Shown: positions 1-42,334 of the stretch, in pieces
Position numbering within the stretch: position 1 is the stretch's first letter
Layout of the letters: each line of letters begins with the position of its first letter
Assembly (NCBI GenBank): GCA_031284265.1
Contig: JAITAG010000068.1
Location: 1-42,334 of the forward strand
DNA length: 42,334 nt
DNA from: Puniceicoccales bacterium
GTDB lineage: Bacteria; Verrucomicrobiota; Verrucomicrobiia; Opitutales; LL51
Direction of reading: 5' to 3'
Made by a program: the position numbers and the translations under genes
Notes under the pieces: model-generated
Databases searched by the model: none
What the model was told of the DNA's origin: nothing
What the model saw: the letters and a program-made list of their open reading frames with translations, nothing else

Positions 1-3000
1 ATATCGCGGAGGAAGGAAACCAAACTTCCCGCCTGAACCTGATTCGAATCACTACCATTCACCTGCGGCCAACCATTGGGATCGTCTGTCGAAGCTGGAG
101 CTAATTTTAATATTACCGATTCCGGAACATTGGTTATCGCTGTCGCCGCATGTAAATCCATTTCATTCAGCCCCGTCGTATTCAAAAATTCTACCTGCAT
201 GGAATTGAGCGGATCAAACGGAGAAGCGGGCTCGTCCGCAAGCTTCTGCGTCTTCTCCTGGATCATCCCAATCATCGCCGGCGTCTTGTAATTCGCCATC
301 TCAAAGAAACATAGGCGATCCCGTGCCATGTAAATCGGCACTTCCATGTTCTTCGTCACCTGCTCCACGTAATCCATCATCAAATCATTCTTCGGTAACT
401 TCGCCTTCGCCAATGTGTAAATATACCCCTCCGTCGAAGTTGTCGCCCCATCCTCTTTGTACCGAAATAACGTCTGCAACGCATTATGGCGAATCACATC
501 TTTAAAAAGAATGCCGTCCACTCCCCACTCCGACGCATCAACCGTACTCCTCGCCTTTCCCCATTTACACTCAATACTCGTACCTCCTTCTCCGGAACCA
601 ACCGTAAATAGATAGGGACTCGACGCCGAATACGCCTTAATCACTGAATTATCCTTTGTTGTCCATTTATTATTAGTATAGGAACCATAGGCACTGGCCA
701 AATCCAATACGCATTTCTCAATCTCCCCTTTCGTATTGTTGTAGCGGAATAAAAATTCATGCCCAAGCAACGGATCGGCCCCGTTTGATCGCACGTAGTC
801 GCAGAGGCGCAACGCATGCTCCCCCGTCGATAACTTGACAAATTGTACCGCGATTTTCCCCGGTGTGCGCTGAAATTGTACCGTATCGTTTAAAAATACA
901 ATTTCATTGCCGATTTTTCCGTAATTATTGTAGACGTATTCCAAAAGCATAATCTTGCCGTAAAGCTCAACCTGCGCCTCAATCACCTTAATCTTATCCG
1001 CCGTAAATTCCTTCAACTTCTTGATCGTCTCCCCTAGCCGCTCCTTTAGTGTATTCATTTCCGGCGAAATTACACTCTCTACTCCCTGCGCTTCCGCTTC
1101 CTTGGCTTTATCCTCCAAATCCCAACTTAAACGCAAGGTCTCTAGATTCGTTACCATTTCCTCAAACCGCGTATAGCAAGTCTCGTAAAGTTTCGTATTA
1201 AAGTTTTCTCTATCCGTAGCCGATGGATTAGTTCCCAGTTTGGGAGTAATTGTCGGCTCTATCTGTCGTACCAGTTTTCCAACGGCCAGCGATAAATCTC
1301 CCCCCCAAAATTCCTCATGGGAGACAATGTTGCCAAAGTGATTGAAAAGAACATTGTTAATCGACGTAAGACGCTGGACAAAAATATTTTGCTCCTCCGA
1401 TGAAACTTTGTAAGCCTCCACCTCATCGCGTATGCCGCGGTAATAATTCAACCATTTTTCATCGGTACTGATAATCACACGCTTCGTATATTCATCAAAT
1501 ACATCTACCAAGGCACCGCTACCATCGGACCGATATTCCGGATGATTCTGTAAAGCCACCGCGCCTAACTCACCCTTTTGATCATAGACGGCAATCGCCT
1601 TACTATAGGTATCGAGATTTCCATTAATGGCATCCAAATGTTCCCTTATTTTACCCCCCAATTCGCCGTATAATGCTCGACTGTTATCGCTATCAATATT
1701 ATTGATTAGCGTTTCTACGCGTTCCAGAGTCTGTGCAAATGATTTGACATAAACATCCGTAATGATCGCCTCATCACTGCCATCCACGATCATCGCCAAG
1801 TCTTTCACCGGAACATATTCCAATTGGGTTCCCTTTTGAAATAAATCATCTTTCTTGTATAACTTTCCATCGGTACCACGAAGTTGAATTGCCGCCGAAT
1901 TACAGTATTGATCATCGCGCGCCGTCGAAAAATCGCCTTCATATTTATAATAAAGTCCATCACCTACGTTATCTAGTGTACAAAAGTCATATTTTGTACC
2001 GTAAATATAGAGCGTATCCATGGCTAGACTGCTGACAAAATAAACCTCCTCATTTGGATCGCGTTTTACGTAGTAAACATCGCGCAATCGAATAAAATTG
2101 GGATCATTTTTTACGGCATTCCATTCATAATATCCGGTTGTTTCAGCGCGGACAACTCCTCCTTCCGGATCGGGAGCATAACTCCCGGAAGTACCGTCAA
2201 TTGTCACCTTTTTTTCCTGGCCAAAATAGACGACGGGGCTTGCGCTGCCAGGATCCGTATCGATTTGATAACACAAGGTACCCGTATCACCCGTATTTGC
2301 TTCTTTATACAAAGTGACGAGATCATTCACAGCGACATCCTTGCCGTAGGCATTGACAAAAAAGGAATGAATGCCAGCATTGGGGTCATTGACAGAGATT
2401 TCACTTTTTTTGACATACTCGTTTACGATTTTAATGCGATCCCCAAGATTGTTTTCCGTAACATAAATGAACTGAGTGGGATGAGGTATGCTAACGTCAT
2501 CAACTTTAAACAAATAATTACCCCTAATTGCAGTTGTCCCTTGACCAATATATAGTTGTGGATCGGATCCTATCTTCATAGCATAATATTGGCCATCATC
2601 ACCTTTGATGAAGAGTACAACATCCGTAGCCGTCGTATCCTGGCTATAAATAAATTCATAGTTTTTGAAAATATCTTCGCTTAATGAGGTTATGGCCGTG
2701 CTTGCTTTTTCTGAGTAAACAAAGCCCAGAAAATCGTTATAAGCGCCGTCGATGGCAACTTTCAAATTTTTAGCACCATAGAAGGCATTATCGGTACCTT
2801 TTAGATAACAGTTTACAGTTTGTGAGTTTGCATATCCTGTGTTTGCAGTTTTTGTGATAGTATAAATTTCAAATTTTCCATTTCCTGAATTATATATATC
2901 TTTCAATGTATCATCTAATAGTTTGCTACACTCTGTGTAGTCTCCATTTTGTCTAAAATTTCCCACTAAATTATCTACATTTATTTTATCTTTTTCTTCT

Positions 3001-6000
3001 AAATTTTCATTTTTCCTATCTGCATATTCCCTCATTTTTGGTAAATATTGATCCATATTCAGCGAAAATTCATCTTTGGTGGGTACATAATATCGATCAA
3101 CTTTAATAGCTTTTGCCGCATCATATGTTTCCAAATCGGCCTTTTCGGGAACAAGATAGGGCACCATATAAACGCCATTGCTACTTTTTAACTCGTCTAG
3201 ATTGCCTATAAATTTCGACAATTTTCCATTTCGCTTGACAACTAATTGAAAATCTTTCAGGTTATAATATTGAGTTCCAAATCTGACGGCTTTAGATTGT
3301 TGTCTTGAAAGTGCCGTATAGGTGGGAGAGCCGTTTGCTTGAACGTTATATTGCTCAAATAATCCTGAGCCCGAAACGTTGCTTCCTTCAGTAGGTTTGA
3401 CTTGTACCTTGCTATCACCGATGCTAAGATAAATTGGAATATTCGTATCATTACCATTTAACGTTCTGTAAGACATCTGTCCCTCTTCATTTTCGTATTT
3501 TACTTTCAGGGTGATATCATCACGTCTCCGATCGTAGTACTTAGATCCTATTTTTACAAAATTTCCGCTGGCGTTTTCATTTACTGTATATTGTTCCGTT
3601 GGCTGGGAAACGCGCACAAATTTCGTCCCTGATTTTTTTACGAAAATATTGCTCAATCCATGAGTATCGAGCGCTGGTCCCGATCCACTTTCACTACCAT
3701 TTACGGTCATACCATTGAGATTATACAACTGGCCATTTGCGCCTTCCACTTGCATGTCTTTTGCAATGTATAAATCTTTATCCTTTACTTCCGTTACAAC
3801 TTTTTTGTCGCTAGCATTGGCTACAAGTATGCCGTTTAATCCTTCCATTCCACCGGATACGTTTACCTTTTTTTTAACCATTACCTTACCGGTATTATCC
3901 TTAAGGGGCACATATGTGTTATCTGATTTTTTCACATATTCTCTCTCTCCGTCTTTTATTTGTATAATATTGCCGGAAACTTCTATATAACGATTCCCTG
4001 GCAATAATGACTTCGTACCCGCCTTAATAGTTTCATTAGCGCCAACGGTTTTAATTTCTTTGTAATCTGTTTCCGAATATTTTGCATAAAATTTCCTATC
4101 CACTTGGACTAGGGTATCCTCTTGCAAAACAAACCAATTTCCTTCGTCTGATACCAAGTCGTAATCCACATAGAGTTCTCTAGAACTACCGTTATTCACA
4201 TCGTAATAACGCCCATTTTCGCCATGCACATACGAACCGGCTACACTTTTGACTGGAATTACGAAACATGTCTCGGTGCTTCCTTCTTCACTGGCACGTA
4301 TCAATTCCCCTTGATTCGTATTTTTAGTAAAAAGATTATTATATGTTTCCTCTTCCAAAGCATAGGGTTGCCAACTCGCGATGGAAAGCGGAGATGGTGT
4401 CTCTGCTGCCTTATAAAAAATAGCAGTACTATATGTAAATTCCCTTCCATTAATTGTCTTAATTTTTACATCTTTCAATGGATAATATCCGCCATCACTC
4501 GCCTGCACATAGTCATTGTTAGTGTCTATGTCCGGATTCACTTTAACTTGAAATTTTTGTGTTCTGTTAATTTTCGGCTCTCCGTTACCGGGATCGTCTT
4601 GTTTTATGGGCAAAAATTTCCCATTGGCATAGATACAATCGCCATCTATTGCAGTAGATCCGCTTTGTTCTGTGTACTTACTCTCCGGATGAGGAACATA
4701 AAGATATTGATCGCTATTTTCAACCGCTTGCCTCACATAGCGGCGATCGGGAAACTCCACGCGGTATTCTTTCTCACCCTGAGTAAAGTAATATGCATCC
4801 GTGTTTCCTACGAGGACGTATTGATTCAACACCTCTGAAAAGATATATACATCCTTACTTTCTGCCGTAAAACCTTCCGGATTTTCGCTGTTTCTAACGT
4901 ATCGCTCATAGGTAACCGGTATCACTAAATAGGGATCATCGCGCGCAATATACTTTTCGCCAACCCCCCATTGGTATAATTTCATACCAAAAAACTTTTT
5001 CTCATTCTGCGTTGAACGATAAAAAGGCGTCAATGAAGATCGATAGATGTCGAGTGATGTCCCCATTGATACTCCACCTTTGGATACAATATTGCTAGCT
5101 TCCAGTCTGCTCAAACTAATGTCTCCGGGAAGGACATAAAGGGTTTTCCCCGACAAACTCGACAGATTACCCTCTAATGGTAAAATTGAGCTCCCATTAT
5201 TGTAAACAATTTTATATTTTTTCAGACTGTAATATTGGGTTCCAACTTTAACCGCTTCATTTTCATTCGTACCGGAACCATCAAATTTTGTCGAGTCGTA
5301 TCCTGAAATTTTATACCGTTCTCCGTTCGAAGCTGTGATTTTCTTATTAGTACCATCCGCTCGTTTGATATATAGTTCACCACCAATTGTTTGAATCTTG
5401 TAATAAAAACCATTATCCAAATAATAATTTCCATTATTATCTTGAGTAAATAGGACACCCGTATTATTCCGCTCTAAGGTTTCACTATATATACTGACCG
5501 TTTCTCCATTTTCCAGGACACATCCATCGGTTGTTTCTCCTACAATTTTATAATATGTTCCATTGGCAATGGGTTCCTTTGTGTTCGACGTATTATCCGA
5601 TTCACTATCTGACAATTCCGCTTCTTTGTAGTAGTATTTTGTGTAAACATCGTCCACTTTGTAATATTGCCCTTCATCACCGATGATGAAATAGTCCCGA
5701 TCGTTTGCGAGAGGCCCCTTAAGATCGGGAAAATCCTTGGAAGCGACTTCGGCGTATCCTCTCAGGGTTGCCCTGTAGCAAAATGTATCATTGCTGTGTA
5801 AATCGATATATTTGATATTATCTCCATCGTACACCTTGTATTTTAAATGATAGCGTTTGATATTGTAATACGTTCCATCTTCTCCCAAAACATAGTAATT
5901 TACAGCATTTTCAGAAACGGGTTGCGTCACCTTATCAGCGGTCAATCGGTAGCCCCCTCCACTCTGTTCATACAATATATGGGGCGTTAGAATACGGACA

Positions 6001-9000
6001 TGTTGTTCCGGTGAAAGTTGTACGAAAGCTACTTCTTGCTCAACTAATTCAAAATATTGGCCATTACTGAGGATATATTGCTTATTTTGTTGCACGTCAT
6101 ACTGAATATAGCCTTCTTTCTCGGCCGGTTCTCGATAAAGCCATCCTACGCCATCGACTCTATGTGCCTGCATGCAATTACTACTGCTGTCACTTGTGAA
6201 ATAGTGCGGTCGAGAGTCTACAATTTTTAAATCTCCCTGATAAGGTTTTATTTTTTCTAAAAGTGTTTGGACATTGGCAGTGTCTCCGCAGGTATAGTAT
6301 GATGTTTCTCCATTGCCCAAAATATCTTCACATATATCACTATATGCCTCTTTAGCTTCAGTTAATTGTGTCTCATCACTATTCCAATAGGGATATTTTT
6401 TTTGCAAAAATACCATAAAACAGGCCGCATTGAATGCCTTAAACATATCGGTAATGGTATCGTTCTGAAACTGTTTAATCGCATCGATGATTGCTTTAAT
6501 TTTTTCACAAATATTTGTATCTTTATAGTCCGCAATGCTTACATAGTCACCCGCGATGAGTGCGTTTAATGCCTGGGCAAAAGAATCCGATCCCGCTGTT
6601 CCTAATTTTTCTCGAATCGCATTGTAAATGCCGGTTAATTGGTCATATTTAGTTTTGGCATCCTCGGCATCACTTCCTGTGGCCGTTGAATCGATTGGGG
6701 TAGTTCCTGCCAATTCTTGCAAAGCCTTGATTGCCTGCTCCGCCGTCGTATTAGTAGGCGGTTTCAAGACGTACCACAGCAATCGATGCAATTCTTTAAA
6801 TTTTGACTTAATATAGGTTAATTGCTGAAAATTGGCATTGGCATTTTGGACTACGTTACTGTTTAATTTATTGACATTAGGGGTCAAAGCTTGACCGAAG
6901 GTTGAACCTCTATGGGCTTCGTAATATTTTTGCAAGGATTCATCCTGACCGAAATTTGAAAATAAAACCGCAATTTGTCCTTTTATATTATTGATAACAT
7001 CTTTAACGGTTTGATCTGCAGTGTCGTAAGAATCATTTGGGAAAGCACCTGAAAAAGCCTCTTTTAAATTTAACCGTTGGGTTTCATTGGTGGCGAGATT
7101 GGGATATAATTTTTCCAATAGGAGGAGATAATATTGGGGCTGTGCTTGCTCAAAGGCCACCTTAATCTCATTTAAACAATTTTGAAAGCAGCCATAACTT
7201 GCACTGGAAATTTTGCCATTTATCGCATTAATAATTTCCCCAAATGCAGTATTGATGTCATCTAATTTCTCCTGTGTTGGTTCCGCTACAAATAACGTTA
7301 AATAAGTATTAAGGGCACTTATTTTTCCATTTATTGCTTCTACAAAGCTTTCCATTCCTTTGATGAGCACACACAGTTCAGCGGAATCCTGTAAATCGTG
7401 TAATAATTTATCCAAAGAAATTTTGGAAATAGTTGTTATTTGTGGAGTCGCACCATTTCGTATGTATTTCTGAAATTCGGTGTATAAAGAATATATACAT
7501 TGTTCGACTTTTTGCCTATAATTATTAAATATTCCCGAAAATACCTCGAATTTTTCATTCTTCAAATTCGTATTAATACTTCCCTTAATGTTACTCAAAT
7601 CGATATCATTGATTGTATTTTTTGGGTAAATAGACTGGAAAATGTCACCTAACGTTGCCTCTGAAGCGGTATTCTGTGCAATATAGGCTTTGTGGAGCAA
7701 AATTTTCAAAGCATTGACTTCTGCTGTGGACAAGTACTTTTCACAGAGCTCTTCGTCCGCCGTTTCGAGCTCTTCCCAATGGCCAAAAACGAATCGGAAC
7801 ATTGCCATTTCTTCCCGTGTTACGGCATTTTGATTAAATTTTGAAAAAATCCCGAGATAAGTCATGGCTTCAAAGCGATACAAGTGCTCAATTAAGTGGT
7901 TTATGTAGGCGTTATGTGCCGTAATTTGACTCTCGTCCCACGTAATAGGGGTCACATCGACGTAATAGGACGTATTCAATGGGTCACTGGGGTCTGATTT
8001 TTCTACGCAAGAATAGCTGTTTTTTAATTTTTGAATTTCTTCATCGATTTTTAAACGCAATTGGCAATGAATTATGGACAGCACTTCCCGATAGGCTGGA
8101 GCTTGATCAAGTCCGGAACTATTGAAAACCGTTTTAAAAATCGTTAAAAGCCCTTCAGCGGAGGCGAGACTTGTCTGCAACGCTTCTTTTTGAGTGGCAT
8201 ATGCACTTGGATTCGTAGCATCATAGGCAGTAATAAAATCAGTGATCTTCGGTTGAATCGCGGTTAATACATCGGCTTTGATCAACGCATCACTCTGAAA
8301 AAAACTTACCGCTTCATTGTAAGCTTCGACCAAAATACTCAGACTATGGTTTTCATTATTTTTATTAATATCGGTGAGCGCGAGATTTTCGATAGTCTGG
8401 GTAGTAATATCGTCCCAAGATGATGGATTTGAAAATATTTCATTCGAAAAATCATTTAAAGCATTGAGGAATTCATTTTGTTGTGATCCTGAGCCTAATA
8501 GAGCTTTTGATATTTCACTCAAATTATAAACATACTGAATTTCTTGGGATGCTTCAGTAAAAATTCCCTTAAGGGATGTTCCGACATGGGTTGAATCAAT
8601 TAAATCAGCAACCTTTTGGATACGATTGCCCAATAATGCGGTACTTGAAATACCGGTACTATCTGCATTTTGGGCCAGCGTTAGGACTTCATTAAATGTG
8701 AGTGCTGAAGTTTTATCATCAAACGCCGAAATTCCGGAATAGGGCGCTTCTTCCGATTCCGAAGACGCTTCCTCTCCGCATAAAAATTTTTGGACGATTT
8801 CTTTCGATTCCGATAGTAAGACACTCAATAGCAGTAATTTTTCAATTTCCGCACTACAATTTAGAATATCTTCCATTGCTGCTATGACTTCCGGATCGGT
8901 GGGATTATCGTCAGTCGTTACGTTTCGTCCCAAAGCATTATTTAATCGCGTAGAAAATGTTTTTAATGTCTCTAAACTCGGTGAAGATTCTTTACGAATC

Positions 9001-12000
9001 TCAGCTAAGATACCAGCAATCGTTTGATTCCATTCGCTTTCTCCGATCTCATTGTTGTCAGCTACTCGATCTTGATAATCAAGGTAAGATTCATCCGTGC
9101 ATAATTTGACATGGTTTTTCAATGATTCAAAATTACTCAGAATGGCCTGAATGTTTTCCAAGCGATCTCCAACAATTCTTTGCTGCAATGTTCGCGGTGT
9201 ACCGTCAGCGGGCTCATTGCTTGTCAGTGCATTATCCACGGTTGTTTTTGTTTCTGCCAAGTTATAATTTGTAAAACTATTCAAAGCCGCCGTCAAAGCG
9301 CTCTGTGTCGTTGCATTAAAAACATCTCTCAAATCTAATTGATATCCATCAATGGTCGTGGCAACAGACGATAATATCGTCGGCAATGATTGGGATGTGG
9401 CAATTTCAATGGTACCATCAAATATGCCTAATAATGTAAAAATTTCGTGATACTCTGGGAAAATACCATCCTTTATATTTCCATCATTCAATGCATTCCT
9501 AATCGTTTCAAACGCCAGTTTTTCGTCATCATCTGGAGTAGCTAAAGCGCTTACGATAATGTAGCGCAATTGCTCTCGTATGTTCGGCAATATTAGATTG
9601 TTTACATAGTCTACACTTGCATTTTTTTCTTCATCGGACACTGACCTATTTTGTAAAATTCCAATCCAATCATCGCTGACTCCCAATACTCGTAAATCGT
9701 CTGCGGATAAACTGGAATTCCCATTCCATGAAAAAGTCATCAAAAAAGCATCATATTGTGTTTTCAAATCTTGAAAAAGTCCTTTTTGTGTCATATCTTC
9801 TGTCGAGTATCCGTTTGTTTTGAGCGATTGGGTCAAACTTTCCAATGTTTCTCTCATAGCTTCCATGGTACTATTATTATCAATAAAAAGGTTATACGCA
9901 TAGGTATTTACGACGTATTTCCAATAAGCATTGGCATATCGCTCATCATAGCTATCCATGAGATTTTCGGTAGTACTGACGTAAACGGGCGGATTAACCG
10001 TTCCACTCCCAGGATATTTTACAATTTCATTTCTTATTTCATTTATTGCATCATTATTCCAAACATAATGTGCCTCTTCCGGATGAAACTCTCCCGATTC
10101 ACTGTCTAATGCCGTGCCAAAAGGTGTATCACTTCTGCTCTCTGAATTATCTATTTGTTTTAAAAAGCCAAATTTCTCTTCAATTGTGTTGTCCTCAATC
10201 TCTAAACAATACAGATCAAAGTTAGCGAGTATGTATTTCAATTGATTCTTATTATTGCTAGAGAAATGATCTTTATTAGTAATTCCATCAAGTGCTTTTA
10301 AAAATGAATATTGAAATGCCTTTTGGCCATTATCATCAAATCCCGAATATGCTGAGGATATCACTGTTTTTAAATCGTTCCCATCCGCATTCTGCGCCCA
10401 AAATCCGTCCCAATCGATTATATCTGCTCCAAAGGAAGTAATGATTCCATTCGCACCATAGGTAACACTTGCAAATTTTTCTACAAACAGATTTACTGCA
10501 CCAATAATATCAGTATCATCACCAATCGCAACCCACGTGTCATAATCAAATTCGGCTTTTTGAAGGAAATAAGTGCTCGCCGGATGAGTGGCCATATCAG
10601 CATTCTGCGTTTGCAACGAATCAATTTCTTCGGTCAAATGCTGTATTAATAAATCTGTCATTCCAGGATCAGTTTCTTCGGTTTCATTTTCATCATAAAA
10701 CACGTAGGAGTTGGTGGTATTTTTATCATTATCGCCATCGTTATTTCCAAAAAGATATATGGACGATGATTCTGACTCCAAGTCAACGGTAGCAATTATG
10801 CTACACAAAAGCTCTTTGAGTTTCCCTAATTGATCTACCGTGCTTTTCAGTTCATTAAGTTCATTATTCGCAAAAGCCCTTCGTAATTCATCTACAACTT
10901 GATAACGGAAATTTGCCAGTATTTGATTCGCGTAGATCCCTAACTCTGCCTGATCTTCATTGGTAATGGTAATCGTTATATCATCCGGCAACCCCGTGTC
11001 TTTTGTTTGCAGTAGCACCGATACGTCACTTCCATCAAATGTCGCCTCACTTATTTTTTTTAAAAGTTCCGTAAATAATCTATTGAGTTTATTAATCTGC
11101 GTAGCCTGATCATTATTGTTAGATGTTGCTATAGCACTACAAAGATTAGTCAAGATTGTATCGAGCTCAGTTTGGGTATCACTATCATTCTTTTTTCTTG
11201 TTAATGTTTTATAAATATTTGACTTTAAACCTTCTATATAGTTTTCCTTGACAGCCGTTTGGGTCTCTTCGCTGTATTCTAACTCACCGACAGTTTTTGT
11301 TTCCACGTCAACTTCTATTGCGTTAAAAACATAATCTTCCGCCAATTGCCAGAAATTTTCCGCATCTAAAAGCCCTTTAAATGTCGCACTGGCAGCTTCG
11401 ATTTTCGATTGGATTCCATAGGCATATACCCCACCATAAATCGCCAATAGGGATAAATTGTCCTGCCCTACCAATTTTGAAACCTGATTATTAAATTCAG
11501 TCGTGAAAATATTACCCGTGGTATCAATGATGTTTTCTGTTAAAAAATCACTTGCGGCATAATCATTGCCATTATAACTGCCCAACTGATCGACGATATT
11601 GAGTACGACCTGATTATTGAAGGATTGGTATAATTCGAGCTCCGCCGTGATAAGGGATTGTAATTTTCCCACATCATTTGATGTTAAAAATGTTTCGAAT
11701 GTATTTGCACCAATTGTATTTTTGACAACGTAAAATTCCGTGGAATTTGCATTATCTTTGAATTTTTTGATACGAAATAATTGGTCATTTAATGTGATAG
11801 TCGTTGAAACATCATCCATCGACAAGTTAGCCCAATTTGGGGTACCATTACTATCTAATAAATTGTCCCCTTCGTTTGTCGTAAGTCCCTGTATTGTCGT
11901 TTGAGCAGTATTTATAGATAGACAAATTTCATTTATTTGATTGTGCAGATTCAGGTTATTTAATGAGTCGTTATAACTATTAATTAGATCAGCTTTGTTT

Positions 12001-15000
12001 ACGTCGGTGCTACTTTTGCTTAAGTTAGTGAAGGCAGTTTTATAGCCGTCTAAACCATTCAAATTTGGATTATTTTCCAATCCAAAATCGCTAACAATTT
12101 TATTATGGGCCAATACAAACTGGCTCATAAGCCACCGCGAACGATCATAGGCTTCATCGACCTGCTCTAGATTCCTATGAGCAATTTCTGCAACAGAAGA
12201 AACAGTTTCCGCAGGATTTAAACCCGTAGCAGCGATAGTACCTATGGCGTCATACAAGCTTTCAAATTTCAACTCCCTAGGAAGATTTTGCACATCGGTG
12301 AAATATGGACCATTTTCGGGCACAAGTCCTTCCTGGGAAGGATTTTCCGTTTTAACCGCGCCACCTACGATGCCTTTTAATGTACCATTTTCCGGTGTCG
12401 ACGTATACAATACACTGGAAAAACTTACATCGTAGGCAGTCCTATCAATCGCATCGAGTAAACTGAGGGCATCCGCTTTCGTAAGTGTAAATTTTCGGTC
12501 TTCCACATTCCCCAATTCCTCTCGATCGACAAAACTTCTTAGCGCCGTCCTTAGGTCATTCAATGGGATAAATTGCGATTTCCAACTGGGATACAGCTTC
12601 GTCAACAGATTGCTCAAAGTCATTTGTTTGTTTTGTTGTAAAATTTGAAGCAACTGTTGTAAAATTACCTGGCCATGACTCGCCGCTAGATCGGTCAATT
12701 TGTTAGCCGGATCATCTCCGATTTGTACACCGTTTTGGATGCTTGCCATGTATTCGGTTTTAAACTTTTCTTCCAAACCTGATAATGCGCTGTGCATATC
12801 TTGAAAGGACGTTATAGCGTCTGTAGCATTTATTGAATCCAATTTGAATATATTAATATAAATTCCAACGGTTGTTCCTTTCAATAGGGCAACAGCCTCA
12901 TTGTAGGCGCTTGCAATTTTATTGAAAAGGTAAACATAATAATCCTTTTCTACGGTATTTTGAGTTGTACTATCAAAATCTGAGGATAAAAGTTCTATGG
13001 GCTGCAATGTATTAATATTGTCTTTTAATGCACCAGCCTCACTTACTGAACCCATGTTTACCAAATTCGCCATGGTTTCATTTAAGGCGCTGAATTTTGT
13101 CCCATAGGTTTCAAATTTAGTTTCAGGATTATAATCCGCTTGGGTAAAAATTATTTTTAGGCTATTTTCCCCATCGGCTTCCCAACTCGGTAAAATTGCT
13201 TTCAAAGTTGCCTCATCACAATTACCTTTGAGCGGCAATAGGTTACTTTCAAAGGAACTGATCAGTGAATAAACCGCACCGCTGTCTTCTAAAAATTTAA
13301 TCAAACCATTGAGAATAATTCCTAGGCTTGGTCGCAATGATGCAAATTCTGCCTTTAACCGTTCATAGGATGAATTTCCCCCTTCCCTATTGACATACCA
13401 GTCGGAGTATTTCTTTTGCGCTTTTTCTAGGAAAAATGCAACTTCGATGTGATCTAAAATGGTCAATAAATCCTCGATCGCATTCCTGAGATTGGCCTCA
13501 TTGGTGATATTTCCCGTACACGTTGCGTCGATATTTATAGCGTCTATGTCCGCTCTGATGATATCCAGTGCATTTTTGATCTGCGTAAAAACATCGTCCG
13601 CAGTACTTGAATCGGCGTTTTTAAGCGTTGTTATTAAGTTGTTAGAGGGATTTACCAATCCTTTTAAGCCTGCACTGACAACATTATACGCATCAACAAA
13701 TTTGTTAACGGTATAGGCATAGCCTCCCCCATCCTCAAAAGTTTTAGTTGCAGACGCCAATCCATTTAAATCGTTATAAAGTGTAGTGTAGCGATCGGAT
13801 TCCCTCGGATCTATAAAATTCTTAAATATGCCATTTAGACTCTTAATCGATTCGTCATCCGATTGGTTAACCAATCTATAAACGGATTTCATTTGATTCT
13901 GGATATCTGTCTTTGCACTATCCGAAATACTACTGGCTAAATCTTCGACACCTTTTGGTATATAGGTATCGCTTTTAATCAGTGGATAAACGTTGGCAAA
14001 CAGGGTTAAAAGCGAAAAATCAATGCTATTGGAACTGATATATTTGGTCAGTTGTGAAAATAGGGAAGTTCCATCCGTATAGGGAATATGTTCACAGGAA
14101 ACGAGCAATTGTTTGAATTGCGATAACAATTCTCCATTGTCATATAAACCCGATGTCCTATAGGCTTCAATTGCATTTAAGATTTCTGCAACGGGAATAT
14201 TGATATCCTGACTGGGATCATATCCCGTGTCCACATACTCGACAATCCCTTTGGCATATAGATACGCTTCCGCTTCTTCATTATATTCTTTTTCTCCATC
14301 TAAACTGGTCACACTCGCATCGACCGTTCCCGAACCATAGAGTCCATTTTCCATGGTACGCATGATTCCATGGTCAATGGCCATGCTGTAAATTTTATTG
14401 ACTAGTACCTGGCGCTTGACCGCATCCGAACGCCATCCCGTAATCGTTTCATCCAAAAGATAAGTATTTAACTCTTTTCTAAAATTGTTGGCTTTGATAT
14501 ACTCCAACAACAAATCAATGATCTCCAATTCTCGCTTTAACACAATCTGTTCACTGCGTATTCCCTGTAAAATGGCCTCCGCGAAAATATCATTACCATT
14601 CGCCAAATCATTATATTTTTCGAGTAAATTCGTCAGCTCAACGCTGTAATCACTGATATCATATTTCCCTTGGTCTTTGTAACATTTCGCCCCATATTTC
14701 TCGTAGACATGAATATAATCTATTAAAAGCCCGGAAATATTTAATGCGGATCGATCGGCCTTGAAAAAGACGGAAAATAGATCGTATTGATTGTCCAACT
14801 TGGGGTGGCGATGGGATGTACCATCTTCAAACACGTAGGCTTCTCCATGAAATTGAAAGGATTGTATGGCATCGTAATATACGCCGTAATTCGTGCGCAA
14901 TTCTTCAATTTTTTCCATTAGAAGCGTGCCCACGTCCTTACTATTCCTCGCTTTAGCGGTTCCAAACCACCCTCCCAATAATTTTGTAAATTTCACAAAA

Positions 15001-17450
15001 TCATTATAAATAATGGGCTCATAGTGATCTTTCAAAATCTTGGCATAGGTATATTCTAAAAATTTTTCCGTTTCCGTATTGATTGCTGAAATTGAAAAAC
15101 CGTTAATGGTTACAATTTTTTCTCCTAAAATGATAGATCGTAAACTTTGTAATTGGGCCTCGACCTTATCCTTCGTTGCCAATACCAGTGTTTCCTCGGA
15201 AATTTGTTTTTCAATGGCAGTAACCAGGGAAGAATCTTGTGGCGACGTGTCTTCGGACAAATGTAATATTTCCTGAATAATTTTTCCCGCATTGGCGCGT
15301 ACGGCAGTATCCTTAATAAATGCATACTTTCCCTCCAATTCCTTTTTCGTCGCGTCGTCAGCTCCTCCCGATAAGAATGATTCCAGTCCCTCATTAATCC
15401 ACGCTTTGATCCGTTCTTGAATGTCATCGAGATTTGAATTTATAAGCGATCCGTCATTCAAGGATGTAATAAAATCTTCACCTATAACAGTGATGCTGTC
15501 GGTGGGTTTACCGAACTTTTCGTCTAGTAAACGGTTTACAATGTACAATTCGAGATCGGGAAGAAAATTCCCCGATAGCGCATAGCGCAGCTTTTCCCGC
15601 TCTCCTTGAGCCGCATTGTCTACCATCGGGAAAATCTTTTTGATTGCATTGCGGATTTTTGAATCTCGAAATTCATTAATTAATACCGTATGTACGGCTT
15701 GCATGAGCGGTTCTCGTACGCGTCGATCGATATATTGTTTAATAGTAAACGTTTCTCCATTTAAATAATCTGTAACATTTTTAAATACACTGTGGCTCTC
15801 AACCACGGGCTTATAATCGATGATCAGGTCATCTACCGTTAATTCCGCGGGCAGATGGTTTTCGTTCTTTAACAAAATTAATTGACTTTTGACATATTTT
15901 AACGCTTTTTGGGATATCTGGAATTGTTCCGTTGACAGTGGATCTCCCGTATCCGTAAGTTTCACATCATCGGAAAATTCCATATTTAAATAGCGATCAA
16001 TCTGATTAATTTGGCATTGTAACTTATATTTACGCGCTTCCCTAAGTACAAGATCACTCACCAATGAAAGAAATAATTTGCGAATTTCGCTGCGAATGGC
16101 ATTTAAAGTATTGGTTTTATCCGTTACATCGAAGTAACCTTTGCTAACAAAATCATCAAAAACTTGACCGGCAAGGGCTTCAATATTATCACTGCCTCCA
16201 CACTTTACCGTTATGCCCCCATCAACGGCGCCTGTGCTGAGATAGGTCTCTATCTTTTGTGAAATTTCGTCCTTAATTTCATCGTCGGAGACGAGATTCT
16301 CCGTACGAGTTTGAAGAGATTTTAATGTCGTCGATAGGCCGATCATCAATAGATCGCGGCACAGGGCATCGGCAACGGTCTCGCTATCTAGACTATTTTG
16401 AATCTTTTTTACGAAAAAATTTCCCAGAATTTTGCGAACGTTATAGGAAATGGTCGCATCACTTAAATCGATCGCGCTAATTTTATCCTTGTAAAGTAAG
16501 GCAGACGTTTTTCCTGCAATGAGGTCTCTGAGATAATACAATGGCGTCGACTCAATACCGTCTCGCTTTTCTATGTCCGTCGCATCGTCATCCAAGCTAA
16601 TTTTATCGTCATTAATATAAATCGATTGTGTAGCCCTGCAATAATCCCTAACCATATAATAGTTCACATAGGCGACAATTTCTGCCCAACTTAATTGGCT
16701 GCCATTGCTCTGGCGGGGTAAATCGGGAGCAAAAACGATTTCTTTTAAAAAATCTTCGGTCGTATTTTTCCAAATGCTATCTTCCCTTTGAAGCGTGGGA
16801 TTCGTTAACCGTTCGCGCAAGGAATGATCAGCACTGAGTAACTGTGTACTAATTTGATAACCCGCATCGCTGAAAAATGTATCGTGGGCAAGAAACGTAA
16901 GCCATTCGACATTTTCTCGAGTCAAATTTCTTTGCTCAGACGCAGGATTATCCCAAATAAAATGTTCCGGATTGGGTGCTGCCGGCTTTGAGGTTTTAAA
17001 TTCCAACTCGCTGAGCCCGGGCCCATCCTTTGCGGTTAATGCTTCGTCAACGGGATGCAATATGAAGGAAGGTAACGCATCTATATTCCTTATATAATTC
17101 CGATCGATGGCACTCTCCCTTGGCCTAGGCAGCCCTTCGATAACCGGTTCCGTAAATTTCGGAAATAGGTCATTTACGATTCCTTTTGTCGTCTGCGGTG
17201 GAGAAAATTGCGGCAGATCCGAAATGCCCTTACTGAAAGCCGAAGGAACGTTTCCAGGATTTTCAATATGGTCAGGTTTTGCCAAAGGCATACCGGTATC
17301 TTCTCCGATATTCATCTCAATCTCATAGAACGAAAATGTTTTATCCGGGTTAAATGGATTGTTGCGAGGATCTGCTGGGTCCAGCAAATCTGGAGCCATC
17401 GCCCCCAATGTTCCTTCCATGTATTCTTTTGGATCAACTCTTATTCCCAT
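1..17450 (-). CDS. Giant protein: N-terminal 5,816 codons in window, C-terminus beyond the left edge; no family recognised
   Basis: ATG at 17450-17448 follows GGAGG with an 8-nt spacer. I hand-translated about 800 codons from the start and about 33 codons at the left edge. I also spot-checked the frame near 2.5, 3.3, 5.2-5.9, 7.5 and 10.0 kb and found no stop. If this frame held a stop, the track would list a minus-strand ORF starting at 17450, and it does not. No other track ORF across these 17.4 kb exceeds 204 aa. Confidence 0.9.
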   Translation of the reverse strand, partial: MGIRVDPKEYMEGTLGAMAPDLLDPADPRNNPFNPDKTFSFYEIEMNIGEDTGMPLAKPDHIENPGNVPSAFSKGISDLPQFSPPQTTKGIVNDLFPKFTEPVIEGLPRPRESAIDRNYIRNIDALPSFILHPVDEALTAKDGPGLSELEFKTSKPAAPNPEHFIWDNPASEQRNLTRENVEWLTFLAHDTFFSDAGYQISTQLLSADHSLRERLTNPTLQREDSIWKNTTEDFLKEIVFAPDLPRQSNGSQLSWAEIVAYVNYYMVRDYCRATQSIYINDDKISLDDDATDIEKRDGIESTPLYYLRDLIAGKTSALLYKDKISAIDLSDATISYNVRKILGNFFVKKIQNSLDSETVADALCRDLLMIGLSTTLKSLQTRTENLVSDDEIKDEISQKIETYLSTGAVDGGITVKCGGSDNIEALAGQVFDDFVSKGYFDVTDKTNTLNAIRSEIRKLFLSLVSDLVLREARKYKLQCQINQIDRYLNMEFSDDVKLTDTGDPLSTEQFQISQKALKYVKSQLILLKNENHLPAELTVDDLIIDYKPVVESHSVFKNVTDYLNGETFTIKQYIDRRVREPLMQAVHTVLINEFRDSKIRNAIKKIFPMVDNAAQGEREKLRYALSGNFLPDLELYIVNRLLDEKFGKPTDSITVIGEDFITSLNDGSLINSNLDDIQERIKAWINEGLESFLSGGADDATKKELEGKYAFIKDTAVRANAGKIIQEILHLSEDTSPQDSSLVTAIEKQISEETLVLATKDKVEAQLQSLRSIILGEKIVTINGFSISAINTETEKFLEYTYAKILKDHYEPIIYNDFVKFTKLLGGWFGTAKARNSKDVGTLLMEKIEELRTNYGVYYDAIQSFQFHGEAYVFEDGTSHRHPKLDNQYDLFSVFFKADRSALNISGLLIDYIHVYEKYGAKCYKDQGKYDISDYSVELTNLLEKYNDLANGNDIFAEAILQGIRSEQIVLKRELEIIDLLLEYIKANNFRKELNTYLLDETITGWRSDAVKRQVLVNKIYSMAIDHGIMRTMENGLYGSGTVDASVTSLDGEKEYNEEAEAYLYAKGIVEYVDTGYDPSQDINIPVAEILNAIEAYRTSGLYDNGELLSQFKQLLVSCEHIPYTDGTSLFSQLTKYISSNSIDFSLLTLFANVYPLIKSDTYIPKGVEDLASSISDSAKTDIQNQMKSVYRLVNQSDDESIKSLNGIFKNFIDPRESDRYTTLYNDLNGLASATKTFEDGGGYAYTVNKFVDAYNVVSAGLKGLVNPSNNLITTLKNADSSTADDVFTQIKNALDIIRADIDAINIDATCTGNITNEANLRNAIEDLLTILDHIEVAFFLEKAQKKYSDWYVNREGGNSSYERLKAEFASLRPSLGIILNGLIKFLEDSGAVYSLISSFESNLLPLKGNCDEATLKAILPSWEADGENSLKIIFTQADYNPETKFETYGTKFSALNETMANLVNMGSVSEAGALKDNINTLQPIELLSSDFDSTTQNTVEKDYYVYLFNKIASAYNEAVALLKGTTVGIYINIFKLDSINATDAITSFQDMHSALSGLEEKFKTEYMASIQNGVQIGDDPANKLTDLAASHGQVILQQLLQILQQNKQMTLSNLLTKLYPSWKSQFIPLNDLRTALRSFVDREELGNVEDRKFTLTKADALSLLDAIDRTAYDVSFSSVLYTSTPENGTLKGIVGGAVKTENPSQEGLVPENGPYFTDVQNLPRELKFESLYDAIGTIAATGLNPAETVSSVAEIAHRNLEQVDEAYDRSRWLMSQFVLAHNKIVSDFGLENNPNLNGLDGYKTAFTNLSKSSTDVNKADLINSYNDSLNNLNLHNQINEICLSINTAQTTIQGLTTNEGDNLLDSNGTPNWANLSMDDVSTTITLNDQLFRIKKFKDNANSTEFYVVKNTIGANTFETFLTSNDVGKLQSLITAELELYQSFNNQVVLNIVDQLGSYNGNDYAASDFLTENIIDTTGNIFTTEFNNQVSKLVGQDNLSLLAIYGGVYAYGIQSKIEAASATFKGLLDAENFWQLAEDYVFNAIEVDVETKTVGELEYSEETQTAVKENYIEGLKSNIYKTLTRKKNDSDTQTELDTILTNLCSAIATSNNNDQATQINKLNRLFTELLKKISEATFDGSDVSVLLQTKDTGLPDDITITITNEDQAELGIYANQILANFRYQVVDELRRAFANNELNELKSTVDQLGKLKELLCSIIATVDLESESSSIYLFGNNDGDNDKNTTNSYVFYDENETEETDPGMTDLLIQHLTEEIDSLQTQNADMATHPASTYFLQKAEFDYDTWVAIGDDTDIIGAVNLFVEKFASVTYGANGIITSFGADIIDWDGFWAQNADGNDLKTVISSAYSGFDDNGQKAFQYSFLKALDGITNKDHFSSNNKNQLKYILANFDLYCLEIEDNTIEEKFGFLKQIDNSESRSDTPFGTALDSESGEFHPEEAHYVWNNDAINEIRNEIVKYPGSGTVNPPVYVSTTENLMDSYDERYANAYWKYVVNTYAYNLFIDNNSTMEAMRETLESLTQSLKTNGYSTEDMTQKGLFQDLKTQYDAFLMTFSWNGNSSLSADDLRVLGVSDDWIGILQNRSVSDEEKNASVDYVNNLILPNIREQLRYIIVSALATPDDDEKLAFETIRNALNDGNIKDGIFPEYHEIFTLLGIFDGTIEIATSQSLPTILSSVATTIDGYQLDLRDVFNATTQSALTAALNSFTNYNLAETKTTVDNALTSNEPADGTPRTLQQRIVGDRLENIQAILSNFESLKNHVKLCTDESYLDYQDRVADNNEIGESEWNQTIAGILAEIRKESSPSLETLKTFSTRLNNALGRNVTTDDNPTDPEVIAAMEDILNCSAEIEKLLLLSVLLSESKEIVQKFLCGEEASSESEEAPYSGISAFDDKTSALTFNEVLTLAQNADSTGISSTALLGNRIQKVADLIDSTHVGTSLKGIFTEASQEIQYVYNLSEISKALLGSGSQQNEFLNALNDFSNEIFSNPSSWDDITTQTIENLALTDINKNNENHSLSILVEAYNEAVSFFQSDALIKADVLTAIQPKITDFITAYDATNPSAYATQKEALQTSLASAEGLLTIFKTVFNSSGLDQAPAYREVLSIIHCQLRLKIDEEIQKLKNSYSCVEKSDPSDPLNTSYYVDVTPITWDESQITAHNAYINHLIEHLYRFEAMTYLGIFSKFNQNAVTREEMAMFRFVFGHWEELETADEELCEKYLSTAEVNALKILLHKAYIAQNTASEATLGDIFQSIYPKNTINDIDLSNIKGSINTNLKNEKFEVFSGIFNNYRQKVEQCIYSLYTEFQKYIRNGATPQITTISKISLDKLLHDLQDSAELCVLIKGMESFVEAINGKISALNTYLTLFVAEPTQEKLDDINTAFGEIINAINGKISSASYGCFQNCLNEIKVAFEQAQPQYYLLLLEKLYPNLATNETQRLNLKEAFSGAFPNDSYDTADQTVKDVINNIKGQIAVLFSNFGQDESLQKYYEAHRGSTFGQALTPNVNKLNSNVVQNANANFQQLTYIKSKFKELHRLLWYVLKPPTNTTAEQAIKALQELAGTTPIDSTATGSDAEDAKTKYDQLTGIYNAIREKLGTAGSDSFAQALNALIAGDYVSIADYKDTNICEKIKAIIDAIKQFQNDTITDMFKAFNAACFMVFLQKKYPYWNSDETQLTEAKEAYSDICEDILGNGETSYYTCGDTANVQTLLEKIKPYQGDLKIVDSRPHYFTSDSSSNCMQAHRVDGVGWLYREPAEKEGYIQYDVQQNKQYILSNGQYFELVEQEVAFVQLSPEQHVRILTPHILYEQSGGGYRLTADKVTQPVSENAVNYYVLGEDGTYYNIKRYHLKYKVYDGDNIKYIDLHSNDTFCYRATLRGYAEVASKDFPDLKGPLANDRDYFIIGDEGQYYKVDDVYTKYYYKEAELSDSESDNTSNTKEPIANGTYYKIVGETTDGCVLENGETVSIYSETLERNNTGVLFTQDNNGNYYLDNGFYYKIQTIGGELYIKRADGTNKKITASNGERYKISGYDSTKFDGSGTNENEAVKVGTQYYSLKKYKIVYNNGSSILPLEGNLSSLSGKTLYVLPGDISLSRLEASNIVSKGGVSMGTSLDIYRSSLTPFYRSTQNEKKFFGMKLYQWGVGEKYIARDDPYLVIPVTYERYVRNSENPEGFTAESKDVYIFSEVLNQYVLVGNTDAYYFTQGEKEYRVEFPDRRYVRQAVENSDQYLYVPHPESKYTEQSGSTAIDGDCIYANGKFLPIKQDDPGNGEPKINRTQKFQVKVNPDIDTNNDYVQASDGGYYPLKDVKIKTINGREFTYSTAIFYKAAETPSPLSIASWQPYALEEETYNNLFTKNTNQGELIRASEEGSTETCFVIPVKSVAGSYVHGENGRYYDVNNGSSRELYVDYDLVSDEGNWFVLQEDTLVQVDRKFYAKYSETDYKEIKTVGANETIKAGTKSLLPGNRYIEVSGNIIQIKDGEREYVKKSDNTYVPLKDNTGKVMVKKKVNVSGGMEGLNGILVANASDKKVVTEVKDKDLYIAKDMQVEGANGQLYNLNGMTVNGSESGSGPALDTHGLSNIFVKKSGTKFVRVSQPTEQYTVNENASGNFVKIGSKYYDRRRDDITLKVKYENEEGQMSYRTLNGNDTNIPIYLSIGDSKVQVKPTEGSNVSGSGLFEQYNVQANGSPTYTALSRQQSKAVRFGTQYYNLKDFQLVVKRNGKLSKFIGNLDELKSSNGVYMVPYLVPEKADLETYDAAKAIKVDRYYVPTKDEFSLNMDQYLPKMREYADRKNENLEEKDKINVDNLVGNFRQNGDYTECSKLLDDTLKDIYNSGNGKFEIYTITKTANTGYANSQTVNCYLKGTDNAFYGAKNLKVAIDGAYNDFLGFVYSEKASTAITSLSEDIFKNYEFIYSQDTTATDVVLFIKGDDGQYYAMKIGSDPQLYIGQGTTAIRGNYLFKVDDVSIPHPTQFIYVTENNLGDRIKIVNEYVKKSEISVNDPNAGIHSFFVNAYGKDVAVNDLVTLYKEANTGDTGTLCYQIDTDPGSASPVVYFGQEKKVTIDGTSGSYAPDPEGGVVRAETTGYYEWNAVKNDPNFIRLRDVYYVKRDPNEEVYFVSSLAMDTLYIYGTKYDFCTLDNVGDGLYYKYEGDFSTARDDQYCNSAAIQLRGTDGKLYKKDDLFQKGTQLEYVPVKDLAMIVDGSDEAIITDVYVKSFAQTLERVETLINNIDSDNSRALYGELGGKIREHLDAINGNLDTYSKAIAVYDQKGELGAVALQNHPEYRSDGSGALVDVFDEYTKRVIISTDEKWLNYYRGIRDEVEAYKVSSEEQNIFVQRLTSINNVLFNHFGNIVSHEEFWGGDLSLAVGKLVRQIEPTITPKLGTNPSATDRENFNTKLYETCYTRFEEMVTNLETLRLSWDLEDKAKEAEAQGVESVISPEMNTLKERLGETIKKLKEFTADKIKVIEAQVELYGKIMLLEYVYNNYGKIGNEIVFLNDTVQFQRTPGKIAVQFVKLSTGEHALRLCDYVRSNGADPLLGHEFLFRYNNTKGEIEKCVLDLASAYGSYTNNKWTTKDNSVIKAYSASSPYLFTVGSGEGGTSIECKWGKARSTVDASEWGVDGILFKDVIRHNALQTLFRYKEDGATTSTEGYIYTLAKAKLPKNDLMMDYVEQVTKNMEVPIYMARDRLCFFEMANYKTPAMIGMIQEKTQKLADEPASPFDPLNSMQVEFLNTTGLNEMDLHAATAITNVPESVILKLAPASTDDPNGWPQVNGSDSNQVQAGSLVSFLRD

Positions 17451-17458
17451 TTTTTCAT

Positions 17459-17463
17459 CCTCC
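17459..17463 (-). promoter_or_regulatory. Shine-Dalgarno (GGAGG) of the giant ORF
   Basis: Plus-strand cctcc is GGAGG on the minus strand, 8 nt upstream of the ATG at 17450. Confidence 0.6.
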
Positions 17464-17529
17464 TATTTTTTGTTTTTTATAAATTATGTCTTTATTTTCT
17501 TACTTTATTTACGATTAAAAATTTTTCAC

Positions 17530-18768
17530 CTACAATTGGAAACGGTGAGGGCCCACCTGACGCCGATAGGCTACGAGTGTCTTCGATTTATTTTCACCAC
17601 TATGGGTATCATCTATCTCCGACGATACTTGTCCAGAAAACGGTAATCCGGGTAAGGTCATTCCCTCAAATCGATTGATCTCTAGCCGTTCCATTTGTTG
17701 CTCGTCCCGATCCATAGGTTCCGTTATCACGGACGACTTTTCTTTATTCTCGAGCTGTATCCTCGATTTTAGCGCCGAAATCACCATACCGTTCGCTCGA
17801 GTAGTAGGTACCTTTCGAAGAACCTTCTGTATCACTTCATCGACGGCCACCACCGGTGATAACACTTCATCTCCAATATGGGAATCGGATAGCCGATCGG
17901 TTTCACCGCGCGAACGGGAACGCATTTTTTCGATATCATTTGCAATGAGTTCCACCGCCCTTACCTTTAAATCTCCGGAAGATTGCTCCGGCACACCTTC
18001 TGTTTGTGTCTGTAAACCATCGGAAATCCCACCATCATCGGTAGAATTTTGTGGTAACAAATGCGTACCGGTGATAATCTGTGGACCTTTTGTGGAAACT
18101 ACGACTTCTAACTGTTCCGAATAATGGCGATCAAAATCGGCATCAATGGAGCGTTTTTCCTGGAGATCGGGTAACACAAGGGTCGATGTAAACTCTGCCA
18201 AAGGTTCATATTTGGGCACGTAAGGCAAAATCGGCAAAGCCATCGCTTTTTTCTGTTCATGGGTAGCATTTTTCACTTCCTCCAATGCCGCCGATAGACG
18301 CTCCTGAATGGCTGCAATTTGTTCCTGCGCATTCCGATCAAAAATCTCGTCCACATGAATGGCTTCAATTTTTTCCGTCTTTGTCTGTTTTAGTAATTTT
18401 TTAAGAATTTTTTCCGTTTCGGCAGATTTTTCGAACGGCAGTGGATCCCAGCCATTGCGCGGAGCTCCGAATTCCAATTCCAACTCCATGCGTTCCCGGG
18501 CGACACCGGCAATAACCTCATCCAGATTTTGTTGTATAATAGGCATTTTAAACAACTCTTCCTGTGCTTCGGACGTCAGACCAAAATGCGCAAAGAATTG
18601 TTCCACTTCTTCGATTGTCTTTTTCACTTTTTGCTCCAACTCCTCCGGCGCCATGGAAGGTACTTCCACGGCTTCTTCCTGTTCATCCAATAGGGATAGG
18701 GAACCGCCCATTTCTTTCAGGAATCTTTCGGTCTGCATTTGAACAAATTTTTCATGTAATGTTTTCAT
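17530..18768 (-). CDS. Hypothetical acidic protein (412 aa) between sctV and the giant ORF
   Basis: Long ORF whose ATG lies 12 nt after the sctV stop. It is Glu/Gln-rich and helical-looking at the N-terminus, and Ser/Asp/Gly-rich in the C-terminal half. I recognise no motif. Confidence 0.75.
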   Translation of the reverse strand: MKTLHEKFVQMQTERFLKEMGGSLSLLDEQEEAVEVPSMAPEELEQKVKKTIEEVEQFFAHFGLTSEAQEELFKMPIIQQNLDEVIAGVARERMELELEFGAPRNGWDPLPFEKSAETEKILKKLLKQTKTEKIEAIHVDEIFDRNAQEQIAAIQERLSAALEEVKNATHEQKKAMALPILPYVPKYEPLAEFTSTLVLPDLQEKRSIDADFDRHYSEQLEVVVSTKGPQIITGTHLLPQNSTDDGGISDGLQTQTEGVPEQSSGDLKVRAVELIANDIEKMRSRSRGETDRLSDSHIGDEVLSPVVAVDEVIQKVLRKVPTTRANGMVISALKSRIQLENKEKSSVITEPMDRDEQQMERLEINRFEGMTLPGLPFSGQVSSEIDDTHSGENKSKTLVAYRRQVGPHRFQL

Positions 18769-18780
18769 AGTTTTTTATTT

Positions 18781-20883
18781 TTAGGTTACGGCAATTCTAC
18801 CCAGAGGTTGTATGGTAATTTCTTCGGTGAGTTCCTGGTGGGAGAGTACCGGCAATTCGTATAACTCTAACTCAATCAACTTGCGGACGTAGCGGCGAAT
18901 ATCCATGGAAGTGAGCAATACGGGACGGTTAGTTTCCTGTGTAAAATCCCCCACTTCTTCCTTTACAGTGGTGACGATTTTTTTCGCCGTATTCGGTTCC
19001 AATGCCAAATAGCTTCCCGCCGAAGTCTGGCGAATGGATTTGCGAATGACATCCTCCGTACCCGGATCCAATAGATAGACTCCCAAAATATTCTGTCCGC
19101 CACTGTACTTGTAACTGATGTAGCGCTTCAAACTTGTTCGCACATAGTCAGCCAATAGAATGGGCTCCTTTTCTTTCTGTCCCCAGTCGATGAGACATTG
19201 CATAATGAGGCGTAGATTGCGAATGGATACGTCTTCCTGAACCAGTCGCTGTAAAACTTCTCCAATCTTTTGTACGGGCAATACGCGCTGTACTTCTTTG
19301 ACCAATTCCGGGAAATTTTTCTCGAAATTTTCTAGAATAAATCGCGTTTCCTGTAATCCGATGAATTCGGAGGCATATTTTTTTAGAATAAATGAAAGGT
19401 GGTAGGTCAAAATTTGAGGCGATGTCATGTAATTGATACTCGCCTTATCCATTTGTGGGATGAGGCTTTTTGCGACCCATAGCGCTGGAATATTGGGTAA
19501 AAATGCCTTTTCTTCCTGATAAGGGATATTTAGAATGCCTAGACTTTCCTTCGTTTCGCGGACCAGTATGCTTCCTTTTAAAATACGCCCCTGGGAAACC
19601 GGTACCTCCTGTAATAGGATTTGATACATCCCATCCGTTAAATTTTCATTGAAACGCAGATGAATTCCGGGAAATGGTACGCCCAGATCGAAATAGAGTG
19701 CCTTTCGAACTTGGATCAATTGGTCATTGAGGACCATCGGGTCCACGGACTCTTCAATGGAAGTCGCCACATCGAGCAATAGCGGTACCGTAACCGAAAA
19801 CTCGCCTTTCTCCTCCTTAAATGTGGGAGCATTCGGCGCGATATCCGAAGGCAATCCGGTATTTTTGGCAACCTTAGTCACCTCACCTCCGCCCTGTGGT
19901 TTTCCCTCCGTTTGCATCAGCGAGCGACCGGTCAAAAGGATGAGCGTACCGATTACGAGAAAGGGAATCTTTGGAAATCCTGGAATGAGCATAAATCCGA
20001 TACTCATGACCCCCGCAATAACCAATGCCTTGGGCCGCGAGAGTAACTGTTTACCGATATCACTGCCGAGTGGTTTCGCATCACTGGAACTTACCCGAGT
20101 TACGATAACACCGGACGTAATGGAAATGAGTAGGGAGGGCAGTGTGGAAACGAGACCGTCGCCGATGGTGAGAATGGCATAGGTCGTGATCGCCTTATCC
20201 ACTGTCATGCCCTTTTGAAAGACACCGATAACGAGTCCAGCAACGATATTAATGGCGGTCATAATCAATCCGGCAATGGTATCGCCCTTGACGAATTTCA
20301 TCGCCCCATCCATGGCACCGTAGAGCTGGTTTTCCTGTTCCAAATCCGTACGTTTTTGCTTAGCCTGTTCCGTATCAATGCTTCCCGCCCGCAGGTCCGC
20401 ATCGATACTCATTTGCTTACCCGGCATCGCATCCAAAGTAAAACGGGCCGATACTTCCGAAACCCGCTCCGCACCCTTCGTGATGACGACGAATTGCACG
20501 ATGAGTAGAATGCCGAAAATAACCGCGCCGACGACAAAGTTTCCTTGGACGACGAAATCGCCGAAGGTGAAGATAATCTCACCGGCATCGGCCGTTAGCA
20601 AAATCATTCGCGTACTGGTAATATTCAGTGCCAGACGGAATAGTGTTGTAAATAGCAAAATACTGGGAAACGTCGATATGCAAAGTACGCGCGGAATATA
20701 CATTGACAGCATCAATAGGCTGATACTCATCGATAAATTGAGCGCCAATAACAGATCGAATAGAAACGTCGGAATGGGCACAATCATCAGCATGATGACG
20801 GCAACAACGACCAACGCTAAAAAGATATCGTTATATCTCGATACCGTTGCCAATAGGCTATTAAATCTCGTGCTAAAGCTCAT
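18781..20883 (-). CDS. sctV: Type III secretion export-gate protein SctV (LcrD/YscV/CdsV; FlhA superfamily)
   Basis: 700 aa with an N-terminal multi-TM region. Hallmark segments are FRLALNITSTRMIL, SARFTLDAMPGKQMSIDADLRAG and MDGAMKFVKGD. The C-terminus SMDIRRYVRKLIE...PVLSHQELT..IQPLGRI closely matches my recollection of Yersinia LcrD, favouring an injectisome over flagellar FlhA. Confidence 0.92.
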   Translation of the reverse strand: MSFSTRFNSLLATVSRYNDIFLALVVVAVIMLMIVPIPTFLFDLLLALNLSMSISLLMLSMYIPRVLCISTFPSILLFTTLFRLALNITSTRMILLTADAGEIIFTFGDFVVQGNFVVGAVIFGILLIVQFVVITKGAERVSEVSARFTLDAMPGKQMSIDADLRAGSIDTEQAKQKRTDLEQENQLYGAMDGAMKFVKGDTIAGLIMTAINIVAGLVIGVFQKGMTVDKAITTYAILTIGDGLVSTLPSLLISITSGVIVTRVSSSDAKPLGSDIGKQLLSRPKALVIAGVMSIGFMLIPGFPKIPFLVIGTLILLTGRSLMQTEGKPQGGGEVTKVAKNTGLPSDIAPNAPTFKEEKGEFSVTVPLLLDVATSIEESVDPMVLNDQLIQVRKALYFDLGVPFPGIHLRFNENLTDGMYQILLQEVPVSQGRILKGSILVRETKESLGILNIPYQEEKAFLPNIPALWVAKSLIPQMDKASINYMTSPQILTYHLSFILKKYASEFIGLQETRFILENFEKNFPELVKEVQRVLPVQKIGEVLQRLVQEDVSIRNLRLIMQCLIDWGQKEKEPILLADYVRTSLKRYISYKYSGGQNILGVYLLDPGTEDVIRKSIRQTSAGSYLALEPNTAKKIVTTVKEEVGDFTQETNRPVLLTSMDIRRYVRKLIELELYELPVLSHQELTEEITIQPLGRIAVT

Positions 20884-21269
20884 AATACTGCCTTTGTTTT
20901 AGATTTTGGACAAGCGATAGCCAGGCGGAGATCTTGTTCCTGCATGCCTAGAAAGTGGGTATAGGCGGAACGAGCTTCTGCGTCCCGTCCCAAAGCCCAT
21001 AAAACTTTACTCTTCAGGACAAAGAATAATTTATCCAATTCCTTTGATTTGGGGAGTGGTTCTGCCGATTGGAGGGCTTGCAATGCCGTATCGGGCGTAT
21101 TCGACTTCAATGCGGCAAAGGCGAGCGAAAGGTTGACGAGTGAATCCTCTGGAAAATATTCCGCGAGAACAAGCGACAGAGCAAACGCATCGTCGAATTT
21201 ATTATAGCGCAAAAAAAGGTAAATGAGAATTTCTAAAAATTCCTTCTGAGAATCATCCATAACATCCAT
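20880..21269 (-). CDS. Small helical-repeat (TPR-like) protein; positional analogue of the T3SS chaperone SctY/YscY
   Basis: 129-aa ORF whose stop overlaps the sctV start (ATGA). It has Ala/Leu-rich helix-pair patterning. In Ysc/Psc loci a TPR protein of about 115 aa (YscY/Pcr4) sits directly upstream of the sctV homologue. The assignment rests on position and composition only. Confidence 0.4.
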   Translation of the reverse strand: MDVMDDSQKEFLEILIYLFLRYNKFDDAFALSLVLAEYFPEDSLVNLSLAFAALKSNTPDTALQALQSAEPLPKSKELDKLFFVLKSKVLWALGRDAEARSAYTHFLGMQEQDLRLAIACPKSKTKAVL

Positions 21270-21278
21270 CCGATTCTC

Positions 21279-21306
21279 AATATAGTGAGGAATAAAAACT
21301 TTTCAA
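21279..21306 (-). promoter_or_regulatory. Candidate sigma70-type promoter of the TPR-like/sctV/giant-ORF operon
   Basis: On the minus strand: TTGAAA, 16 nt, TATATT. The -10 element ends 9 nt before the ATG at 21269, implying a near-leaderless transcript. A paralogous copy lies at 23537-23564. Confidence 0.4.
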
Positions 21307-21348
21307 CTTTTTATTTGTAAAAATAAAAAAACCATTGAAAATAGTTTA

Positions 21349-21382
21349 CTAAAAAAATGGAGATTTTTCATTAAAAATCTCC
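21349..21382 (-). terminator. Rho-independent terminator after family member G
   Basis: 10-bp stem GGAGATTTTT / AAAAATCTCC (21359-21382) with a 4-nt loop, followed on the minus strand by a T-run (ATTTTTTTAG). A near-identical copy lies at 23592-23615. Confidence 0.6.
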
Positions 21383-21438
21383 GATTTTTTATATTTCTTA
21401 CATCTGTTTTTATATTATTTTTACGTCATTGGCAAGCT

Positions 21439-22518
21439 TTAAAACGTTTGATATTCTGGGGTTAAGCAAAAATATGCATCCACAAGAATAGCAATTAAAC
21501 CTCCCGCGACATTTAGTCCGTTACCTCGAGGCAATAAAGAACTCAGGTGCTGAGCACATTTTTGCGATACATCTTGAATAAAAGTACAAAAACTCGCACT
21601 AATAAAACCAATACATATGACACCATTGGCAGCATTATGATGAATAATAGCATTAACGCACTCCCTTACCTTTTGCATTAACGTTTCGCACCACCTCAGC
21701 AAATCTCGGTTTTGTTCTCGTAGCTCAAACTTTTCAGCGGATAATTCCTTTTCTAATGGAGTAAAATTTTCGTCTCCTCCAACTAATTCTTTCTGTAACT
21801 CGGTTTTTCGTTGCTCGAATGTCTTTTGTAGCTCATACATTTTTTGACAAAATCCTTCTACTAACACAATTTCTCGTTGACCAAATTCCTCTATCAACGC
21901 TGCTTTTTGTTGATCAAAATCGGCCTGTAATGCAAAATTTTGTTGAGCAATTTCTGCTTCCAACGCGGCCGTTTGCTGGGTAAACGTTTCTTGCAATGTA
22001 ACTGCTTGTTGGGCGAATGCCGCCTCCAATGCTTCTCTTTGTTCCGGATTGACGGCTAGCCATTCAATGGCTTGTCGGTTAAATTCTTCCATAAACGCTG
22101 CTTTTTGTCGATCAAATTCGGCTTGTAATGTGAGGCTTTGTTGATTAAATTCCTCTATAAATTTAGTTCTTTCTCGTTCAAATTCTTCCAGAAAACTTTT
22201 AAACCAATCAACTATTTGTGATTCGAACTCGTCCAGCAATGATGCCGCTTCTTGTCGAGTAGGTTCACCATCAAGTGATTCGAGTACTTGTTGAGCAAAT
22301 TGCATGTGCAATGCGTCTTCAGATGCTTGGACTTGTTCCAAGGCGCCTTCGAATATTTCAACATCCCCTACACAATCTCCCAAACATGCATTTAGCCGAC
22401 TTTGTTCCTGTTGGAATTTCTCTTGTTTTTCTTGCAATTCCGAAGCGTAACCCCATTGAATCCCTGGTATTTTAGCTATACAGAGCATTCCTAACATAAT
22501 CATTTTTTTCATATCCAT
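21439..22518 (-). CDS. Shared-leader family member G (359 aa): leader, hendecad-repeat body, C-terminal hydrophobic region
   Basis: Leader MDMKKMIMLGMLCIAKIPGIQWGYASE. The body is built of 11-residue repeats (xxxLQxxFxQQ). The C-terminus NGVICIGFISASFCTF...GGLIAILVDAYFCL is hydrophobic. Confidence 0.85.
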   Translation of the reverse strand: MDMKKMIMLGMLCIAKIPGIQWGYASELQEKQEKFQQEQSRLNACLGDCVGDVEIFEGALEQVQASEDALHMQFAQQVLESLDGEPTRQEAASLLDEFESQIVDWFKSFLEEFERERTKFIEEFNQQSLTLQAEFDRQKAAFMEEFNRQAIEWLAVNPEQREALEAAFAQQAVTLQETFTQQTAALEAEIAQQNFALQADFDQQKAALIEEFGQREIVLVEGFCQKMYELQKTFEQRKTELQKELVGGDENFTPLEKELSAEKFELREQNRDLLRWCETLMQKVRECVNAIIHHNAANGVICIGFISASFCTFIQDVSQKCAQHLSSLLPRGNGLNVAGGLIAILVDAYFCLTPEYQTF

Positions 22519-22634
22519 ATCGCTCTTCCCCCTATTTAACCTCTGAATCCCCGCTTAGGAAAACAATGATAATAATAATAAAGCTAAGCGAAAAAATCAG
22601 AAATTTCCAATTAAAATAATGACTTTAATTTTTA

Positions 22635-23507
22635 CTAGAGATTTATCAGCCTATTCAACCAAGACGGAGAGGATGCTGGAACAGACAACGGTTGCGAATC
22701 TCTACATTGTTGCAACTCAGCCAATCGTCGATTGAATTCCTCCTGCAATCTCGCTTCTTCTCGAATTAATTCTGTTTCTATTTCTTTTATCCGCTGAGTG
22801 TATATTCTTTGTTGTTCCCTATTTTGATCGCAGCGATCTACTTGCAATTTCTTTTTCTGTCGATCAAATTCTGCCGATATTTTATCGCTTTGCCGTTTGA
22901 ATTCCATTCGAAGTGTGTTTTTTCCTCGATCAAATTTTTCTTGTCTCTCGATTATTCCTTGATCAAATATTTTCTGCAATGCAGTTGCTTCTCGATTGAA
23001 TTCTCCCTGTAATGCATACATATGTTGGTTGAATTCTTTTTGTATTTCCGCTAGTGATTCATCCCCGTGTTCCGATAATGCTTTGGATGTTTGGTTGAAT
23101 TTTTCTTGCAATACAGCTGCCCGTTGATTAAAATCCTCATATAAGTTCTTTTTTGCGCGTTCAAACCATTCATCTAATTCAGCTACGCAGTAATTGAATT
23201 CTCCTTGCAATGCTGTTTCATATTCAGCAAATTTTTCTTGCAATGCAGCGTCTTTTTGGGTGAACTCTTCCCGCAATGCAGTTTGTTTTTGAAAGTATAT
23301 TATTGGCAATTCAACATCCTGAAAAGTTGCATCCCTTTGCAATTCAACATATCTTTGTGCGAATTCTTCTCGCAACATAGCTCGCCGCCGTTCAAACTCT
23401 TCACGCAACGCCGCTAATTCACCTTCACACGAAGCTTGACAATGTTGAATTTCCGGTACCGTGCTCGTACAAAGCAAACCCAATATGATCATTTTTTTTA
23501 TATCCAC
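22635..23507 (-). CDS. Shared-leader family member F (290 aa): leader plus hendecad-repeat body
   Basis: Leader (M)DIKKMIILGLLCTSTVPEIQHCQAS. The start codon is GTG at 23507, preceded by AAGGAG with an 8-nt spacer. The body has repeats such as ALREEFTQKDA / ALQEKFAEYET / ALQGEFNYCVA. Confidence 0.85.
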   Translation of the reverse strand: MDIKKMIILGLLCTSTVPEIQHCQASCEGELAALREEFERRRAMLREEFAQRYVELQRDATFQDVELPIIYFQKQTALREEFTQKDAALQEKFAEYETALQGEFNYCVAELDEWFERAKKNLYEDFNQRAAVLQEKFNQTSKALSEHGDESLAEIQKEFNQHMYALQGEFNREATALQKIFDQGIIERQEKFDRGKNTLRMEFKRQSDKISAEFDRQKKKLQVDRCDQNREQQRIYTQRIKEIETELIREEARLQEEFNRRLAELQQCRDSQPLSVPASSPSWLNRLINL

Positions 23508-23536
23508 AAACTCATCTCCTTAAAATTTCAATTCTA

Positions 23537-23564
23537 AATATAATGAGGAATAGATATTTTGCAA
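23537..23564 (-). promoter_or_regulatory. Candidate sigma70-type promoter for family members F and G
   Basis: On the minus strand: TTGCAA, 16 nt, TATATT. It lies in a segment paralogous to 21273-21390. Confidence 0.4.
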
Positions 23565-23580
23565 ATTTTTTTTATAAAAT

Positions 23581-23615
23581 ACTAAAAAACCGGAGATTTT
23601 TCATTAAAAATCCCC
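23581..23615 (-). terminator. Rho-independent terminator after family member E
   Basis: Stem GGGGATTTTT / AAAAATCTCC (23592-23615) with a 4-nt loop, followed on the minus strand by GGTTTTTTAG. Confidence 0.55.
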
Positions 23616-23739
23616 GATTCTTGTTAAAAAATTGATTAATAATGATTTTGGCTCTTACCAAGACTTCAATTTTACATTAATAACCTTTCACGAATTGGTC
23701 ATTCCTATAATTGGCGATAAAAGCTTTACAACTTTTTGT

Positions 23740-24234
23740 TCACCGGAGTGAAGCCTGCAGCTGAGGAAGCGGAAGCGCGCACTCAAACTTTTTCAAAAAG
23801 CATTTATAGCAATTCAGAATCTGCGTACCGCTTTTATCGAGTTCATTTCGGAGCTCTATCTTTTCTTCCAGCGATAACCTGCCATTAAGCGCATTTCTCG
23901 CTGTGTGCAAAGCTTCCGGATGCGCATTGAAGGCATCATAGATTACCAATGCACTTGCCAATAGGGCTGCGCCCAGGGCTTGTCCATCCGTAGGATTATT
24001 ACCAACGAGCTTATACGTATTATTGGCTATTCCTTGAATTAGACCCGGCAACCACGCGCAATTATTCTTCGACAAACAGTCAAGGAATGATGGAAAAAAA
24101 TTATTTCCATAATCATTGACTGGACTGTATCCAACCACTGGATAAGTTGCATCTTCTTCCCTATTAATTGTAGCCGATCCACCGAGTGATAATCCGCATA
24201 ATATCCCCACGCTAATTATTTTTTTTATATCCAT
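23740..24234 (-). CDS. Shared-leader family member E (164 aa)
   Basis: The track ORF starts at a TTG (24291). The family-conserved ATG GAT ATA AAA AAA start is at 24234, behind AAAGGAAAAGAT. Leader MDIKKIISVGILCGLSLGGSATI. Confidence 0.75.
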   Translation of the reverse strand: MDIKKIISVGILCGLSLGGSATINREEDATYPVVGYSPVNDYGNNFFPSFLDCLSKNNCAWLPGLIQGIANNTYKLVGNNPTDGQALGAALLASALVIYDAFNAHPEALHTARNALNGRLSLEEKIELRNELDKSGTQILNCYKCFLKKFECALPLPQLQASLR

Positions 24235-24316
24235 ATCTTTTCCTTTATTGTATGATTTTAACCAATTCGACAATCCTTTCGAACGTTGCAACTTAAAAAG
24301 TCAATGCGCTCGTCGC

Positions 24317-25144
24317 TTAAGGAGTTGCTTGTGTAGCCTCTTGAGCAGCATTAAACAGGGATTTGCCTGAAGCAATGGCCTGTGTAAACCACGTCCCAAA
24401 AACTAACGCAGAAGCTTTCAAGTGGCCTCCCAAATTCAAGAAGCCTCCCTTTACACAATTAAGCCAATTCAAGGCATTAGAAATATTTTTCATGAACAGA
24501 GTTATACCATTCGCACGGCCATACACGCCCCCATAGTAAAGAGGCAGACCAATAAAATGACACAAAACTGCACTCCCAATAACACCACCAATAGCCAGCT
24601 TGTGCCGTCCTAAGAATTCGGTTAAGATTTCGGCTTTTTTGCTTAAGAAGGAGCGTTTTTGCTCTAATTTTTCTAATGTTGCTTGACGTTCTTTGATTCC
24701 TTCTTCTAAATTTCTGTGCTCTTCAGTAAACATTTGTCGCAAATGTTCGAGTGTGCCTGTGATTTCTTCTCTAGTAAAAACTTCACACTCACGAACTCTT
24801 TTTCCCAATTGCATGTATTCACTTCCTATTGTACCGAATACATCTTTCATTATTTGATTTAATTCTTCACAAGTTCTTGCATTGCCAATGGAATCTTGTG
24901 CCTTTCTTAAAAAATTTTCCAGATCGGTTTCAAACTGGCTAATAAGTCTGCCTGCCTCTACCTGTCTTCTGTTCTCTTTCAGATTTTCGATTTGTCTTAG
25001 TGCTGCATTTCTAGCTCGTGCCTCAGCACTTCCAGTTTTTGATCTAGCACTTCCTGTTTTTCCTGATGCATTGCAACCATTATACGCTCCAATTGTTCCG
25101 ATTGCACCGAGCAATCCCAATATGATCATTTTCTTTGTATCCAT
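24317..25144 (-). CDS. Shared-leader family member D (275 aa): leader, helical body, Gly-rich hydrophobic C-terminal region
   Basis: Leader MDTKKMIILGLLGAIGTIGAYNGCNAS. The C-terminal region LAIGGVIGSAVLCHFIGLPLYYGGVYG...ASALVFGTWFTQAIASG is hydrophobic. Confidence 0.85.
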   Translation of the reverse strand: MDTKKMIILGLLGAIGTIGAYNGCNASGKTGSARSKTGSAEARARNAALRQIENLKENRRQVEAGRLISQFETDLENFLRKAQDSIGNARTCEELNQIMKDVFGTIGSEYMQLGKRVRECEVFTREEITGTLEHLRQMFTEEHRNLEEGIKERQATLEKLEQKRSFLSKKAEILTEFLGRHKLAIGGVIGSAVLCHFIGLPLYYGGVYGRANGITLFMKNISNALNWLNCVKGGFLNLGGHLKASALVFGTWFTQAIASGKSLFNAAQEATQATP

Positions 25145-25178
25145 ATCTTTTTCTTTCCTTTAATATCGTTAAATATCG

Positions 25179-26003
25179 TTAATAAACTGTTATCTCCGGT
25201 GGAAGGGATGTTCCGTAAGTTGGATTGTCGTTCAAAGCCTTATATTGTCTATCCGCTGCGACAGAAAGCTCATTTATGCGATCTTGGACTAATCTCCTGC
25301 ATGCTTCCAGTCTTACTTCTTCTGCTGCTGCTACTTGGTCGAATGTTTCTCTCCGCGCTTCAAGTTGCGATATAGCATAAGAGAATTGCCTTTCTTCGTA
25401 GCCGAATTCCTCGCGTTGCTGATTTAATTTTTCGGATTCTGTATGTAAATCATGGTATTCTTGAGCAAGATGTATGATCTGATTATTAAAATCATCAATT
25501 TGACAATTAAATTCTTCATTCAACTCTCCAAATATTAATTGTACTGTTCGTTCCACCTGTTCTTTACAATCTATAAATCCTCGGAATTTCGCATCCAAAT
25601 AAGCATCCAAATTTTGAAATCGGGAATATAATTCTTGCAATTCTGCATCTATTGCTGCTCGTATGTTAGCATCTATAAATTCCGGAGGTTGATTTTCCAA
25701 AAAACCCCACAAATTTTGAGATCGGCAACATAATTCTTTCCGTTCTGTTTGTATTTCTTTCCGTTCTCCATTGTCTTCTATTCCATTCAATTGATCTTCT
25801 AAAGTGTTCTCAAAATCCCAAAGCATCCGAGTCAATTGACCCTCCCGAACATCCACAAAATTCTGAAGATGATAATATAATTTTTCCAATTCTGCTTGTT
25901 CTTTGGGAGGCAACTCTATCTCTTCCGAAGCGTAACTCCATTGAATCCCAAACGTTCCGGTTGCACCAAGCAACCCCAATGTAATCATTTTTTTTATATC
26001 CAT
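25179..26003 (-). CDS. Shared-leader family member C (274 aa), acidic helical body
   Basis: Leader MDIKKMITLGLLGATGTFGIQWSYASE. The 5' UTR is conserved with member B (GTCAAATAAAGAAAG). Confidence 0.85.
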   Translation of the reverse strand: MDIKKMITLGLLGATGTFGIQWSYASEEIELPPKEQAELEKLYYHLQNFVDVREGQLTRMLWDFENTLEDQLNGIEDNGERKEIQTERKELCCRSQNLWGFLENQPPEFIDANIRAAIDAELQELYSRFQNLDAYLDAKFRGFIDCKEQVERTVQLIFGELNEEFNCQIDDFNNQIIHLAQEYHDLHTESEKLNQQREEFGYEERQFSYAISQLEARRETFDQVAAAEEVRLEACRRLVQDRINELSVAADRQYKALNDNPTYGTSLPPEITVY

Positions 26004-26048
26004 ATTTTTTTACTTTCTTTATTTGACAAAAAATTCGACTCTTCTCCA

Positions 26049-26615
26049 CTATCCTTGCAGGATTTCGTTGAGCTGACATATACGCGTGATGCAATCTTGA
26101 AACATACCTAACCACTGATTAATCTCATTGACATTAGTAGGATAACAAATAGTAGAATCCTTCGCAATATTTTTTATTTCATTGATTAATGTTAAGTATC
26201 GATCATGTAGACACATGCATTCCATTCGCAATTCTGCTATAGCCCCTGGTACTTCTGCAGTATTTTGATATACAGATTCCGATGCTCGTGTACCCTGCTG
26301 TTGCAATGCACTTCTTGCCCCTTTCAATGTTGCGCATATCAGAGACATATCACCTGAGCTTCTGACTTCATCCCAAATACCACAAAGTTGATTCCTAAAT
26401 TCGCTTAGCAGTCTAATTTGAGCACTAGCTACTGCCTGTTCACATTCTCCTTGAAAGTAGTCTTTACGTACTTGAAAACCAGAGAACGCTCTTTCTAATT
26501 CTTGATAAAAGTTATAACAGTTGCTCAACGTTTCTCCTGAAGCATGCCACCATTGAATTCCAAACGTTCCGGTTACACCAAGCAACCCCAACATGATCAT
26601 TTTTTTAATATCCAT
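26049..26615 (-). CDS. Shared-leader family member B (188 aa)
   Basis: The track ORF extends to 26714, but the family-conserved ATG GAT ATT AAA AAA ATG start is at 26615. That start also removes the overlap with member A. Leader MDIKKMIMLGLLGVTGTFGIQWWHASGE. Confidence 0.8.
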   Translation of the reverse strand: MDIKKMIMLGLLGVTGTFGIQWWHASGETLSNCYNFYQELERAFSGFQVRKDYFQGECEQAVASAQIRLLSEFRNQLCGIWDEVRSSGDMSLICATLKGARSALQQQGTRASESVYQNTAEVPGAIAELRMECMCLHDRYLTLINEIKNIAKDSTICYPTNVNEINQWLGMFQDCITRICQLNEILQG

Positions 26616-26670
26616 ATCTTTTCCTTTCTTTATTTGACAGAAAAACTTAGACTTCTTTCCTTTGATTAGC

Positions 26671-27255
26671 CTAGGGCTGCGGTAATAAATTGAAACGCGC
26701 GACACAATTTTCAAGCATCTCTAACAATTCTTCAATGTCAGTAACATTCAAAAAACGAATAGCAGGACTGTTAGCAATTTCTTCCATGTCCGCATTTAAG
26801 CATTCGTATTGCCCTCGTAGCCCTCGGTATTGCTGCGAAAATTCTAACATAAAATCAGTCATGGCGTTAAAATCCATTTGATCTACAGCTCCCAATAATT
26901 GCCGCTTTTGTTGTTGAAATTCAAATATTTTTCGTTCAATTGCTTCCAGTTCCGCAATAAGATGTCTATTATTTATTGGGTCTAAAGTGTTCCAATTGTC
27001 TAATATCCATTTCCAATATTTATCTTGCAACATAGTTATTCCTTGATCAAGGAATAGTCCTAATGAATTTTTCAATGCTTGAAAATTTGAAAACTCCTCT
27101 TCTAGCCTATGATAATGTTTCGAACATTCTTCCAATCTGGTCTTTATCGCTTCGTAGTCTTGGCTCGAATCCATAAATAAAGCATGCCCCCATTGAATTC
27201 CAAATGTTCCGGTTACACCAAGCAACTCCAACATGATTATTTTTTTAATATCCAT
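26671..27255 (-). CDS. Shared-leader family member A (194 aa)
   Basis: Leader MDIKKIIMLELLGVTGTFGIQWGHALF. The first 75 nt or so are nearly identical to members B and C. Confidence 0.85.
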   Translation of the reverse strand: MDIKKIIMLELLGVTGTFGIQWGHALFMDSSQDYEAIKTRLEECSKHYHRLEEEFSNFQALKNSLGLFLDQGITMLQDKYWKWILDNWNTLDPINNRHLIAELEAIERKIFEFQQQKRQLLGAVDQMDFNAMTDFMLEFSQQYRGLRGQYECLNADMEEIANSPAIRFLNVTDIEELLEMLENCVARFNLLPQP

Positions 27256-27273
27256 ATTTTTATTTATGTTATT

Positions 27274-27301
27274 TTTATATTAATTATAAAACTTCTGTCA
27301 A
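27274..27301 (-). promoter_or_regulatory. Candidate sigma70-type promoter for family members A to E
   Basis: On the minus strand: TTGACA (27301-27296), 16 nt, TATAAA (27279-27274), about 18 nt upstream of the ATG at 27255. Confidence 0.35.
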
Positions 27302-27355
27302 AGCTAAAATTTTTTATAAAAAACCATCCATTGACGTTTAAATATTCACTTACGC

Positions 27356-28195
27356 TCACTTAAAATCTCTAATCGCACAAGCCCCAAAAGTTGGTTCAAC
27401 TTGCTTAGCATATTCCTTTAATACCCAATCGCCCTTATCGAGACAATAACTTTGCTTTCCAACCTTTAGAGTTCCCGGTTGTCCAACCTGAACATAACCT
27501 TCTGCTTTCATATTTTCCGGGTTACTTCTTTTATTAAAATCCGATCTGCAGTCACCCAGTTTAAGTATATGCCACGAAGGTATGTGTTCACATGAACTTT
27601 CAAATGTAAAAACTATCGGTTTTGGTGCCGGTGTTGGCGTTGCCGTTGGCGTTGGCGTCGGACGCGGCGTTGGCGTCGGCATTGCTGTTGGCGTTGGCGT
27701 CGGACGCGGCGTTGGTGAAAACGTTACCGTTGCCGTTGGCATTGGCGTCGGCGTTGCCATTGCTGTTGGCGTTAGCACCGGACGCGGCGTTGGTGAAAAC
27801 GTTACCGTTGCCGTTGGCATTGGCGTCGGCGTTACCATTGCTGTTGGCGTTGGCACCGGTGAGGACGTCGAATTGGTGTCCCCAAAACTGGCTCCATCTA
27901 GTCGTCCCAACGGTGCTTCTCTATTACGAAGAAGGAACATTCCTATTCCTATTCCTGCCGCTACTGCTGCGAACGCTGCAATTTTTGCACAAATTCCACA
28001 CCTCGATTGAGAATCCGATCGAGAATCCTGCTCATTTTCGTCATCAAAGTCGCTACCACGTCCGGGAGATCGGGTCTGTTGCCTACTATATACCACAAGA
28101 TCATCATTGGTTGTGCTACCTTGAATAGCATTAAACATACTTCCCGCTATCATAATAGCTGTTATACTACTTCTTTCTACTCGTTTTATACTCAT
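27356..28195 (-). CDS. Membrane-anchored Pro/Thr-repeat protein with a Cys-containing C-terminal domain (279 aa)
   Basis: It has an acidic N-terminal segment and a TM-like stretch (CGICAKIAAFAAVAAGIGIGMFLL). These are followed by about 100 aa of PTPT/PMPT repeats and a C-terminal domain of about 85 aa with 4 Cys. Confidence 0.8.
   Translation of the reverse strand: MSIKRVERSSITAIMIAGSMFNAIQGSTTNDDLVVYSRQQTRSPGRGSDFDDENEQDSRSDSQSRCGICAKIAAFAAVAAGIGIGMFLLRNREAPLGRLDGASFGDTNSTSSPVPTPTAMVTPTPMPTATVTFSPTPRPVLTPTAMATPTPMPTATVTFSPTPRPTPTPTAMPTPTPRPTPTPTATPTPAPKPIVFTFESSCEHIPSWHILKLGDCRSDFNKRSNPENMKAEGYVQVGQPGTLKVGKQSYCLDKGDWVLKEYAKQVEPTFGACAIRDFK
27702..27857. repeat. 2 x 78-nt tandem repeat (26-aa unit) inside the Pro/Thr-repeat gene
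   Basis: The unit ggacgcggcgttggtgaaaacgttaccgttgccgttggcattggcgtcggcgtt... recurs at 27702 and 27780 with 2-3 differences. Degenerate gttggcgt(t/c)gg units flank it on the left. Confidence 0.85.
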
Positions 28196-28222
28196 TATAA
28201 TCCTTCAAGATTTTGTTAATTA

Positions 28223-29017
28223 TTATTTAGTTATTTTTTTATAATATATTATATAAATATTTTTTTTATATAAAATAAAAAGATAAGCCAATCCTTCCTT
28301 CCATCTATCATTCAATTCTCTTAAATGTTTTCGAACATTGCCATCGGAAAAGAGTCCTCCGAAAATCGTTTCACATTTATGGTTATTATAAATATCAAGC
28401 CGGTTGAAAAAGTTTTTAAATCCACCAGGTAATTTTCCTAAAAAATTTCCCGTGTAGATATCATCGATAACAAAGACAGGAATTTTTTCCGTAGAAGAAA
28501 TCTTCTGAAATAAAGAAGATTTATCTTTCACTATTATCATCTTATCTTTTTCAACATATCGTTCTTGAATAACTTTGTCTCGAGGGTTTTCCAGCCAACC
28601 TGTCATAAGGCCTTTGGGATCCAAAGTTCCCTCCGAGGAGGATTCATTCTTATCACATGCTAAGCAAACTAATGCGACAATTGAGGATAATGTCTCTTCC
28701 AAGGATATTCGTCCTCCAGAAATTTCCTTTCCCCAATAATGATAAATATCCAGGCTCGATGGATCGCAACCAAGGTCAGTACATAATTTTTTTATCCAAC
28801 TTTGAATATCTTTACTTTCATTTTCTACGCTTAATTTCCGCCTGAAAAGTTTATGACATTTATTCATGTCCACATTTCGTTGCTTCGCATAGATTTCACA
28901 TTGACTTAATTCAGCATAGCAGGAATACGGCGCATTGCCCATAATGATTGCAACCATTATACCTATCTGTGAAGTTTTCATATCCATCTTGGATATTAAT
29001 TTATATAATTTTCCCAT
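28223..29017 (-). CDS. Hypothetical protein (264 aa; alternative ATG at 28987 gives MDMKTSQIGIMVAIIMGNAPYSCYA...)
   Basis: Long ORF with a hydrophobic N-terminus after MDMK. The ATGGATATGAAAA start resembles the family start. No domain recognised. Confidence 0.7.
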   Translation of the reverse strand: MGKLYKLISKMDMKTSQIGIMVAIIMGNAPYSCYAELSQCEIYAKQRNVDMNKCHKLFRRKLSVENESKDIQSWIKKLCTDLGCDPSSLDIYHYWGKEISGGRISLEETLSSIVALVCLACDKNESSSEGTLDPKGLMTGWLENPRDKVIQERYVEKDKMIIVKDKSSLFQKISSTEKIPVFVIDDIYTGNFLGKLPGGFKNFFNRLDIYNNHKCETIFGGLFSDGNVRKHLRELNDRWKEGLAYLFILYKKNIYIIYYKKITK

Positions 29018-38309: not shown

Positions 38310-38936
38310 TCAATCGAAAGTTTCATTTCTAAAGCCTAAAGTTTTAGCAAAAAAATTCAAGACCCTGGAAACCATTGATTTTTTTTTCTGCGGTTCTTTA
38401 TCTTCTTCCCAATTCGATTCCACCTCTAGATCTTGCCGAGTATCACTCAATGCGTCTACTTTTCTTTCAATAACTGTGTTTTCTTCAACATCTTCCGGAT
38501 CATCGACTACTGGCAAGAACCCCTCATCATCTGAAGTCGAAAACTTTTCTGTTTCTTTCTTATCAACCCCTCGATAGGCAAGTCTTCCATCAATATAAAT
38601 ATTATGGGTAATTCCATTTTCTAACATATATACCACAAGCTCTTCTGACCAATTTTCACCAACGGCAAACTGATTTTGTTTTCTTTTTTTTCCATCACGC
38701 CGAATTTTCCATTCCGTAACGTATAACCCATCGCCATTCTCTTGTAAATCGTAAACCGTATCCTTAAAATAAAATTGTCTACTCTTTTCCGTCGAAAAAT
38801 TCACAAGATCCCGCCCGCATGTAAGTCTCTGTTGAATTAGAATATCATCGATTTCTCCACGTACGTTACTATAAGGCAAATTGCCGCAATAACATAGTAG
38901 ACCGCATACCATATACCCAGTTTTTAATCCCATCAA
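38310..38936 (-). CDS. Hypothetical protein (208 aa), Cys-rich hydrophobic N-terminus, acidic C-terminal half
   Basis: Long ORF in an otherwise ORF-free interval between the two tRNA-Glu genes. No motif recognised. Confidence 0.65.
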   Translation of the reverse strand: MMGLKTGYMVCGLLCYCGNLPYSNVRGEIDDILIQQRLTCGRDLVNFSTEKSRQFYFKDTVYDLQENGDGLYVTEWKIRRDGKKRKQNQFAVGENWSEELVVYMLENGITHNIYIDGRLAYRGVDKKETEKFSTSDDEGFLPVVDDPEDVEENTVIERKVDALSDTRQDLEVESNWEEDKEPQKKKSMVSRVLNFFAKTLGFRNETFD

Positions 38937-39004
38937 ATGAATTTATAAAAATTTTTCGCATATAGACAAGCCCTAAACTCCTTTACATAATACGAAAAAA
39001 ACGA

Positions 39005-39082
39005 TGGCGTCCCGTATGGGATTCGAACCCATGTTGCAGGAATGAAAATCCTGTGTCCTAGACCAGACTAGACGAACGGGAC
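39005..39082 (-). tRNA. tRNA-Glu (anticodon TTC), CCA encoded
   Basis: Reverse complement is GTCCCGTTCGTCTAGTCTGGTCTAGGACACAGGATTTTCATTCCTGCAACATGGGTTCGAATCCCATACGGGACGCCA. The anticodon loop is TTTTCAT. Confidence 0.85.
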
Positions 39083-39162
39083 TTGATCAAAGCTAACTGT
39101 TCACTACACATGAGATTTCCATATTATATTGCAAGAATCTTTTATAAATTAAATTCATTTTC

Positions 39163-39528
39163 ATGGAAAGCTTTGGTGAGCCTAAAGTGAAAAGCAATAA
39201 TCTCTGGCAAACTTTAGAACAACAGATTCGAGAAAATGGCATAGAAATTGATCGGCCCAAAGGAAAAGCACACCCTCGCTTTCCCAGGTTGATTTACCCA
39301 ATTGATTACGGCTATATTCCCCATACGAGATCGGCGGACGGCGAAGGTATCGATCTGTTTTTAGGAACATCCGAAATAAAGCAAATTGTAGGTTTGATTT
39401 GTACGTTTGATGCGGTAAAAAAAGATTCTGAAATTAAAATTCTTTATGCCTGTCTAGAAAAAGAAATCCAAACAGCAGTGACTATGTTGTCCCATCCGCC
39501 GATGTATGCCTTACTTGTCCGCCGTTAA
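39163..39528 (+). CDS. Short, divergent family-I inorganic-pyrophosphatase-like protein (121 aa)
   Basis: YPIDYGYIPHTRSADGEGIDLFLG aligns with E. coli Ppa [23 protein letters not shown]. The protein is much shorter than a canonical Ppa, and the DGDPVD acidic motif is altered. Confidence 0.5.
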   Translation: MESFGEPKVKSNNLWQTLEQQIRENGIEIDRPKGKAHPRFPRLIYPIDYGYIPHTRSADGEGIDLFLGTSEIKQIVGLICTFDAVKKDSEIKILYACLEKEIQTAVTMLSHPPMYALLVRR

Positions 39529-39534
39529 AAACCT

Positions 39535-40075
39535 TCCGCGAGGTTCTGTCCGTACCCAACAAGGAAGCCTGCCAGAGGGCTCTGCCCTCTGGACTCCCCA
39601 AGGAGTCACGGACTCCTTGACCTTATTTTGCGGCCCAGCCGGCGAAAGTTTCGCCCGGCTGGGCCGCAGAGGGCGAAATTCTTATTTTCCTTTGGGCTTT
39701 CTCAGGCCCGCCCGCGGCATCGCCCGTGGAGCGGCTGGAAATATAATTCACTGACCGAGCCGATGCGCGACGCGCATCAACTCGGCCCAAAATGGTTAAA
39801 ATAGTTAGCCCAGCCCGCGGCTTCGCCGCGGGCTGGGCCTCTAGGGCCCATTCGGGCTTTCCATCTGGCATCGCCGGATGGAAAGCCCGCAACCCCGATC
39901 CAGGGGGTGGACCCCCTGGCGGGAGTCCAGAGGGCAGAGCCCTCTGGAAAGCACCCCTGGCGGGGATTCTAAGGACGCGTAGCCCTTAGGCAAATATCTC
40001 CTGGAAAGGAGCCCTTGGGCAACTGCCACAGAGCTCCTGCCCGGCGCTTCACGCCGGGCAGGTTAATTTTCTTTT
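39535..40075 (+). repeat. GC-rich multi-hairpin array A (at least 10 distinct perfect or near-perfect hairpins)
   Basis: Hairpins read directly: 39572-39592, 39599-39619, 39630-39667, 39755-39785, 39808-39838 (14 bp), 39854-39888 (16 bp) and 39900-39919. Further hairpins lie at 39927-39947, about 39969-39989, and 40036-40062. The composition contrasts sharply with the AT-rich flanks. Confidence 0.9.
40036..40075 (+). terminator. Rho-independent terminator (last hairpin of array A)
   Basis: 11-bp stem CCTGCCCGGCG / CGCCGGGCAGG with loop CTTCA, followed by TTAATTTTCTTTT. It lies between convergent genes. Confidence 0.6.
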
Positions 40076-40103
40076 GCCCTTCAGGCCTTTAGCTAGCTTA
40101 GAG

Positions 40104-40787
40104 CTATTTTTGCTCACTCGAAACTATGCGCGATATATTTCCAAACCAATCGCAAATTTTTGGGAATATAAAACTTCCACCGACTAGCGCAAGTATTGTC
40201 TTAGGATTTGTTGTCACGAGATTTGCGCCAGCCTTGGTCGCTATCTTTAAAAGATCCCAAGTACATTTCAGCATTACCGGTCCCACATTTGTCAATGCCC
40301 ATTTGCTGCCATTCCACGTCAAATGTTTGACTCTTCTCATTGTTTTTTGCACACTGGAACTATATTCAGGATCACAAATACTCCTTTTTATTTCTTCGAA
40401 TGAATAAGCATCGATGGAGAAAAATTTTGCTTTTTGCAGTATTTTTCTATTCAGGGTTTTTCCTTCTTCGAAAAACACACAATACTTTTCCTCAAACACA
40501 AGGCAACATGATGTCTTGGAACTTTTTAATACCAGAATTTTTCCCGATTGCAATCGTTTCAATAAATGTAATCGAACTTTTTCTTTCATTTTATTTTCCA
40601 TAATCTGGGCAATAACATCGAACATTATATCCGAATCAAGCTCTTTAACGTTTTCGGCTCTACGATCAAATCCCGATATCGGAAGATTTGAATTTCCTTC
40701 CGTGGTATAGAAACAACTTGCTGAACCAACGGCAGATACGGCAACACTTGCCATCAATAATAATTCTAATTTTTTCATTTTATCCAT
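40104..40787 (-). CDS. Hypothetical secreted protein (about 227 aa from ATG 40787)
   Basis: The track ORF begins at a TTG (40838). The ATG at 40787 gives MDKMKKLELLLMASVAVSAVGSASCFY, which is signal-peptide-like. Confidence 0.65.
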   Translation of the reverse strand: MDKMKKLELLLMASVAVSAVGSASCFYTTEGNSNLPISGFDRRAENVKELDSDIMFDVIAQIMENKMKEKVRLHLLKRLQSGKILVLKSSKTSCCLVFEEKYCVFFEEGKTLNRKILQKAKFFSIDAYSFEEIKRSICDPEYSSSVQKTMRRVKHLTWNGSKWALTNVGPVMLKCTWDLLKIATKAGANLVTTNPKTILALVGGSFIFPKICDWFGNISRIVSSEQK

Positions 40788-40918
40788 AATTTTCCATTGT
40801 TGATACAAGCCAATCGCACTTGTTTCTGTTTTTGTCAAGTAAAAAATAAGAAAACTTCACAGAAATACTCTTCTATGAAAAACAGAGAAATGAAAACATG
40901 AAAACTATCTGCAAGCGT

Positions 40919-41191
40919 CTATATTTTCACCGATATCTCCTTGAGATTACACCCATTACAAGCTTCACACTGGGCAATAGTACAATCCATGGAAAATTTA
41001 GTTTGGTCTTCCAGCCATAGGATACGTTCAATAAATGGCTTCTTTAAAATTTCATATAACGGGCAATCTTCCGGAAGATTTTTTTCCGATATCAACATCA
41101 GCTTCGCCATTTTCTCTACCCGTATTTCTGATTCTTCAACCTCATGTTGATTCTGTTGATCCTCTTGTCTCATACCTTTTTTTTGTTTCAT
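40919..41191 (-). CDS. Small hypothetical protein (90 aa), acidic N-terminus, C-terminal Cys cluster (C-x5-C-x2-C-x2-C)
   Basis: ORF in the same orientation as its neighbours. Cluster CTIAQCEACNGC. No family recognised. Confidence 0.5.
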   Translation of the reverse strand: MKQKKGMRQEDQQNQHEVEESEIRVEKMAKLMLISEKNLPEDCPLYEILKKPFIERILWLEDQTKFSMDCTIAQCEACNGCNLKEISVKI

Positions 41192-41266
41192 GCCTCTAAA
41201 TTGGTATTTCTAATGCTTCTGACAATGCGATTACGTGAAAAATGTGATTTTGATAAAACTTTAACA

Positions 41267-41941
41267 CTATTCCCCGATACCTACGCTACCTTCGTCCTCC
41301 ATTGAGTTTAAATAAATGATAAGCAAAATTATTCCTTCCCGAACATCAAATTCTACCCGTTCCGCTATCGTGCGATTAAAACAAGAGGTATATCCAGGAA
41401 AATAGAGCTCCTGATTTTCCAATTCCCAGCGTAATCCATACGTATTGATTTTTCCAGAAGACATACCCAATAGTGATAATTTCGTTCCTACGGGAAGATT
41501 TAATGCCAAATGATTGCGTATCGCAAAACATAGATTTGGTGATATGTAACCGATTGAATCCGTTTGCGCTAAAATACCTACGTTATTCAAAATATGATCA
41601 ATATATCCACCGTTGATACCGAGAATGATCGATGGCGATAGATGATTTTCCCGGACAAATTTTAGCGCCTTTTGAAAGTCTGAGGACGATTGATCTTTGA
41701 TTACAATTTTCTTTGTTTTTTCCGCAATTGGTTTCTTTATACTATCCCAATCGCCGATGACGACGTCCGCTGCAATGCCTTTCTGGAAAAGTAAATTTGA
41801 AGCTCCATCCGCGGCAATAATAGGTAAAGCGAAATGCGAAAAAAAATCTCTTCTCGGCAACGTTCCGCTTAAACAAACCAACGAGCGATAAATCCCTAGC
41901 GATGGCAGCAAGGCCAAGAATTTTTTATCCTCATCGAGCAT
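41267..41941 (-). CDS. Thiamine pyrophosphokinase
   Basis: AADGASN, VIGDWDS, DQSSSDFQKAL and GINGGYIDH correspond to the TPK motifs ADGGAN, GDxDS, DQDxTDxxKAL and GGRxDH. The track start at 42028 is a TTG lying in GC-rich element B, so I prefer the ATG at 41941. Confidence 0.8.
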   Translation of the reverse strand: MLDEDKKFLALLPSLGIYRSLVCLSGTLPRRDFFSHFALPIIAADGASNLLFQKGIAADVVIGDWDSIKKPIAEKTKKIVIKDQSSSDFQKALKFVRENHLSPSIILGINGGYIDHILNNVGILAQTDSIGYISPNLCFAIRNHLALNLPVGTKLSLLGMSSGKINTYGLRWELENQELYFPGYTSCFNRTIAERVEFDVREGIILLIIYLNSMEDEGSVGIGE

Positions 41942-42024
41942 CTTAGTGGGGTAGATTAAACTTAAACATCGAATTGCAAACTCTAAGGGCTGCTCGCCAT
42001 TAGAATCTTCGCCAGGGGATGTTT

Positions 42025-42272
42025 CCAAGGGCTACGCGCCCTTGGATCCCCGCCAGGGGGGCTTTCCAGAGGGCTCTGCCCTCTGGACTCCCGCCAGGGG
42101 ATCCATCCCCTGGACCGGGGTTGCGGGCTTTTCACCGGGCGATGCCCGGTGGCAGGCCCGAAGGGGCCCTAAAGGCCCCGCCCGCGGCTTCGCCGCGGGC
42201 AGGGCAACTTTTTTTAATAAGACTATTTTTTTGCCGAGTCGATGTGTGTTACACATCGACTCGGCCAGTGAA
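42025..42272 (-). repeat. GC-rich multi-hairpin element B: inverted, diverged copy of the array A core (39747-39990)
   Basis: By eye, the reverse complement aligns module for module with 39747-39990. The shared string cccgcaacccc(g/a)(g/t)tccagggg..tgga..cccctggcgggagtccagagggcagagccctctggaaagc is nearly identical in both copies. Confidence 0.9.
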
Positions 42273-42334
42273 AAATTTCGTCCAAAGGAAATATTAGGAA
42301 TTGAGGGACGTAAGTTTTTGAGGGCAAAAGCTGC

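Follow-up and report, generated by a model that had tools for sequence, protein, structure and literature searches.

The 17.4-kb open frame at the left end of the 42,334-nt stretch of Puniceicoccales DNA analysed here (hereafter, the window) is a real gene, namely the first two-thirds of the gene for a protein of ~8,900 residues (~1 MDa), a length predicted from its relatives. The protein, which we refer to as the giant, is a member of a giant-protein family specific to its clade, and its gene shares one minus-strand operon, coding for a type III secretion translocon, with sctY, sctV and a gene for a 412-aa protein. We consider it, with a probability of roughly 0.55, to be a type III-exported, translocon-class protein for host contact. 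The original prediction, made from the letters alone, had described the open frame and its start; membership in a translocon operon, the clade-specific family, the ~3,000 further codons expected beyond the window edge and the EspA/SseB-like C-terminus of the family are new.

Reverse-complement translation of positions 3 to 17450 yields 5,816 codons with 0 stops, whereas each of the other five frames has 286–551 across the same interval. At the stop frequency that the base composition implies (p(stop) = 0.070 per codon), a stop-free run of that length would arise by chance with a probability of ~1e-183. The frame is closed by an in-frame TAG 15 nt before the ATG, and this, together with the Shine-Dalgarno sequence, makes the start well defined; orthologues begin at the same residues. 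The visible part of the protein (5,816 residues) amounts to 651.7 kDa with a pI of 4.65. Along most of the frame the codon-position composition follows GC1 > GC3 >= GC2, while over the final ~300 codons at the edge GC3 rises to 0.55 and overtakes GC1, and codon usage correlates with that of neighbouring housekeeping genes (RSCU r = 0.79). The earlier reading of a single minus-strand ORF, open at the edge, starting at GGAGG-N8-ATG and encoding more than 0.64 MDa, is thus borne out, and its hand-translated N-terminal sequence proved exact.

Table 1. Features of the giant gene and its operon, with positions in the window
Feature	Position	Strand	Basis or remark
Giant gene, 5' 17.4 kb, codons 1-5,816	3..17450	-	still open at window edge
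Shine-Dalgarno AGGAGG	17459..17464	-	8 nt upstream of ATG 17450; direct sequence reading
Pro-rich conserved N-terminal module without Sec signal, residues 1-245	16716..17450	-	conservation in L001, P0006
Helical module copy, residues 1246-1403	13242..13715	-	iterative HMM seeded on 'YP.W' segments
Helical module copy, residues 1506-1673, LYPSW motif	12432..12935	-	iterative HMM, 'YP.W' seed
Most variable part, residues ~1700-3000	8451..12353	-	conservation profile; dN/dS
Helical module copy, residues 3363-3494	6969..7364	-	iterative HMM, 'YP.W' seed
Helical module copy, residues 3600-3749, KYPYW motif	6204..6653	-	iterative HMM, 'YP.W' seed
Tyr/Gly/Asp-rich, β-hairpin-rich region, residues ~4130-5200	1851..5063	-	homologues and AF2 model
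412-aa acidic protein gene, between sctV and giant	17530..18768	-	synteny in relatives
sctV, FHIPEP export gate of type III secretion system	18781..20883	-	PF00771
sctY, TPR-like export-apparatus chaperone	20880..21269	-	overlaps sctV by 4 nt
Promoter-like site TTGAAA-16-TATATT upstream of sctY	21279..21306	-	consensus scan only
Terminator-like hairpin ahead of sctY promoter-like site	21359-21382

Collinear, unbroken orthologues were recovered from at least 11 independent Puniceicoccales/Verrucomicrobia assemblies, with frames of 4,235 to 7,571 codons that run without a break in all the independent assemblies retrieved. P0003 is 49% identical to the giant over residues 5-4876, in collinear alignment; further orthologues are P0001, P0002, P0006, P0007 and L095. 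Two of these reach a stop codon: P0006, which is complete at 7,571 aa and whose locus is syntenic with ours, including accD and NamZ flanks, and L095, a 7,190-codon frame with its 5' end cut. The L095 frame is collinear with the giant and continues for 3,075 residues past the equivalent of the window edge to its stop, from which a full length of ~8,890 aa (~1.0 MDa) is predicted. Towards the edge, a word-index search with residues 4617-5816 returned no match, an exhaustive HMMER search found relatives of that region, and a related-locus search with residues 5217-5816 as a single query gave no relative; an exact 50-mer taken at the edge itself matched none of the genome or metagenome contigs searched. 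The NCBI/JGI source names returned for family members are all 'hypothetical protein', some of them flagged partial.

Gene neighborhood analysis places the giant within a type III secretion context. SctV matches PF00771 with E = 2e-225 over residues 29-689 of 700, and SctY scores 77.3 bits against NCBIfam NF052415 (T3SS_chap_SctY; cutoff 70). No terminator-like site lies on the minus strand between the 412-aa gene and the giant. The 412-aa protein, without any Pfam or NCBIfam match, keeps its position in L081, L085, L086, L087-L089 and L093 and is 56–61% identical where SctV is 92–96% identical; it is a candidate dedicated chaperone or co-substrate. Of other injectisome genes, including the core set sctN, C, J, R, S, T, U, Q and F, none lies in the window, which weighs against the translocon reading.

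In the relatives, the conserved order runs sctY, sctV, the ~412-aa gene, the giant, an LcrH/SycD-type chaperone, an SseC-like protein and a ~300-aa, SseD-sized protein. In three loci (L083, L084 and L085), the genes that come after the stop of the giant encode, in turn, a TPR chaperone, a protein of 505-777 aa with hydrophobic segments and one of ~300-336 aa; in L095 the gene for the chaperone begins 17 nt beyond the stop, where the locus sequence ends. The chaperone matches TIGR02552 (LcrH_SycD) with E = 1e-23 to 3e-27, its 83-95 bits falling just under the 104.8 cutoff. In the SseC-like protein, two hydrophobic segments accompany a weak match to SseC (E = 0.005), and profiles of it and of the ~300-aa protein retrieved only coiled-coil noise from the PDB. 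The translocator assignments of these downstream genes, drawn from position, size, hydrophobic segments and that one weak match, are therefore putative. In every relative examined, the giant lies between sctV and the translocator chaperone with its translocators, and this downstream order puts it in the slot of EspA, SseB or LcrV, the hydrophilic translocator or tip proteins of known injectisome loci.

The visible part of the giant contains no known domain and comprises a coil-predicted N-terminus, helical modules and a β-hairpin-rich region. The N-terminal module is 36% identical in the mosaic relative L001 and 41% in P0006, with scattered invariant prolines, and in a low-confidence AF2 model it is mostly coil with short helices only; it may act as a secretion signal with an extended chaperone-binding region. 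The helical modules, of ~160 aa each, are diverged and were recovered by iterative HMM searches. Residues ~1700-3000 have no counterpart in P0006, and residues ~4130-5200 form the best-conserved part across the family, with homologues at 30-50% identity and an all-β AF2 model that includes a confident island at residues 4419-4549. Tile-versus-tile phmmer found a single internal duplicate of ~90 residues (4020-4109 and 4676-4765), and BLASTP self-comparison detected no repeats, tandem or otherwise.

Profile searches of six tiles against Pfam, PHROGs and NCBIfam yielded nothing above threshold, the noise comprising ECM29 ARM, CheX and, at E = 5e-5, a PHROG tail protein, and phmmer with the whole visible part found nothing in the PDB at E <= 1. 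This agrees with the original prediction, which had recognised no enzymatic or adhesin motif. Clear homology to RTX proteins, Tc toxins, lymphostatin or non-ribosomal synthetases, which it had named as refuting evidence, is likewise absent from the Pfam, NCBIfam, PHROGs and PDB sequence searches. Its statement that a Sec-type leader is missing also stands: no hydrophobic segment (KD, 19-residue window > 1.6), Sec or Tat leader or TM segment occurs anywhere in the 5,816 residues. AlphaFold2 models were of low confidence, with pLDDT 37.9 for residues 1-1100 (3 sequences) and 44.8 for residues 4130-5000 (8 sequences), and Foldseek returned no PDB match at E <= 0.001. Against BFVD, tail-fibre and adenovirus-fibre proteins ranked at the top with TM ≈ 0.05 and rmsd > 30 Å, at best a hint of an extended β-fibre.

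The rest of the protein was read in the relatives, beyond the window. At the family C-terminus, a coiled-coil stretch resembling EspA/SseB is accompanied by a hydrophobic segment and by a terminal helix whose last residues are '...NIR'. Three relatives pass the gathering score of EspA (PF03433; 23.4 bits), namely P0012 (25.9), P0013 (26.2) and P0011 (24.6), with P0006 (18.2), P0014 (17.9) and L095 (18.7) below it; the match is short, covering some 70 of the 180 positions of the model. NCBIfam SseB is matched at E = 1e-7, far under its cutoff, over SseB positions 55-114, a stretch that includes the SseB coiled-coil at positions 58-90 (PMC2873485). A profile search of the PDB retrieved no tip protein, and Pfam found no EspA/SseB match in the visible part of the giant, the matching region being expected beyond the edge. 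That the giant of this genome carries the same C-terminus is extrapolated from relatives at 30-57% identity and is accordingly only predicted.

Relatives carry one hydrophobic stretch of 29-54 residues near the C-terminus, and this stretch together with a ~350-residue domain separates the EspA-like helix from the C-terminal helix. Such a segment is unusual for EspA/LcrV-class proteins and counts against the translocon reading. Comparison of the C-terminal module with the SseC-like neighbour and the ~300-aa protein by hhalign detected likeness in the last 21 residues only (E = 0.06); no homology extends beyond these, and we gave up reading the module as a translocator paralogue.

These termini also bear on whether the giant could be a needle-length ruler of the SctP/YscP kind, acting as a very long molecular tape measure. 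Rulers are indeed type III substrates, non-globular and with a length that scales with that of the needle. However, they are encoded with sctO and sctQ rather than between sctV and the translocators, the family C-terminus is EspA-like and hydrophobic, and neither Pfam nor NCBIfam finds a T3S4/ruler domain, whether in the visible part of the giant or in the parts of P0006 (residues 4401-7571) and L095 (ORF residues 4116-7190) that lie beyond the edge, so that we regard this role as highly improbable. The same two C-terminal segments also lack NRPS/PKS, Tc-toxin and lymphostatin domains.

The giant evolves roughly ten times faster than SctV, yet it is under purifying selection along its whole length. 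It is 46–56% identical where SctV is 94–96% identical, with dN/dS of 0.25–0.29 versus 0.03–0.04 (dS being near saturation in the compared pairs). The ratio stays below 0.5 in every 400-codon bin and peaks at 0.3–0.5 in residues ~1700-3000. Such a fast but constrained rate is a pattern typical of host-interaction proteins, and purifying selection along the whole of a gene that takes up 3% of the DNA of the one long scaffold available (757 kb) argues for its importance to the organism.

An assembly artefact, a decaying pseudogene or an already known type of giant protein (RTX adhesin, NRPS/PKS, Tc toxin or lymphostatin) might be suspected, since many metagenomic contigs break within the gene and one relative, L084, shows an apparent frameshift. 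Against this stand the negligible chance of such a stop-free run, the unbroken frames of the independent assemblies, the constraint in every bin, the empty searches for those families in Pfam, NCBIfam, PHROGs and the PDB, and the lack of tandem repeats. We therefore consider this explanation extremely improbable and refuted as far as sequence analysis can refute it.

Taken as a translocon-class substrate of the type III system, the giant would have its Pro-rich, signal-peptide-less N-terminus recognised and threaded first, ~8,000 residues of helical modules and β-hairpin-rich region would fold outside the bacterium, and the EspA/SseB-like C-terminus would dock at the needle tip or translocon. 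The outcome would be a very long single-chain extension contacting a host cell that is probably a protist. Gene context and family features are the basis on which secretion, docking at the tip, formation of a fibre and binding to the host are all predicted. More tentatively, and as a possibility we would not favour on present evidence, a single chain of ~1 MDa could pass through the injectisome and be held by its EspA/SseB-like C-terminus as a 'mega-tip' or filament of hundreds of nanometres, with which a verrucomicrobial symbiont reaches or holds its protist host.

The same operon and N-terminal evidence would also suit a giant effector or host-membrane scaffold delivered into the host cell by the type III system, a tether anchored in a host membrane by a C-terminal hydrophobic hairpin, much like chlamydial Inc proteins, rather than a part of the translocon. 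The hydrophobic stretch of the relatives is long enough for a hairpin, and rapid evolution is typical of effectors. The Inc domain is bilobed and spans ~40-60 residues; the relatives of the giant carry one stretch of 29-54 residues, and its visible part has none. In Inc proteins, however, the hydrophobic domain usually lies near the N-terminus. The gene also occupies the translocon slot directly upstream of the translocator chaperone, not a place among effector genes, and the translocon class is further indicated by the EspA/SseB-like stretch and by the end that the family has in common with its SseC-like neighbour. The organisms do belong to the PVC superphylum, in which related Verrucomicrobia are protist endosymbionts (PMC8204192). 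On balance, we find the effector reading doubtful.

Secretion of the giant is itself an inference, and a structural or envelope protein that stays with the cell, for example one anchored in the inner membrane by the C-terminal hydrophobic segment and merely sharing the sctV operon, would account for an N-terminus that is not obviously Ser/Thr-rich, unlike many type III signals, and for a size far above that of any known type III substrate. Known substrates are mostly below ~2,000 residues, and to our knowledge none approaches the giant; our literature search on giant type III proteins and on type III secretion in Puniceicoccales found nothing relevant. A non-secreted protein is nevertheless unlikely given the gene's constant place between sctV and the translocator genes in the relatives examined, the EspA/SseB-like stretch of the relatives, the visible part devoid of leader and TM segments, and an evolutionary rate like that of host-interaction proteins.

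If the giant is indeed secreted, it would exceed by far every known substrate of a type III machine and would test the limits of injectisome export with about 3 µm of unfolded chain, offering a new way of building an extracellular bridge to a host cell. A mega-tip would, if real, span with one chain the distance that EspA filaments cover by polymerising a 20-kDa subunit. Secretion would also open a way to study how a poorly known verrucomicrobial clade, probably associated with protists, interacts with its hosts. The routine fragmentation of giant genes in metagenome assemblies is a warning in its own right.

Comparison with known systems places the giant apart from other very large proteins and closest, by gene order, to the translocon components. 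Giant adhesins of the RTX/Bap type share its size class, acidic composition and probable role in cell contact. They are built from near-identical tandem Ig-like repeats and leave by type I secretion with C-terminal RTX signals, whereas the giant has only ancient, diverged helical modules, no BLAST-detectable tandem repeats and a type III operon. LifA/Efa1 is reported as type III-secreted and is, like the giant, a very large host-directed protein of a bacterium bearing such a system. This lymphostatin, of 366 kDa (PMC8505758) and with an AB-exotoxin topology in a structural study (PMC12198386), differs in being roughly a third of the giant's size, in its location outside the translocon operon and in its glycosyltransferase and cysteine-protease domains. 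Neither of these domains, nor adenylation, condensation, KS or TcA/TcB/RHS domains, occurs in the 5,816 residues (Pfam, NCBIfam and PDB, E <= 0.1-1).

Tip proteins of the LcrV/IpaD class share the genomic setting, being preceded by sctY-sctV and followed by an LcrH-type chaperone gene and a pair of translocator-like genes. In the Yersinia Ysc-type order, yscY-yscV-lcrR-lcrG-lcrV-lcrH-yopB-yopD, the giant falls in the lcrV slot and the 412-aa gene in the lcrR/lcrG slot. The giant differs ~25-fold in size, and the searches detected no resemblance to LcrV or IpaD in sequence or fold. The usual occupants of this operon slot, whether tip, sheath or filament proteins, measure ~20-40 kDa. This holds for the EspA/SseB family (PF03433), the sheath, filament and translocon proteins of LEE- and SPI-2-type injectisomes, which at ~190-200 residues are small two-helix coiled-coil proteins; the giant family, with ~8,900 predicted residues (7,571 in P0006), does not fit that description, and its match of only ~70 residues lies outside the window after ~8,000 unrelated residues. 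Even so, this family offers a close parallel: it shares the gene slot upstream of a TPR chaperone, an SseC/EspD-like protein and an SseD/EspB-sized protein, neither side has a Sec signal, the C-terminal module of the giant family matches its coiled-coil region, and the order of the giant locus in the relatives matches sseB-sscA-sseC-sseD of SPI-2.

Direct translation of the reverse complement of window positions 3 to 17450 gave 5,816 codons and no stop, as expected from the original prediction of a single minus-strand frame of at least that length, against 286 to 551 stops in the remaining five frames; given a stop probability of 0.070 per codon, which follows from the local base composition, such a run has a chance of ~1e-183. 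The start of this giant gene is fixed because an in-frame TAG sits 15 nt upstream of the ATG at 17450. An 8-nt spacer separates AGGAGG (17459-17464) from this ATG, in line with the predicted GGAGG-N8-ATG, and the hand-translated N-terminus is identical to the computed one. The visible product is acidic (pI 4.65) and reaches 651.7 kDa, consistent with the mass of more than ~0.64 MDa proposed earlier. For most of its length the frame shows GC1 > GC3 >= GC2, and its relative codon usage is correlated (r = 0.79) with that of the housekeeping genes in the window. The sole oddity lies in the last ~300 codons (window 3-900, minus strand), where GC3 is 0.55 and exceeds GC1, against 0.31-0.43 in the preceding bins, and total GC climbs to 0.47 directly before the window edge. 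The ORF is confirmed because uninterrupted frames recur in many independent assemblies; it is a real, very long gene, and an artefact, a pseudogene or membership of a known giant family can be all but ruled out.

The giant gene follows genes for the injectisome components SctY and SctV and a 412-aa protein (see table). A consensus scan, giving motif matches only, places a promoter-like site and a terminator-like hairpin directly upstream of sctY and no terminator-like site between the 412-aa gene and the giant; the promoter-like site and the lack of a terminator-like site fit a sctY-sctV-412-giant operon. Housekeeping genes make up the right half of the window: accD, two NamZ paralogues, ogt and a MutY-like gene. 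The seven ORFs between accD and sctY have a near-identical Sec-signal-like leader (MDIKKMI.LGLLG.TGTFGIQW..AS, internal to the ORF calls of the 183- and 221-aa members), past which they are unrelated, coiled-coil-rich and without a Pfam hit; the same interval at L085, a relative's locus, holds just one gene, of 334 aa, whose leader differs. Among NCBIfam models, the phospholipase best matches that of the Legionella Dot/Icm effector VpdC, though it falls far short of the cutoff (E = 1e-15), and it is possibly a secreted effector encoded near type III secretion genes.

Features of the window, the giant protein and its family
Feature	Position	Strand	Description
Giant gene	3-17450	-	Open at window edge
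412-aa acidic protein	17530-18768	-	No family match
sctV	18781-20883	-	FHIPEP, E = 2e-225
sctY	20880-21269	-	NCBIfam equivalog, 77.3 bits (cutoff 70); overlaps sctV by 4 nt
Seven consecutive ORFs	21439-27255	-	359, 290, 183, 275, 274, 221, 194 aa
279-aa ORF	27356-28195	-	Hydrophobic segment, then Pro/Thr repeat PTPTPxAM.TPTPMPTATVTFSPTPRP, two and a half copies; no family hit
Two tandem NamZ paralogues	30368-33196	+	Exo-β-N-acetylmuramidase; adjoin accD; arrangement kept in L085
Patatin-like phospholipase	33425-35497	-	690 aa; ~260-residue N-terminal extension
Helical module, tandem pair 1	Giant residues 1246-1403, 1506-1673	-	Iterated HMM
Helical module, tandem pair 2	Giant residues 3363-3494, 3600-3749	-	Iterated HMM
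Internal duplicate	Giant residues 4020-4109, 4676-4765		~90 residues
AlphaFold2 model 1	Giant residues 1-1100		Mean pLDDT 37.9, low confidence, shallow alignment
AlphaFold2 model 2	Giant residues 4130-5000		Mean pLDDT 44.8, low confidence, shallow alignment
P0003	Giant residues 5-4876		5,091 aa, partial; collinear, 49% identity (BLASTP)
P0006	Giant residues 3-1673, 3101-3986, 4143-5816		7,571 aa, complete; P0006 1-1555, 2149-2984, 2992-4527 (BLASTP)
P0007			5,421 aa, contig all ORF; collinear at 26-36% identity (BLASTP)
Family C-terminal element 1			MAILYEKFTTQKNLL...ANKYLAK(I/V)NKVQAQAA(K/R)QG...VIPADVI
Family C-terminal element 2			Single hydrophobic stretch, 29-54 residues
Family C-terminal element 3			~350-residue domain
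Family C-terminal element 4			Terminal helix ending ...GNIR or ...NNIR
Gene 1 after giant			163-164 aa; TPR protein, TIGR02552 LcrH/SycD E = 1e-23 to 3e-27, also SicA/SscA/SscB models
Gene 2 after giant			505-777 aa; two hydrophobic segments, weak SseC match, E = 0.005
Gene 3 after giant			~300-336 aa

No enzymatic or adhesin motif had been recognised by eye, and our searches were likewise empty: six tiles of the visible giant scanned against Pfam, PHROGs and NCBIfam, and phmmer against all PDB sequences, returned nothing above noise, and BLASTP self-comparison detected no repeats. The families named in advance as potential refutations (RTX, Tc toxin, lymphostatin, non-ribosomal synthetase) showed no homology to the tiles; RTX/Bap adhesins, NRPS/PKS, Tc toxins and lymphostatin are thus excluded as far as sequence methods reach. 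For comparison, lymphostatin, often named as one of the largest proteins of E. coli, has a mass of 366 kDa (PMC8505758; PMC12198386). A more sensitive self-comparison recovered one internal duplicate, and a [hydrophobic]-[Y/F]-P-x-W motif occurs at two sites in the giant (0.04 expected) and four in P0006, the complete orthologue encoded at L085. An HMM iterated from the motif-bearing segments defined a ~160-residue helical module, present in two tandem pairs in the giant and in at least eight copies in P0006; its E-values are inflated by iteration, and the weight rests on recruited copies without the seed motif. In the low-confidence AlphaFold2 models, the first ~225 residues are mostly coil with short helices only and the rest of the first model is helical, while the second is β-hairpin-rich with one confident island (residues 4419-4549). 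Foldseek of the models found nothing in the PDB and only fibre-type proteins, at negligible TM-scores, in a viral library; a fibrous β region is accordingly a lead only.

Relatives were recovered by several routes. A word-index search with giant residues 1-1000 retrieved two partial orthologues (56% and 51% identity) that are truncated where their contigs end and that follow sctV and a ~420-aa gene; an exhaustive HMMER search with residues 3901-5100 retrieved eight proteins; and pattern scans of species-representative genomes retrieved eleven loci on ten contigs, with uninterrupted frames of 2,214 to 7,190 codons, all labelled Puniceicoccales or 'uncultured Verrucomicrobia'. The NCBI/JGI source names returned for family members were all 'hypothetical protein', some flagged partial. 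L085 is a true syntenic orthologue locus because its accD and NamZ flanks match those of the window. In a Puniceicoccales MAG whose SctV is 75% identical, the ORF in the giant's slot (L001, 13223-19702, plus strand) spans 2,160 aa or more and resembles the giant only over its first 230 residues (36% identity) and in patches at giant residues 990-1143, 4143-4353 and 5085-5542; this mosaic relative suggests modular reshuffling within the family. Metagenomic contigs very often break inside the giant gene (L081, L082, L086, L090, L098 and L094/L097, the last on CAMWJR010000008.1), and one 19,452-nt and one 16.3-kb contig are open frame end to end; the breaks probably stem from hypervariability of the gene between strains. 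By calculation, the 41,995-nt L088 contig would end within ~150 codons of the window's end point.

The window's last giant residue corresponds to residue 4,527 of 7,571 in P0006, and the frames at L096 and L097 also extend past the equivalent of the window edge. At L095 the frame is collinear (giant 1566-5814 to L095 residues 6-4115) and continues for 3,075 residues to a stop. Joining this extension to the visible part gives 8,891 residues and 999.9 kDa, a figure extrapolated from relatives at 30-57% identity. The family is clade-restricted and ranges from 7,571 aa (complete) to a predicted ~8,900 aa. That the giant serves as a needle ruler seems very improbable to us.

Among the species-representative genomes, the first scan placed the closest SctV in Puniceicoccales (Verrucomicrobiota) MAGs at 75% identity, then in Chthoniobacterales and Lentisphaeria; relatives found later reach 92-96%. 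Isolate codes of related MAGs (Cc175, Nc350, Cd354, Im510 and others) resemble abbreviated names of termite hosts. The verrucomicrobial 'termite/Nucleococcus cluster' comprises nuclear and cytoplasmic protist endosymbionts with ~1-Mb genomes (PMC8204192), and the window organism may belong to it. The L085 scaffold (ENA VALL22-1..., 756,918 nt, 35% GC) devotes 22.7 kb, or 3.0%, to the 7,571-aa orthologue; its low GC and size would fit a reduced, host-associated genome.

In pairs whose SctV is 94-96% identical, the giant is only 46-56% and the 412-aa protein 43-61% identical. By the Nei-Gojobori method, dN is 0.29-0.36 for the giant, 0.25-0.27 for the 412-aa protein and 0.02-0.03 for SctV, with dN/dS of 0.25-0.29 (0.10-0.50 across 400-codon bins), 0.17-0.21 and 0.03-0.04, respectively; the first two ratios are rough because dS (1.2-1.3 for the giant, 1.3-1.5 for the 412-aa gene, ~0.7 for SctV) is near saturation. 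The comparison indicates that the giant is constrained everywhere, yet its protein changes ~10x faster than the apparatus. The protein is best conserved at residues 1-200, 800-1200, 3600-4100 and 5000-5400; residues ~1700-3000, absent from P0006, are the most variable.

The last ~800 residues, read in P0006, P0011-P0015 and L095, contain four elements in the tabulated order. Element 1 scores 24.6-26.2 bits against Pfam EspA (PF03433; gathering score 23.4) in three members and a sub-threshold 17.9-18.7 bits in three others; over SseB positions 55-114 it also hits the NCBIfam SseB models (E = 1e-7 to 5e-6), and the SseB coiled-coil occupies residues 58-90 (PMC2873485). In P0006 and L095 a single frame covers both this EspA-like module and the rest of the giant. 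At L084 (1-130), a GC-rich run (GCGGCGGCGGGCGG) ~40 nt upstream of the module contains an apparent frameshift that splits the module from the upstream frame, so the gene caller lists it as a 783-aa protein of its own. Beyond the giant's stop, L083, L084 and L085 each carry three genes; the fetched L095 locus holds only the start of the chaperone gene. We rejected the C-terminal module as a paralogue of the two other downstream proteins: hhalign aligns the last 21 residues only, end to end with the SseC-like protein and not significantly (E = 0.06). Besides the EspA/SseB-like stretch, relatives carry a hydrophobic segment and a terminus resembling that of a translocator. A translocated, membrane-anchored giant effector is possible but rather unlikely. 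No hydrophobic stretch occurs in all 5,816 visible residues, in agreement with the predicted lack of a Sec-type signal at the N-terminus, and a non-secreted envelope protein is an improbable reading.

Within an injectisome translocon operon, the giant's position is fixed. Our preferred proposal is a type III substrate belonging to the translocon, tip or sheath class, whose N-terminus would be exported first, whose helical modules and β-rich region may build a long extracellular extension for host contact, and whose C-terminus would dock at the needle tip or translocon. Our literature searches found no paper on the giant family or on any type III secretion system in Puniceicoccales. The order of the relatives' genes (giant, chaperone, SseC-like and ~300-aa) is that of sseB-sscA-sseC-sseD in SPI-2. 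With sctY-sctV upstream, the relatives' locus also mirrors Yersinia yscY-yscV-lcrR-lcrG-lcrV-lcrH-yopB-yopD. Injectisome translocon operons are a known kind of system; for their EspA/SseB/LcrV slot, no ~1-MDa occupant is known.

Follow-up and report, generated by a model that had tools for sequence, protein, structure and literature searches.

The giant open reading frame (ORF) of the window (the whole 42,334-nt stretch analyzed) is the distal member of a block of four tightly packed minus-strand genes headed by sctY and sctV, and we give about an even chance to the explanation that this block is a conserved type III secretion system (T3SS) operon whose giant product is secreted as a translocon- or tip-class substrate. 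If this is true, the giant protein is by far the largest candidate cargo of a type III secretion machine. The elements of the operon and of its upstream region are the following.

21359..21382, minus strand: intrinsic-terminator-like hairpin with a 10-bp stem and a 4-nt loop, then the T-run ATTTTTTT
21279..21306, minus strand: candidate sigma-70-like promoter TTGAAA-16 nt-TATATT, 10/12 positions matched
20880..21269, minus strand: sctY, 129 aa, head of the operon, with an ATGA overlap between its stop and the sctV start
18781..20883, minus strand: sctV, 700 aa, injectisome export-gate protein
17530..18768, minus strand: orf412, 412 aa, acidic orphan protein
17451..17529, minus strand: orf412-giant spacer, 79 nt, A+T-rich, AGGAGG at 17464-17459
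1..17450, minus strand: giant ORF, 5' part only, ATG at 17450, 5816 codons or more, truncated at the window edge

The coordinates and junctions claimed by the first-pass annotation (all genes on the minus strand, the ATGA overlap, spacers of 12 and 79 nt, a strong Shine-Dalgarno sequence) were all re-derived. The sctY/sctV junction reads GTATTATGAGC, and no Shine-Dalgarno sequence can be made out by eye in the 12 nt between the sctV stop and the orf412 ATG. The 79-nt spacer from the orf412 stop to the start codon of the giant ORF carries AGGAGG at a distance of 8 nt from that codon and has no hairpin or structure (MFE -2.5 kcal/mol, z = +1.35).

The hairpin at 21359-21382 would terminate the upstream gene and set the 5' boundary of the operon (MFE -18.8 kcal/mol, z = -2.69, its folding beating 199 of 200 shuffles). 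It had been presented as the sole terminator-like hairpin; the upstream hairpin is there, but a lone weak match also occurs inside the operon, at 20845-20824 in the start of sctV, and is probably due to chance (10 matches found vs 6.6 expected). The site at 21306-21279 is the best of 12 promoter-like matches in the region, with 10.8 expected from shuffled sequence; since this count does not stand above the shuffled expectation, the promoter claimed earlier is retained as a candidate only. With its -10 element ending 9 nt upstream of the sctY ATG (21269), it would give a nearly leaderless mRNA.

The head gene, earlier described generically as TPR-like, passes the curated NCBIfam model of SctY (NF052415, 77.3 bits vs the cutoff of 70). 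By this score the 129-aa TPR protein is SctY, a T3SS apparatus-assembly chaperone and itself an injectisome component, and thus the statement that no other injectisome component is present in the window is not strictly true. SctX, the usual partner of SctY, was not found in family-model searches. The identity of SctV as an injectisome-type export gate is secure, judging by the TIGR01399 score (879 bits vs the cutoff of 692) and the full-length FHIPEP match (750 bits). The reading of this protein as FlhA was rejected, the score of the FlhA model being under its cutoff. The strong conservation of SctV suggests that the injectisome may be intact in these genomes.

Each of the 11 related contigs examined (L001, L081-L083, L085, L087, L088, L090-L092, and L084, which is partial) has the order sctY, sctV, a gene of about 400 aa and a giant gene, and the flanking contexts are of at least three kinds. 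In particular, the upstream gene is cysS in L001, an HD-domain gene and a 1125-aa gene lie upstream in L091, and accD/NamZ elsewhere; in the window the operon is embedded among the housekeeping genes accD-like, NamZ, ogt and mutY-like. Moreover, consecutive NCBI locus tags pair homologs of orf412 and of the giant gene in four MAGs. As the linkage is kept despite differing flanks, the loss of linkage in relatives, named in the first-pass annotation as an argument against its reading, is not what the sctV loci show. Without a functional tie it would be hard to see why the linkage has lasted over at least three contexts and SctV divergence down to 75% identity among the linked contigs. Eight loci were measured (the window and seven related contigs), and they share the overlaps and the short spacers. 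Their orf412-giant spacer is 6-84 nt long and unstructured in seven of them; in the exception, L083, the called spacer of 155 nt (MFE -20.1) reflects a miscalled start. The conserved four-gene block and the spacers in relatives support the operon reading, under which the genes would be co-transcribed.

The genes of the block diverge at different rates: identity to the window is 90-96% for SctV and 77-87% for SctY in close relatives, compared with 37-68% for orf412 and 39-58% for the giant protein. Fast-evolving genes beside conserved machinery are typical of host-facing or secreted products. The product of orf412 is acidic, as had been claimed (75 D+E vs 51 K+R), and it lacks a signal peptide, transmembrane segments and any match in Pfam, NCBIfam or PDB. 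In its AF2 model, an N-terminal bundle of helices (about aa 41-176) is predicted with confidence and the rest is for the most part disordered, and Foldseek retrieves no match to it; the C-terminal motifs IVISALKSKIQ and RRQxGPRRFQL are conserved. All named ones among its 18 homologs are titled Puniceicoccales, the window itself derives from a verrucomicrobium of Puniceicoccales-like type, and, as far as the database searches go, orf412 and the giant protein are lineage-restricted orphans.

The giant protein had been estimated at about 5800 aa and 0.6 MDa, which holds for its visible part only: the complete ortholog in L087, wholly inside its contig, has 8970 aa (about 1 MDa). A more distant complete homolog, P0025, encoded on a 757-kb contig, has 7571 aa and is collinear with the giant protein of the window at 29% identity. 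The lengths past the window end agree between the close and the distant protein (about 3070 aa in L087 vs 3044 aa in P0025). The following regions were distinguished in the visible part.

16701..17450, minus strand: giant aa 1-250, N-terminal module rich in proline and lacking a Sec-type hydrophobic core (from alignments)
13701..16700, minus strand: giant aa 251-1250, together with aa 1-250 the best-conserved stretch among orthologs
12471..13943, minus strand: giant about aa 1170-1660, cryptic module of ~150-200 aa, present twice (jackhmmer self-comparison)
6246..7280, minus strand: giant about aa 3391-3735, two more copies of this cryptic module (jackhmmer self-comparison)
3081..5573, minus strand: giant about aa 3960-4790, second pair of diverged duplicated modules (3960-4125 / 4606-4790; 4200-4340 / 4453-4580)

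Residues 1-1250 are 68-83% identical to those of L087 and L085, vs 40-55% further on. The module of residues 1-250, with the motif DPxxYxxGTLGAxAPDLxDPxxPxNNPFNPDKT, is the sole one common to the window giant and the more distant L001-type giants, and P0034, P0035 and P0037 match the giant profile only at positions about 1-190. Modules are shuffled between lineages. Repeats in the giant protein are few, and the self-comparison of the cryptic modules yields E down to 1e-32.

No Pfam, NCBIfam or PDB match and no transmembrane-like window was found in the 5816 visible residues, and the N-terminus has no hydrophobic Sec-type signal by eye. RTX, Ig and autotransporter domains were searched for and none was found, nor was any enzymatic or eukaryote-like domain in the 5816 + 3071 + 4424 residues scanned. 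The first 25 residues are rather acidic, and an acidic N-terminus is atypical of classical effector signals.

The C-terminus of the window giant lies beyond the window, and the C-terminal module was read only in P0025, whose last ~560 residues show sub-threshold but collinear matches to translocon models of the EspA/SseB family, comprising the EPEC/EHEC LEE filament protein EspA (PDB 1xou, 7khw) and Salmonella SPI-2 SseB (PF03433, NF052422). Among 18,950 models the best family match is the NCBIfam SseB translocon model (E = 3.6e-5). The N-terminal half alone matches this model with E = 8.7e-5, a second SseB model with 0.022 and Pfam EspA with 1.4e-3, while the C-terminal half falls on the last part of the SseB profile (122-150 of 151). 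When the insertion between the halves is deleted in silico, the module covers positions 5-150 of 151 of the SseB model (E = 3e-6) and 35-179 of 180 of EspA. These scores are under the curated thresholds (19 vs 23.4 bits for Pfam, 27 vs 155 for NCBIfam), and a genuine EspA (identical to PDB 1xou_A) reaches 78 and 74 bits with these models. Aligned to the module by BLASTP, EspA gives a weak, collinear match; phmmer of the module against PDB did not retrieve EspA, and the AF2 model of the module (pLDDT 37) is unusable. The matches are helical and could be partly compositional. Residues 3499-4424 of P0037 align to residues 6063-7048 of P0025 (E = 1e-96); by this alignment, the C-terminal region of the giants is common to deep branches of the family. 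In the reading proposed here, the window's own giant protein would carry the module as well.

In the proposed mechanism, a single transcript would start just upstream of sctY, the translation of sctV would be coupled to that of sctY via the ATGA overlap, orf412 would follow after 12 nt, and the giant protein would be translated from its own strong Shine-Dalgarno sequence. The giant protein (about 9000 aa, about 1 MDa) would be a translocon- or tip-class T3SS substrate and enter the SctV gate by its N-terminus, the conserved proline-rich module going in ahead of the rest. Its last ~560 residues would form two long helices, distantly like those of EspA/SseB (SctA), on either side of an insertion of ~400 aa with one hydrophobic segment; by docking at the needle tip or joining the translocon, this module would leave the huge passenger outside the cell. 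The orf412 product may be a dedicated partner of the giant protein, either a chaperone or a co-secreted protein; in known systems, small helical chaperones (LcrG, SseA) precede the tip/translocon gene. To our knowledge, there is no precedent for a 1-MDa T3SS substrate. The broader claim of the first-pass annotation, a role as T3SS substrate or accessory, agrees with the lack of Sec and transmembrane signals in the visible part, the fast-evolving distal genes and the sub-threshold EspA/SseB-like C-terminus, from which we infer secretion.

The same synteny, evolutionary rate and export-route arguments apply if the giant protein, and perhaps that of orf412, is an effector translocated into a eukaryotic host cell and plays no structural part at the needle tip, the EspA/SseB signal then being due to chance or analogy. 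We consider this unlikely. In its favor, fast evolution and shuffling of modules between lineages are common for effectors, the EspA/SseB matches are sub-threshold, and in the Chthoniobacterales MAG L002 the genes after sctV encode a chaperone and a toxin-like effector. Still, no enzymatic or eukaryote-like domain is seen in the residues scanned, no CesT-type chaperone adjoins the giant gene in the window, and three independent EspA/SseB models are the top ones, collinear with both ends of the module. The giant protein could also be no T3SS substrate at all, its gene co-located, and perhaps co-transcribed, with sctY-sctV owing to genome organization and its product acting in the cytoplasm or envelope or leaving by another route, as the housekeeping neighborhood, the acidic N-terminus, the sub-threshold T3SS-related homology and a size far beyond any known T3SS substrate would allow; we regard this as improbable in view of the linkage in 11 of 11 contigs, the lack of a Sec signal, of transmembrane segments (visible part) and of T1SS/RTX or T5SS features, and the T3SS translocon protein found as the best match of the P0025 C-terminus. 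An assembly artefact or decaying pseudogene is effectively refuted: nearly all public contigs break within the giant gene, but its 17.4-kb frame is unbroken in DNA of about 39% G+C, and intact orthologs of 8970 and 7571 aa from independent assemblies are collinear at 29-58% identity.

The reading as a translocon- or tip-class substrate can be compared with known systems. The order in Yersinia and Pseudomonas is yopN-tyeA-sycN-yscX-yscY-yscV-lcrR-lcrG-lcrV-lcrH-yopB-yopD (the virA-lcrGVH region). As in Ysc/Psc, sctY directly precedes sctV and is coupled to it, SctV is of the injectisome type, and the distal genes of the giant operon stand where Yersinia encodes the tip chaperone, tip protein and translocators. 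Unlike Ysc/Psc, the window has a terminator and a promoter-like site in place of sctW, sycN and sctX upstream, and downstream genes for a 412-aa and a ~9000-aa orphan, family searches giving no homolog of LcrR, LcrG, LcrV, LcrH, YopB or YopD there. In the Lentisphaeria relative L003 the order is sctW-sycN-sctX-sctY-sctV, followed, in contrast to Ysc/Psc, by sctD and not by tip genes; judging from this order, the window operon is a fragment split off the canonical sctW-sycN-sctX-sctY-sctV-sctD block.

Like EspA, the P0025 module has at its start a hydrophobic stretch and a long helix that closes with a VIPADVIMFF-type motif, aligned with LPDEVISYI of EspA, and, like SseB, it has a long C-terminal helix mapping to the profile end, both halves being collinear with the models. 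Unlike EspA/SseB (about 190 aa), its helices are split by the ~400-aa insertion with a hydrophobic segment, its scores are sub-threshold, and about 7000 or more residues precede the module (7010 in P0025).

Giant bacterial surface proteins include RTX/T1SS adhesins and Ig- or cadherin-repeat adhesins, whose length of thousands of residues and acidic composition the giant protein shares. It differs from them in lacking tandem Ig, cadherin or RTX repeats, Pfam domains and a Sec signal, having a few cryptic duplicated modules only, and the complete P0025 C-terminus is devoid of RTX or other recognized domains. In L002, a verrucomicrobial SctV (63% identical) is likewise followed by probable secreted cargo, namely a CesT chaperone and a 980-aa TcdA/TcdB-like glycosyltransferase, neither of which is homologous to orf412 or the giant protein.

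For candidate T3SS cargo, the upper size is usually gauged by LifA (LifA/Efa1), which is reported to be secreted by the T3SS. This lymphostatin of attaching-effacing E. coli is a protein of 366 kDa (PMC8505758). Like it, the giant protein is very large and tied to a T3SS (in the case of LifA, that of a T3SS-bearing pathogen). Unlike LifA, which has about 3200 aa with glycosyltransferase and protease domains, the giant protein is roughly three times larger with no recognizable domain, and its gene is a constant operon partner of the export-gate gene.

The four genes considered here follow one another on the minus strand of the window in the order sctY, sctV, orf412 (the 412-aa ORF after sctV) and the giant ORF, which is cut by the left window edge.

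Layout of the proposed operon in the window
20880-21269, minus strand: sctY, 129 aa (ORF call and NF052415)
18781-20883, minus strand: sctV, 700 aa (ORF call, TIGR01399 and PF00771)
17530-18768, minus strand: orf412, 412 aa (ORF call)
ATG at 17450 to the left window edge, minus strand: giant ORF, an open frame of 5816 codons
21359-21382, upstream of the four-gene block: 10-bp hairpin with a T-run (z = -2.7)
21306-21279: promoter-like site TTGAAA-16-TATATT, ending 9 nt before the first ATG

The junctions are those described in the first-pass annotation: sctY and sctV overlap by ATGA, orf412 starts 12 nt past the sctV stop, and the giant starts 79 nt past orf412, with AGGAGG 8 nt before its ATG. 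The terminator-like hairpin and the promoter-like site reported upstream of the block were both located, the latter remaining a candidate, since promoter-like matches in this region are no more numerous than in shuffles. The 79-nt spacer between orf412 and the giant shows no fold (MFE -2.5 kcal/mol, z = +1.35).

According to its profile matches, the 700-aa protein is the injectisome SctV. It scores 879 bits with the SctV equivalog model TIGR01399 (cutoff 692) and 627 bits, below the cutoff of 772, with the flagellar FlhA model TIGR01398, and its match to PF00771 (FHIPEP) covers positions 1-656 of 657. The head gene, previously read as TPR-like, is sctY and not that of a generic TPR protein: the 129-aa product matches the SctY model NF052415 above its cutoff (77.3 bits versus 70; profile positions 1-105 of 106). 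SctY is a YscY-type chaperone, and in Ysc-type systems sctY precedes sctV. In the window it lies directly upstream of sctV, and the same arrangement is found in L003, a Lentisphaeria MAG. Its partner SctX had no match among the operon proteins, to which the NCBIfam scan of window ORFs was confined, or among 16 members of the orf412 family, while SctX of L003, serving as the positive control, was detected at 42.9 bits. Moreover, no sctX is located next to sctY of the window, the promoter-like site and the terminator being found upstream.

Among the relatives in which a full cluster is present, L003 is the closest, with the arrangement sctC ... sctW-sycN-sctX-sctY-sctV-sctD ... sctJ-sctL-sctN. 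By this gene order the operon of the window is a fragment of a Ysc-type cluster; sctX is gone from its one flank, and two new genes have been gained at the opposite end. With one genome per species considered, the closest SctV proteins come from a Puniceicoccales MAG (75%), a Chthoniobacterales MAG (63%) and a Lentisphaeria MAG (57%); identity is 50-57% to Ysc/Bsc-like and Desulfovibrionaceae sequences and 48-49% to those of Chlamydiales.

The linkage of sctV with the giant, chosen beforehand as the test of the proposed operon, is kept in all 11 related contigs examined, namely L001, L081, L082, L083, L085, L087, L088, L090, L091, L092 and L084, the last being partial. Their common order is sctY (126-130 aa), sctV (691-700 aa), a 372-465-aa homolog of orf412 and the giant ORF. 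In seven of the eight loci measured (the window and seven related ones), the spacer before the giant is 6-84 nt long and is predicted to be practically unstructured. The exception is contig L083, where the called spacer of 155 nt is predicted to fold stably (MFE -20.1 kcal/mol) and reflects a miscalled start. The upstream flanks vary: cysS and prs in L001, an HD-domain gene and a 1125-aa gene in L091, and accD/NamZ in most others. As the flanking genes differ among contigs, the four-gene block travels as a unit.

The genes of the block differ strongly in conservation. Among close relatives, identity to the window is 90-96% for SctV and 77-87% for SctY, falling to 37-68% for orf412 and 39-58% for the giant. 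Along the giant, conservation is highest over the first ~1250 residues (68-83%) and lowest over residues 1250-2750 (40-54%). Every named record with a homolog of orf412 or of the giant is titled Puniceicoccales or Opitutales. Together with the SctV ranking, this makes a Puniceicoccales-like verrucomicrobium the most likely source of the window.

Elsewhere the window has housekeeping genes, namely an accD-like gene, two for NamZ, one for a patatin-like phospholipase, ogt, a mutY-like gene and that of thiamine pyrophosphokinase, as well as three tRNA genes. The NamZ genes (30368-33196, plus strand) are tandem paralogs of exo-beta-N-acetylmuramidase, and the pair is kept beside accD in L088, L090 and L092. 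The 690-aa patatin-like phospholipase (33425-35497, minus strand), unlinked to the operon, could be a host-directed enzyme in a T3SS bearer. Seven consecutive ORFs of 183-359 aa (21439-27255, minus strand) share a near-identical signal-like N-terminal peptide MDIKKMI.LGLLG...; several read as heptad-rich, possibly forming coiled coils, and none has a Pfam family. As the accD-like gene is much nearer to sctY in L082, L088, L090 and L092, this array seems to have expanded in one lineage, as an insertion immediately before the operon. A further 279-aa ORF (27356-28195, minus strand) has a Pro/Thr-rich repeat, TPTPMPTATVTFSPTPRP, and no Pfam family; its tandem repeat at 27633-27859 comprises 2.5 copies of a 78-nt unit with 93% matches (TRF). 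At the right edge, past the thiamine pyrophosphokinase gene, there is a G+C-rich 41-nt tandem repeat in 2.3 copies (42010-42103). In L001, a CesT-family chaperone gene (2505-3002) lies amid housekeeping genes ~6.6 kb upstream of sctY, which suggests that T3SS genes are scattered in these genomes.

The size of the giant, previously put at about 0.6 MDa, holds as a lower bound. The ortholog in contig L087 is complete, lies inside its contig and has 8970 aa (no Pfam match on record), that of L088 has at least 8377 aa, and the homolog P0025, on a 757-kb contig, has 7571 aa. The giant of the window is collinear with the L087 protein (58% identity over the first 3300 residues) and with P0025 (29-30% identity up to the window's end), beyond which about 3070 and 3044 residues, respectively, are left. 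From the complete orthologs and the matching remainders, the real size is about 9000 aa, close to 1 MDa; the window stops at residue 5816 of about 8900. Metagenome scans aimed at the distal part of this protein found nothing. Nearly every public contig among L081-L085, L088 and L090-L092 breaks off within the giant gene. Complete copies were seen just twice (8970 and 7571 aa), the annotation otherwise being "partial hypothetical protein", and short-read assemblies seem to be interrupted by this gene.

Over its 5816 visible residues the giant is acidic, with no transmembrane-like window, and its N-terminus, MGIRVDPKEYMEGTLGAMAPDLLDP..., lacks a hydrophobic core of the Sec type as judged by eye. 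No Pfam, NCBIfam or PDB match to the giant was obtained, even at E = 5. Internal repeats are almost absent by BLASTP (one weak similarity), and profile self-comparison reveals few cryptic duplicated modules. A repeat-built adhesin (RTX/T1SS, Ig-like, cadherin) was rejected for want of tandem arrays of recognizable repeat domains, as were NRPS/PKS, RTX adhesin and toxin assignments, none of whose domains was found. A profile of the first 1050 residues matched 30 proteins among 1.84 billion cluster representatives. A second, deeper branch of the family (L001 and the proteins P0034, P0035 and P0037) has in common with the first the proline-rich N-terminal ~190-250 residues, the C-terminal region and a small number of internal modules. 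A 216-aa fragment from the representative library, P0043, has two tandem copies of the N-terminal motif (..NNPF(D/N)PDL.Y.FF..), where the giant of the window has one. The G+C content is 0.43-0.47 over sctV, orf412 and the giant start (16000-21000) and over the 2 kb of the giant next to the window edge (1-2000), while in mid-giant it is 0.36-0.40.

The similarity that points to a function lies at the C-terminus and was assessed on the complete homolog P0025 alone. Its last 561 residues, in which two parts flank a ~400-residue insertion, match the NCBIfam model of the T3SS translocon protein SseB in two stretches (E = 3.6e-5).

Profile matches of the C-terminal module of P0025 and of a genuine EspA
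N-terminal half, NCBIfam SseB (NF052422): E = 8.7e-5, profile positions 5-76 of 151
N-terminal half, second SseB model (NF011891): E = 0.022
N-terminal half, Pfam EspA (PF03433): E = 1.4e-3, 19.0 bits versus GA 23.4
C-terminal half, NCBIfam SseB: E = 0.047, profile positions 122-150 of 151
Insertion deleted in silico, NCBIfam SseB: E = 3e-6, profile positions 5-150 of 151
Insertion deleted in silico, Pfam EspA: E = 1.3e-3, profile positions 35-179 of 180
Genuine EspA control, NCBIfam SseB and Pfam EspA: 78 bits and 74 bits, respectively

The curated thresholds of family membership are missed, with 19.0-19.1 bits for PF03433 (GA 23.4) and 23.8-27.3 bits for NF052422 (cutoff 155), the latter being a cutoff that genuine EspA, at 78 bits, likewise does not reach. 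The EspA control sequence was checked to be identical to PDB 1xou_A. BLASTP of EspA with the module yields weak collinear segments, one of which pairs LPDEVISYI with VIPADVIMFF, while phmmer searches of PDB with the module or the insertion-deleted construct did not retrieve EspA. An AF2 single-sequence model predicts helices at 7-64 and 500-560, with an overall pLDDT of 37 that makes it unusable for fold search. The ~400-residue insertion carries the sole transmembrane-like segment of P0025.

For the product of orf412, searches of Pfam, NCBIfam and PDB gave no match with the single sequence, nor did a 16-member profile find one in PDB, and the 16 family members have no NCBIfam match at E <= 1. 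Its homologs number 18, those with a name all coming from Puniceicoccales records, and no relative lies beside sctV in the other 79 SctV loci. The AF2 model built from 16 sequences (overall mean pLDDT 56) predicts a confident helical bundle at approximately residues 41-176 (pLDDT 80-91) and disorder outside it; Foldseek with this model found no match in PDB. None of LcrR, LcrG, LcrV, SctD, SctW and SctX is identified with it by an NCBIfam, Pfam or PDB match. In particular, SctD, which follows sctV in L003, was rejected, there being no match and the model being helical and disordered. The chlamydial cdsV-copN pair was considered as well and rejected: orf412 resembles CopN in size, but no member of the 16 matches SctW, LcrE or TyeA, and the analogy is further disfavoured by SctV of the window being nearer to Ysc/Bsc-like and Desulfovibrionaceae proteins than to those of Chlamydiales. 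SctX, LcrG, SseA and CesAB, for which neither sequence or profile searches of PDB and NCBIfam nor Foldseek gave a match, are retained solely as functional analogies.

The most economical reading is that of a conserved T3SS operon whose distal gene would encode a giant secreted protein of the translocon/tip class. In Ysc systems the genes after sctV encode the tip and the translocators, and the position of the giant fits this reading. So does a precedent in L002 (2167-5630), a Chthoniobacterales MAG, where sctV is directly followed by the genes of a 162-aa CesT-family chaperone and of a toxin-like protein of 980 aa in which a TcdA/TcdB-like glycosyltransferase domain is present, a probable chaperone-effector pair. 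The orf412 protein, partly helical and partly disordered, would be a dedicated partner of the giant. More tentatively, the giant may be threaded N-terminus first through the injectisome and held at the needle tip by a C-terminal EspA/SseB-like helical hairpin as an anchor, orf412 acting as the chaperone and SctY being re-used without SctX. That the giant is instead a purely translocated effector seems rather unlikely to us, as does a functionally unrelated passenger of the operon. Intact orthologs, collinear with the giant, effectively rule out an artefact or pseudogene.

If the tip-anchored reading is true, these bacteria have a T3SS whose tip bears a giant appendage, directed at the host like a harpoon or tether, in place of a small tip complex. 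It would be a new tip/translocon architecture, combining a small EspA/SseB-like module with an enormous passenger, and the export of such a protein would pose questions of unfolding, energetics and export time. Moreover, it would give a first handle on the host interaction of the T3SS-bearing Verrucomicrobia (Puniceicoccales/Opitutales), which are known only from metagenomes, and in which the giant gene is systematically under-annotated, as it seems to break almost every short-read assembly.

No relevant paper came from literature searches on T3SS in Puniceicoccales/Opitutales, on giant T3SS-linked genes and on giant genes of this kind in symbionts. What would be new here is the unprecedented extension of a protein whose kind, T3SS substrates or translocon proteins, is itself known. 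To our knowledge, known or proposed T3SS cargo has a few thousand residues at most, and a conserved protein of 7500-9000 aa linked to the export gate would move the upper limit for T3SS about three-fold higher. Among very large proteins associated with a T3SS, lymphostatin is the one usually cited. Compared with its 366 kDa (PMC8505758), the giant would be about three times larger.

Follow-up and report, generated by a model that had tools for sequence, protein, structure and literature searches.

Seven tandem genes located next to the type III secretion genes sctY-sctV of an uncultured verrucomicrobial (Puniceicoccales) bacterium are probably the result of a lineage-specific tandem expansion of one small exported-protein family, with a Sec-type leader and fast-diverging bodies. 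The evidence comes from the anatomy of the genes, their distribution, the scars left by duplication and the patterns of substitution. The family itself is new, the kind to which it belongs is known.

Gene array beside sctY-sctV

The array genes (A to G) were found as seven ORFs on the same (minus) strand at positions 21439-27255 of the window, i.e. the whole stretch of 42,334 nucleotides (42 kb) that was analysed. Together with two further genes they form an island bounded by accD on the left and sctY on the right:

29164-30000 (+): accD, left-hand island boundary
28223-29017 (-): island gene I264, N-terminus resembling a signal peptide, member of a family that is conserved throughout the clade
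27356-28195 (-): island gene H279, own signal-peptide-like N-terminus, one TM segment, Pro/Thr-rich tandem repeat
26671-27255 (-): gene A, 194 aa; leader codons 1-25 (27181-27255), putative cleavage GHA-LF; helical body homologous to B
26049-26615 (-): gene B, 188 aa; leader codons 1-25 (26541-26615), putative site WHA-SG; body homologous to A
25179-26003 (-): gene C, 274 aa; leader codons 1-25 (25929-26003), putative site SYA-SE
24317-25144 (-): gene D, 275 aa; leader codons 1-26, putative site CNA-SG
23740-24234 (-): gene E, 164 aa; E-type leader MDIKKIISVGILCGLSLGGSA-TI
22635-23507 (-): gene F, 290 aa; GTG start; leader codons 1-25, putative site CQA-SC; body homologous to G
21439-22518 (-): gene G, 359 aa; leader codons 1-25, putative site GYA-SE
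20880-21269 (-): sctY (TPR assembly chaperone), right-hand island boundary; NF052415, 77.3 bits, cutoff 70
18781-20883 (-): sctV, injectisome export gate; TIGR01399, 879 bits

An earlier note on this DNA had described seven minus-strand genes coding for 164-359 aa, F with a GTG start, abutting the sctV operon, and all were found in place. The array adjoins the sctY-sctV operon directly, and these two genes overlap by 4 nt. None of A to G matched NCBIfam above the cut-off, including SctX (YscX), the usual gene upstream of sctY. No Pfam domain was found in any of the nine island ORFs, Foldseek gave no matches for the mature proteins and the AlphaFold models of the array proteins were of low confidence.

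The leader and its resemblance to a Sec signal peptide

The common start of the seven genes is MD(I/T/M)KK. The leaders quoted in the earlier note were correct, and the degenerate pattern ATGGAYAYNAARAARATNATHNNNNTNGGNNTNYT matched 7/7 starts with two mismatches at most and nothing else in the 42 kb (0 matches in 100 shuffled sequences, i.e. 0 expected vs 7 in the window). The ~90% nucleotide identity that had been given for A to C suits A/B (94% over 78 nt) and is loose for B/C (86%) and A/C (81%); the remaining pairs are 42-74% identical. Past nt ~+85 the similarity falls to background (~25% nt) in every pair, in agreement with the end of the alignment placed before at about codon 27. The 5' UTR AAAGGAAAAGAT, described as common to the array, is exact upstream of B and E only and approximate in C and D, and it is absent in A, F and G. 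Each gene has its own ribosome-binding site, and most leaders contain an A7-A8 homopolymer within codons 3-5.

Simple rule-based checks (n-region charge, Kyte-Doolittle window and the residues at -3 and -1) give the leader the appearance of a type I Sec signal peptide, the kind cut by signal peptidase I, as it had seemed by eye. The n-region MDxKK has a net charge of +1 in 7/7, the best 10-residue Kyte-Doolittle window (1.74-2.78) lies at residues 6-15 in all of them, and in six the site, located at position 21-26, combines Ala at -1 with a small residue at -3 (GHA, SYA, CNA, GSA, CQA and GYA). The exception is B, with Trp at -3 of the aligned site (WHA). Lys/Arg residues occur near the start of the putative mature part of D, which speaks, like the Trp of B, against a Sec signal. 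By the same rules, signal-peptide features are also present in H279 and I264 and in most of the 17 island genes of relatives that were examined, the exceptions being L008_629 and L012_615, which have no -3/-1 site, and L026_387, which has no charged n-region. Other kinds of signal were discarded. The lipobox [LVI][ASTVI][GAS]C of a lipoprotein (signal peptidase II) signal is missing: the Cys13 of E, F and G has Leu at -1 and Gly at -3 (GILC, GLLC, GMLC) with only 12 residues before it, and residue 13 in A to D is Gly. As for a Tat signal, the n-region has KK in 7/7 and no RR(x)FL-type motif.

The leader might instead be an uncleaved N-terminal signal anchor, which would place the proteins in the inner membrane with a periplasmic helical part, D and G being anchored at both ends. 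The ~15-residue hydrophobic stretch (MIMLGLLGVTGTFGI) and the absence of a good -3 residue in B would suit it, but we consider it unlikely, the core being short and Gly/Thr-rich for a transmembrane helix and the conserved small-x-Ala site, followed by Ser, lying 4-6 residues past the core in 6/7 leaders and in most relatives.

A leader profile of 32 columns was compared with 1.84 billion (1.84e9) representative proteins and gave 12 matches. Half of them were A to E and G, three were located in the relatives L011, L037 and L036, either within the same island or as an E-like neighbour, two had no known location and one was an unrelated protein. The earlier note had admitted that a generic signal peptide, found on many proteins of the genome, would undo its idea. 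The leader appears not to be one: where the location could be traced, it is confined to this T3SS-adjacent island in the window and in a few related 'Puniceicoccales bacterium' MAGs, a specificity judged from the 42-kb window and the representative-protein search and hence indirect for the rest of the genome.

Divergent bodies in a hypervariable island

The bodies fall into five groups, {A,B}, C, D, E and {F,G}. They had been called unrelated, and among {A,B}, C, D and {F,G} profile-profile comparison with hhalign found nothing (probability <1%); the E body, compared with the others only pairwise, gave no convincing match. Within the two pairs the bodies are homologous. A and B align over their full length with 30% identity (E 9e-19; Smith-Waterman z 9.5), and F and G have common 11-residue repeats (z 14, E 6e-16). 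The ordinary family of homologous bodies that the earlier note had set against its own reading is seen in A-B and F-G, and among the groups a loss of signal is plausible given the fast divergence of orthologues. A diversified cargo need not have separate origins, with two homologous pairs and, as described below, orthologues that can no longer be aligned to D.

The architecture of the bodies also differs. C has internal 63-nt repeats. D is coiled-coil-like and then, from ~residue 183, has a C-terminal Gly-rich hydrophobic region, with one hydrophobic window above threshold and Gly-rich flanks. In G the 11-residue repeats are followed by two hydrophobic segments towards the C-terminus, at residues 296-314 and 334-352. 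No such segment is present in A, B, C or F, and E has only a marginal 19-residue hydrophobic window (86-104, Kyte-Doolittle 1.57). D, G and the D-type proteins of relatives carry 1-3 moderately hydrophobic, Gly-rich terminal segments (Kyte-Doolittle ~1.5-1.9), with GxxxG-like runs in D and in the relative L035_531. The smallest family members (P0024, P0025, P0027 and P0028, 82-123 aa) consist of the leader, a short linker and a Gly-rich hydrophobic C-terminus.

The island is located at a syntenic position in related genomes, between NamZ-NamZ-accD on one side and sctY-sctV, a ~410 aa gene and a giant ORF on the other. The search for homologues that had been proposed found leader genes at this island in a few Puniceicoccales MAGs. 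The number of island genes among relatives ranges from 0 to 9, with none in L031-L033, one in L024 and nine in the window. SctV is 82-96% identical across the relatives and 90-96% in the lineages with MDxKK-leader genes, and the island DNA is unalignable between relatives except for the 78 nt of the E leader. E is the only array body conserved in the sister species (32-51% aa identity, depending on the measure). The positional counterparts of D are L035_531, L008_629 and L012_615, of which the first two are 21% identical and neither can be aligned to D past the leader. A-C and F-G were seen in the window only, among the loci fetched. On this distribution D and E are apparently the ancestral members and A-C and F-G expansions of the lineage of the window. 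Since the D orthologues cannot be aligned to D while SctV is 90-96% identical, ordinary tandem duplication with very fast divergence explains most of the pattern. The relatives with an empty island retain an intact sctY-sctV, and therefore the island proteins are not core T3SS components.

The substitutions separate leader from body. The leader dS is 0.07 for A/B, 0.38 for B/C and 0.54 for A/C, against at least 1 in the bodies; for A/B, a binomial calculated by hand (at most 1 of ~15 synonymous leader sites changed, with a body pS of 0.565) gives P ~8e-5. The leader of C is a mosaic, B-like at nt 31-54 and G-like at nt 55-84. In the older pair F/G the leader has a dN of 0.32 and a dS of 1.5, values that indicate constraint at the protein level. 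Leader and body identities are 0.72 vs 0.37 in E orthologues and 0.50 vs 0.10 in D-type genes. Gene conversion at the 5' ends and strong selection had been offered as alternatives, and both are visible: the leaders are, by these values, kept by purifying selection, and those of A-C have recently been homogenised as well, through gene conversion or an exchange of 5' modules.

Transcription signals and the type III system

The spacers of the array contain the following promoter-like and terminator-like elements:

27274-27301 (-): promoter-like TTGACA-N16-TATAAA upstream of A, found by eye within the 100-nt spacer
23585-23622 (-): terminator-like hairpin after E, a copy of the post-G hairpin, 91% identical
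23537-23565 (-): promoter-like TTGCAA-N17-TATATT preceding F, within a 61-nt repeat that duplicates the conserved sctY-sctV promoter region at 77% identity
21359-21382 (-): terminator-like hairpin after G
21279-21306 (-): promoter-like site of the sctY-sctV operon, in a region conserved in the six related loci aligned, -35 TTGCAA in 5/6

The site upstream of A would drive A-E as one unit. Under the tandem expansion that we propose, each gene would begin with a conserved module made of a Shine-Dalgarno region and 21-26 codons, encoding a Sec signal peptide that signal peptidase I would cleave, with the n-region MDxKK, an h-region MI(M/I)LGLLG... and a c-region with a small-x-Ala end, and the mature parts would be all-helical. 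In the putative ancestral 'D-type' architecture the Gly-rich hydrophobic terminal segments would hold the protein in the membrane, and in the window this tail is present in D and G and missing from A, B, C and F. D and E would be old residents of the island and A-C and F-G would have been duplicated in this lineage, the F-G step having copied both the terminator and the promoter of sctY-sctV. Divergence of the mature parts would be so rapid that homology vanishes within the clade, whereas the leader would be held by purifying selection and, in the youngest copies, which are A, B, C and in part G, homogenised by short-tract gene conversion. Sec export and cleavage are inferences, and so are the transcription units and the proposed role, which would be at the cell envelope or at the interface with the host.

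Only the position and the duplicated promoter point to a functional link with the type III system. The products could be type III secretion substrates (effectors, Inc-like or translocator-like membrane proteins) with the N-terminus as a family-specific secretion or chaperone-binding signal. The array is always directly upstream of sctY-sctV, F has the copy of its promoter, the bodies are helical or coiled-coil and hypervariable, and the Gly-rich hydrophobic ends of D, G and the relatives' D-type proteins recall secreted membrane proteins. Type III effector families with a common N-terminal module are known ('terminal reassortment', the Salmonella WEK(I/M)xxFF effectors and the chlamydial Inc proteins) and, like the array, combine it with diverse C-terminal parts beside secretion genes; Inc proteins also have coiled coils and paired hydrophobic segments (a bilobed domain of two TM segments and a short loop), which G, with two segments, and D, with one window above threshold, may resemble. 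However, their N-termini are not Sec-like and hydrophobic, whereas that of the array follows signal-peptide rules, with a classical Sec anatomy (charged n-region, hydrophobic core, small-x-Ala), and known type III signals are neither hydrophobic nor sequence-conserved. Furthermore, nearly all the island proteins examined, distant relatives included, have unrelated signal-peptide-like N-termini, sctY-sctV is intact where the island is empty, the common promoter is an ordinary sigma-70-like one and the island contains no chaperone gene. Secretion by the type III system is an unlikely explanation.

More doubtful still is that the leader does more than a Sec signal and acts as a clade-specific sorting signal, with a dedicated route for its cargo that is linked to the injectisome next door or to some other host-directed pathway. 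It is suggested by a leader that is conserved far beyond the needs of Sec and traced only to the T3SS-adjacent island, and by the use of the copied sctY-sctV promoter in F-G. If true, the proteins would be targeted to host membranes and form a verrucomicrobial counterpart of the Inc proteins, with a targeting module copied onto new bodies through recombination.

Another reading, very unlikely, takes the D-type proteins for peptides or toxins that are exported by Sec and act on membranes, either like bacteriocins or as pore formers whose tail resembles a glycine zipper, with the leader marking a common processing step. The small size and simple architecture of the shortest members and the GxxxG-like runs speak for it, but no glycine-zipper, bacteriocin or toxin family was matched, the island has no recognised immunity or transporter gene and the hydrophobic tail is missing from A, B, C and F. 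The least probable reading is phase or antigenic variation as in the mycoplasma Vsp/Vpma/Vlp families, with one or few surface-protein genes expressed at once. Those families are also clustered paralogues with a conserved 5' UTR and signal peptide on divergent repeat-containing bodies (PMC5634654), and the array shares a Shine-Dalgarno region and leader on diverse bodies with repeats and has the A7-A8 homopolymer. Their products, however, are lipoproteins cleaved at an AAKC-type motif, and the genes are switched through site-specific recombination. The array has no lipobox, no recombinase or other Pfam domain in the nine ORFs and no inversion-type inverted repeats besides the terminator palindromes; all its genes are co-oriented, each with its own ribosome-binding site, and a Logan contig of run SRR14710909 matches the window at 100% identity, without any variation in tract length.

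Among known systems, the phytoplasma SVM motif (PF12113; effectors such as SAP11 and SAP54) is a presumed Sec signal peptide on unrelated mature parts (PMC8026896). The array resembles it in having one conserved N-terminal motif, presumably a Sec signal, at the head of dissimilar mature parts, and the SVM bacterium is host-associated. There is no sequence relationship (PF12113 had no match at E up to 1 in any of the seven), SVM genes are scattered in mobile units, unlike this single tandem array at a fixed chromosomal site, and the bacterium here is Gram-negative, so that Sec export reaches only the periplasm. The classic difference in rate between leader and cargo is that of conotoxin gene superfamilies, in which a highly conserved signal sequence precedes a mature peptide that becomes hypervariable after duplication. 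The leader and cargo of the array likewise evolve at different rates, but conotoxins are eukaryotic venom genes with introns and a propeptide, with no mechanistic or evolutionary link to the array. The conservation of the leader is far above the Sec requirement, which counts against the proposed model and hints at an additional constraint outside it.

The array and its common leader

The minus strand carries seven ORFs in tandem within 21439-27255; they are called A to G here and share an MDxKK leader.

Genes of the array
26671-27255, minus strand: gene A, 194 aa
26049-26615, minus strand: gene B, 188 aa
25179-26003, minus strand: gene C, 274 aa
24317-25144, minus strand: gene D, 275 aa
23740-24234, minus strand: gene E, 164 aa
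22635-23507, minus strand: gene F, 290 aa, GTG start
21439-22518, minus strand: gene G, 359 aa

The starts and leaders quoted for all seven genes in the earlier note were recovered as stated. A back-translated leader pattern (up to two mismatches) matched 7/7 of the array starts, with no further match elsewhere in the 42 kb and none in 100 shuffles. Over the first 78 nt A and B are 94% identical, B and C 86% and A and C 81%, the remaining pairs falling at 42-74%; the value of about 90% given before for A to C is therefore only rough. Past about nt +85 identity is at background (~25%) in all pairs. Upstream of the starts the similarity reaches only ~30 nt, into the Shine-Dalgarno region, and the 5' UTR that had been described as common to the genes, AAAGGAAAAGAT, is exact before B and E only; C and D have an approximate version of it, and A, F and G lack it.

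The same array was found, 100% identical, in a 7.2-kb Logan contig (L001) from run SRR14710909, where the gene finder started the equivalents of F and G (4239-5096 and 5228-6292) at Met6, giving proteins of 285 and 354 aa that lose MDxKK. The longer starts are favoured because codons 1-5 are conserved and the GTG of F is preceded by AAGGAG. An A7-A8 homopolymer, ATGGATATAAAAAAAATG, makes up codons 3-5 (nt 8-16 of the leader) in 6/7 of the window genes and is also found in relatives (examples are window 25988-25996, L036 from 516, and L037 from 10001 and 10387). The tract is a possible slippage site; no variation in its length was seen, the single other array copy (L001) being identical.

By simple rules the leaders have the three-part anatomy of a Sec type I signal peptide, which bears out the earlier call made by eye. 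The net charge before the hydrophobic core is +1, the core (residues 6-15) reaches 1.7-2.8 in a 10-residue Kyte-Doolittle window, and a small-x-Ala site follows at position 21-26 (GHA/L, SYA/S, CNA/S, GSA/T, CQA/S and GYA/S, the slash marking the site), that of B being WHA/S with Trp at -3. The leaders contain no lipobox (the Cys of E, F and G has Leu at -1 and only 12 residues ahead of it) and no twin arginine, and do not match the phytoplasma SVM motif PF12113. From this anatomy we infer that A to G would be exported through Sec. The same segment might alternatively act as an uncleaved signal anchor, which we consider unlikely.

Bodies and evolution of the leader

The bodies, i.e. the protein parts after the leader, had been described as unrelated, which is not so for all of them. 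The A/B alignment spans both proteins from end to end (30% identity, E 9e-19; Smith-Waterman z-score 9.5 without the leader). F and G are also homologous (z 14, E 6e-16) and both are made of an 11-residue repeat of the type xLQxEFxxQxx, with autocorrelation z of 8-11 at lags 11, 22, 33 and 44; the repeat was detected by repeat search and autocorrelation and missed by Tandem Repeats Finder. Profile-profile comparisons among {A,B}, C, D and {F,G} gave probabilities below 1%, and the body of E, compared only pairwise, had no convincing match to the others. Since A pairs with B and F with G and the other comparisons gave no convincing match, there are five body groups.

All bodies look helical. 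The AlphaFold2 model of G is all-helix with a pLDDT of 53 (70-79 only within the repeat region), and Foldseek retrieved with it only generic long-helix proteins from the PDB (best E 0.29); the prediction for E, from a two-sequence alignment, had a pLDDT of 42 and was unusable. Pfam and NCBIfam gave no match above cut-off for any protein encoded between accD and the sctY-sctV operon (the island) or for the small relatives. Homology searches retrieved only B itself and A when started from B, and only E itself and one relative when started from E.

Divergence of leader and body (Nei-Gojobori counts)
A/B: leader dS 0.07, dN 0.05; body dS ~1.05
B/C: leader dS 0.38, dN 0.10; body dS 1.5
A/C: leader dS 0.54, dN 0.14; body dS 2.0
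F/G: leader dS 1.50, dN 0.32; body dS saturated

The earlier note had proposed gene conversion or strong selection at the 5' ends, and both are visible. At most one of ~15 synonymous sites has changed in the A/B leader against a body pS of 0.565 (binomial P ~8e-5, calculated by hand), indicating that this leader is young; the simplest reading would be that the 5' module was recently converted or exchanged. The C leader is a mosaic, with nt 31-54 being 96% B-like and 42% G-like and nt 55-84 being 90% G-like and 73% B-like. In the older pairs F/G, A/G and B/G the leader dN/dS is ~0.2 (the body dN of F/G being 0.75), that is, synonymous sites have diverged and the protein has been kept, which points to purifying selection at the protein level. 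The free variation of synonymous sites in these older pairs speaks against an RNA-level element in the leader.

The A to G family is new; its kind, divergent cargo headed by a conserved signal peptide, is already well known. Conotoxin superfamilies have this organization, but A to G are not homologous to them and lack their defining features. The phytoplasma SVM motif is a conserved signal peptide on the divergent SAP11 and SAP54 (PMC8026896) and the mycoplasma Vsp and Vpma families have a common 5' UTR and signal peptide (PMC5634654); A to G resemble both in their conserved signal peptide and divergent cargo, but are homologous to neither and are devoid of the sequence features that define SVM and of those that define Vsp and Vpma. 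Mildly unusual are the restriction to a single island adjoining an injectisome gate operon, a leader conservation exceeding generic Sec needs and the visible mixture of selection and conversion.

Distribution of the leader and the accD-sctY island

The seven leaders were turned into a 32-column profile, which was compared with 1.84 billion representative proteins (E <=1e-3) and gave 12 matches, a lower bound because the E-type leaders of relatives (see below) fall under the threshold. Six were A, B, C, D, E and G, F having been missed because the gene finder called it from Met6; three lie in relatives (L011, L037 and L036), where they map to the same island or to an E-like neighbour, two had no known location and one was an unrelated repeat protein. 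When genome contigs were scanned, 10 of 13 matches were unrelated proteins with look-alike starts, such as a Pseudomonas protein starting MDMKKIIALGLLLATLQGC, and the three true ones in species-representative genomes were Puniceicoccales MAGs. Starts of this kind, MDMKKIIALGLL... among them, head unrelated proteins, so that the first dozen residues are not diagnostic and the whole leader is. Scans of metagenome contigs, by SctY protein and by leader DNA pattern, recovered no family member.

Two subtypes, named after genes D and E, could be distinguished: MDIKKIIxxGxLCGLSxxGSA (E-type) and M[DN]xKK[MI]IxLGLLGxxGxxGxQNxCDAS (D-type). A, B, C, F and G have D-type leaders, which together with D gives the window six D-type genes; sister lineages have one or two, as lower bounds since several contigs end in the island. 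Outside the window D-type proteins range from 82 to 629 aa and nearly all (the exception is L011_96) have Gly-rich hydrophobic C-terminal segments, a tail that D and G retain. Leader identity exceeds body identity both in E orthologues (0.72 vs 0.37) and in D-type genes (0.50 vs 0.10). E has the sole body recognisable across species (32-51% amino acid identity, by differing measures), and L035 and L008 have D-type genes that share 21% identity with each other and resemble D in the leader only.

Related loci have the gene order NamZ-NamZ-accD, island, sctY-sctV-(~410 aa)-giant ORF, although not every contig spans the whole stretch.

Island genes per locus
L031, L032, L033: 0
L024: 1
L026: 3
L012, L011: 4
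L008, L035, L037: 4-5, contigs end inside the island
Window: 9

Identity to the window is 82-96% for SctV, 61-95% for SctY and 76-83% for the flanking DNA; the island DNA is unalignable save for 78 nt of the E leader plus 5' UTR in L012. In these lineages a signal-peptide-like N-terminus is found on most island proteins, the N-termini belonging to different sequence families. The order accD-I-H-Dtype-E in L008 and L035 (accD-I-I'-H-Dtype in L037), where H and I are two further island families, recurs, marking D and E as old residents. Run SRR14710909 contains a second sctY-sctV locus (L029, 76% identical to window 19677-21341, also on NCBI MAG contig JAITAK010000060), and at least two members of the clade thus coexist in the sample. 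Contigs end within or beside leader-bearing or island genes (L037 10387-10496, L008 1-234, L035 8400-8479), which makes the copy numbers of relatives lower bounds; the repeated 5' modules probably break assemblies at this locus.

The window member of family H, H279 (27356-28195), starts with a signal-peptide-like segment of its own and contains a TM segment and a Pro/Thr-rich 78-nt tandem repeat (27666-27859, 2.5 copies, 93% matches); what its relatives (L008, L011, L035 and L037) have kept is mainly the leader and the Pro/Thr tract. Family I (~265-295 aa; window 28223-29017, L035 4383-5207 and 8400-8479, L037 6695-8610) shows the highest conservation of all island proteins (28-39% identity), and L035 and L037 have duplicate copies. 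The family has a conserved start, MxKLYKLxSxMNMKxLQI, and a C-terminal motif, VIDDIYxGNFLG...IYxIYYK, and matched no known family.

The export gate operon and the probable route of export

SctV, the injectisome export gate, matched TIGR01399 with 879 bits; its best solved relative is the 'Low calcium response protein' 7alw (803 bits), ahead of SsaV and FlhA, and it is nearer to the Ysc-type SctV 7qij (408 bits) than to 6wa6 (302 bits), which we take to be a chain of chlamydial CdsV. The 129-aa TPR gene overlapping sctV (20880-21269) is SctY (NF052415, 77.3 bits, cut-off 70); against the PDB its sequence found only generic TPR proteins and NCBIfam settled the identity. An origin in Chlamydiae, hinted at by sctV and the GC content, was rejected, given that SctY homologues come from MAGs named 'Puniceicoccales bacterium' or 'Opitutales bacterium' and that SctV is more Ysc-type. 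No SctX-like gene precedes sctY in the window or in the relatives with an empty spacer (L031-L033), so this usual Ysc-type partner gene is elsewhere or missing.

Terminator-like hairpins, 91% identical to each other, follow E (23585-23622) and G (21359-21382), and the 61 nt beyond each, toward F and toward sctY, are 77% identical. This region holds the sctY-sctV promoter, kept in six aligned related loci (consensus TTGCAA-N17-TAT(A/G)TT in five of the six), and a copy of it sits before F. The F-G pair was added through a duplication carrying terminator and promoter. Together with TTGACA-N16-TATAAA at 27274-27301, read by eye, we infer three transcription units: A-E from the latter site, F-G, and sctY-sctV onward.

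We consider it probable that A to G are helical proteins exported via Sec, of a family that would grow and diverge quickly within the accD-sctY hotspot, with selection retaining the signal peptide and gene conversion homogenising it; the ancestral type would be tail-anchored in a membrane. Their position beside sctY-sctV and the copy of its promoter before F could instead suggest type III substrates, but the leaders have classical signal-peptide anatomy, common to most island proteins, and relatives with an empty island retain an intact sctY-sctV, making this improbable. That the leader is a dedicated sorting signal linked to the type III system seems slightly less probable still. Two further proposals concern function and could be compatible with Sec export: membrane-active peptides, for which we see little chance, and a phase-variable surface-antigen system, the least likely of all, as neither lipobox nor recombinase nor invertible repeats were found.

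If Sec export and rapid divergence are correct, the accD-sctY spacer of these uncultured Puniceicoccales would be a birth-and-death hotspot for exported proteins, flagging the genes likeliest to mediate contact with host or competitors in a never-cultured lineage. The leader module would be a clean small example of two forces side by side, selection that keeps it and short-tract conversion that homogenises it, while the cargo behind diverges past recognition, and its profile a specific tool for finding envelope or effector candidates in the clade.

A stop-free frame of >5820 codons (3-17462, minus strand), immediately downstream of sctV and a 412-aa gene, runs off the window start; its counterparts have 8377 aa (L024) and 9278 aa (L026), and Pfam gave no match to either half of the frame. 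The model of the Legionella Dot/Icm effector VpdC gave a weak match (56.6 bits, far under the cut-off of 1000) to a 690-aa protein at 33425-35497 (minus strand), and L037 has a 691-aa gene with a patatin domain two genes past the NamZ pair.

Follow-up and report, generated by a model that had tools for sequence, protein, structure and literature searches.

How does an AT-rich genome come to carry, directly behind the stop codon of a gene, more than half a kilobase of GC-rich hairpins, and to what family of repeats do these hairpins belong? The question is raised by a 42,334-nt stretch of DNA from a Puniceicoccales bacterium (JAITAG010000068.1), referred to below as the window. Within it, the first-pass annotation had described a series of at least 10 hairpins behind a PPase-like gene, resembling REP/BIME elements in kind and position and not recognisable as any described family. 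With a probability of roughly 0.6, this array (array 1) and a second, inverted one (array 2) are copies of a lineage-specific, multi-copy, REP/BIME-like mosaic repeat of termite-gut Puniceicoccales, which would be copied at the DNA level through hairpins and would probably terminate or stabilise transcripts.

The array itself is as striking as first described. Its GC content is 61% (39528-40088; likewise 0.61 for 39501-40000) against a background of 40% (window mean, 0.398), and it is thus far more GC-rich than the genome that harbours it. Folded as RNA, array 1 reaches a minimum free energy of -330 kcal/mol, compared with -230 +/- 6.4 for dinucleotide shuffles (z = -15.6), and folded as DNA it reaches -182.5 (z = -15.4). 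About 12 stem-loops, imperfect stems included, are found between 39572 and 40062, and every hairpin originally quoted lies where it had been placed. A search of the whole window for perfect GC-rich hairpins with a stem of at least 7 bp returns 12, all 12 of them within array 1 or array 2. Apart from the two arrays, the window has a single long GC-rich patch (27608-27884), a coding tandem repeat unrelated to them. The two genes around array 1, the PPase-like gene (+) and an ORF at 40104-40787 (-), converge upon it. The features of both arrays are collected in Table 1.

Table 1. Arrays, hairpin modules and flanking genes in the window (positions counted from its first nucleotide)
Feature	Position	Strand	Composition and basis
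PPase-like small ORF	39163-39528	+	Pfam Pyrophosphatase, E = 3.5e-5; stop codon directly before array 1
Array 1, whole	39529-40090		M8-M7-M6, degenerate stretch, M9, core M5-M1, two small hairpins, terminator-like hairpin; from GC content, fold z and Puniceicoccales homology
M8, outermost module	39572-39598	+	CCAGAGGGC-TCT-GCCCTCTGG, tail ACTCCC; perfect 9-bp stem
M7	39599-39619	+	CAAGGAGTC-ACG-GACTCCTTG, then ACCTTATTTT; terminator-like
M6, long hairpin	39629-39668	+	TGCGGCCCAGCCGG..CCGGCTGGGCCGCA; inverted repeat, 14 bp at 100%
Degenerate M3/M5-like remnant (tentative)	39692-39736	+	GGGCTTTCTCAGGCCCGCCCGCGGCATCGCCCGTGGAGCGGC; direct repeat, 39704-39724 86% identical to 39807-39827
M9	39755-39785	+	CCGAGCCGATGCGCG-A-CGCGCATCAACTCGG; inverted repeat
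Core unit W1	39806-39990	+	nhmmer E = 3.9e-25 against core model; alignments
M5 of W1	39808-39838	+	GCCCAGCCCGCGGC-TTC-GCCGCGGGCTGGGC; 14 bp, perfect
M4 of W1	about 39839-39852	+	
M3 of W1	39853-39889	+	CGGGCTTTCCATCTGGC-ATC-GCCGGATGGAAAGCCCG; 17 bp, 94%
M2 of W1	39900-39919	+	CCAGGGGG-TGGA-CCCCCTGG
M8 inserted in W1	39924-39948	+	11-nt direct repeats CCCCTGGCGGG on both sides (39913-39923, 39954-39964)
M1 of W1	39969-39989	+	
Two small imperfect hairpins	40001-40038	+	CTCCTGGAAAGGAG; AGGAGCCCTTGGGCA/TGCCACAGAGCTCCT; inverted repeat, 15 nt at 80%
Terminator-like hairpin with T-rich run	40036-40075 (hairpin 40036-40062)	+	CCTGCCCGGCG-CTTCA-CGCCGGGCAGG, run TTAATTTTCT; passes terminator scan
Three-gene block between inverted arrays	40104-41941	-	227-aa ORF, 90-aa ORF, thiamin pyrophosphokinase (224 aa)
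Array 2	41983-42270	-	M9 42265-42233, A/T spacer, W2, degenerate M1-like hairpin 42004-41984; 66% GC, fold z = -10.6
Core unit W2	42208-42025	-	M5, M4, M3, M2, same M8 insertion, M1; nhmmer E = 9.3e-27

The hairpins are unlike one another, as had been recognised, but they are not an unordered collection: a composite of about 260 nt in a fixed order, M8-M7-M6-spacer-M5-M4-M3-M2-M1 in the orientation of array 1, is the repeat unit. In the consensus of its first part, M8 reads CCAGAGGGC-TCT-GCCCTCTGG with the tail ACTCCCG, M7 reads CAAGGAGTC-loop-GACTCCTTG, and M6 reads GCGGCC..CATGCGAAA-TTTCGCATG..GGCCGC. In the core, M5 is GCCCCGCCCGCGGC-GAA/TTC-GCCGCGGGCGGGGC, M4 is GGCC/GGCC, M3 is GGCCGGTACCACGGGC-loop-GCCCGTGGTACCGGCC, M2 is CCAGGGGAT-GG-ATCCCCTGG, and M1 is CTAAGGGC-GCGCA-GCCCTTAG. 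M8 occurs three times in the window, where no copy is expected. The M8-M7-M6 part of array 1 is 93-98% identical to arrays of the MAGs Gsp477_bin70 and Ct408_bin149, and in alignments the M6 stem covaries, reading GCGGCCAAACCATGCG...CGCATGGTTTGGCCGC in related genomes. M9 has a homologue at 42233-42265; among the sequences examined it is found only in the genome of the window and is absent at all other loci. Array 2, which lies 2 kb away and does not figure in the first-pass annotation, is inverted relative to array 1. The core units W1 and W2 are 86% identical over 188 nt, and the edge of array 2 lies about 45 nt upstream of the start codon of the thiamin pyrophosphokinase gene (start taken from the Logan contig L203).

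The host is placed in Puniceicoccales by MutY encoded in the window, which is 66% identical to that of Po218_bin25, a termite-gut Puniceicoccales MAG. MutY, MGMT and a DNA-alkylation repair gene beside the array match this MAG at 58-67% identity and in synteny, and the other best hits are all to Opitutia (Verrucomicrobiota). Other products encoded in the window are an FHIPEP export gate and a protein of at least 5,820 aa, alongside a series of paralogous ORFs without a known family, a set of features that fits a host-associated bacterium.

The distribution of the composite unit is narrow. A profile of the M5-M1 core matches only the window and loci of termite-gut Puniceicoccales, and has no match in 78 other Opitutia loci (1.3 Mb) or in loci of other phyla. 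When the 24-mer across the M2|M1 junction is scanned exactly against 185,579 species genomes (one each), it is found in 58 stretches, all of them in five MAGs, and all five are termite-gut Puniceicoccales (Gsp477_bin70, Ct408_bin149, Cc175_bin33, Nc350_bin186 and Pcl387_bin18). The copy number is high, with at least 84 core hits in 219 kb of Ct408_bin149 and at least 41 in 116 kb of Gsp477_bin70; arrays account for 5-10% of the bases in the examined parts of these two MAGs, which are related, small and AT-rich, a share that is biased upward because the loci were fetched via the repeat. One locus of Gsp477_bin70 (L059) opens with three head-to-tail units of 257 nt. Scans of JGI metagenomes with the M2-M1 24-mer and with an M8-M7 25-mer gave 0 matches each. 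The M8 22-mer has 0 matches in 2.9 million viral contigs and megablast of array 1 against plasmids and phages gave no match, so that these collections hold no sign of a plasmid or phage vehicle. A translated array ORF matches nothing in a set of 5.8 billion proteins, and thus nothing points to array copies inserted in frame into proteins or called as ORFs.

The stems of the unit are well kept. Across 53 near-full copies, Watson-Crick or wobble pairing holds in 98% of pair cells, a proportion that drops to 38-51% when the partner columns are slid. Two-sided changes are seen in 12 of 43 pairs; column shuffles give 2.8 +/- 0.9, and 0 of 500 attain as many. These significant compensatory changes, together with the preserved order of the helices and the very strong fold z-scores of arrays 1 and 2, speak for a structured RNA, in which case the 260-nt unit would be a multi-copy ncRNA gene or a cis-regulatory RNA functioning via its ordered helices. 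So do the sequence identity of 60-77% that the unit retains between genomes with orthologous proteins of only about 60-67% identity, and the G.T mismatches, which on the forward strand slightly outnumber A.C mismatches (24 vs 13). That the unit is such an RNA is nevertheless unlikely. The 3-nt loop of M5 is GAA in some copies and TTC in others; this flip is the product of inversion of a DNA palindrome, for which it is neutral, and is unexpected for a conserved RNA loop. With respect to genes whose 3' end faces the array, the core is co-directional in 46 cases and opposite in 47, and therefore lacks the strand polarity that an RNA gene or a 3'-UTR element of fixed orientation should show. Moreover, the unit is present in dozens of copies per genome, with head-to-tail tandems, truncated units and modules present or absent; it has no match in Rfam, and the promoter scan yields no signal above shuffles.

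The variation among copies follows the genome. Within a MAG, copies are 83-98% identical, while the copies of the window share 59-77% with those of other genomes. At pair 59-93 of M3, 31 copies have U-A and 20 have G-C; on alignment rows judged by eye, without a script tally, the U-A copies are those of Ct408_bin149 and the G-C copies those of Gsp477_bin70, and the variant tracks the genome even where an array follows or precedes an orthologous gene. Likeness within genomes, combined with genome-specific variants at orthologous sites, indicates that the family evolves in concert, copying or conversion at the DNA level homogenising the copies. Single modules vary as well. At the M2|M1 junction, W1 and W2 have in common an M8 insertion of 41 nt, which is lacking in the 51 other copies, and copies of Gsp477_bin70 carry another hairpin, GCAAGGGGAAGGATTCCCCTTGC, at the same junction; insertions at this place are bordered by direct repeats of 7-11 nt (CCCCTGGCGGG or CCCTGGC). 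Homogenisation, junction insertions and differing occupancy together call for a DNA-level process that adds or removes single modules and copies or converts units across loci.

Long ORFs contain none of the 89 arrays, of which 58 are at a contig or locus end. Where both flanks are visible (n = 28), 12 arrays occupy tandem, 8 convergent and 8 divergent spacers, compared with 166, 43 and 38 among adjacent gene pairs of the background. The placement between convergent genes, originally likened to that of REP/BIME elements, is therefore true of array 1 and is no rule of the family, which uses tandem and divergent spacers too, in either orientation. A survey of copy number, orientation and context, as proposed with the first description, thus returns a composite that recurs dozens of times in related genomes, is intergenic and has no orientation bias. 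Such breadth bears on the view that the hairpins are ordinary terminators or attenuators, evolved locally and neither mobile nor homogenised. Array 1 does lie between convergent genes, and three members with T-runs pass a terminator scan (39599-39619, +; 39839-39807, -; 40036-40062, +), the last of which had been taken for a terminator from the outset. However, the number of sites that the scan detects, 4, does not exceed that in shuffles (4.5 +/- 2.4), most modules have no T-run, and array 2 is upstream of the thiamin pyrophosphokinase start codon. The same ordered modules are also shared by many unrelated loci, among them divergent spacers that lie 5' of genes, and genome-specific shared variants cannot arise locus by locus. 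Purely local origin is largely refuted by these family-wide data and is distinctly unlikely.

At least nine orthologous spacers, with flanking proteins 76-95% identical, are occupied in two species, in a sampling that is biased towards arrays. Arrays at such shared sites could reflect slow turnover and a local function instead of mobility. In the syntenic locus of Po218_bin25, arrays are found after MGMT and beside tRNA-Glu, where the window has none. The association of arrays with tRNA genes is suggestive.

The 27-nt inverted pair that had been noticed within array 1 (39572-39598 and 39921-39947) is real, and it forms part of a longer pairing of 44 nt with 84% complementarity (39555-39598 with 39921-39964). 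A pair of this length could be taken for the ends of a classical DDE-transposase MITE of 410 bp, and at locus L003 the modules M8-M7-M6-M7'-M8' likewise make a large symmetric palindrome. Such an origin is very improbable. The pair is explained by module M8 being present twice, one copy inserted at the M2|M1 junction, and this second M8 is an insertion private to the copies of the window genome; the unit boundaries in relatives differ from the paired M8 copies, and the ends of the unit, M8 and M1, are not mutually inverted. The inverted pair has no target-site duplication, the inspected junctions between array and flank have no conserved duplication, and no transposase family is seen near the arrays.

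In an independent assembly, the Logan contig L203 (SRR14710909, 2,117 nt) contains the three inter-array genes with array sequence at both ends and breaks in both arrays, and a second Logan contig (L012) breaks within a duplicated tRNA-Glu. The arrays are thus physically linked to their AT-rich flanks, and they behave as assembly repeats. That array 1 is an assembly chimera or a GC-rich foreign contaminant, for which the sharp GC jump at its edge and the identity of one module to GC-rich sequences of Clostridia, Desulfovibrio and Magnetococcales might be adduced, is scarcely tenable, given that the independent assembly joins both arrays to the AT-rich genes between them, that the same composite is embedded in AT-rich contigs of five further MAGs, which come from different termite samples, and that the two copies of the window have a common private insertion.

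Judged by Rfam, by literature sequence searches and by REP tags, the element appears to match no described family, as the first-pass annotation had supposed. At gathering and at E-value thresholds, Rfam recognises three tRNAs only in the window, where the best sub-threshold match of the arrays is 23 bits against cut-offs of 40-114 bits, and it recognises nothing in eight related loci. A full-text search of the available literature with ten diagnostic oligomers of the element gave no match. The arrays also differ from CRISPRs, in which direct repeats are identical and alternate with unique spacers of similar length: their own direct repeats are two-copy partial matches, and the tandems at L044, L053 and L059 repeat the whole period, 'spacers' included. 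What the element does possess is the character of REPs and BIMEs, namely high-copy, short, imperfect palindromes that are extragenic only and clustered into mosaics.

In RAYT-associated REPs, the palindrome carries the tetranucleotide GT[AG]G on the 5' side of its foot (PMC6006769, PMC3733652). Neither this tag nor its complement C[CT]AC is found beside the stem in any of the 12 perfect hairpins on either strand, and GTAG occurs only inside the loop and arm of M1. REPs of the CGTC super-family, which 'apparently lack a dedicated transposase', have a CGTC (or TGTC/CCTC) tag, an 8-9-bp stem opening with A-T pairs, a 4-5-nt loop and a CCA tail (PMC3733652). The stems of the present element open with C/G, its loops are mostly 3 nt, and its tails are ACTCCC, ACCCC or AATCCC; CGTC precedes M8 in only three loci among the matches listed (L045, L108 and L115). 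The element is outside the defined REP/RAYT and CGTC families, because their defining tags were looked for and are not present. REP-type elements as such are not foreign to the class, since GTAG REPs are abundant in Opitutus terrae, which belongs to the same class as the host of the window (Di Nocera et al., 2013; PMC3733652).

In a REP/RAYT (REPtron) system, the repeats flank the gene of a cognate Y1/HUH transposase, the RAYT. A search for a RAYT-type or other associated transposase, recommended with the first description, came back empty. Pfam finds no transposase domain, Y1_Tnp (RAYT-type) included, in the ORFs of the window. RAYTs are usually single-copy; phmmer with E. coli RayT, a single insensitive query applied to MAG fractions only, had no hit among 12,037 ORFs (2.47 Mb). 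Proteins that recur next to arrays (122, then 68 loci) are only ABC ATPases, two-component proteins, HAD proteins, ClpB and prepilin-like paralogues, all common families, with no transposase among them.

E. coli BIMEs are clusters of the REP palindromes Y, Z1 and Z2 with short linker motifs (PMC6006769, PMC3733652). The Puniceicoccales element resembles them as an extragenic, multi-copy mosaic of imperfect palindromes and linkers, single or in tandem, often at the 3' ends of genes and without copies in coding sequence, and both are probably transcript-end structures. Whereas BIMEs alternate two or three REP types, the Puniceicoccales unit consists of about eight unlike hairpins in fixed order; its stems of 8-17 bp are longer and have a GC content far above that of the genome, it has no GT[AG]G foot, and no RAYT gene was found. 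Pseudomonas REPINs, REP doublets that are vertically inherited and evolve as populations within a genome, are likewise non-coding, non-autonomous and hairpin-forming, with copies that are closer within than between genomes and that persist across species, partly at orthologous sites. A REPIN is two inverted copies of one REP, in contrast to a string of unlike hairpins for which no cognate single-copy RAYT was identified. In yeast mitochondria, GC clusters are GC-rich palindromic modules in AT-rich spacers and are thought to spread at the DNA level. They differ from the present element in being organellar, single and short, without ordered eight-hairpin units, and the two have no sequence relation. 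CGTC REPs and the mosaic intergenic clusters of Neisseria and Wolbachia, a super-family apparently without a dedicated transposase, resemble the present element in that they have short conserved tails by the stem, cross phyla and form large clusters in some genomes (PMC3733652). Unlike CGTC REPs, the Puniceicoccales modules open with G/C pairs, and the tail of M8 is AC(T/A)CCCG.

The most unusual aspect of the array finding is that one module, M8, is shared across phyla. As an exact 22-mer, CCAGAGGGCTCTGCCCTCTGGACTCCC is identical in more than 113 loci of at least five phyla among the matches listed, while, by our own estimate, chance would yield less than one match in 596 Gb, even with a GC content of 65%. 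Its hosts in Bacillota are MAGs of Clostridia and Oscillospirales and at least 12 Paenibacillus genomes, closed chromosomes included; the others are Magnetococcales, Desulfovibrionaceae, Acetobacteraceae and other Alphaproteobacteria, a Myxococcales MAG, a Holosporaceae MAG and Puniceicoccales MAGs. The identity reaches 35-37 nt and takes in the tail and the start of the following hairpin (CCAGAGGGCTCTGCCCTCTGGACTCCCGCCAGGGG). In these genomes, M8 also lies within runs of other GC-rich hairpins, at times arranged in tandem units of 28, 45 or 62 nt, and often immediately 3' of a stop codon. It is typically the outermost hairpin with its tail directed into the array, and 77 copies point away from the nearest gene and 34 toward it. 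An A-N-N-CCC tail is carried by 20-27% of neighbouring hairpins, compared with about 3% of background positions for each flank. A common tail motif was considered as a criterion of the family and dropped, this motif being enriched and not universal.

As to the sharing of M8 across phyla, a tiny element may have spread horizontally, or a conserved enzyme may recognise the module. A further step is possible but doubtful: M8 with its tail (CCAGAGGGC-TCT-GCCCTCTGG-AC[T/A]CCCG) might mark a third, undescribed super-family of tagged palindromic elements in Bacillota, Pseudomonadota, Desulfobacterota, Myxococcota and Verrucomicrobiota, recognised by a widespread ssDNA (or RNA) enzyme, with the Puniceicoccales super-element of 260 nt having been built by serial insertion beside CCTGG-type stem ends and now propagating as a unit.

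If arrays 1 and 2 are copies of a REP/BIME-like mosaic repeat, the unit would be copied or converted via single-stranded hairpin intermediates. The process could depend on an enzyme of the HUH/Y1 (RAYT-like) type acting in trans, or it could consist in template switching during replication or in gene conversion. The GC content of 61-67% in a genome of 40% GC would follow from biased conversion or from selection favouring stable stems. In a predicted further role, resident hairpins probably terminate transcription in both directions or protect 3' ends; those of the window would serve the PPase-like gene and the 227-aa ORF by means of M7 with its T-run, M5 with its T-run (-) and the terminator-like hairpin at 40036-40075.

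The arrays break short-read assemblies of this lineage, most of them lying at contig ends, which matters for the quality of its MAGs. The exact hairpin and tail of 27-30 nt found across phyla offers a handle for phyletic profiling toward the recognising enzyme. For the repeats themselves, the finding means that palindromes of the REP/BIME style can form a long multi-hairpin unit of fixed order that evolves in concert without the GTAG tag, and a tag-less unit of this kind bears on how tag-less REP families such as the CGTC class get copied.

At least nine Paenibacillus genomes share an identical copy of the hairpin M8, typically the outermost module of the arrays, in the same orthologous spacer. 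Other GC-rich hairpins are present within about 240 nt of this spacer in locus L041. No Rfam family matches the Paenibacillus M8 spacer with its hairpins. The gene downstream in L041 probably encodes a HAD/Cof-type hydrolase, as judged by eye from its N-terminus. MAGs of Clostridia and Myxococcales contain M8 as perfect tandem repeats whose period is 62, 45 or 28 nt; the smallest unit, of 28 nt, consists of GGGAGT, the hairpin and C. In a Holosporaceae MAG, M8 is followed by ACTCCCGCA, just as it is in the Puniceicoccales arrays of termite guts; either the contig was mis-binned or the sequence has moved horizontally between co-resident symbionts.

In eight loci of Clostridia MAGs, the hairpin arrays start directly after a TAA or TGA triplet or even contain it. 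This triplet is read as the putative stop codon of the upstream gene, and such a start could result from an insertion-site preference or from maximal filling of short spacers. All copies of another module, M2, start with CCAGG and finish with CCTGG, both CCWGG sites of the Dcm/Vsr type, and module insertions fall directly after this CCTGG.

A scan of 60 Puniceicoccales loci gave 24 tRNA genes, of which about 9 lie near an array (roughly within 200 nt, by eye). The two tRNA-Glu genes of the window flank a 208-aa ORF without known family, and in the termite-gut MAG Ct408_bin149 the same two genes are adjacent and followed by a hairpin array.

Features in the window and in matched loci (L-numbers) of other genomes
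Feature	Location	Strand	Remark
Stop-free reading frame	window 3-17462	-	at least 5,820 codons; open at window start
FHIPEP (SctV/FlhA-type) export-gate gene	window 18781-20883	-	
Run of ~8 ORFs	within window 18781-29017	-	~180-360 aa each; after FHIPEP gene
Tandem repeat, GGCGTT/GGCGTC-type units	window 27608-27884		61% GC; inside ORF 27356-28195 (-)
tRNA-Glu genes (ctc and ttc)	window 38155-38229, 39005-39082	-	
M2 copies	window 39900-39919, 42094-42113		
tRNA-Glu pair and array, Ct408_bin149	L239 3973-4337		
M8 spacer, Paenibacillus	L041 520-770		orthologous: L023, L026, L028, L065, L083, L101, L102, L121
M8 tandem repeats	L044 7529-7696; L053 3925-4002; L016; L030; L077		
M8 then ACTCCCGCA	L001 1-40		contig end, MAG Ncb351_bin22
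Arrays starting at TAA/TGA	L013, L014, L020, L021, L047, L087, L107, L118		Clostridia MAGs

The GC-rich tandem repeat of the window was considered as a relative of the hairpin arrays and rejected, being coding and unrelated. The reading frame at the window start, whose codon count is a lower bound because the frame continues past that start, encodes a giant protein of unknown kind, with no Pfam match in its first 1,000 residues. No Pfam family was assigned to any ORF of the run beside the export-gate gene, at least five of which have a KKMI.LGLL-like N-terminus in common. The ORFs of this run possibly encode secreted effectors of a host-associated bacterium.

Follow-up and report, generated by a model that had tools for sequence, protein, structure and literature searches.

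REP repeats form dimers and clusters, lie mostly downstream of genes, where they sometimes supply the stop codon, and are already known in a verrucomicrobium, Opitutus terrae (PMC3733652). Compensatory changes are common in REPINs (PMC3116915), and group 1 RAYTs have been reported in 21 classes, including Clostridia (PMC5581495). The two GC-rich hairpin arrays described here, A and B (Table 1), are probably inverted copies of a REP/BIME-like family of GC-rich palindromic DNA repeats. Members of this family are scattered between the genes of an AT-rich clade of Puniceicoccales (Verrucomicrobiota) from termite guts. Both arrays lie in the window, i.e. the whole 42,334-nt stretch of contig JAITAG010000068.1 that was analysed, and are the two arrays seen in these 42 kb; neither a hairpin scan nor the covariance model presented below detected other GC-rich hairpins there.

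The window also encodes, on its minus strand, a giant protein (a single ORF of >5,820 codons running off the left end, 3-17462) and about eight tandem paralogous genes (21442-28204) whose products of 180-370 aa share the N-terminus MDIKKMI.LGLL; with this signal-peptide-like N-terminus, they look like an expanded family of secreted proteins. A patatin-like phospholipase is encoded at 33425-35497, and two tRNA-Glu genes (CTC, TTC) are present just left of array A (38155-38229 and 39005-39082, minus strand). Ankyrin-repeat proteins are encoded in the related locus L127 (8402-12681) and secretins in L129, L130, L134 and L136; these phospholipase, ankyrin and secretin genes suggest a host-associated, possibly intracellular lifestyle of the clade. 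An exact-protein look-up of a pyrophosphatase-like gene returned no record.

Array A is located between two convergent genes (39163-39528, plus strand; 40104-40787, minus strand) and starts with a partial left element (39548-39735), after which comes a unit resembling B. It is colinear with composite elements of three Puniceicoccales MAG loci (L033:6104-6367; L084:4578-4867; L118:2825-3100) and contains an imperfect inverted repeat of 44 nt (39555-39598 / 39921-39964, 84%). Its left-terminal anchor hairpin is the GGGAGTCCAGAGGGC-AGA-GCCCTCTGG module read on the minus strand. The left part of A was also considered as a separate inverted array, a possibility that was dropped since the colinear relatives show it to be the left arm of one dyad. 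Array B, composed of one long hairpin, the centre and the right arm, lies 41 nt upstream of the start of the TPK gene, and its central hairpin is followed by T7 on the plus strand.

Table 1. Coordinates in the window of the hairpin arrays, of their modules and of the genes and gene remnant between them.
Feature	Coordinates	Strand	Basis or remark
Array A, whole GC-rich hairpin cluster	39548..40065	.	hairpin scan, GC segment
Left-terminal anchor hairpin CCAGAGGGC-TCT-GCCCTCTGG, then ACTCCC	39572..39592	-	
Left arm module 2, hairpin CAAGGAGTC-ACG-GACTCCTTG, then T-rich tract	39599..39619	.	
Left arm long hairpin TGCGGCCCAGCCGG...CCGGCTGGGCCGCA	39629..39668	.	homologous GCGGCC..ATGCG.. hairpins in relatives
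Degenerate copy of central GC hairpin, closing the partial left element of A	39705..39735	.	71% to 39808-39838
Copy A of duplicated block, unit common to copy B	39738..40004	+	alignment, pair audit
H1, long hairpin of GGCCGAG..ATGCGC type, two C.A mismatches in A	39755..39785	.	
H2, central 14-bp GC hairpin, loop TTC, dyad centre of composite element	39808..39838	.	
H3, right-arm 17-bp long hairpin	39853..39889	.	14/16 pairs covary in family
H4, CCAGGGGG-TGGA-CCCCCTGG	39900..39919	.	
H5, anchor module GGGAG-TCCAGAGGGC-AGA-GCCCTCTGGA, identical in A and B	39921..39948	+	
H6, right-terminal module CTAAGGAC-GCGTA-GCCCTTAG	39969..39989	.	
Extra GC hairpin, right edge of array A	40036..40062	.	41 nt from stop codon of 244/227-aa gene
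Three-gene cassette between A and B	40104..41941	-	Pfam TPK domains, L126 gene calls, kept in relatives
227-aa gene of cassette	40104..40787	-	
90-aa gene of cassette	40919..41191	-	
TPK (thiamine-kinase) gene of cassette	41267..41941	-	
mcsB remnant, 21 nt, last codons, SLQFDV*	41962..41982	-	between array B and TPK start
Array B, copy B block (42012-42280) and degenerate terminal module (41983-42018)	41983..42280	-	
H6 counterpart in B, TCCAAGGGC-TACGC-GCCCTTGGA	42024..42046	.	
Anchor H5 counterpart in B	42065..42087	-	
H4 counterpart in B	42094..42113	.	
H3 counterpart in B, three internal mismatches	42124..42160	.	
H2 counterpart in B, loop flipped relative to flanks, one C.A/T.G position	42175..42205	.	
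H1 counterpart in B, perfect 15-bp stem	42233..42265	.	

Each of the two blocks, of roughly 270 bp, is a chain of six hairpins. An earlier note, made from the letters alone, had proposed that A and the reverse complement of B align hairpin for hairpin, and this was borne out: when 39738-40004 is aligned, with gaps, to the reverse complement of 42012-42280, 220 of 263 columns are identical (84%), and the ungapped core (39796-39974 and 42039-42217) forms an inverted repeat of 179 nt that is 86% complementary. The five clean Watson-Crick double changes and the two double changes involving G.T that had been read by eye are exactly those retrieved by an audit of every one of the 71 stem pairs of the six hairpins. 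Indeed, from A to B, (i) two C-G pairs become T-A in H1, (ii) one T-A pair becomes C-G in H3, (iii) one G-C pair becomes A-T in H4 and (iv) one T-A pair becomes C-G in H6, and the two changes with G.T are A-T to T.G in H2 and T.G to G-C in H3. Randomised placements of the 43 substitutions yielded 0.58 clean doubles on average, with P(>=5) = 1.5e-4, and P(>=7) = 5e-6 with the G.T cases included. The audit also revealed six uncompensated single changes that break a pair, to which the note had made no reference: two C.A in H1 and one A.C in H6 of array A, and C.A, G.A and C.A in the H3 counterpart of array B.

In the central hairpin (14-bp stem), the loop reads TTC in A but GAA at the aligned position of B, i.e. 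flipped relative to the flanks as had been noticed, and the central hairpins of the two arrays are 94% identical when compared in direct orientation. As for the hairpin of about 39700-39745 said to be carried by A only, the hairpin at 39705-39735 is indeed extra, while the material restricted to A is larger than had been stated and comprises 39548-39735 and 40005-40065.

A scan of genome collections with the module identical in A and B as query retrieved at least 118 loci, and among the loci found, only those of Puniceicoccales MAGs have several modules in common with the window. In these MAGs, the modules follow the order CCAGAGGGC-TCY, CAAGGAGTC, a long hairpin (GCGGCC..ATGCG..) and an AT-rich spacer, then the central GCCCCGCCCGCGGC hairpin, a long hairpin, CCAGGGGA-TGGA, [...] and CTAAGGGC-GCGCA. 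The element is built of near-perfect, independent hairpins, with a dyad around the central 14-bp GC hairpin and, in each arm, a long hairpin followed by short ones. A covariance model of the core, run on 125 kb made up of the window and the Puniceicoccales loci, recovered 16 strong copies, located on either strand, besides some 50 weaker matches, and all of these are intergenic. The right-arm model also recognises left arms, on the opposite strand, with 57-73 bits, and the element is therefore a dyad with the central hairpin as its centre. Shuffled modules and partial copies also occur. In one locus (L084:1-410), two inverted right arms surround a single central hairpin and form a palindrome of ~400 nt with a predicted energy of -322 kcal/mol. 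Outside genome collections, a plasmid BLAST of array A gave no match, and a metagenome scan with CCAGGGGATGGATCCCCTGG gave six high-GC contigs with hardly any similarity outside the 20-nt pattern itself (best 36 nt, 89%).

Over the 16 copies, 97.3% of the cells are paired, versus 39-48% in slid controls, and stems are perfect Watson-Crick helices of up to 15-21 bp. Changes on both sides affect 24 of 37 pairs (89 cells), a level reached by none of 500 shuffles. CG-to-GC swaps are frequent across the family. The view that structure rather than sequence is maintained is thus supported both between A and B and over the 16 family copies.

The surroundings of the arrays were compared with those of related loci. 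Turnover and REARRANGEMENT were observed: at orthologous sites, arrays are present in some relatives and absent in others. For instance, the array of L036 begins 0 nt after the TAG stop of a gene whose ortholog in L100 (90% identical) is followed by plain AT-rich DNA with no array. Arrays occur in convergent, unidirectional and divergent regions, always intergenic, and 13 of 31 are at contig ends. A Logan contig (L126, from the assembly of SRR14710909, with the same sequences) covers exactly the stretch from A to B and ends in both arrays.

Homologs of its TPK assign the window to Puniceicoccales, the closest ones being from termite-gut MAGs (74-78% identity). The cassette (TPK, an 82-aa and a 230-aa gene) is kept in four relatives (L127, L129, L130 and L134), and TPK itself also in L135 and L136. 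The cassette of L130 has no array on either side, and the arrays of L127, L129 and the window differ; in L127, arrays are present on both sides of the cassette and are unlike each other. Relative to a BPD_transp gene, the cassette is inverted in L127 as compared with L129 and L130. L129 (6752-8099) carries, downstream of TPK, a tandem of three copies of the 82-aa gene. A tRNA-like sequence follows the cassette in L127 (7903-7977), L129 and L130 and is absent at that place in the window; read by eye, it was tentatively assigned to tRNA-Gly.

Five relatives share the order adh_short-mcsA-mcsB-TPK, which is the ancestral one, and in these five the C-terminus of McsB (..IQDLQFD..*) is encoded directly upstream of TPK. 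The gap between mcsB and TPK is 4-22 nt in L130 and L134-L136, and is occupied in L129 by an array insert of 250 nt. On either side of the latter array stands one copy of an 18-nt direct duplication derived from the mcsB end (L129:5730-5749 and 5955-5990); one copy closes mcsB, and the other is a leftover. In L127, the same mcsB remnant as in the window (L127:5949-5975) stands beside a different array end. Neither mcsB nor the other ancestral neighbours were found within the 42-kb window. The gene order and this remnant show that the TPK cassette of the window has been cut out of an ancestral mcsA-mcsB-TPK operon. Because of the remnant, of the presence or absence of arrays at orthologous sites and of their position at contig ends, the arrays are regarded as insertions that mark breakpoints.

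One module, the anchor (H5 in array A), is also present outside the Puniceicoccales. The anchor, with the sequence GGGAGTCCAGAGGGCAGAGCCCTCTGG, was found as GTCCAGAGGGC-NNN-GCCCTCTGG (module GGGAGTCCAGAGGGC-RRM-GCCCTCTGG) in 56 species-level genomes of several phyla, as against about 1-10 matches expected by chance according to our estimate from base composition. Its hosts are Clostridia, Paenibacillus, Alphaproteobacteria, Magnetococcia, Puniceicoccales and one Dehalococcoidia MAG. GGGA or GGGT is found directly upstream in 116 of 135 copies, and on the strand thus tagged the loop is AGC, AGA, AAA or GGA about 100 times, versus about once for each reverse complement. In the loci of Clostridia, tag (5' GGG) and loop (purine-rich) agree in orientation in neighbouring hairpins as well (46:4 versus 6:40, p = 6e-16). 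The 3' side of the anchor often lies 0-10 nt from the stop codon of a gene on the opposite strand. ORF clustering around 118 anchor loci identified no recurrent neighbouring protein, and a full-text literature search for the anchor sequence retrieved only unrelated shRNA or primer matches. A single match was obtained in 2.9 million viral contigs, and the family is therefore not phage-borne.

The setting of the anchor varies with the host. In nine Paenibacillus isolates (L041, L045, L055, L061, L069, L080, L101, L110 and L117), the tagged anchor is present once per fetched locus, with a similar upstream flank (catagcaagacccgacc...) in several species and, in nearly all cases, a second hairpin GGCCCTCCC..GGGAGGG following it; here the anchor, for which Rfam gave no match, resembles a single-copy element kept in synteny more than a dispersed repeat. 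Ruminococcus sp. SIG541 carries a multi-copy element of ~260 nt (L022:5989-6251; L079:3738-3998; L087; L067; L056), 96-97% identical between contigs, in which the anchor is the middle one of three hairpins, and this three-hairpin core is also present in about 10 other Oscillospiraceae MAGs. In the Clostridia MAG MGBC165025 (L106:30-215; L102:7525-7668; L003:60-144), the anchor and two further hairpins form the unit of head-to-tail tandem arrays with a 62-nt period, and an array of this kind is present in an IMG/VR contig (L133:61-145). Finally, a three-hairpin array composed of TCCAAGGGC or CCGGGGGCC, then GGGAGTCCAGAGGGC, then GGGGTTCGGGGC-GRA was found in alphaproteobacterial loci (L008, L029, L040, L060, L083, L105 and L115) and in Magnetococcus loci (L062, L064, L071, L114 and L116), its upstream flank being similar between different alphaproteobacterial MAGs.

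It could be, and this is put forward only tentatively, that GGG(A/T)-GTCCAGAGGGC-RRM-GCCCTCTGG and its neighbouring hairpins represent a third, 'GGG-tagged' REP-like superfamily. Such hairpins would combine a strand-specific tag with a purine-rich loop, and would frequently begin right at a stop codon. Its range would include Bacillota, Pseudomonadota (Alphaproteobacteria, Magnetococcia) and Verrucomicrobiota, and probably Chloroflexota. If true, such a superfamily would imply a conserved partner binding single-stranded DNA or RNA, together with horizontal spread, and the Puniceicoccales symbionts would have built the anchor module into large dyad arrays that drive genome rearrangement. A near-invariant tagged hairpin of 27 nt in 56 genomes is unlike what lineage-specific REP-RAYT co-evolution predicts, and points to a partner; a RAYT-like one is conceivable.

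The earlier note had left the choice between a structured RNA and a DNA-hairpin-dependent mobile or recombination element; of these, a DNA repeat is now favoured, and RNA is disfavoured by the lack of Rfam matches, the strand symmetry and the turnover. According to the RNA reading, selection would act at the RNA level on one strand of the arrays, which would serve either as a non-coding RNA with several hairpins or in cis as part of a UTR (as terminator, protector of the mRNA 3' end or protein sponge). We consider this unlikely, even though the covariation is very strong, the folding z-scores are extreme, many arrays start within a few nt of a stop codon, the anchor has a strand-specific tag and a purine-rich loop, and a terminator-like hairpin with a T-tract is found at 39839-39807 (minus strand, i.e. 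H2) and at 39599-39619 (plus strand). Against it, no strand stands out. The G.T pairs had been taken to point to the plus strand of A and the minus strand of B, a proposal that is not supported, since the same strand carries four C.A mismatches that would be G.U on the other one, so that neither strand is preferred. Both strands fold strongly (z about -9 to -11): folded as RNA, array A reaches -167.6 kcal/mol on the minus strand (z -10.5) and -151.9 on the plus strand (z -9.3), the minus strand thus folding better, and the plus strand of array B folded as DNA has a z-score of -11.6. On the model strand, the non-Watson-Crick cells of the 16 copies comprise 8 G.T, 8 A.C and 7 others, with no tolerance of G.U over A.C. 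Given this equality and the frequent CG-to-GC swaps, complementarity is kept symmetrically, as in DNA palindromes and not as in an RNA made from one strand. None of 4227 Rfam models matched the window at the gathering threshold, matches by E-value in 39450-42334 were at chance level (E 0.04-9, all far under gathering scores), and no match was obtained at the gathering threshold for the anchors of 18 other loci. The RNA reading is further opposed by the presence of arrays in every gene orientation, by their partial and shuffled copies, by their presence or absence at orthologous sites and by a consensus promoter scan, whose count was not above shuffle expectation. As a side effect of such DNA repeats, the transcripts of neighbouring genes may well be terminated or protected by the hairpins, some of which precede T-tracts. 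A 92-aa ORF across B was rejected as coding, as a protein search found no homologs.

Two other explanations bear on the origin of the arrays. In the first view, a 2-kb cassette carrying TPK and two small genes would be mobile or invertible, with A and B as its functional ends in inverted orientation. The arrays are inverted and bracket exactly three genes, which have left the ancestral operon, are inverted in L127 relative to L129 and L130, and have arrays on both sides in L127; even so, this is very improbable, as the genes are housekeeping-like and keep the same order without arrays in L130, L134 and L136, such arrays stand alone at many other, unrelated loci, no transposase or invertase is found among the cassette genes, the two side arrays of L127 differ, and rearrangement through homologous recombination of dispersed repeats accounts for these facts as well. 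It is also improbable, if less strongly so, that the arrays are a by-product of mutation without enzyme or function, with palindromes that arose and grew through replication slippage, gene conversion and template switching in a symbiont genome rich in AT and poor in recombination. Such an origin is in line with the flipped loops and swapped arms of the central palindrome, with the 18-nt duplication of L129 read as a tandem reiteration with flanking DNA, with the degenerate module copy at 41983-42018 and with the six uncompensated mismatches between A and B. These observations contrast with the same tagged 27-nt anchor in 56 genomes, with a module order that is kept among MAGs only about 75% identical in TPK and with precise starts at stop codons that recur; the tagged anchor, the kept order and these starts therefore suggest recognition by some machinery.

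As REP/BIME-like DNA repeats, the arrays would be non-autonomous and would spread and be reshuffled via single-stranded DNA hairpin intermediates, by means of a trans-acting HUH/Y1 (RAYT-like) enzyme and/or of replication slippage and template switching. Palindromy could be kept in two ways, by a failure of unfoldable copies to propagate and by intrastrand templated correction, through which a change in one arm is transferred to the other, and recombination across the palindromic centre could flip loops and swap arms. This reading of the arrays as REP/BIME-like repeats is weakened by the absence of a GTAG or CGTC tag and, in the window and the fetched loci, of a RAYT, by units that exceed classical REPs and by the anchor tag, which shows that one strand matters; the anchor may have an RNA or single-strand role.

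The arrays are a worked example of palindromic DNA repeats that mimic textbook 'RNA covariation', for which equal G.T and A.C counts and the folding of both strands provide cheap discriminating tests, relevant to screens for non-coding RNAs. They also explain the break sites of MAG and unitig assemblies in these termite-gut Verrucomicrobia. As they mark torn operons (mcsB|TPK), rearrangement in this host-associated lineage may be driven by them.

Among the systems with which the arrays can be compared, attC sites have R''/R' core sites (RYYYAAC ... GTTRRRY) on both sides of an imperfect palindrome, the same orientation along the cassette array and an integrase nearby. In A and B, which are inverted, no GTTRRRY and one RYYYAAC were found, and no integrase is encoded among the seven ORFs scanned against Pfam. 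Among palindromic MITE-like repeats of reduced or AT-rich genomes, Rickettsia palindromic elements (RPEs) are in-frame insertions within genes, and the Correia elements of Neisseria possess a TA duplication as well as defined terminal inverted repeats. The arrays resemble RPEs, Correia elements and yeast mitochondrial GC clusters as GC-rich hairpin insertions in an AT-rich, host-associated genome, present or absent and linked to rearrangement; they differ from RPEs and Correia elements in that they are all intergenic, and their candidate terminal inverted repeats and target site duplication amount to a 44-nt imperfect inverted repeat and one flanking duplication (18 nt, L129). With multi-hairpin structured RNAs they share stable chains of hairpins and strong covariation, whereas they have no Rfam match, no G.U enrichment and equivalent strands, and are multi-copy and shuffled.

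The tagged REP superfamilies (PMC3733652) are similar to the arrays in the combination of a tag, a stem and a loop of 2-5 nt, in subfamilies that differ by complementary stem changes, in dimers and groups, and in their presence in the PVC superphylum. Their tag is GTAG or CGTC, whereas the tag is GGGA or GGGT here, and the cross-phylum arrays are mostly head-to-tail, an arrangement said to be under-represented in tagged REPs (PMC3733652). The 16 hairpins of A and B were checked for GTAG, CTAC, CGTC and GACG at the foot, and none carries any of these. REP-encoded peptides of O. terrae, the sole sequence compared from the supplement of that paper, showed no correspondence to the array modules. 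A phmmer search with the E. coli RayT in six-frame ORFs of the window and of all fetched loci (genome fragments) found no RAYT at E <= 10. The array unit is an ordered chain of 6-10 different hairpins over 270-450 bp, as compared with 20-40 nt for a REP and ~100 nt for a doublet, and the anchor module is kept across phyla whereas REP-RAYT pairs are usually lineage-specific. The arrays are therefore kept out of the tagged REP families, owing to the absence of a GTAG/CGTC tag, of a RAYT among the ORFs searched and to their larger, more ordered units. They nevertheless probably work like REP/BIME clusters: both consist of short GC-rich palindromes that are extragenic, numerous (16 strong copies and about 50 weaker ones here) and clustered in mixed orientation, with inverted pairing (the dyad, L084:1-410), both keep their hairpins through compensatory changes (between A and B, and over the 16 copies), and both leave genes undisrupted.
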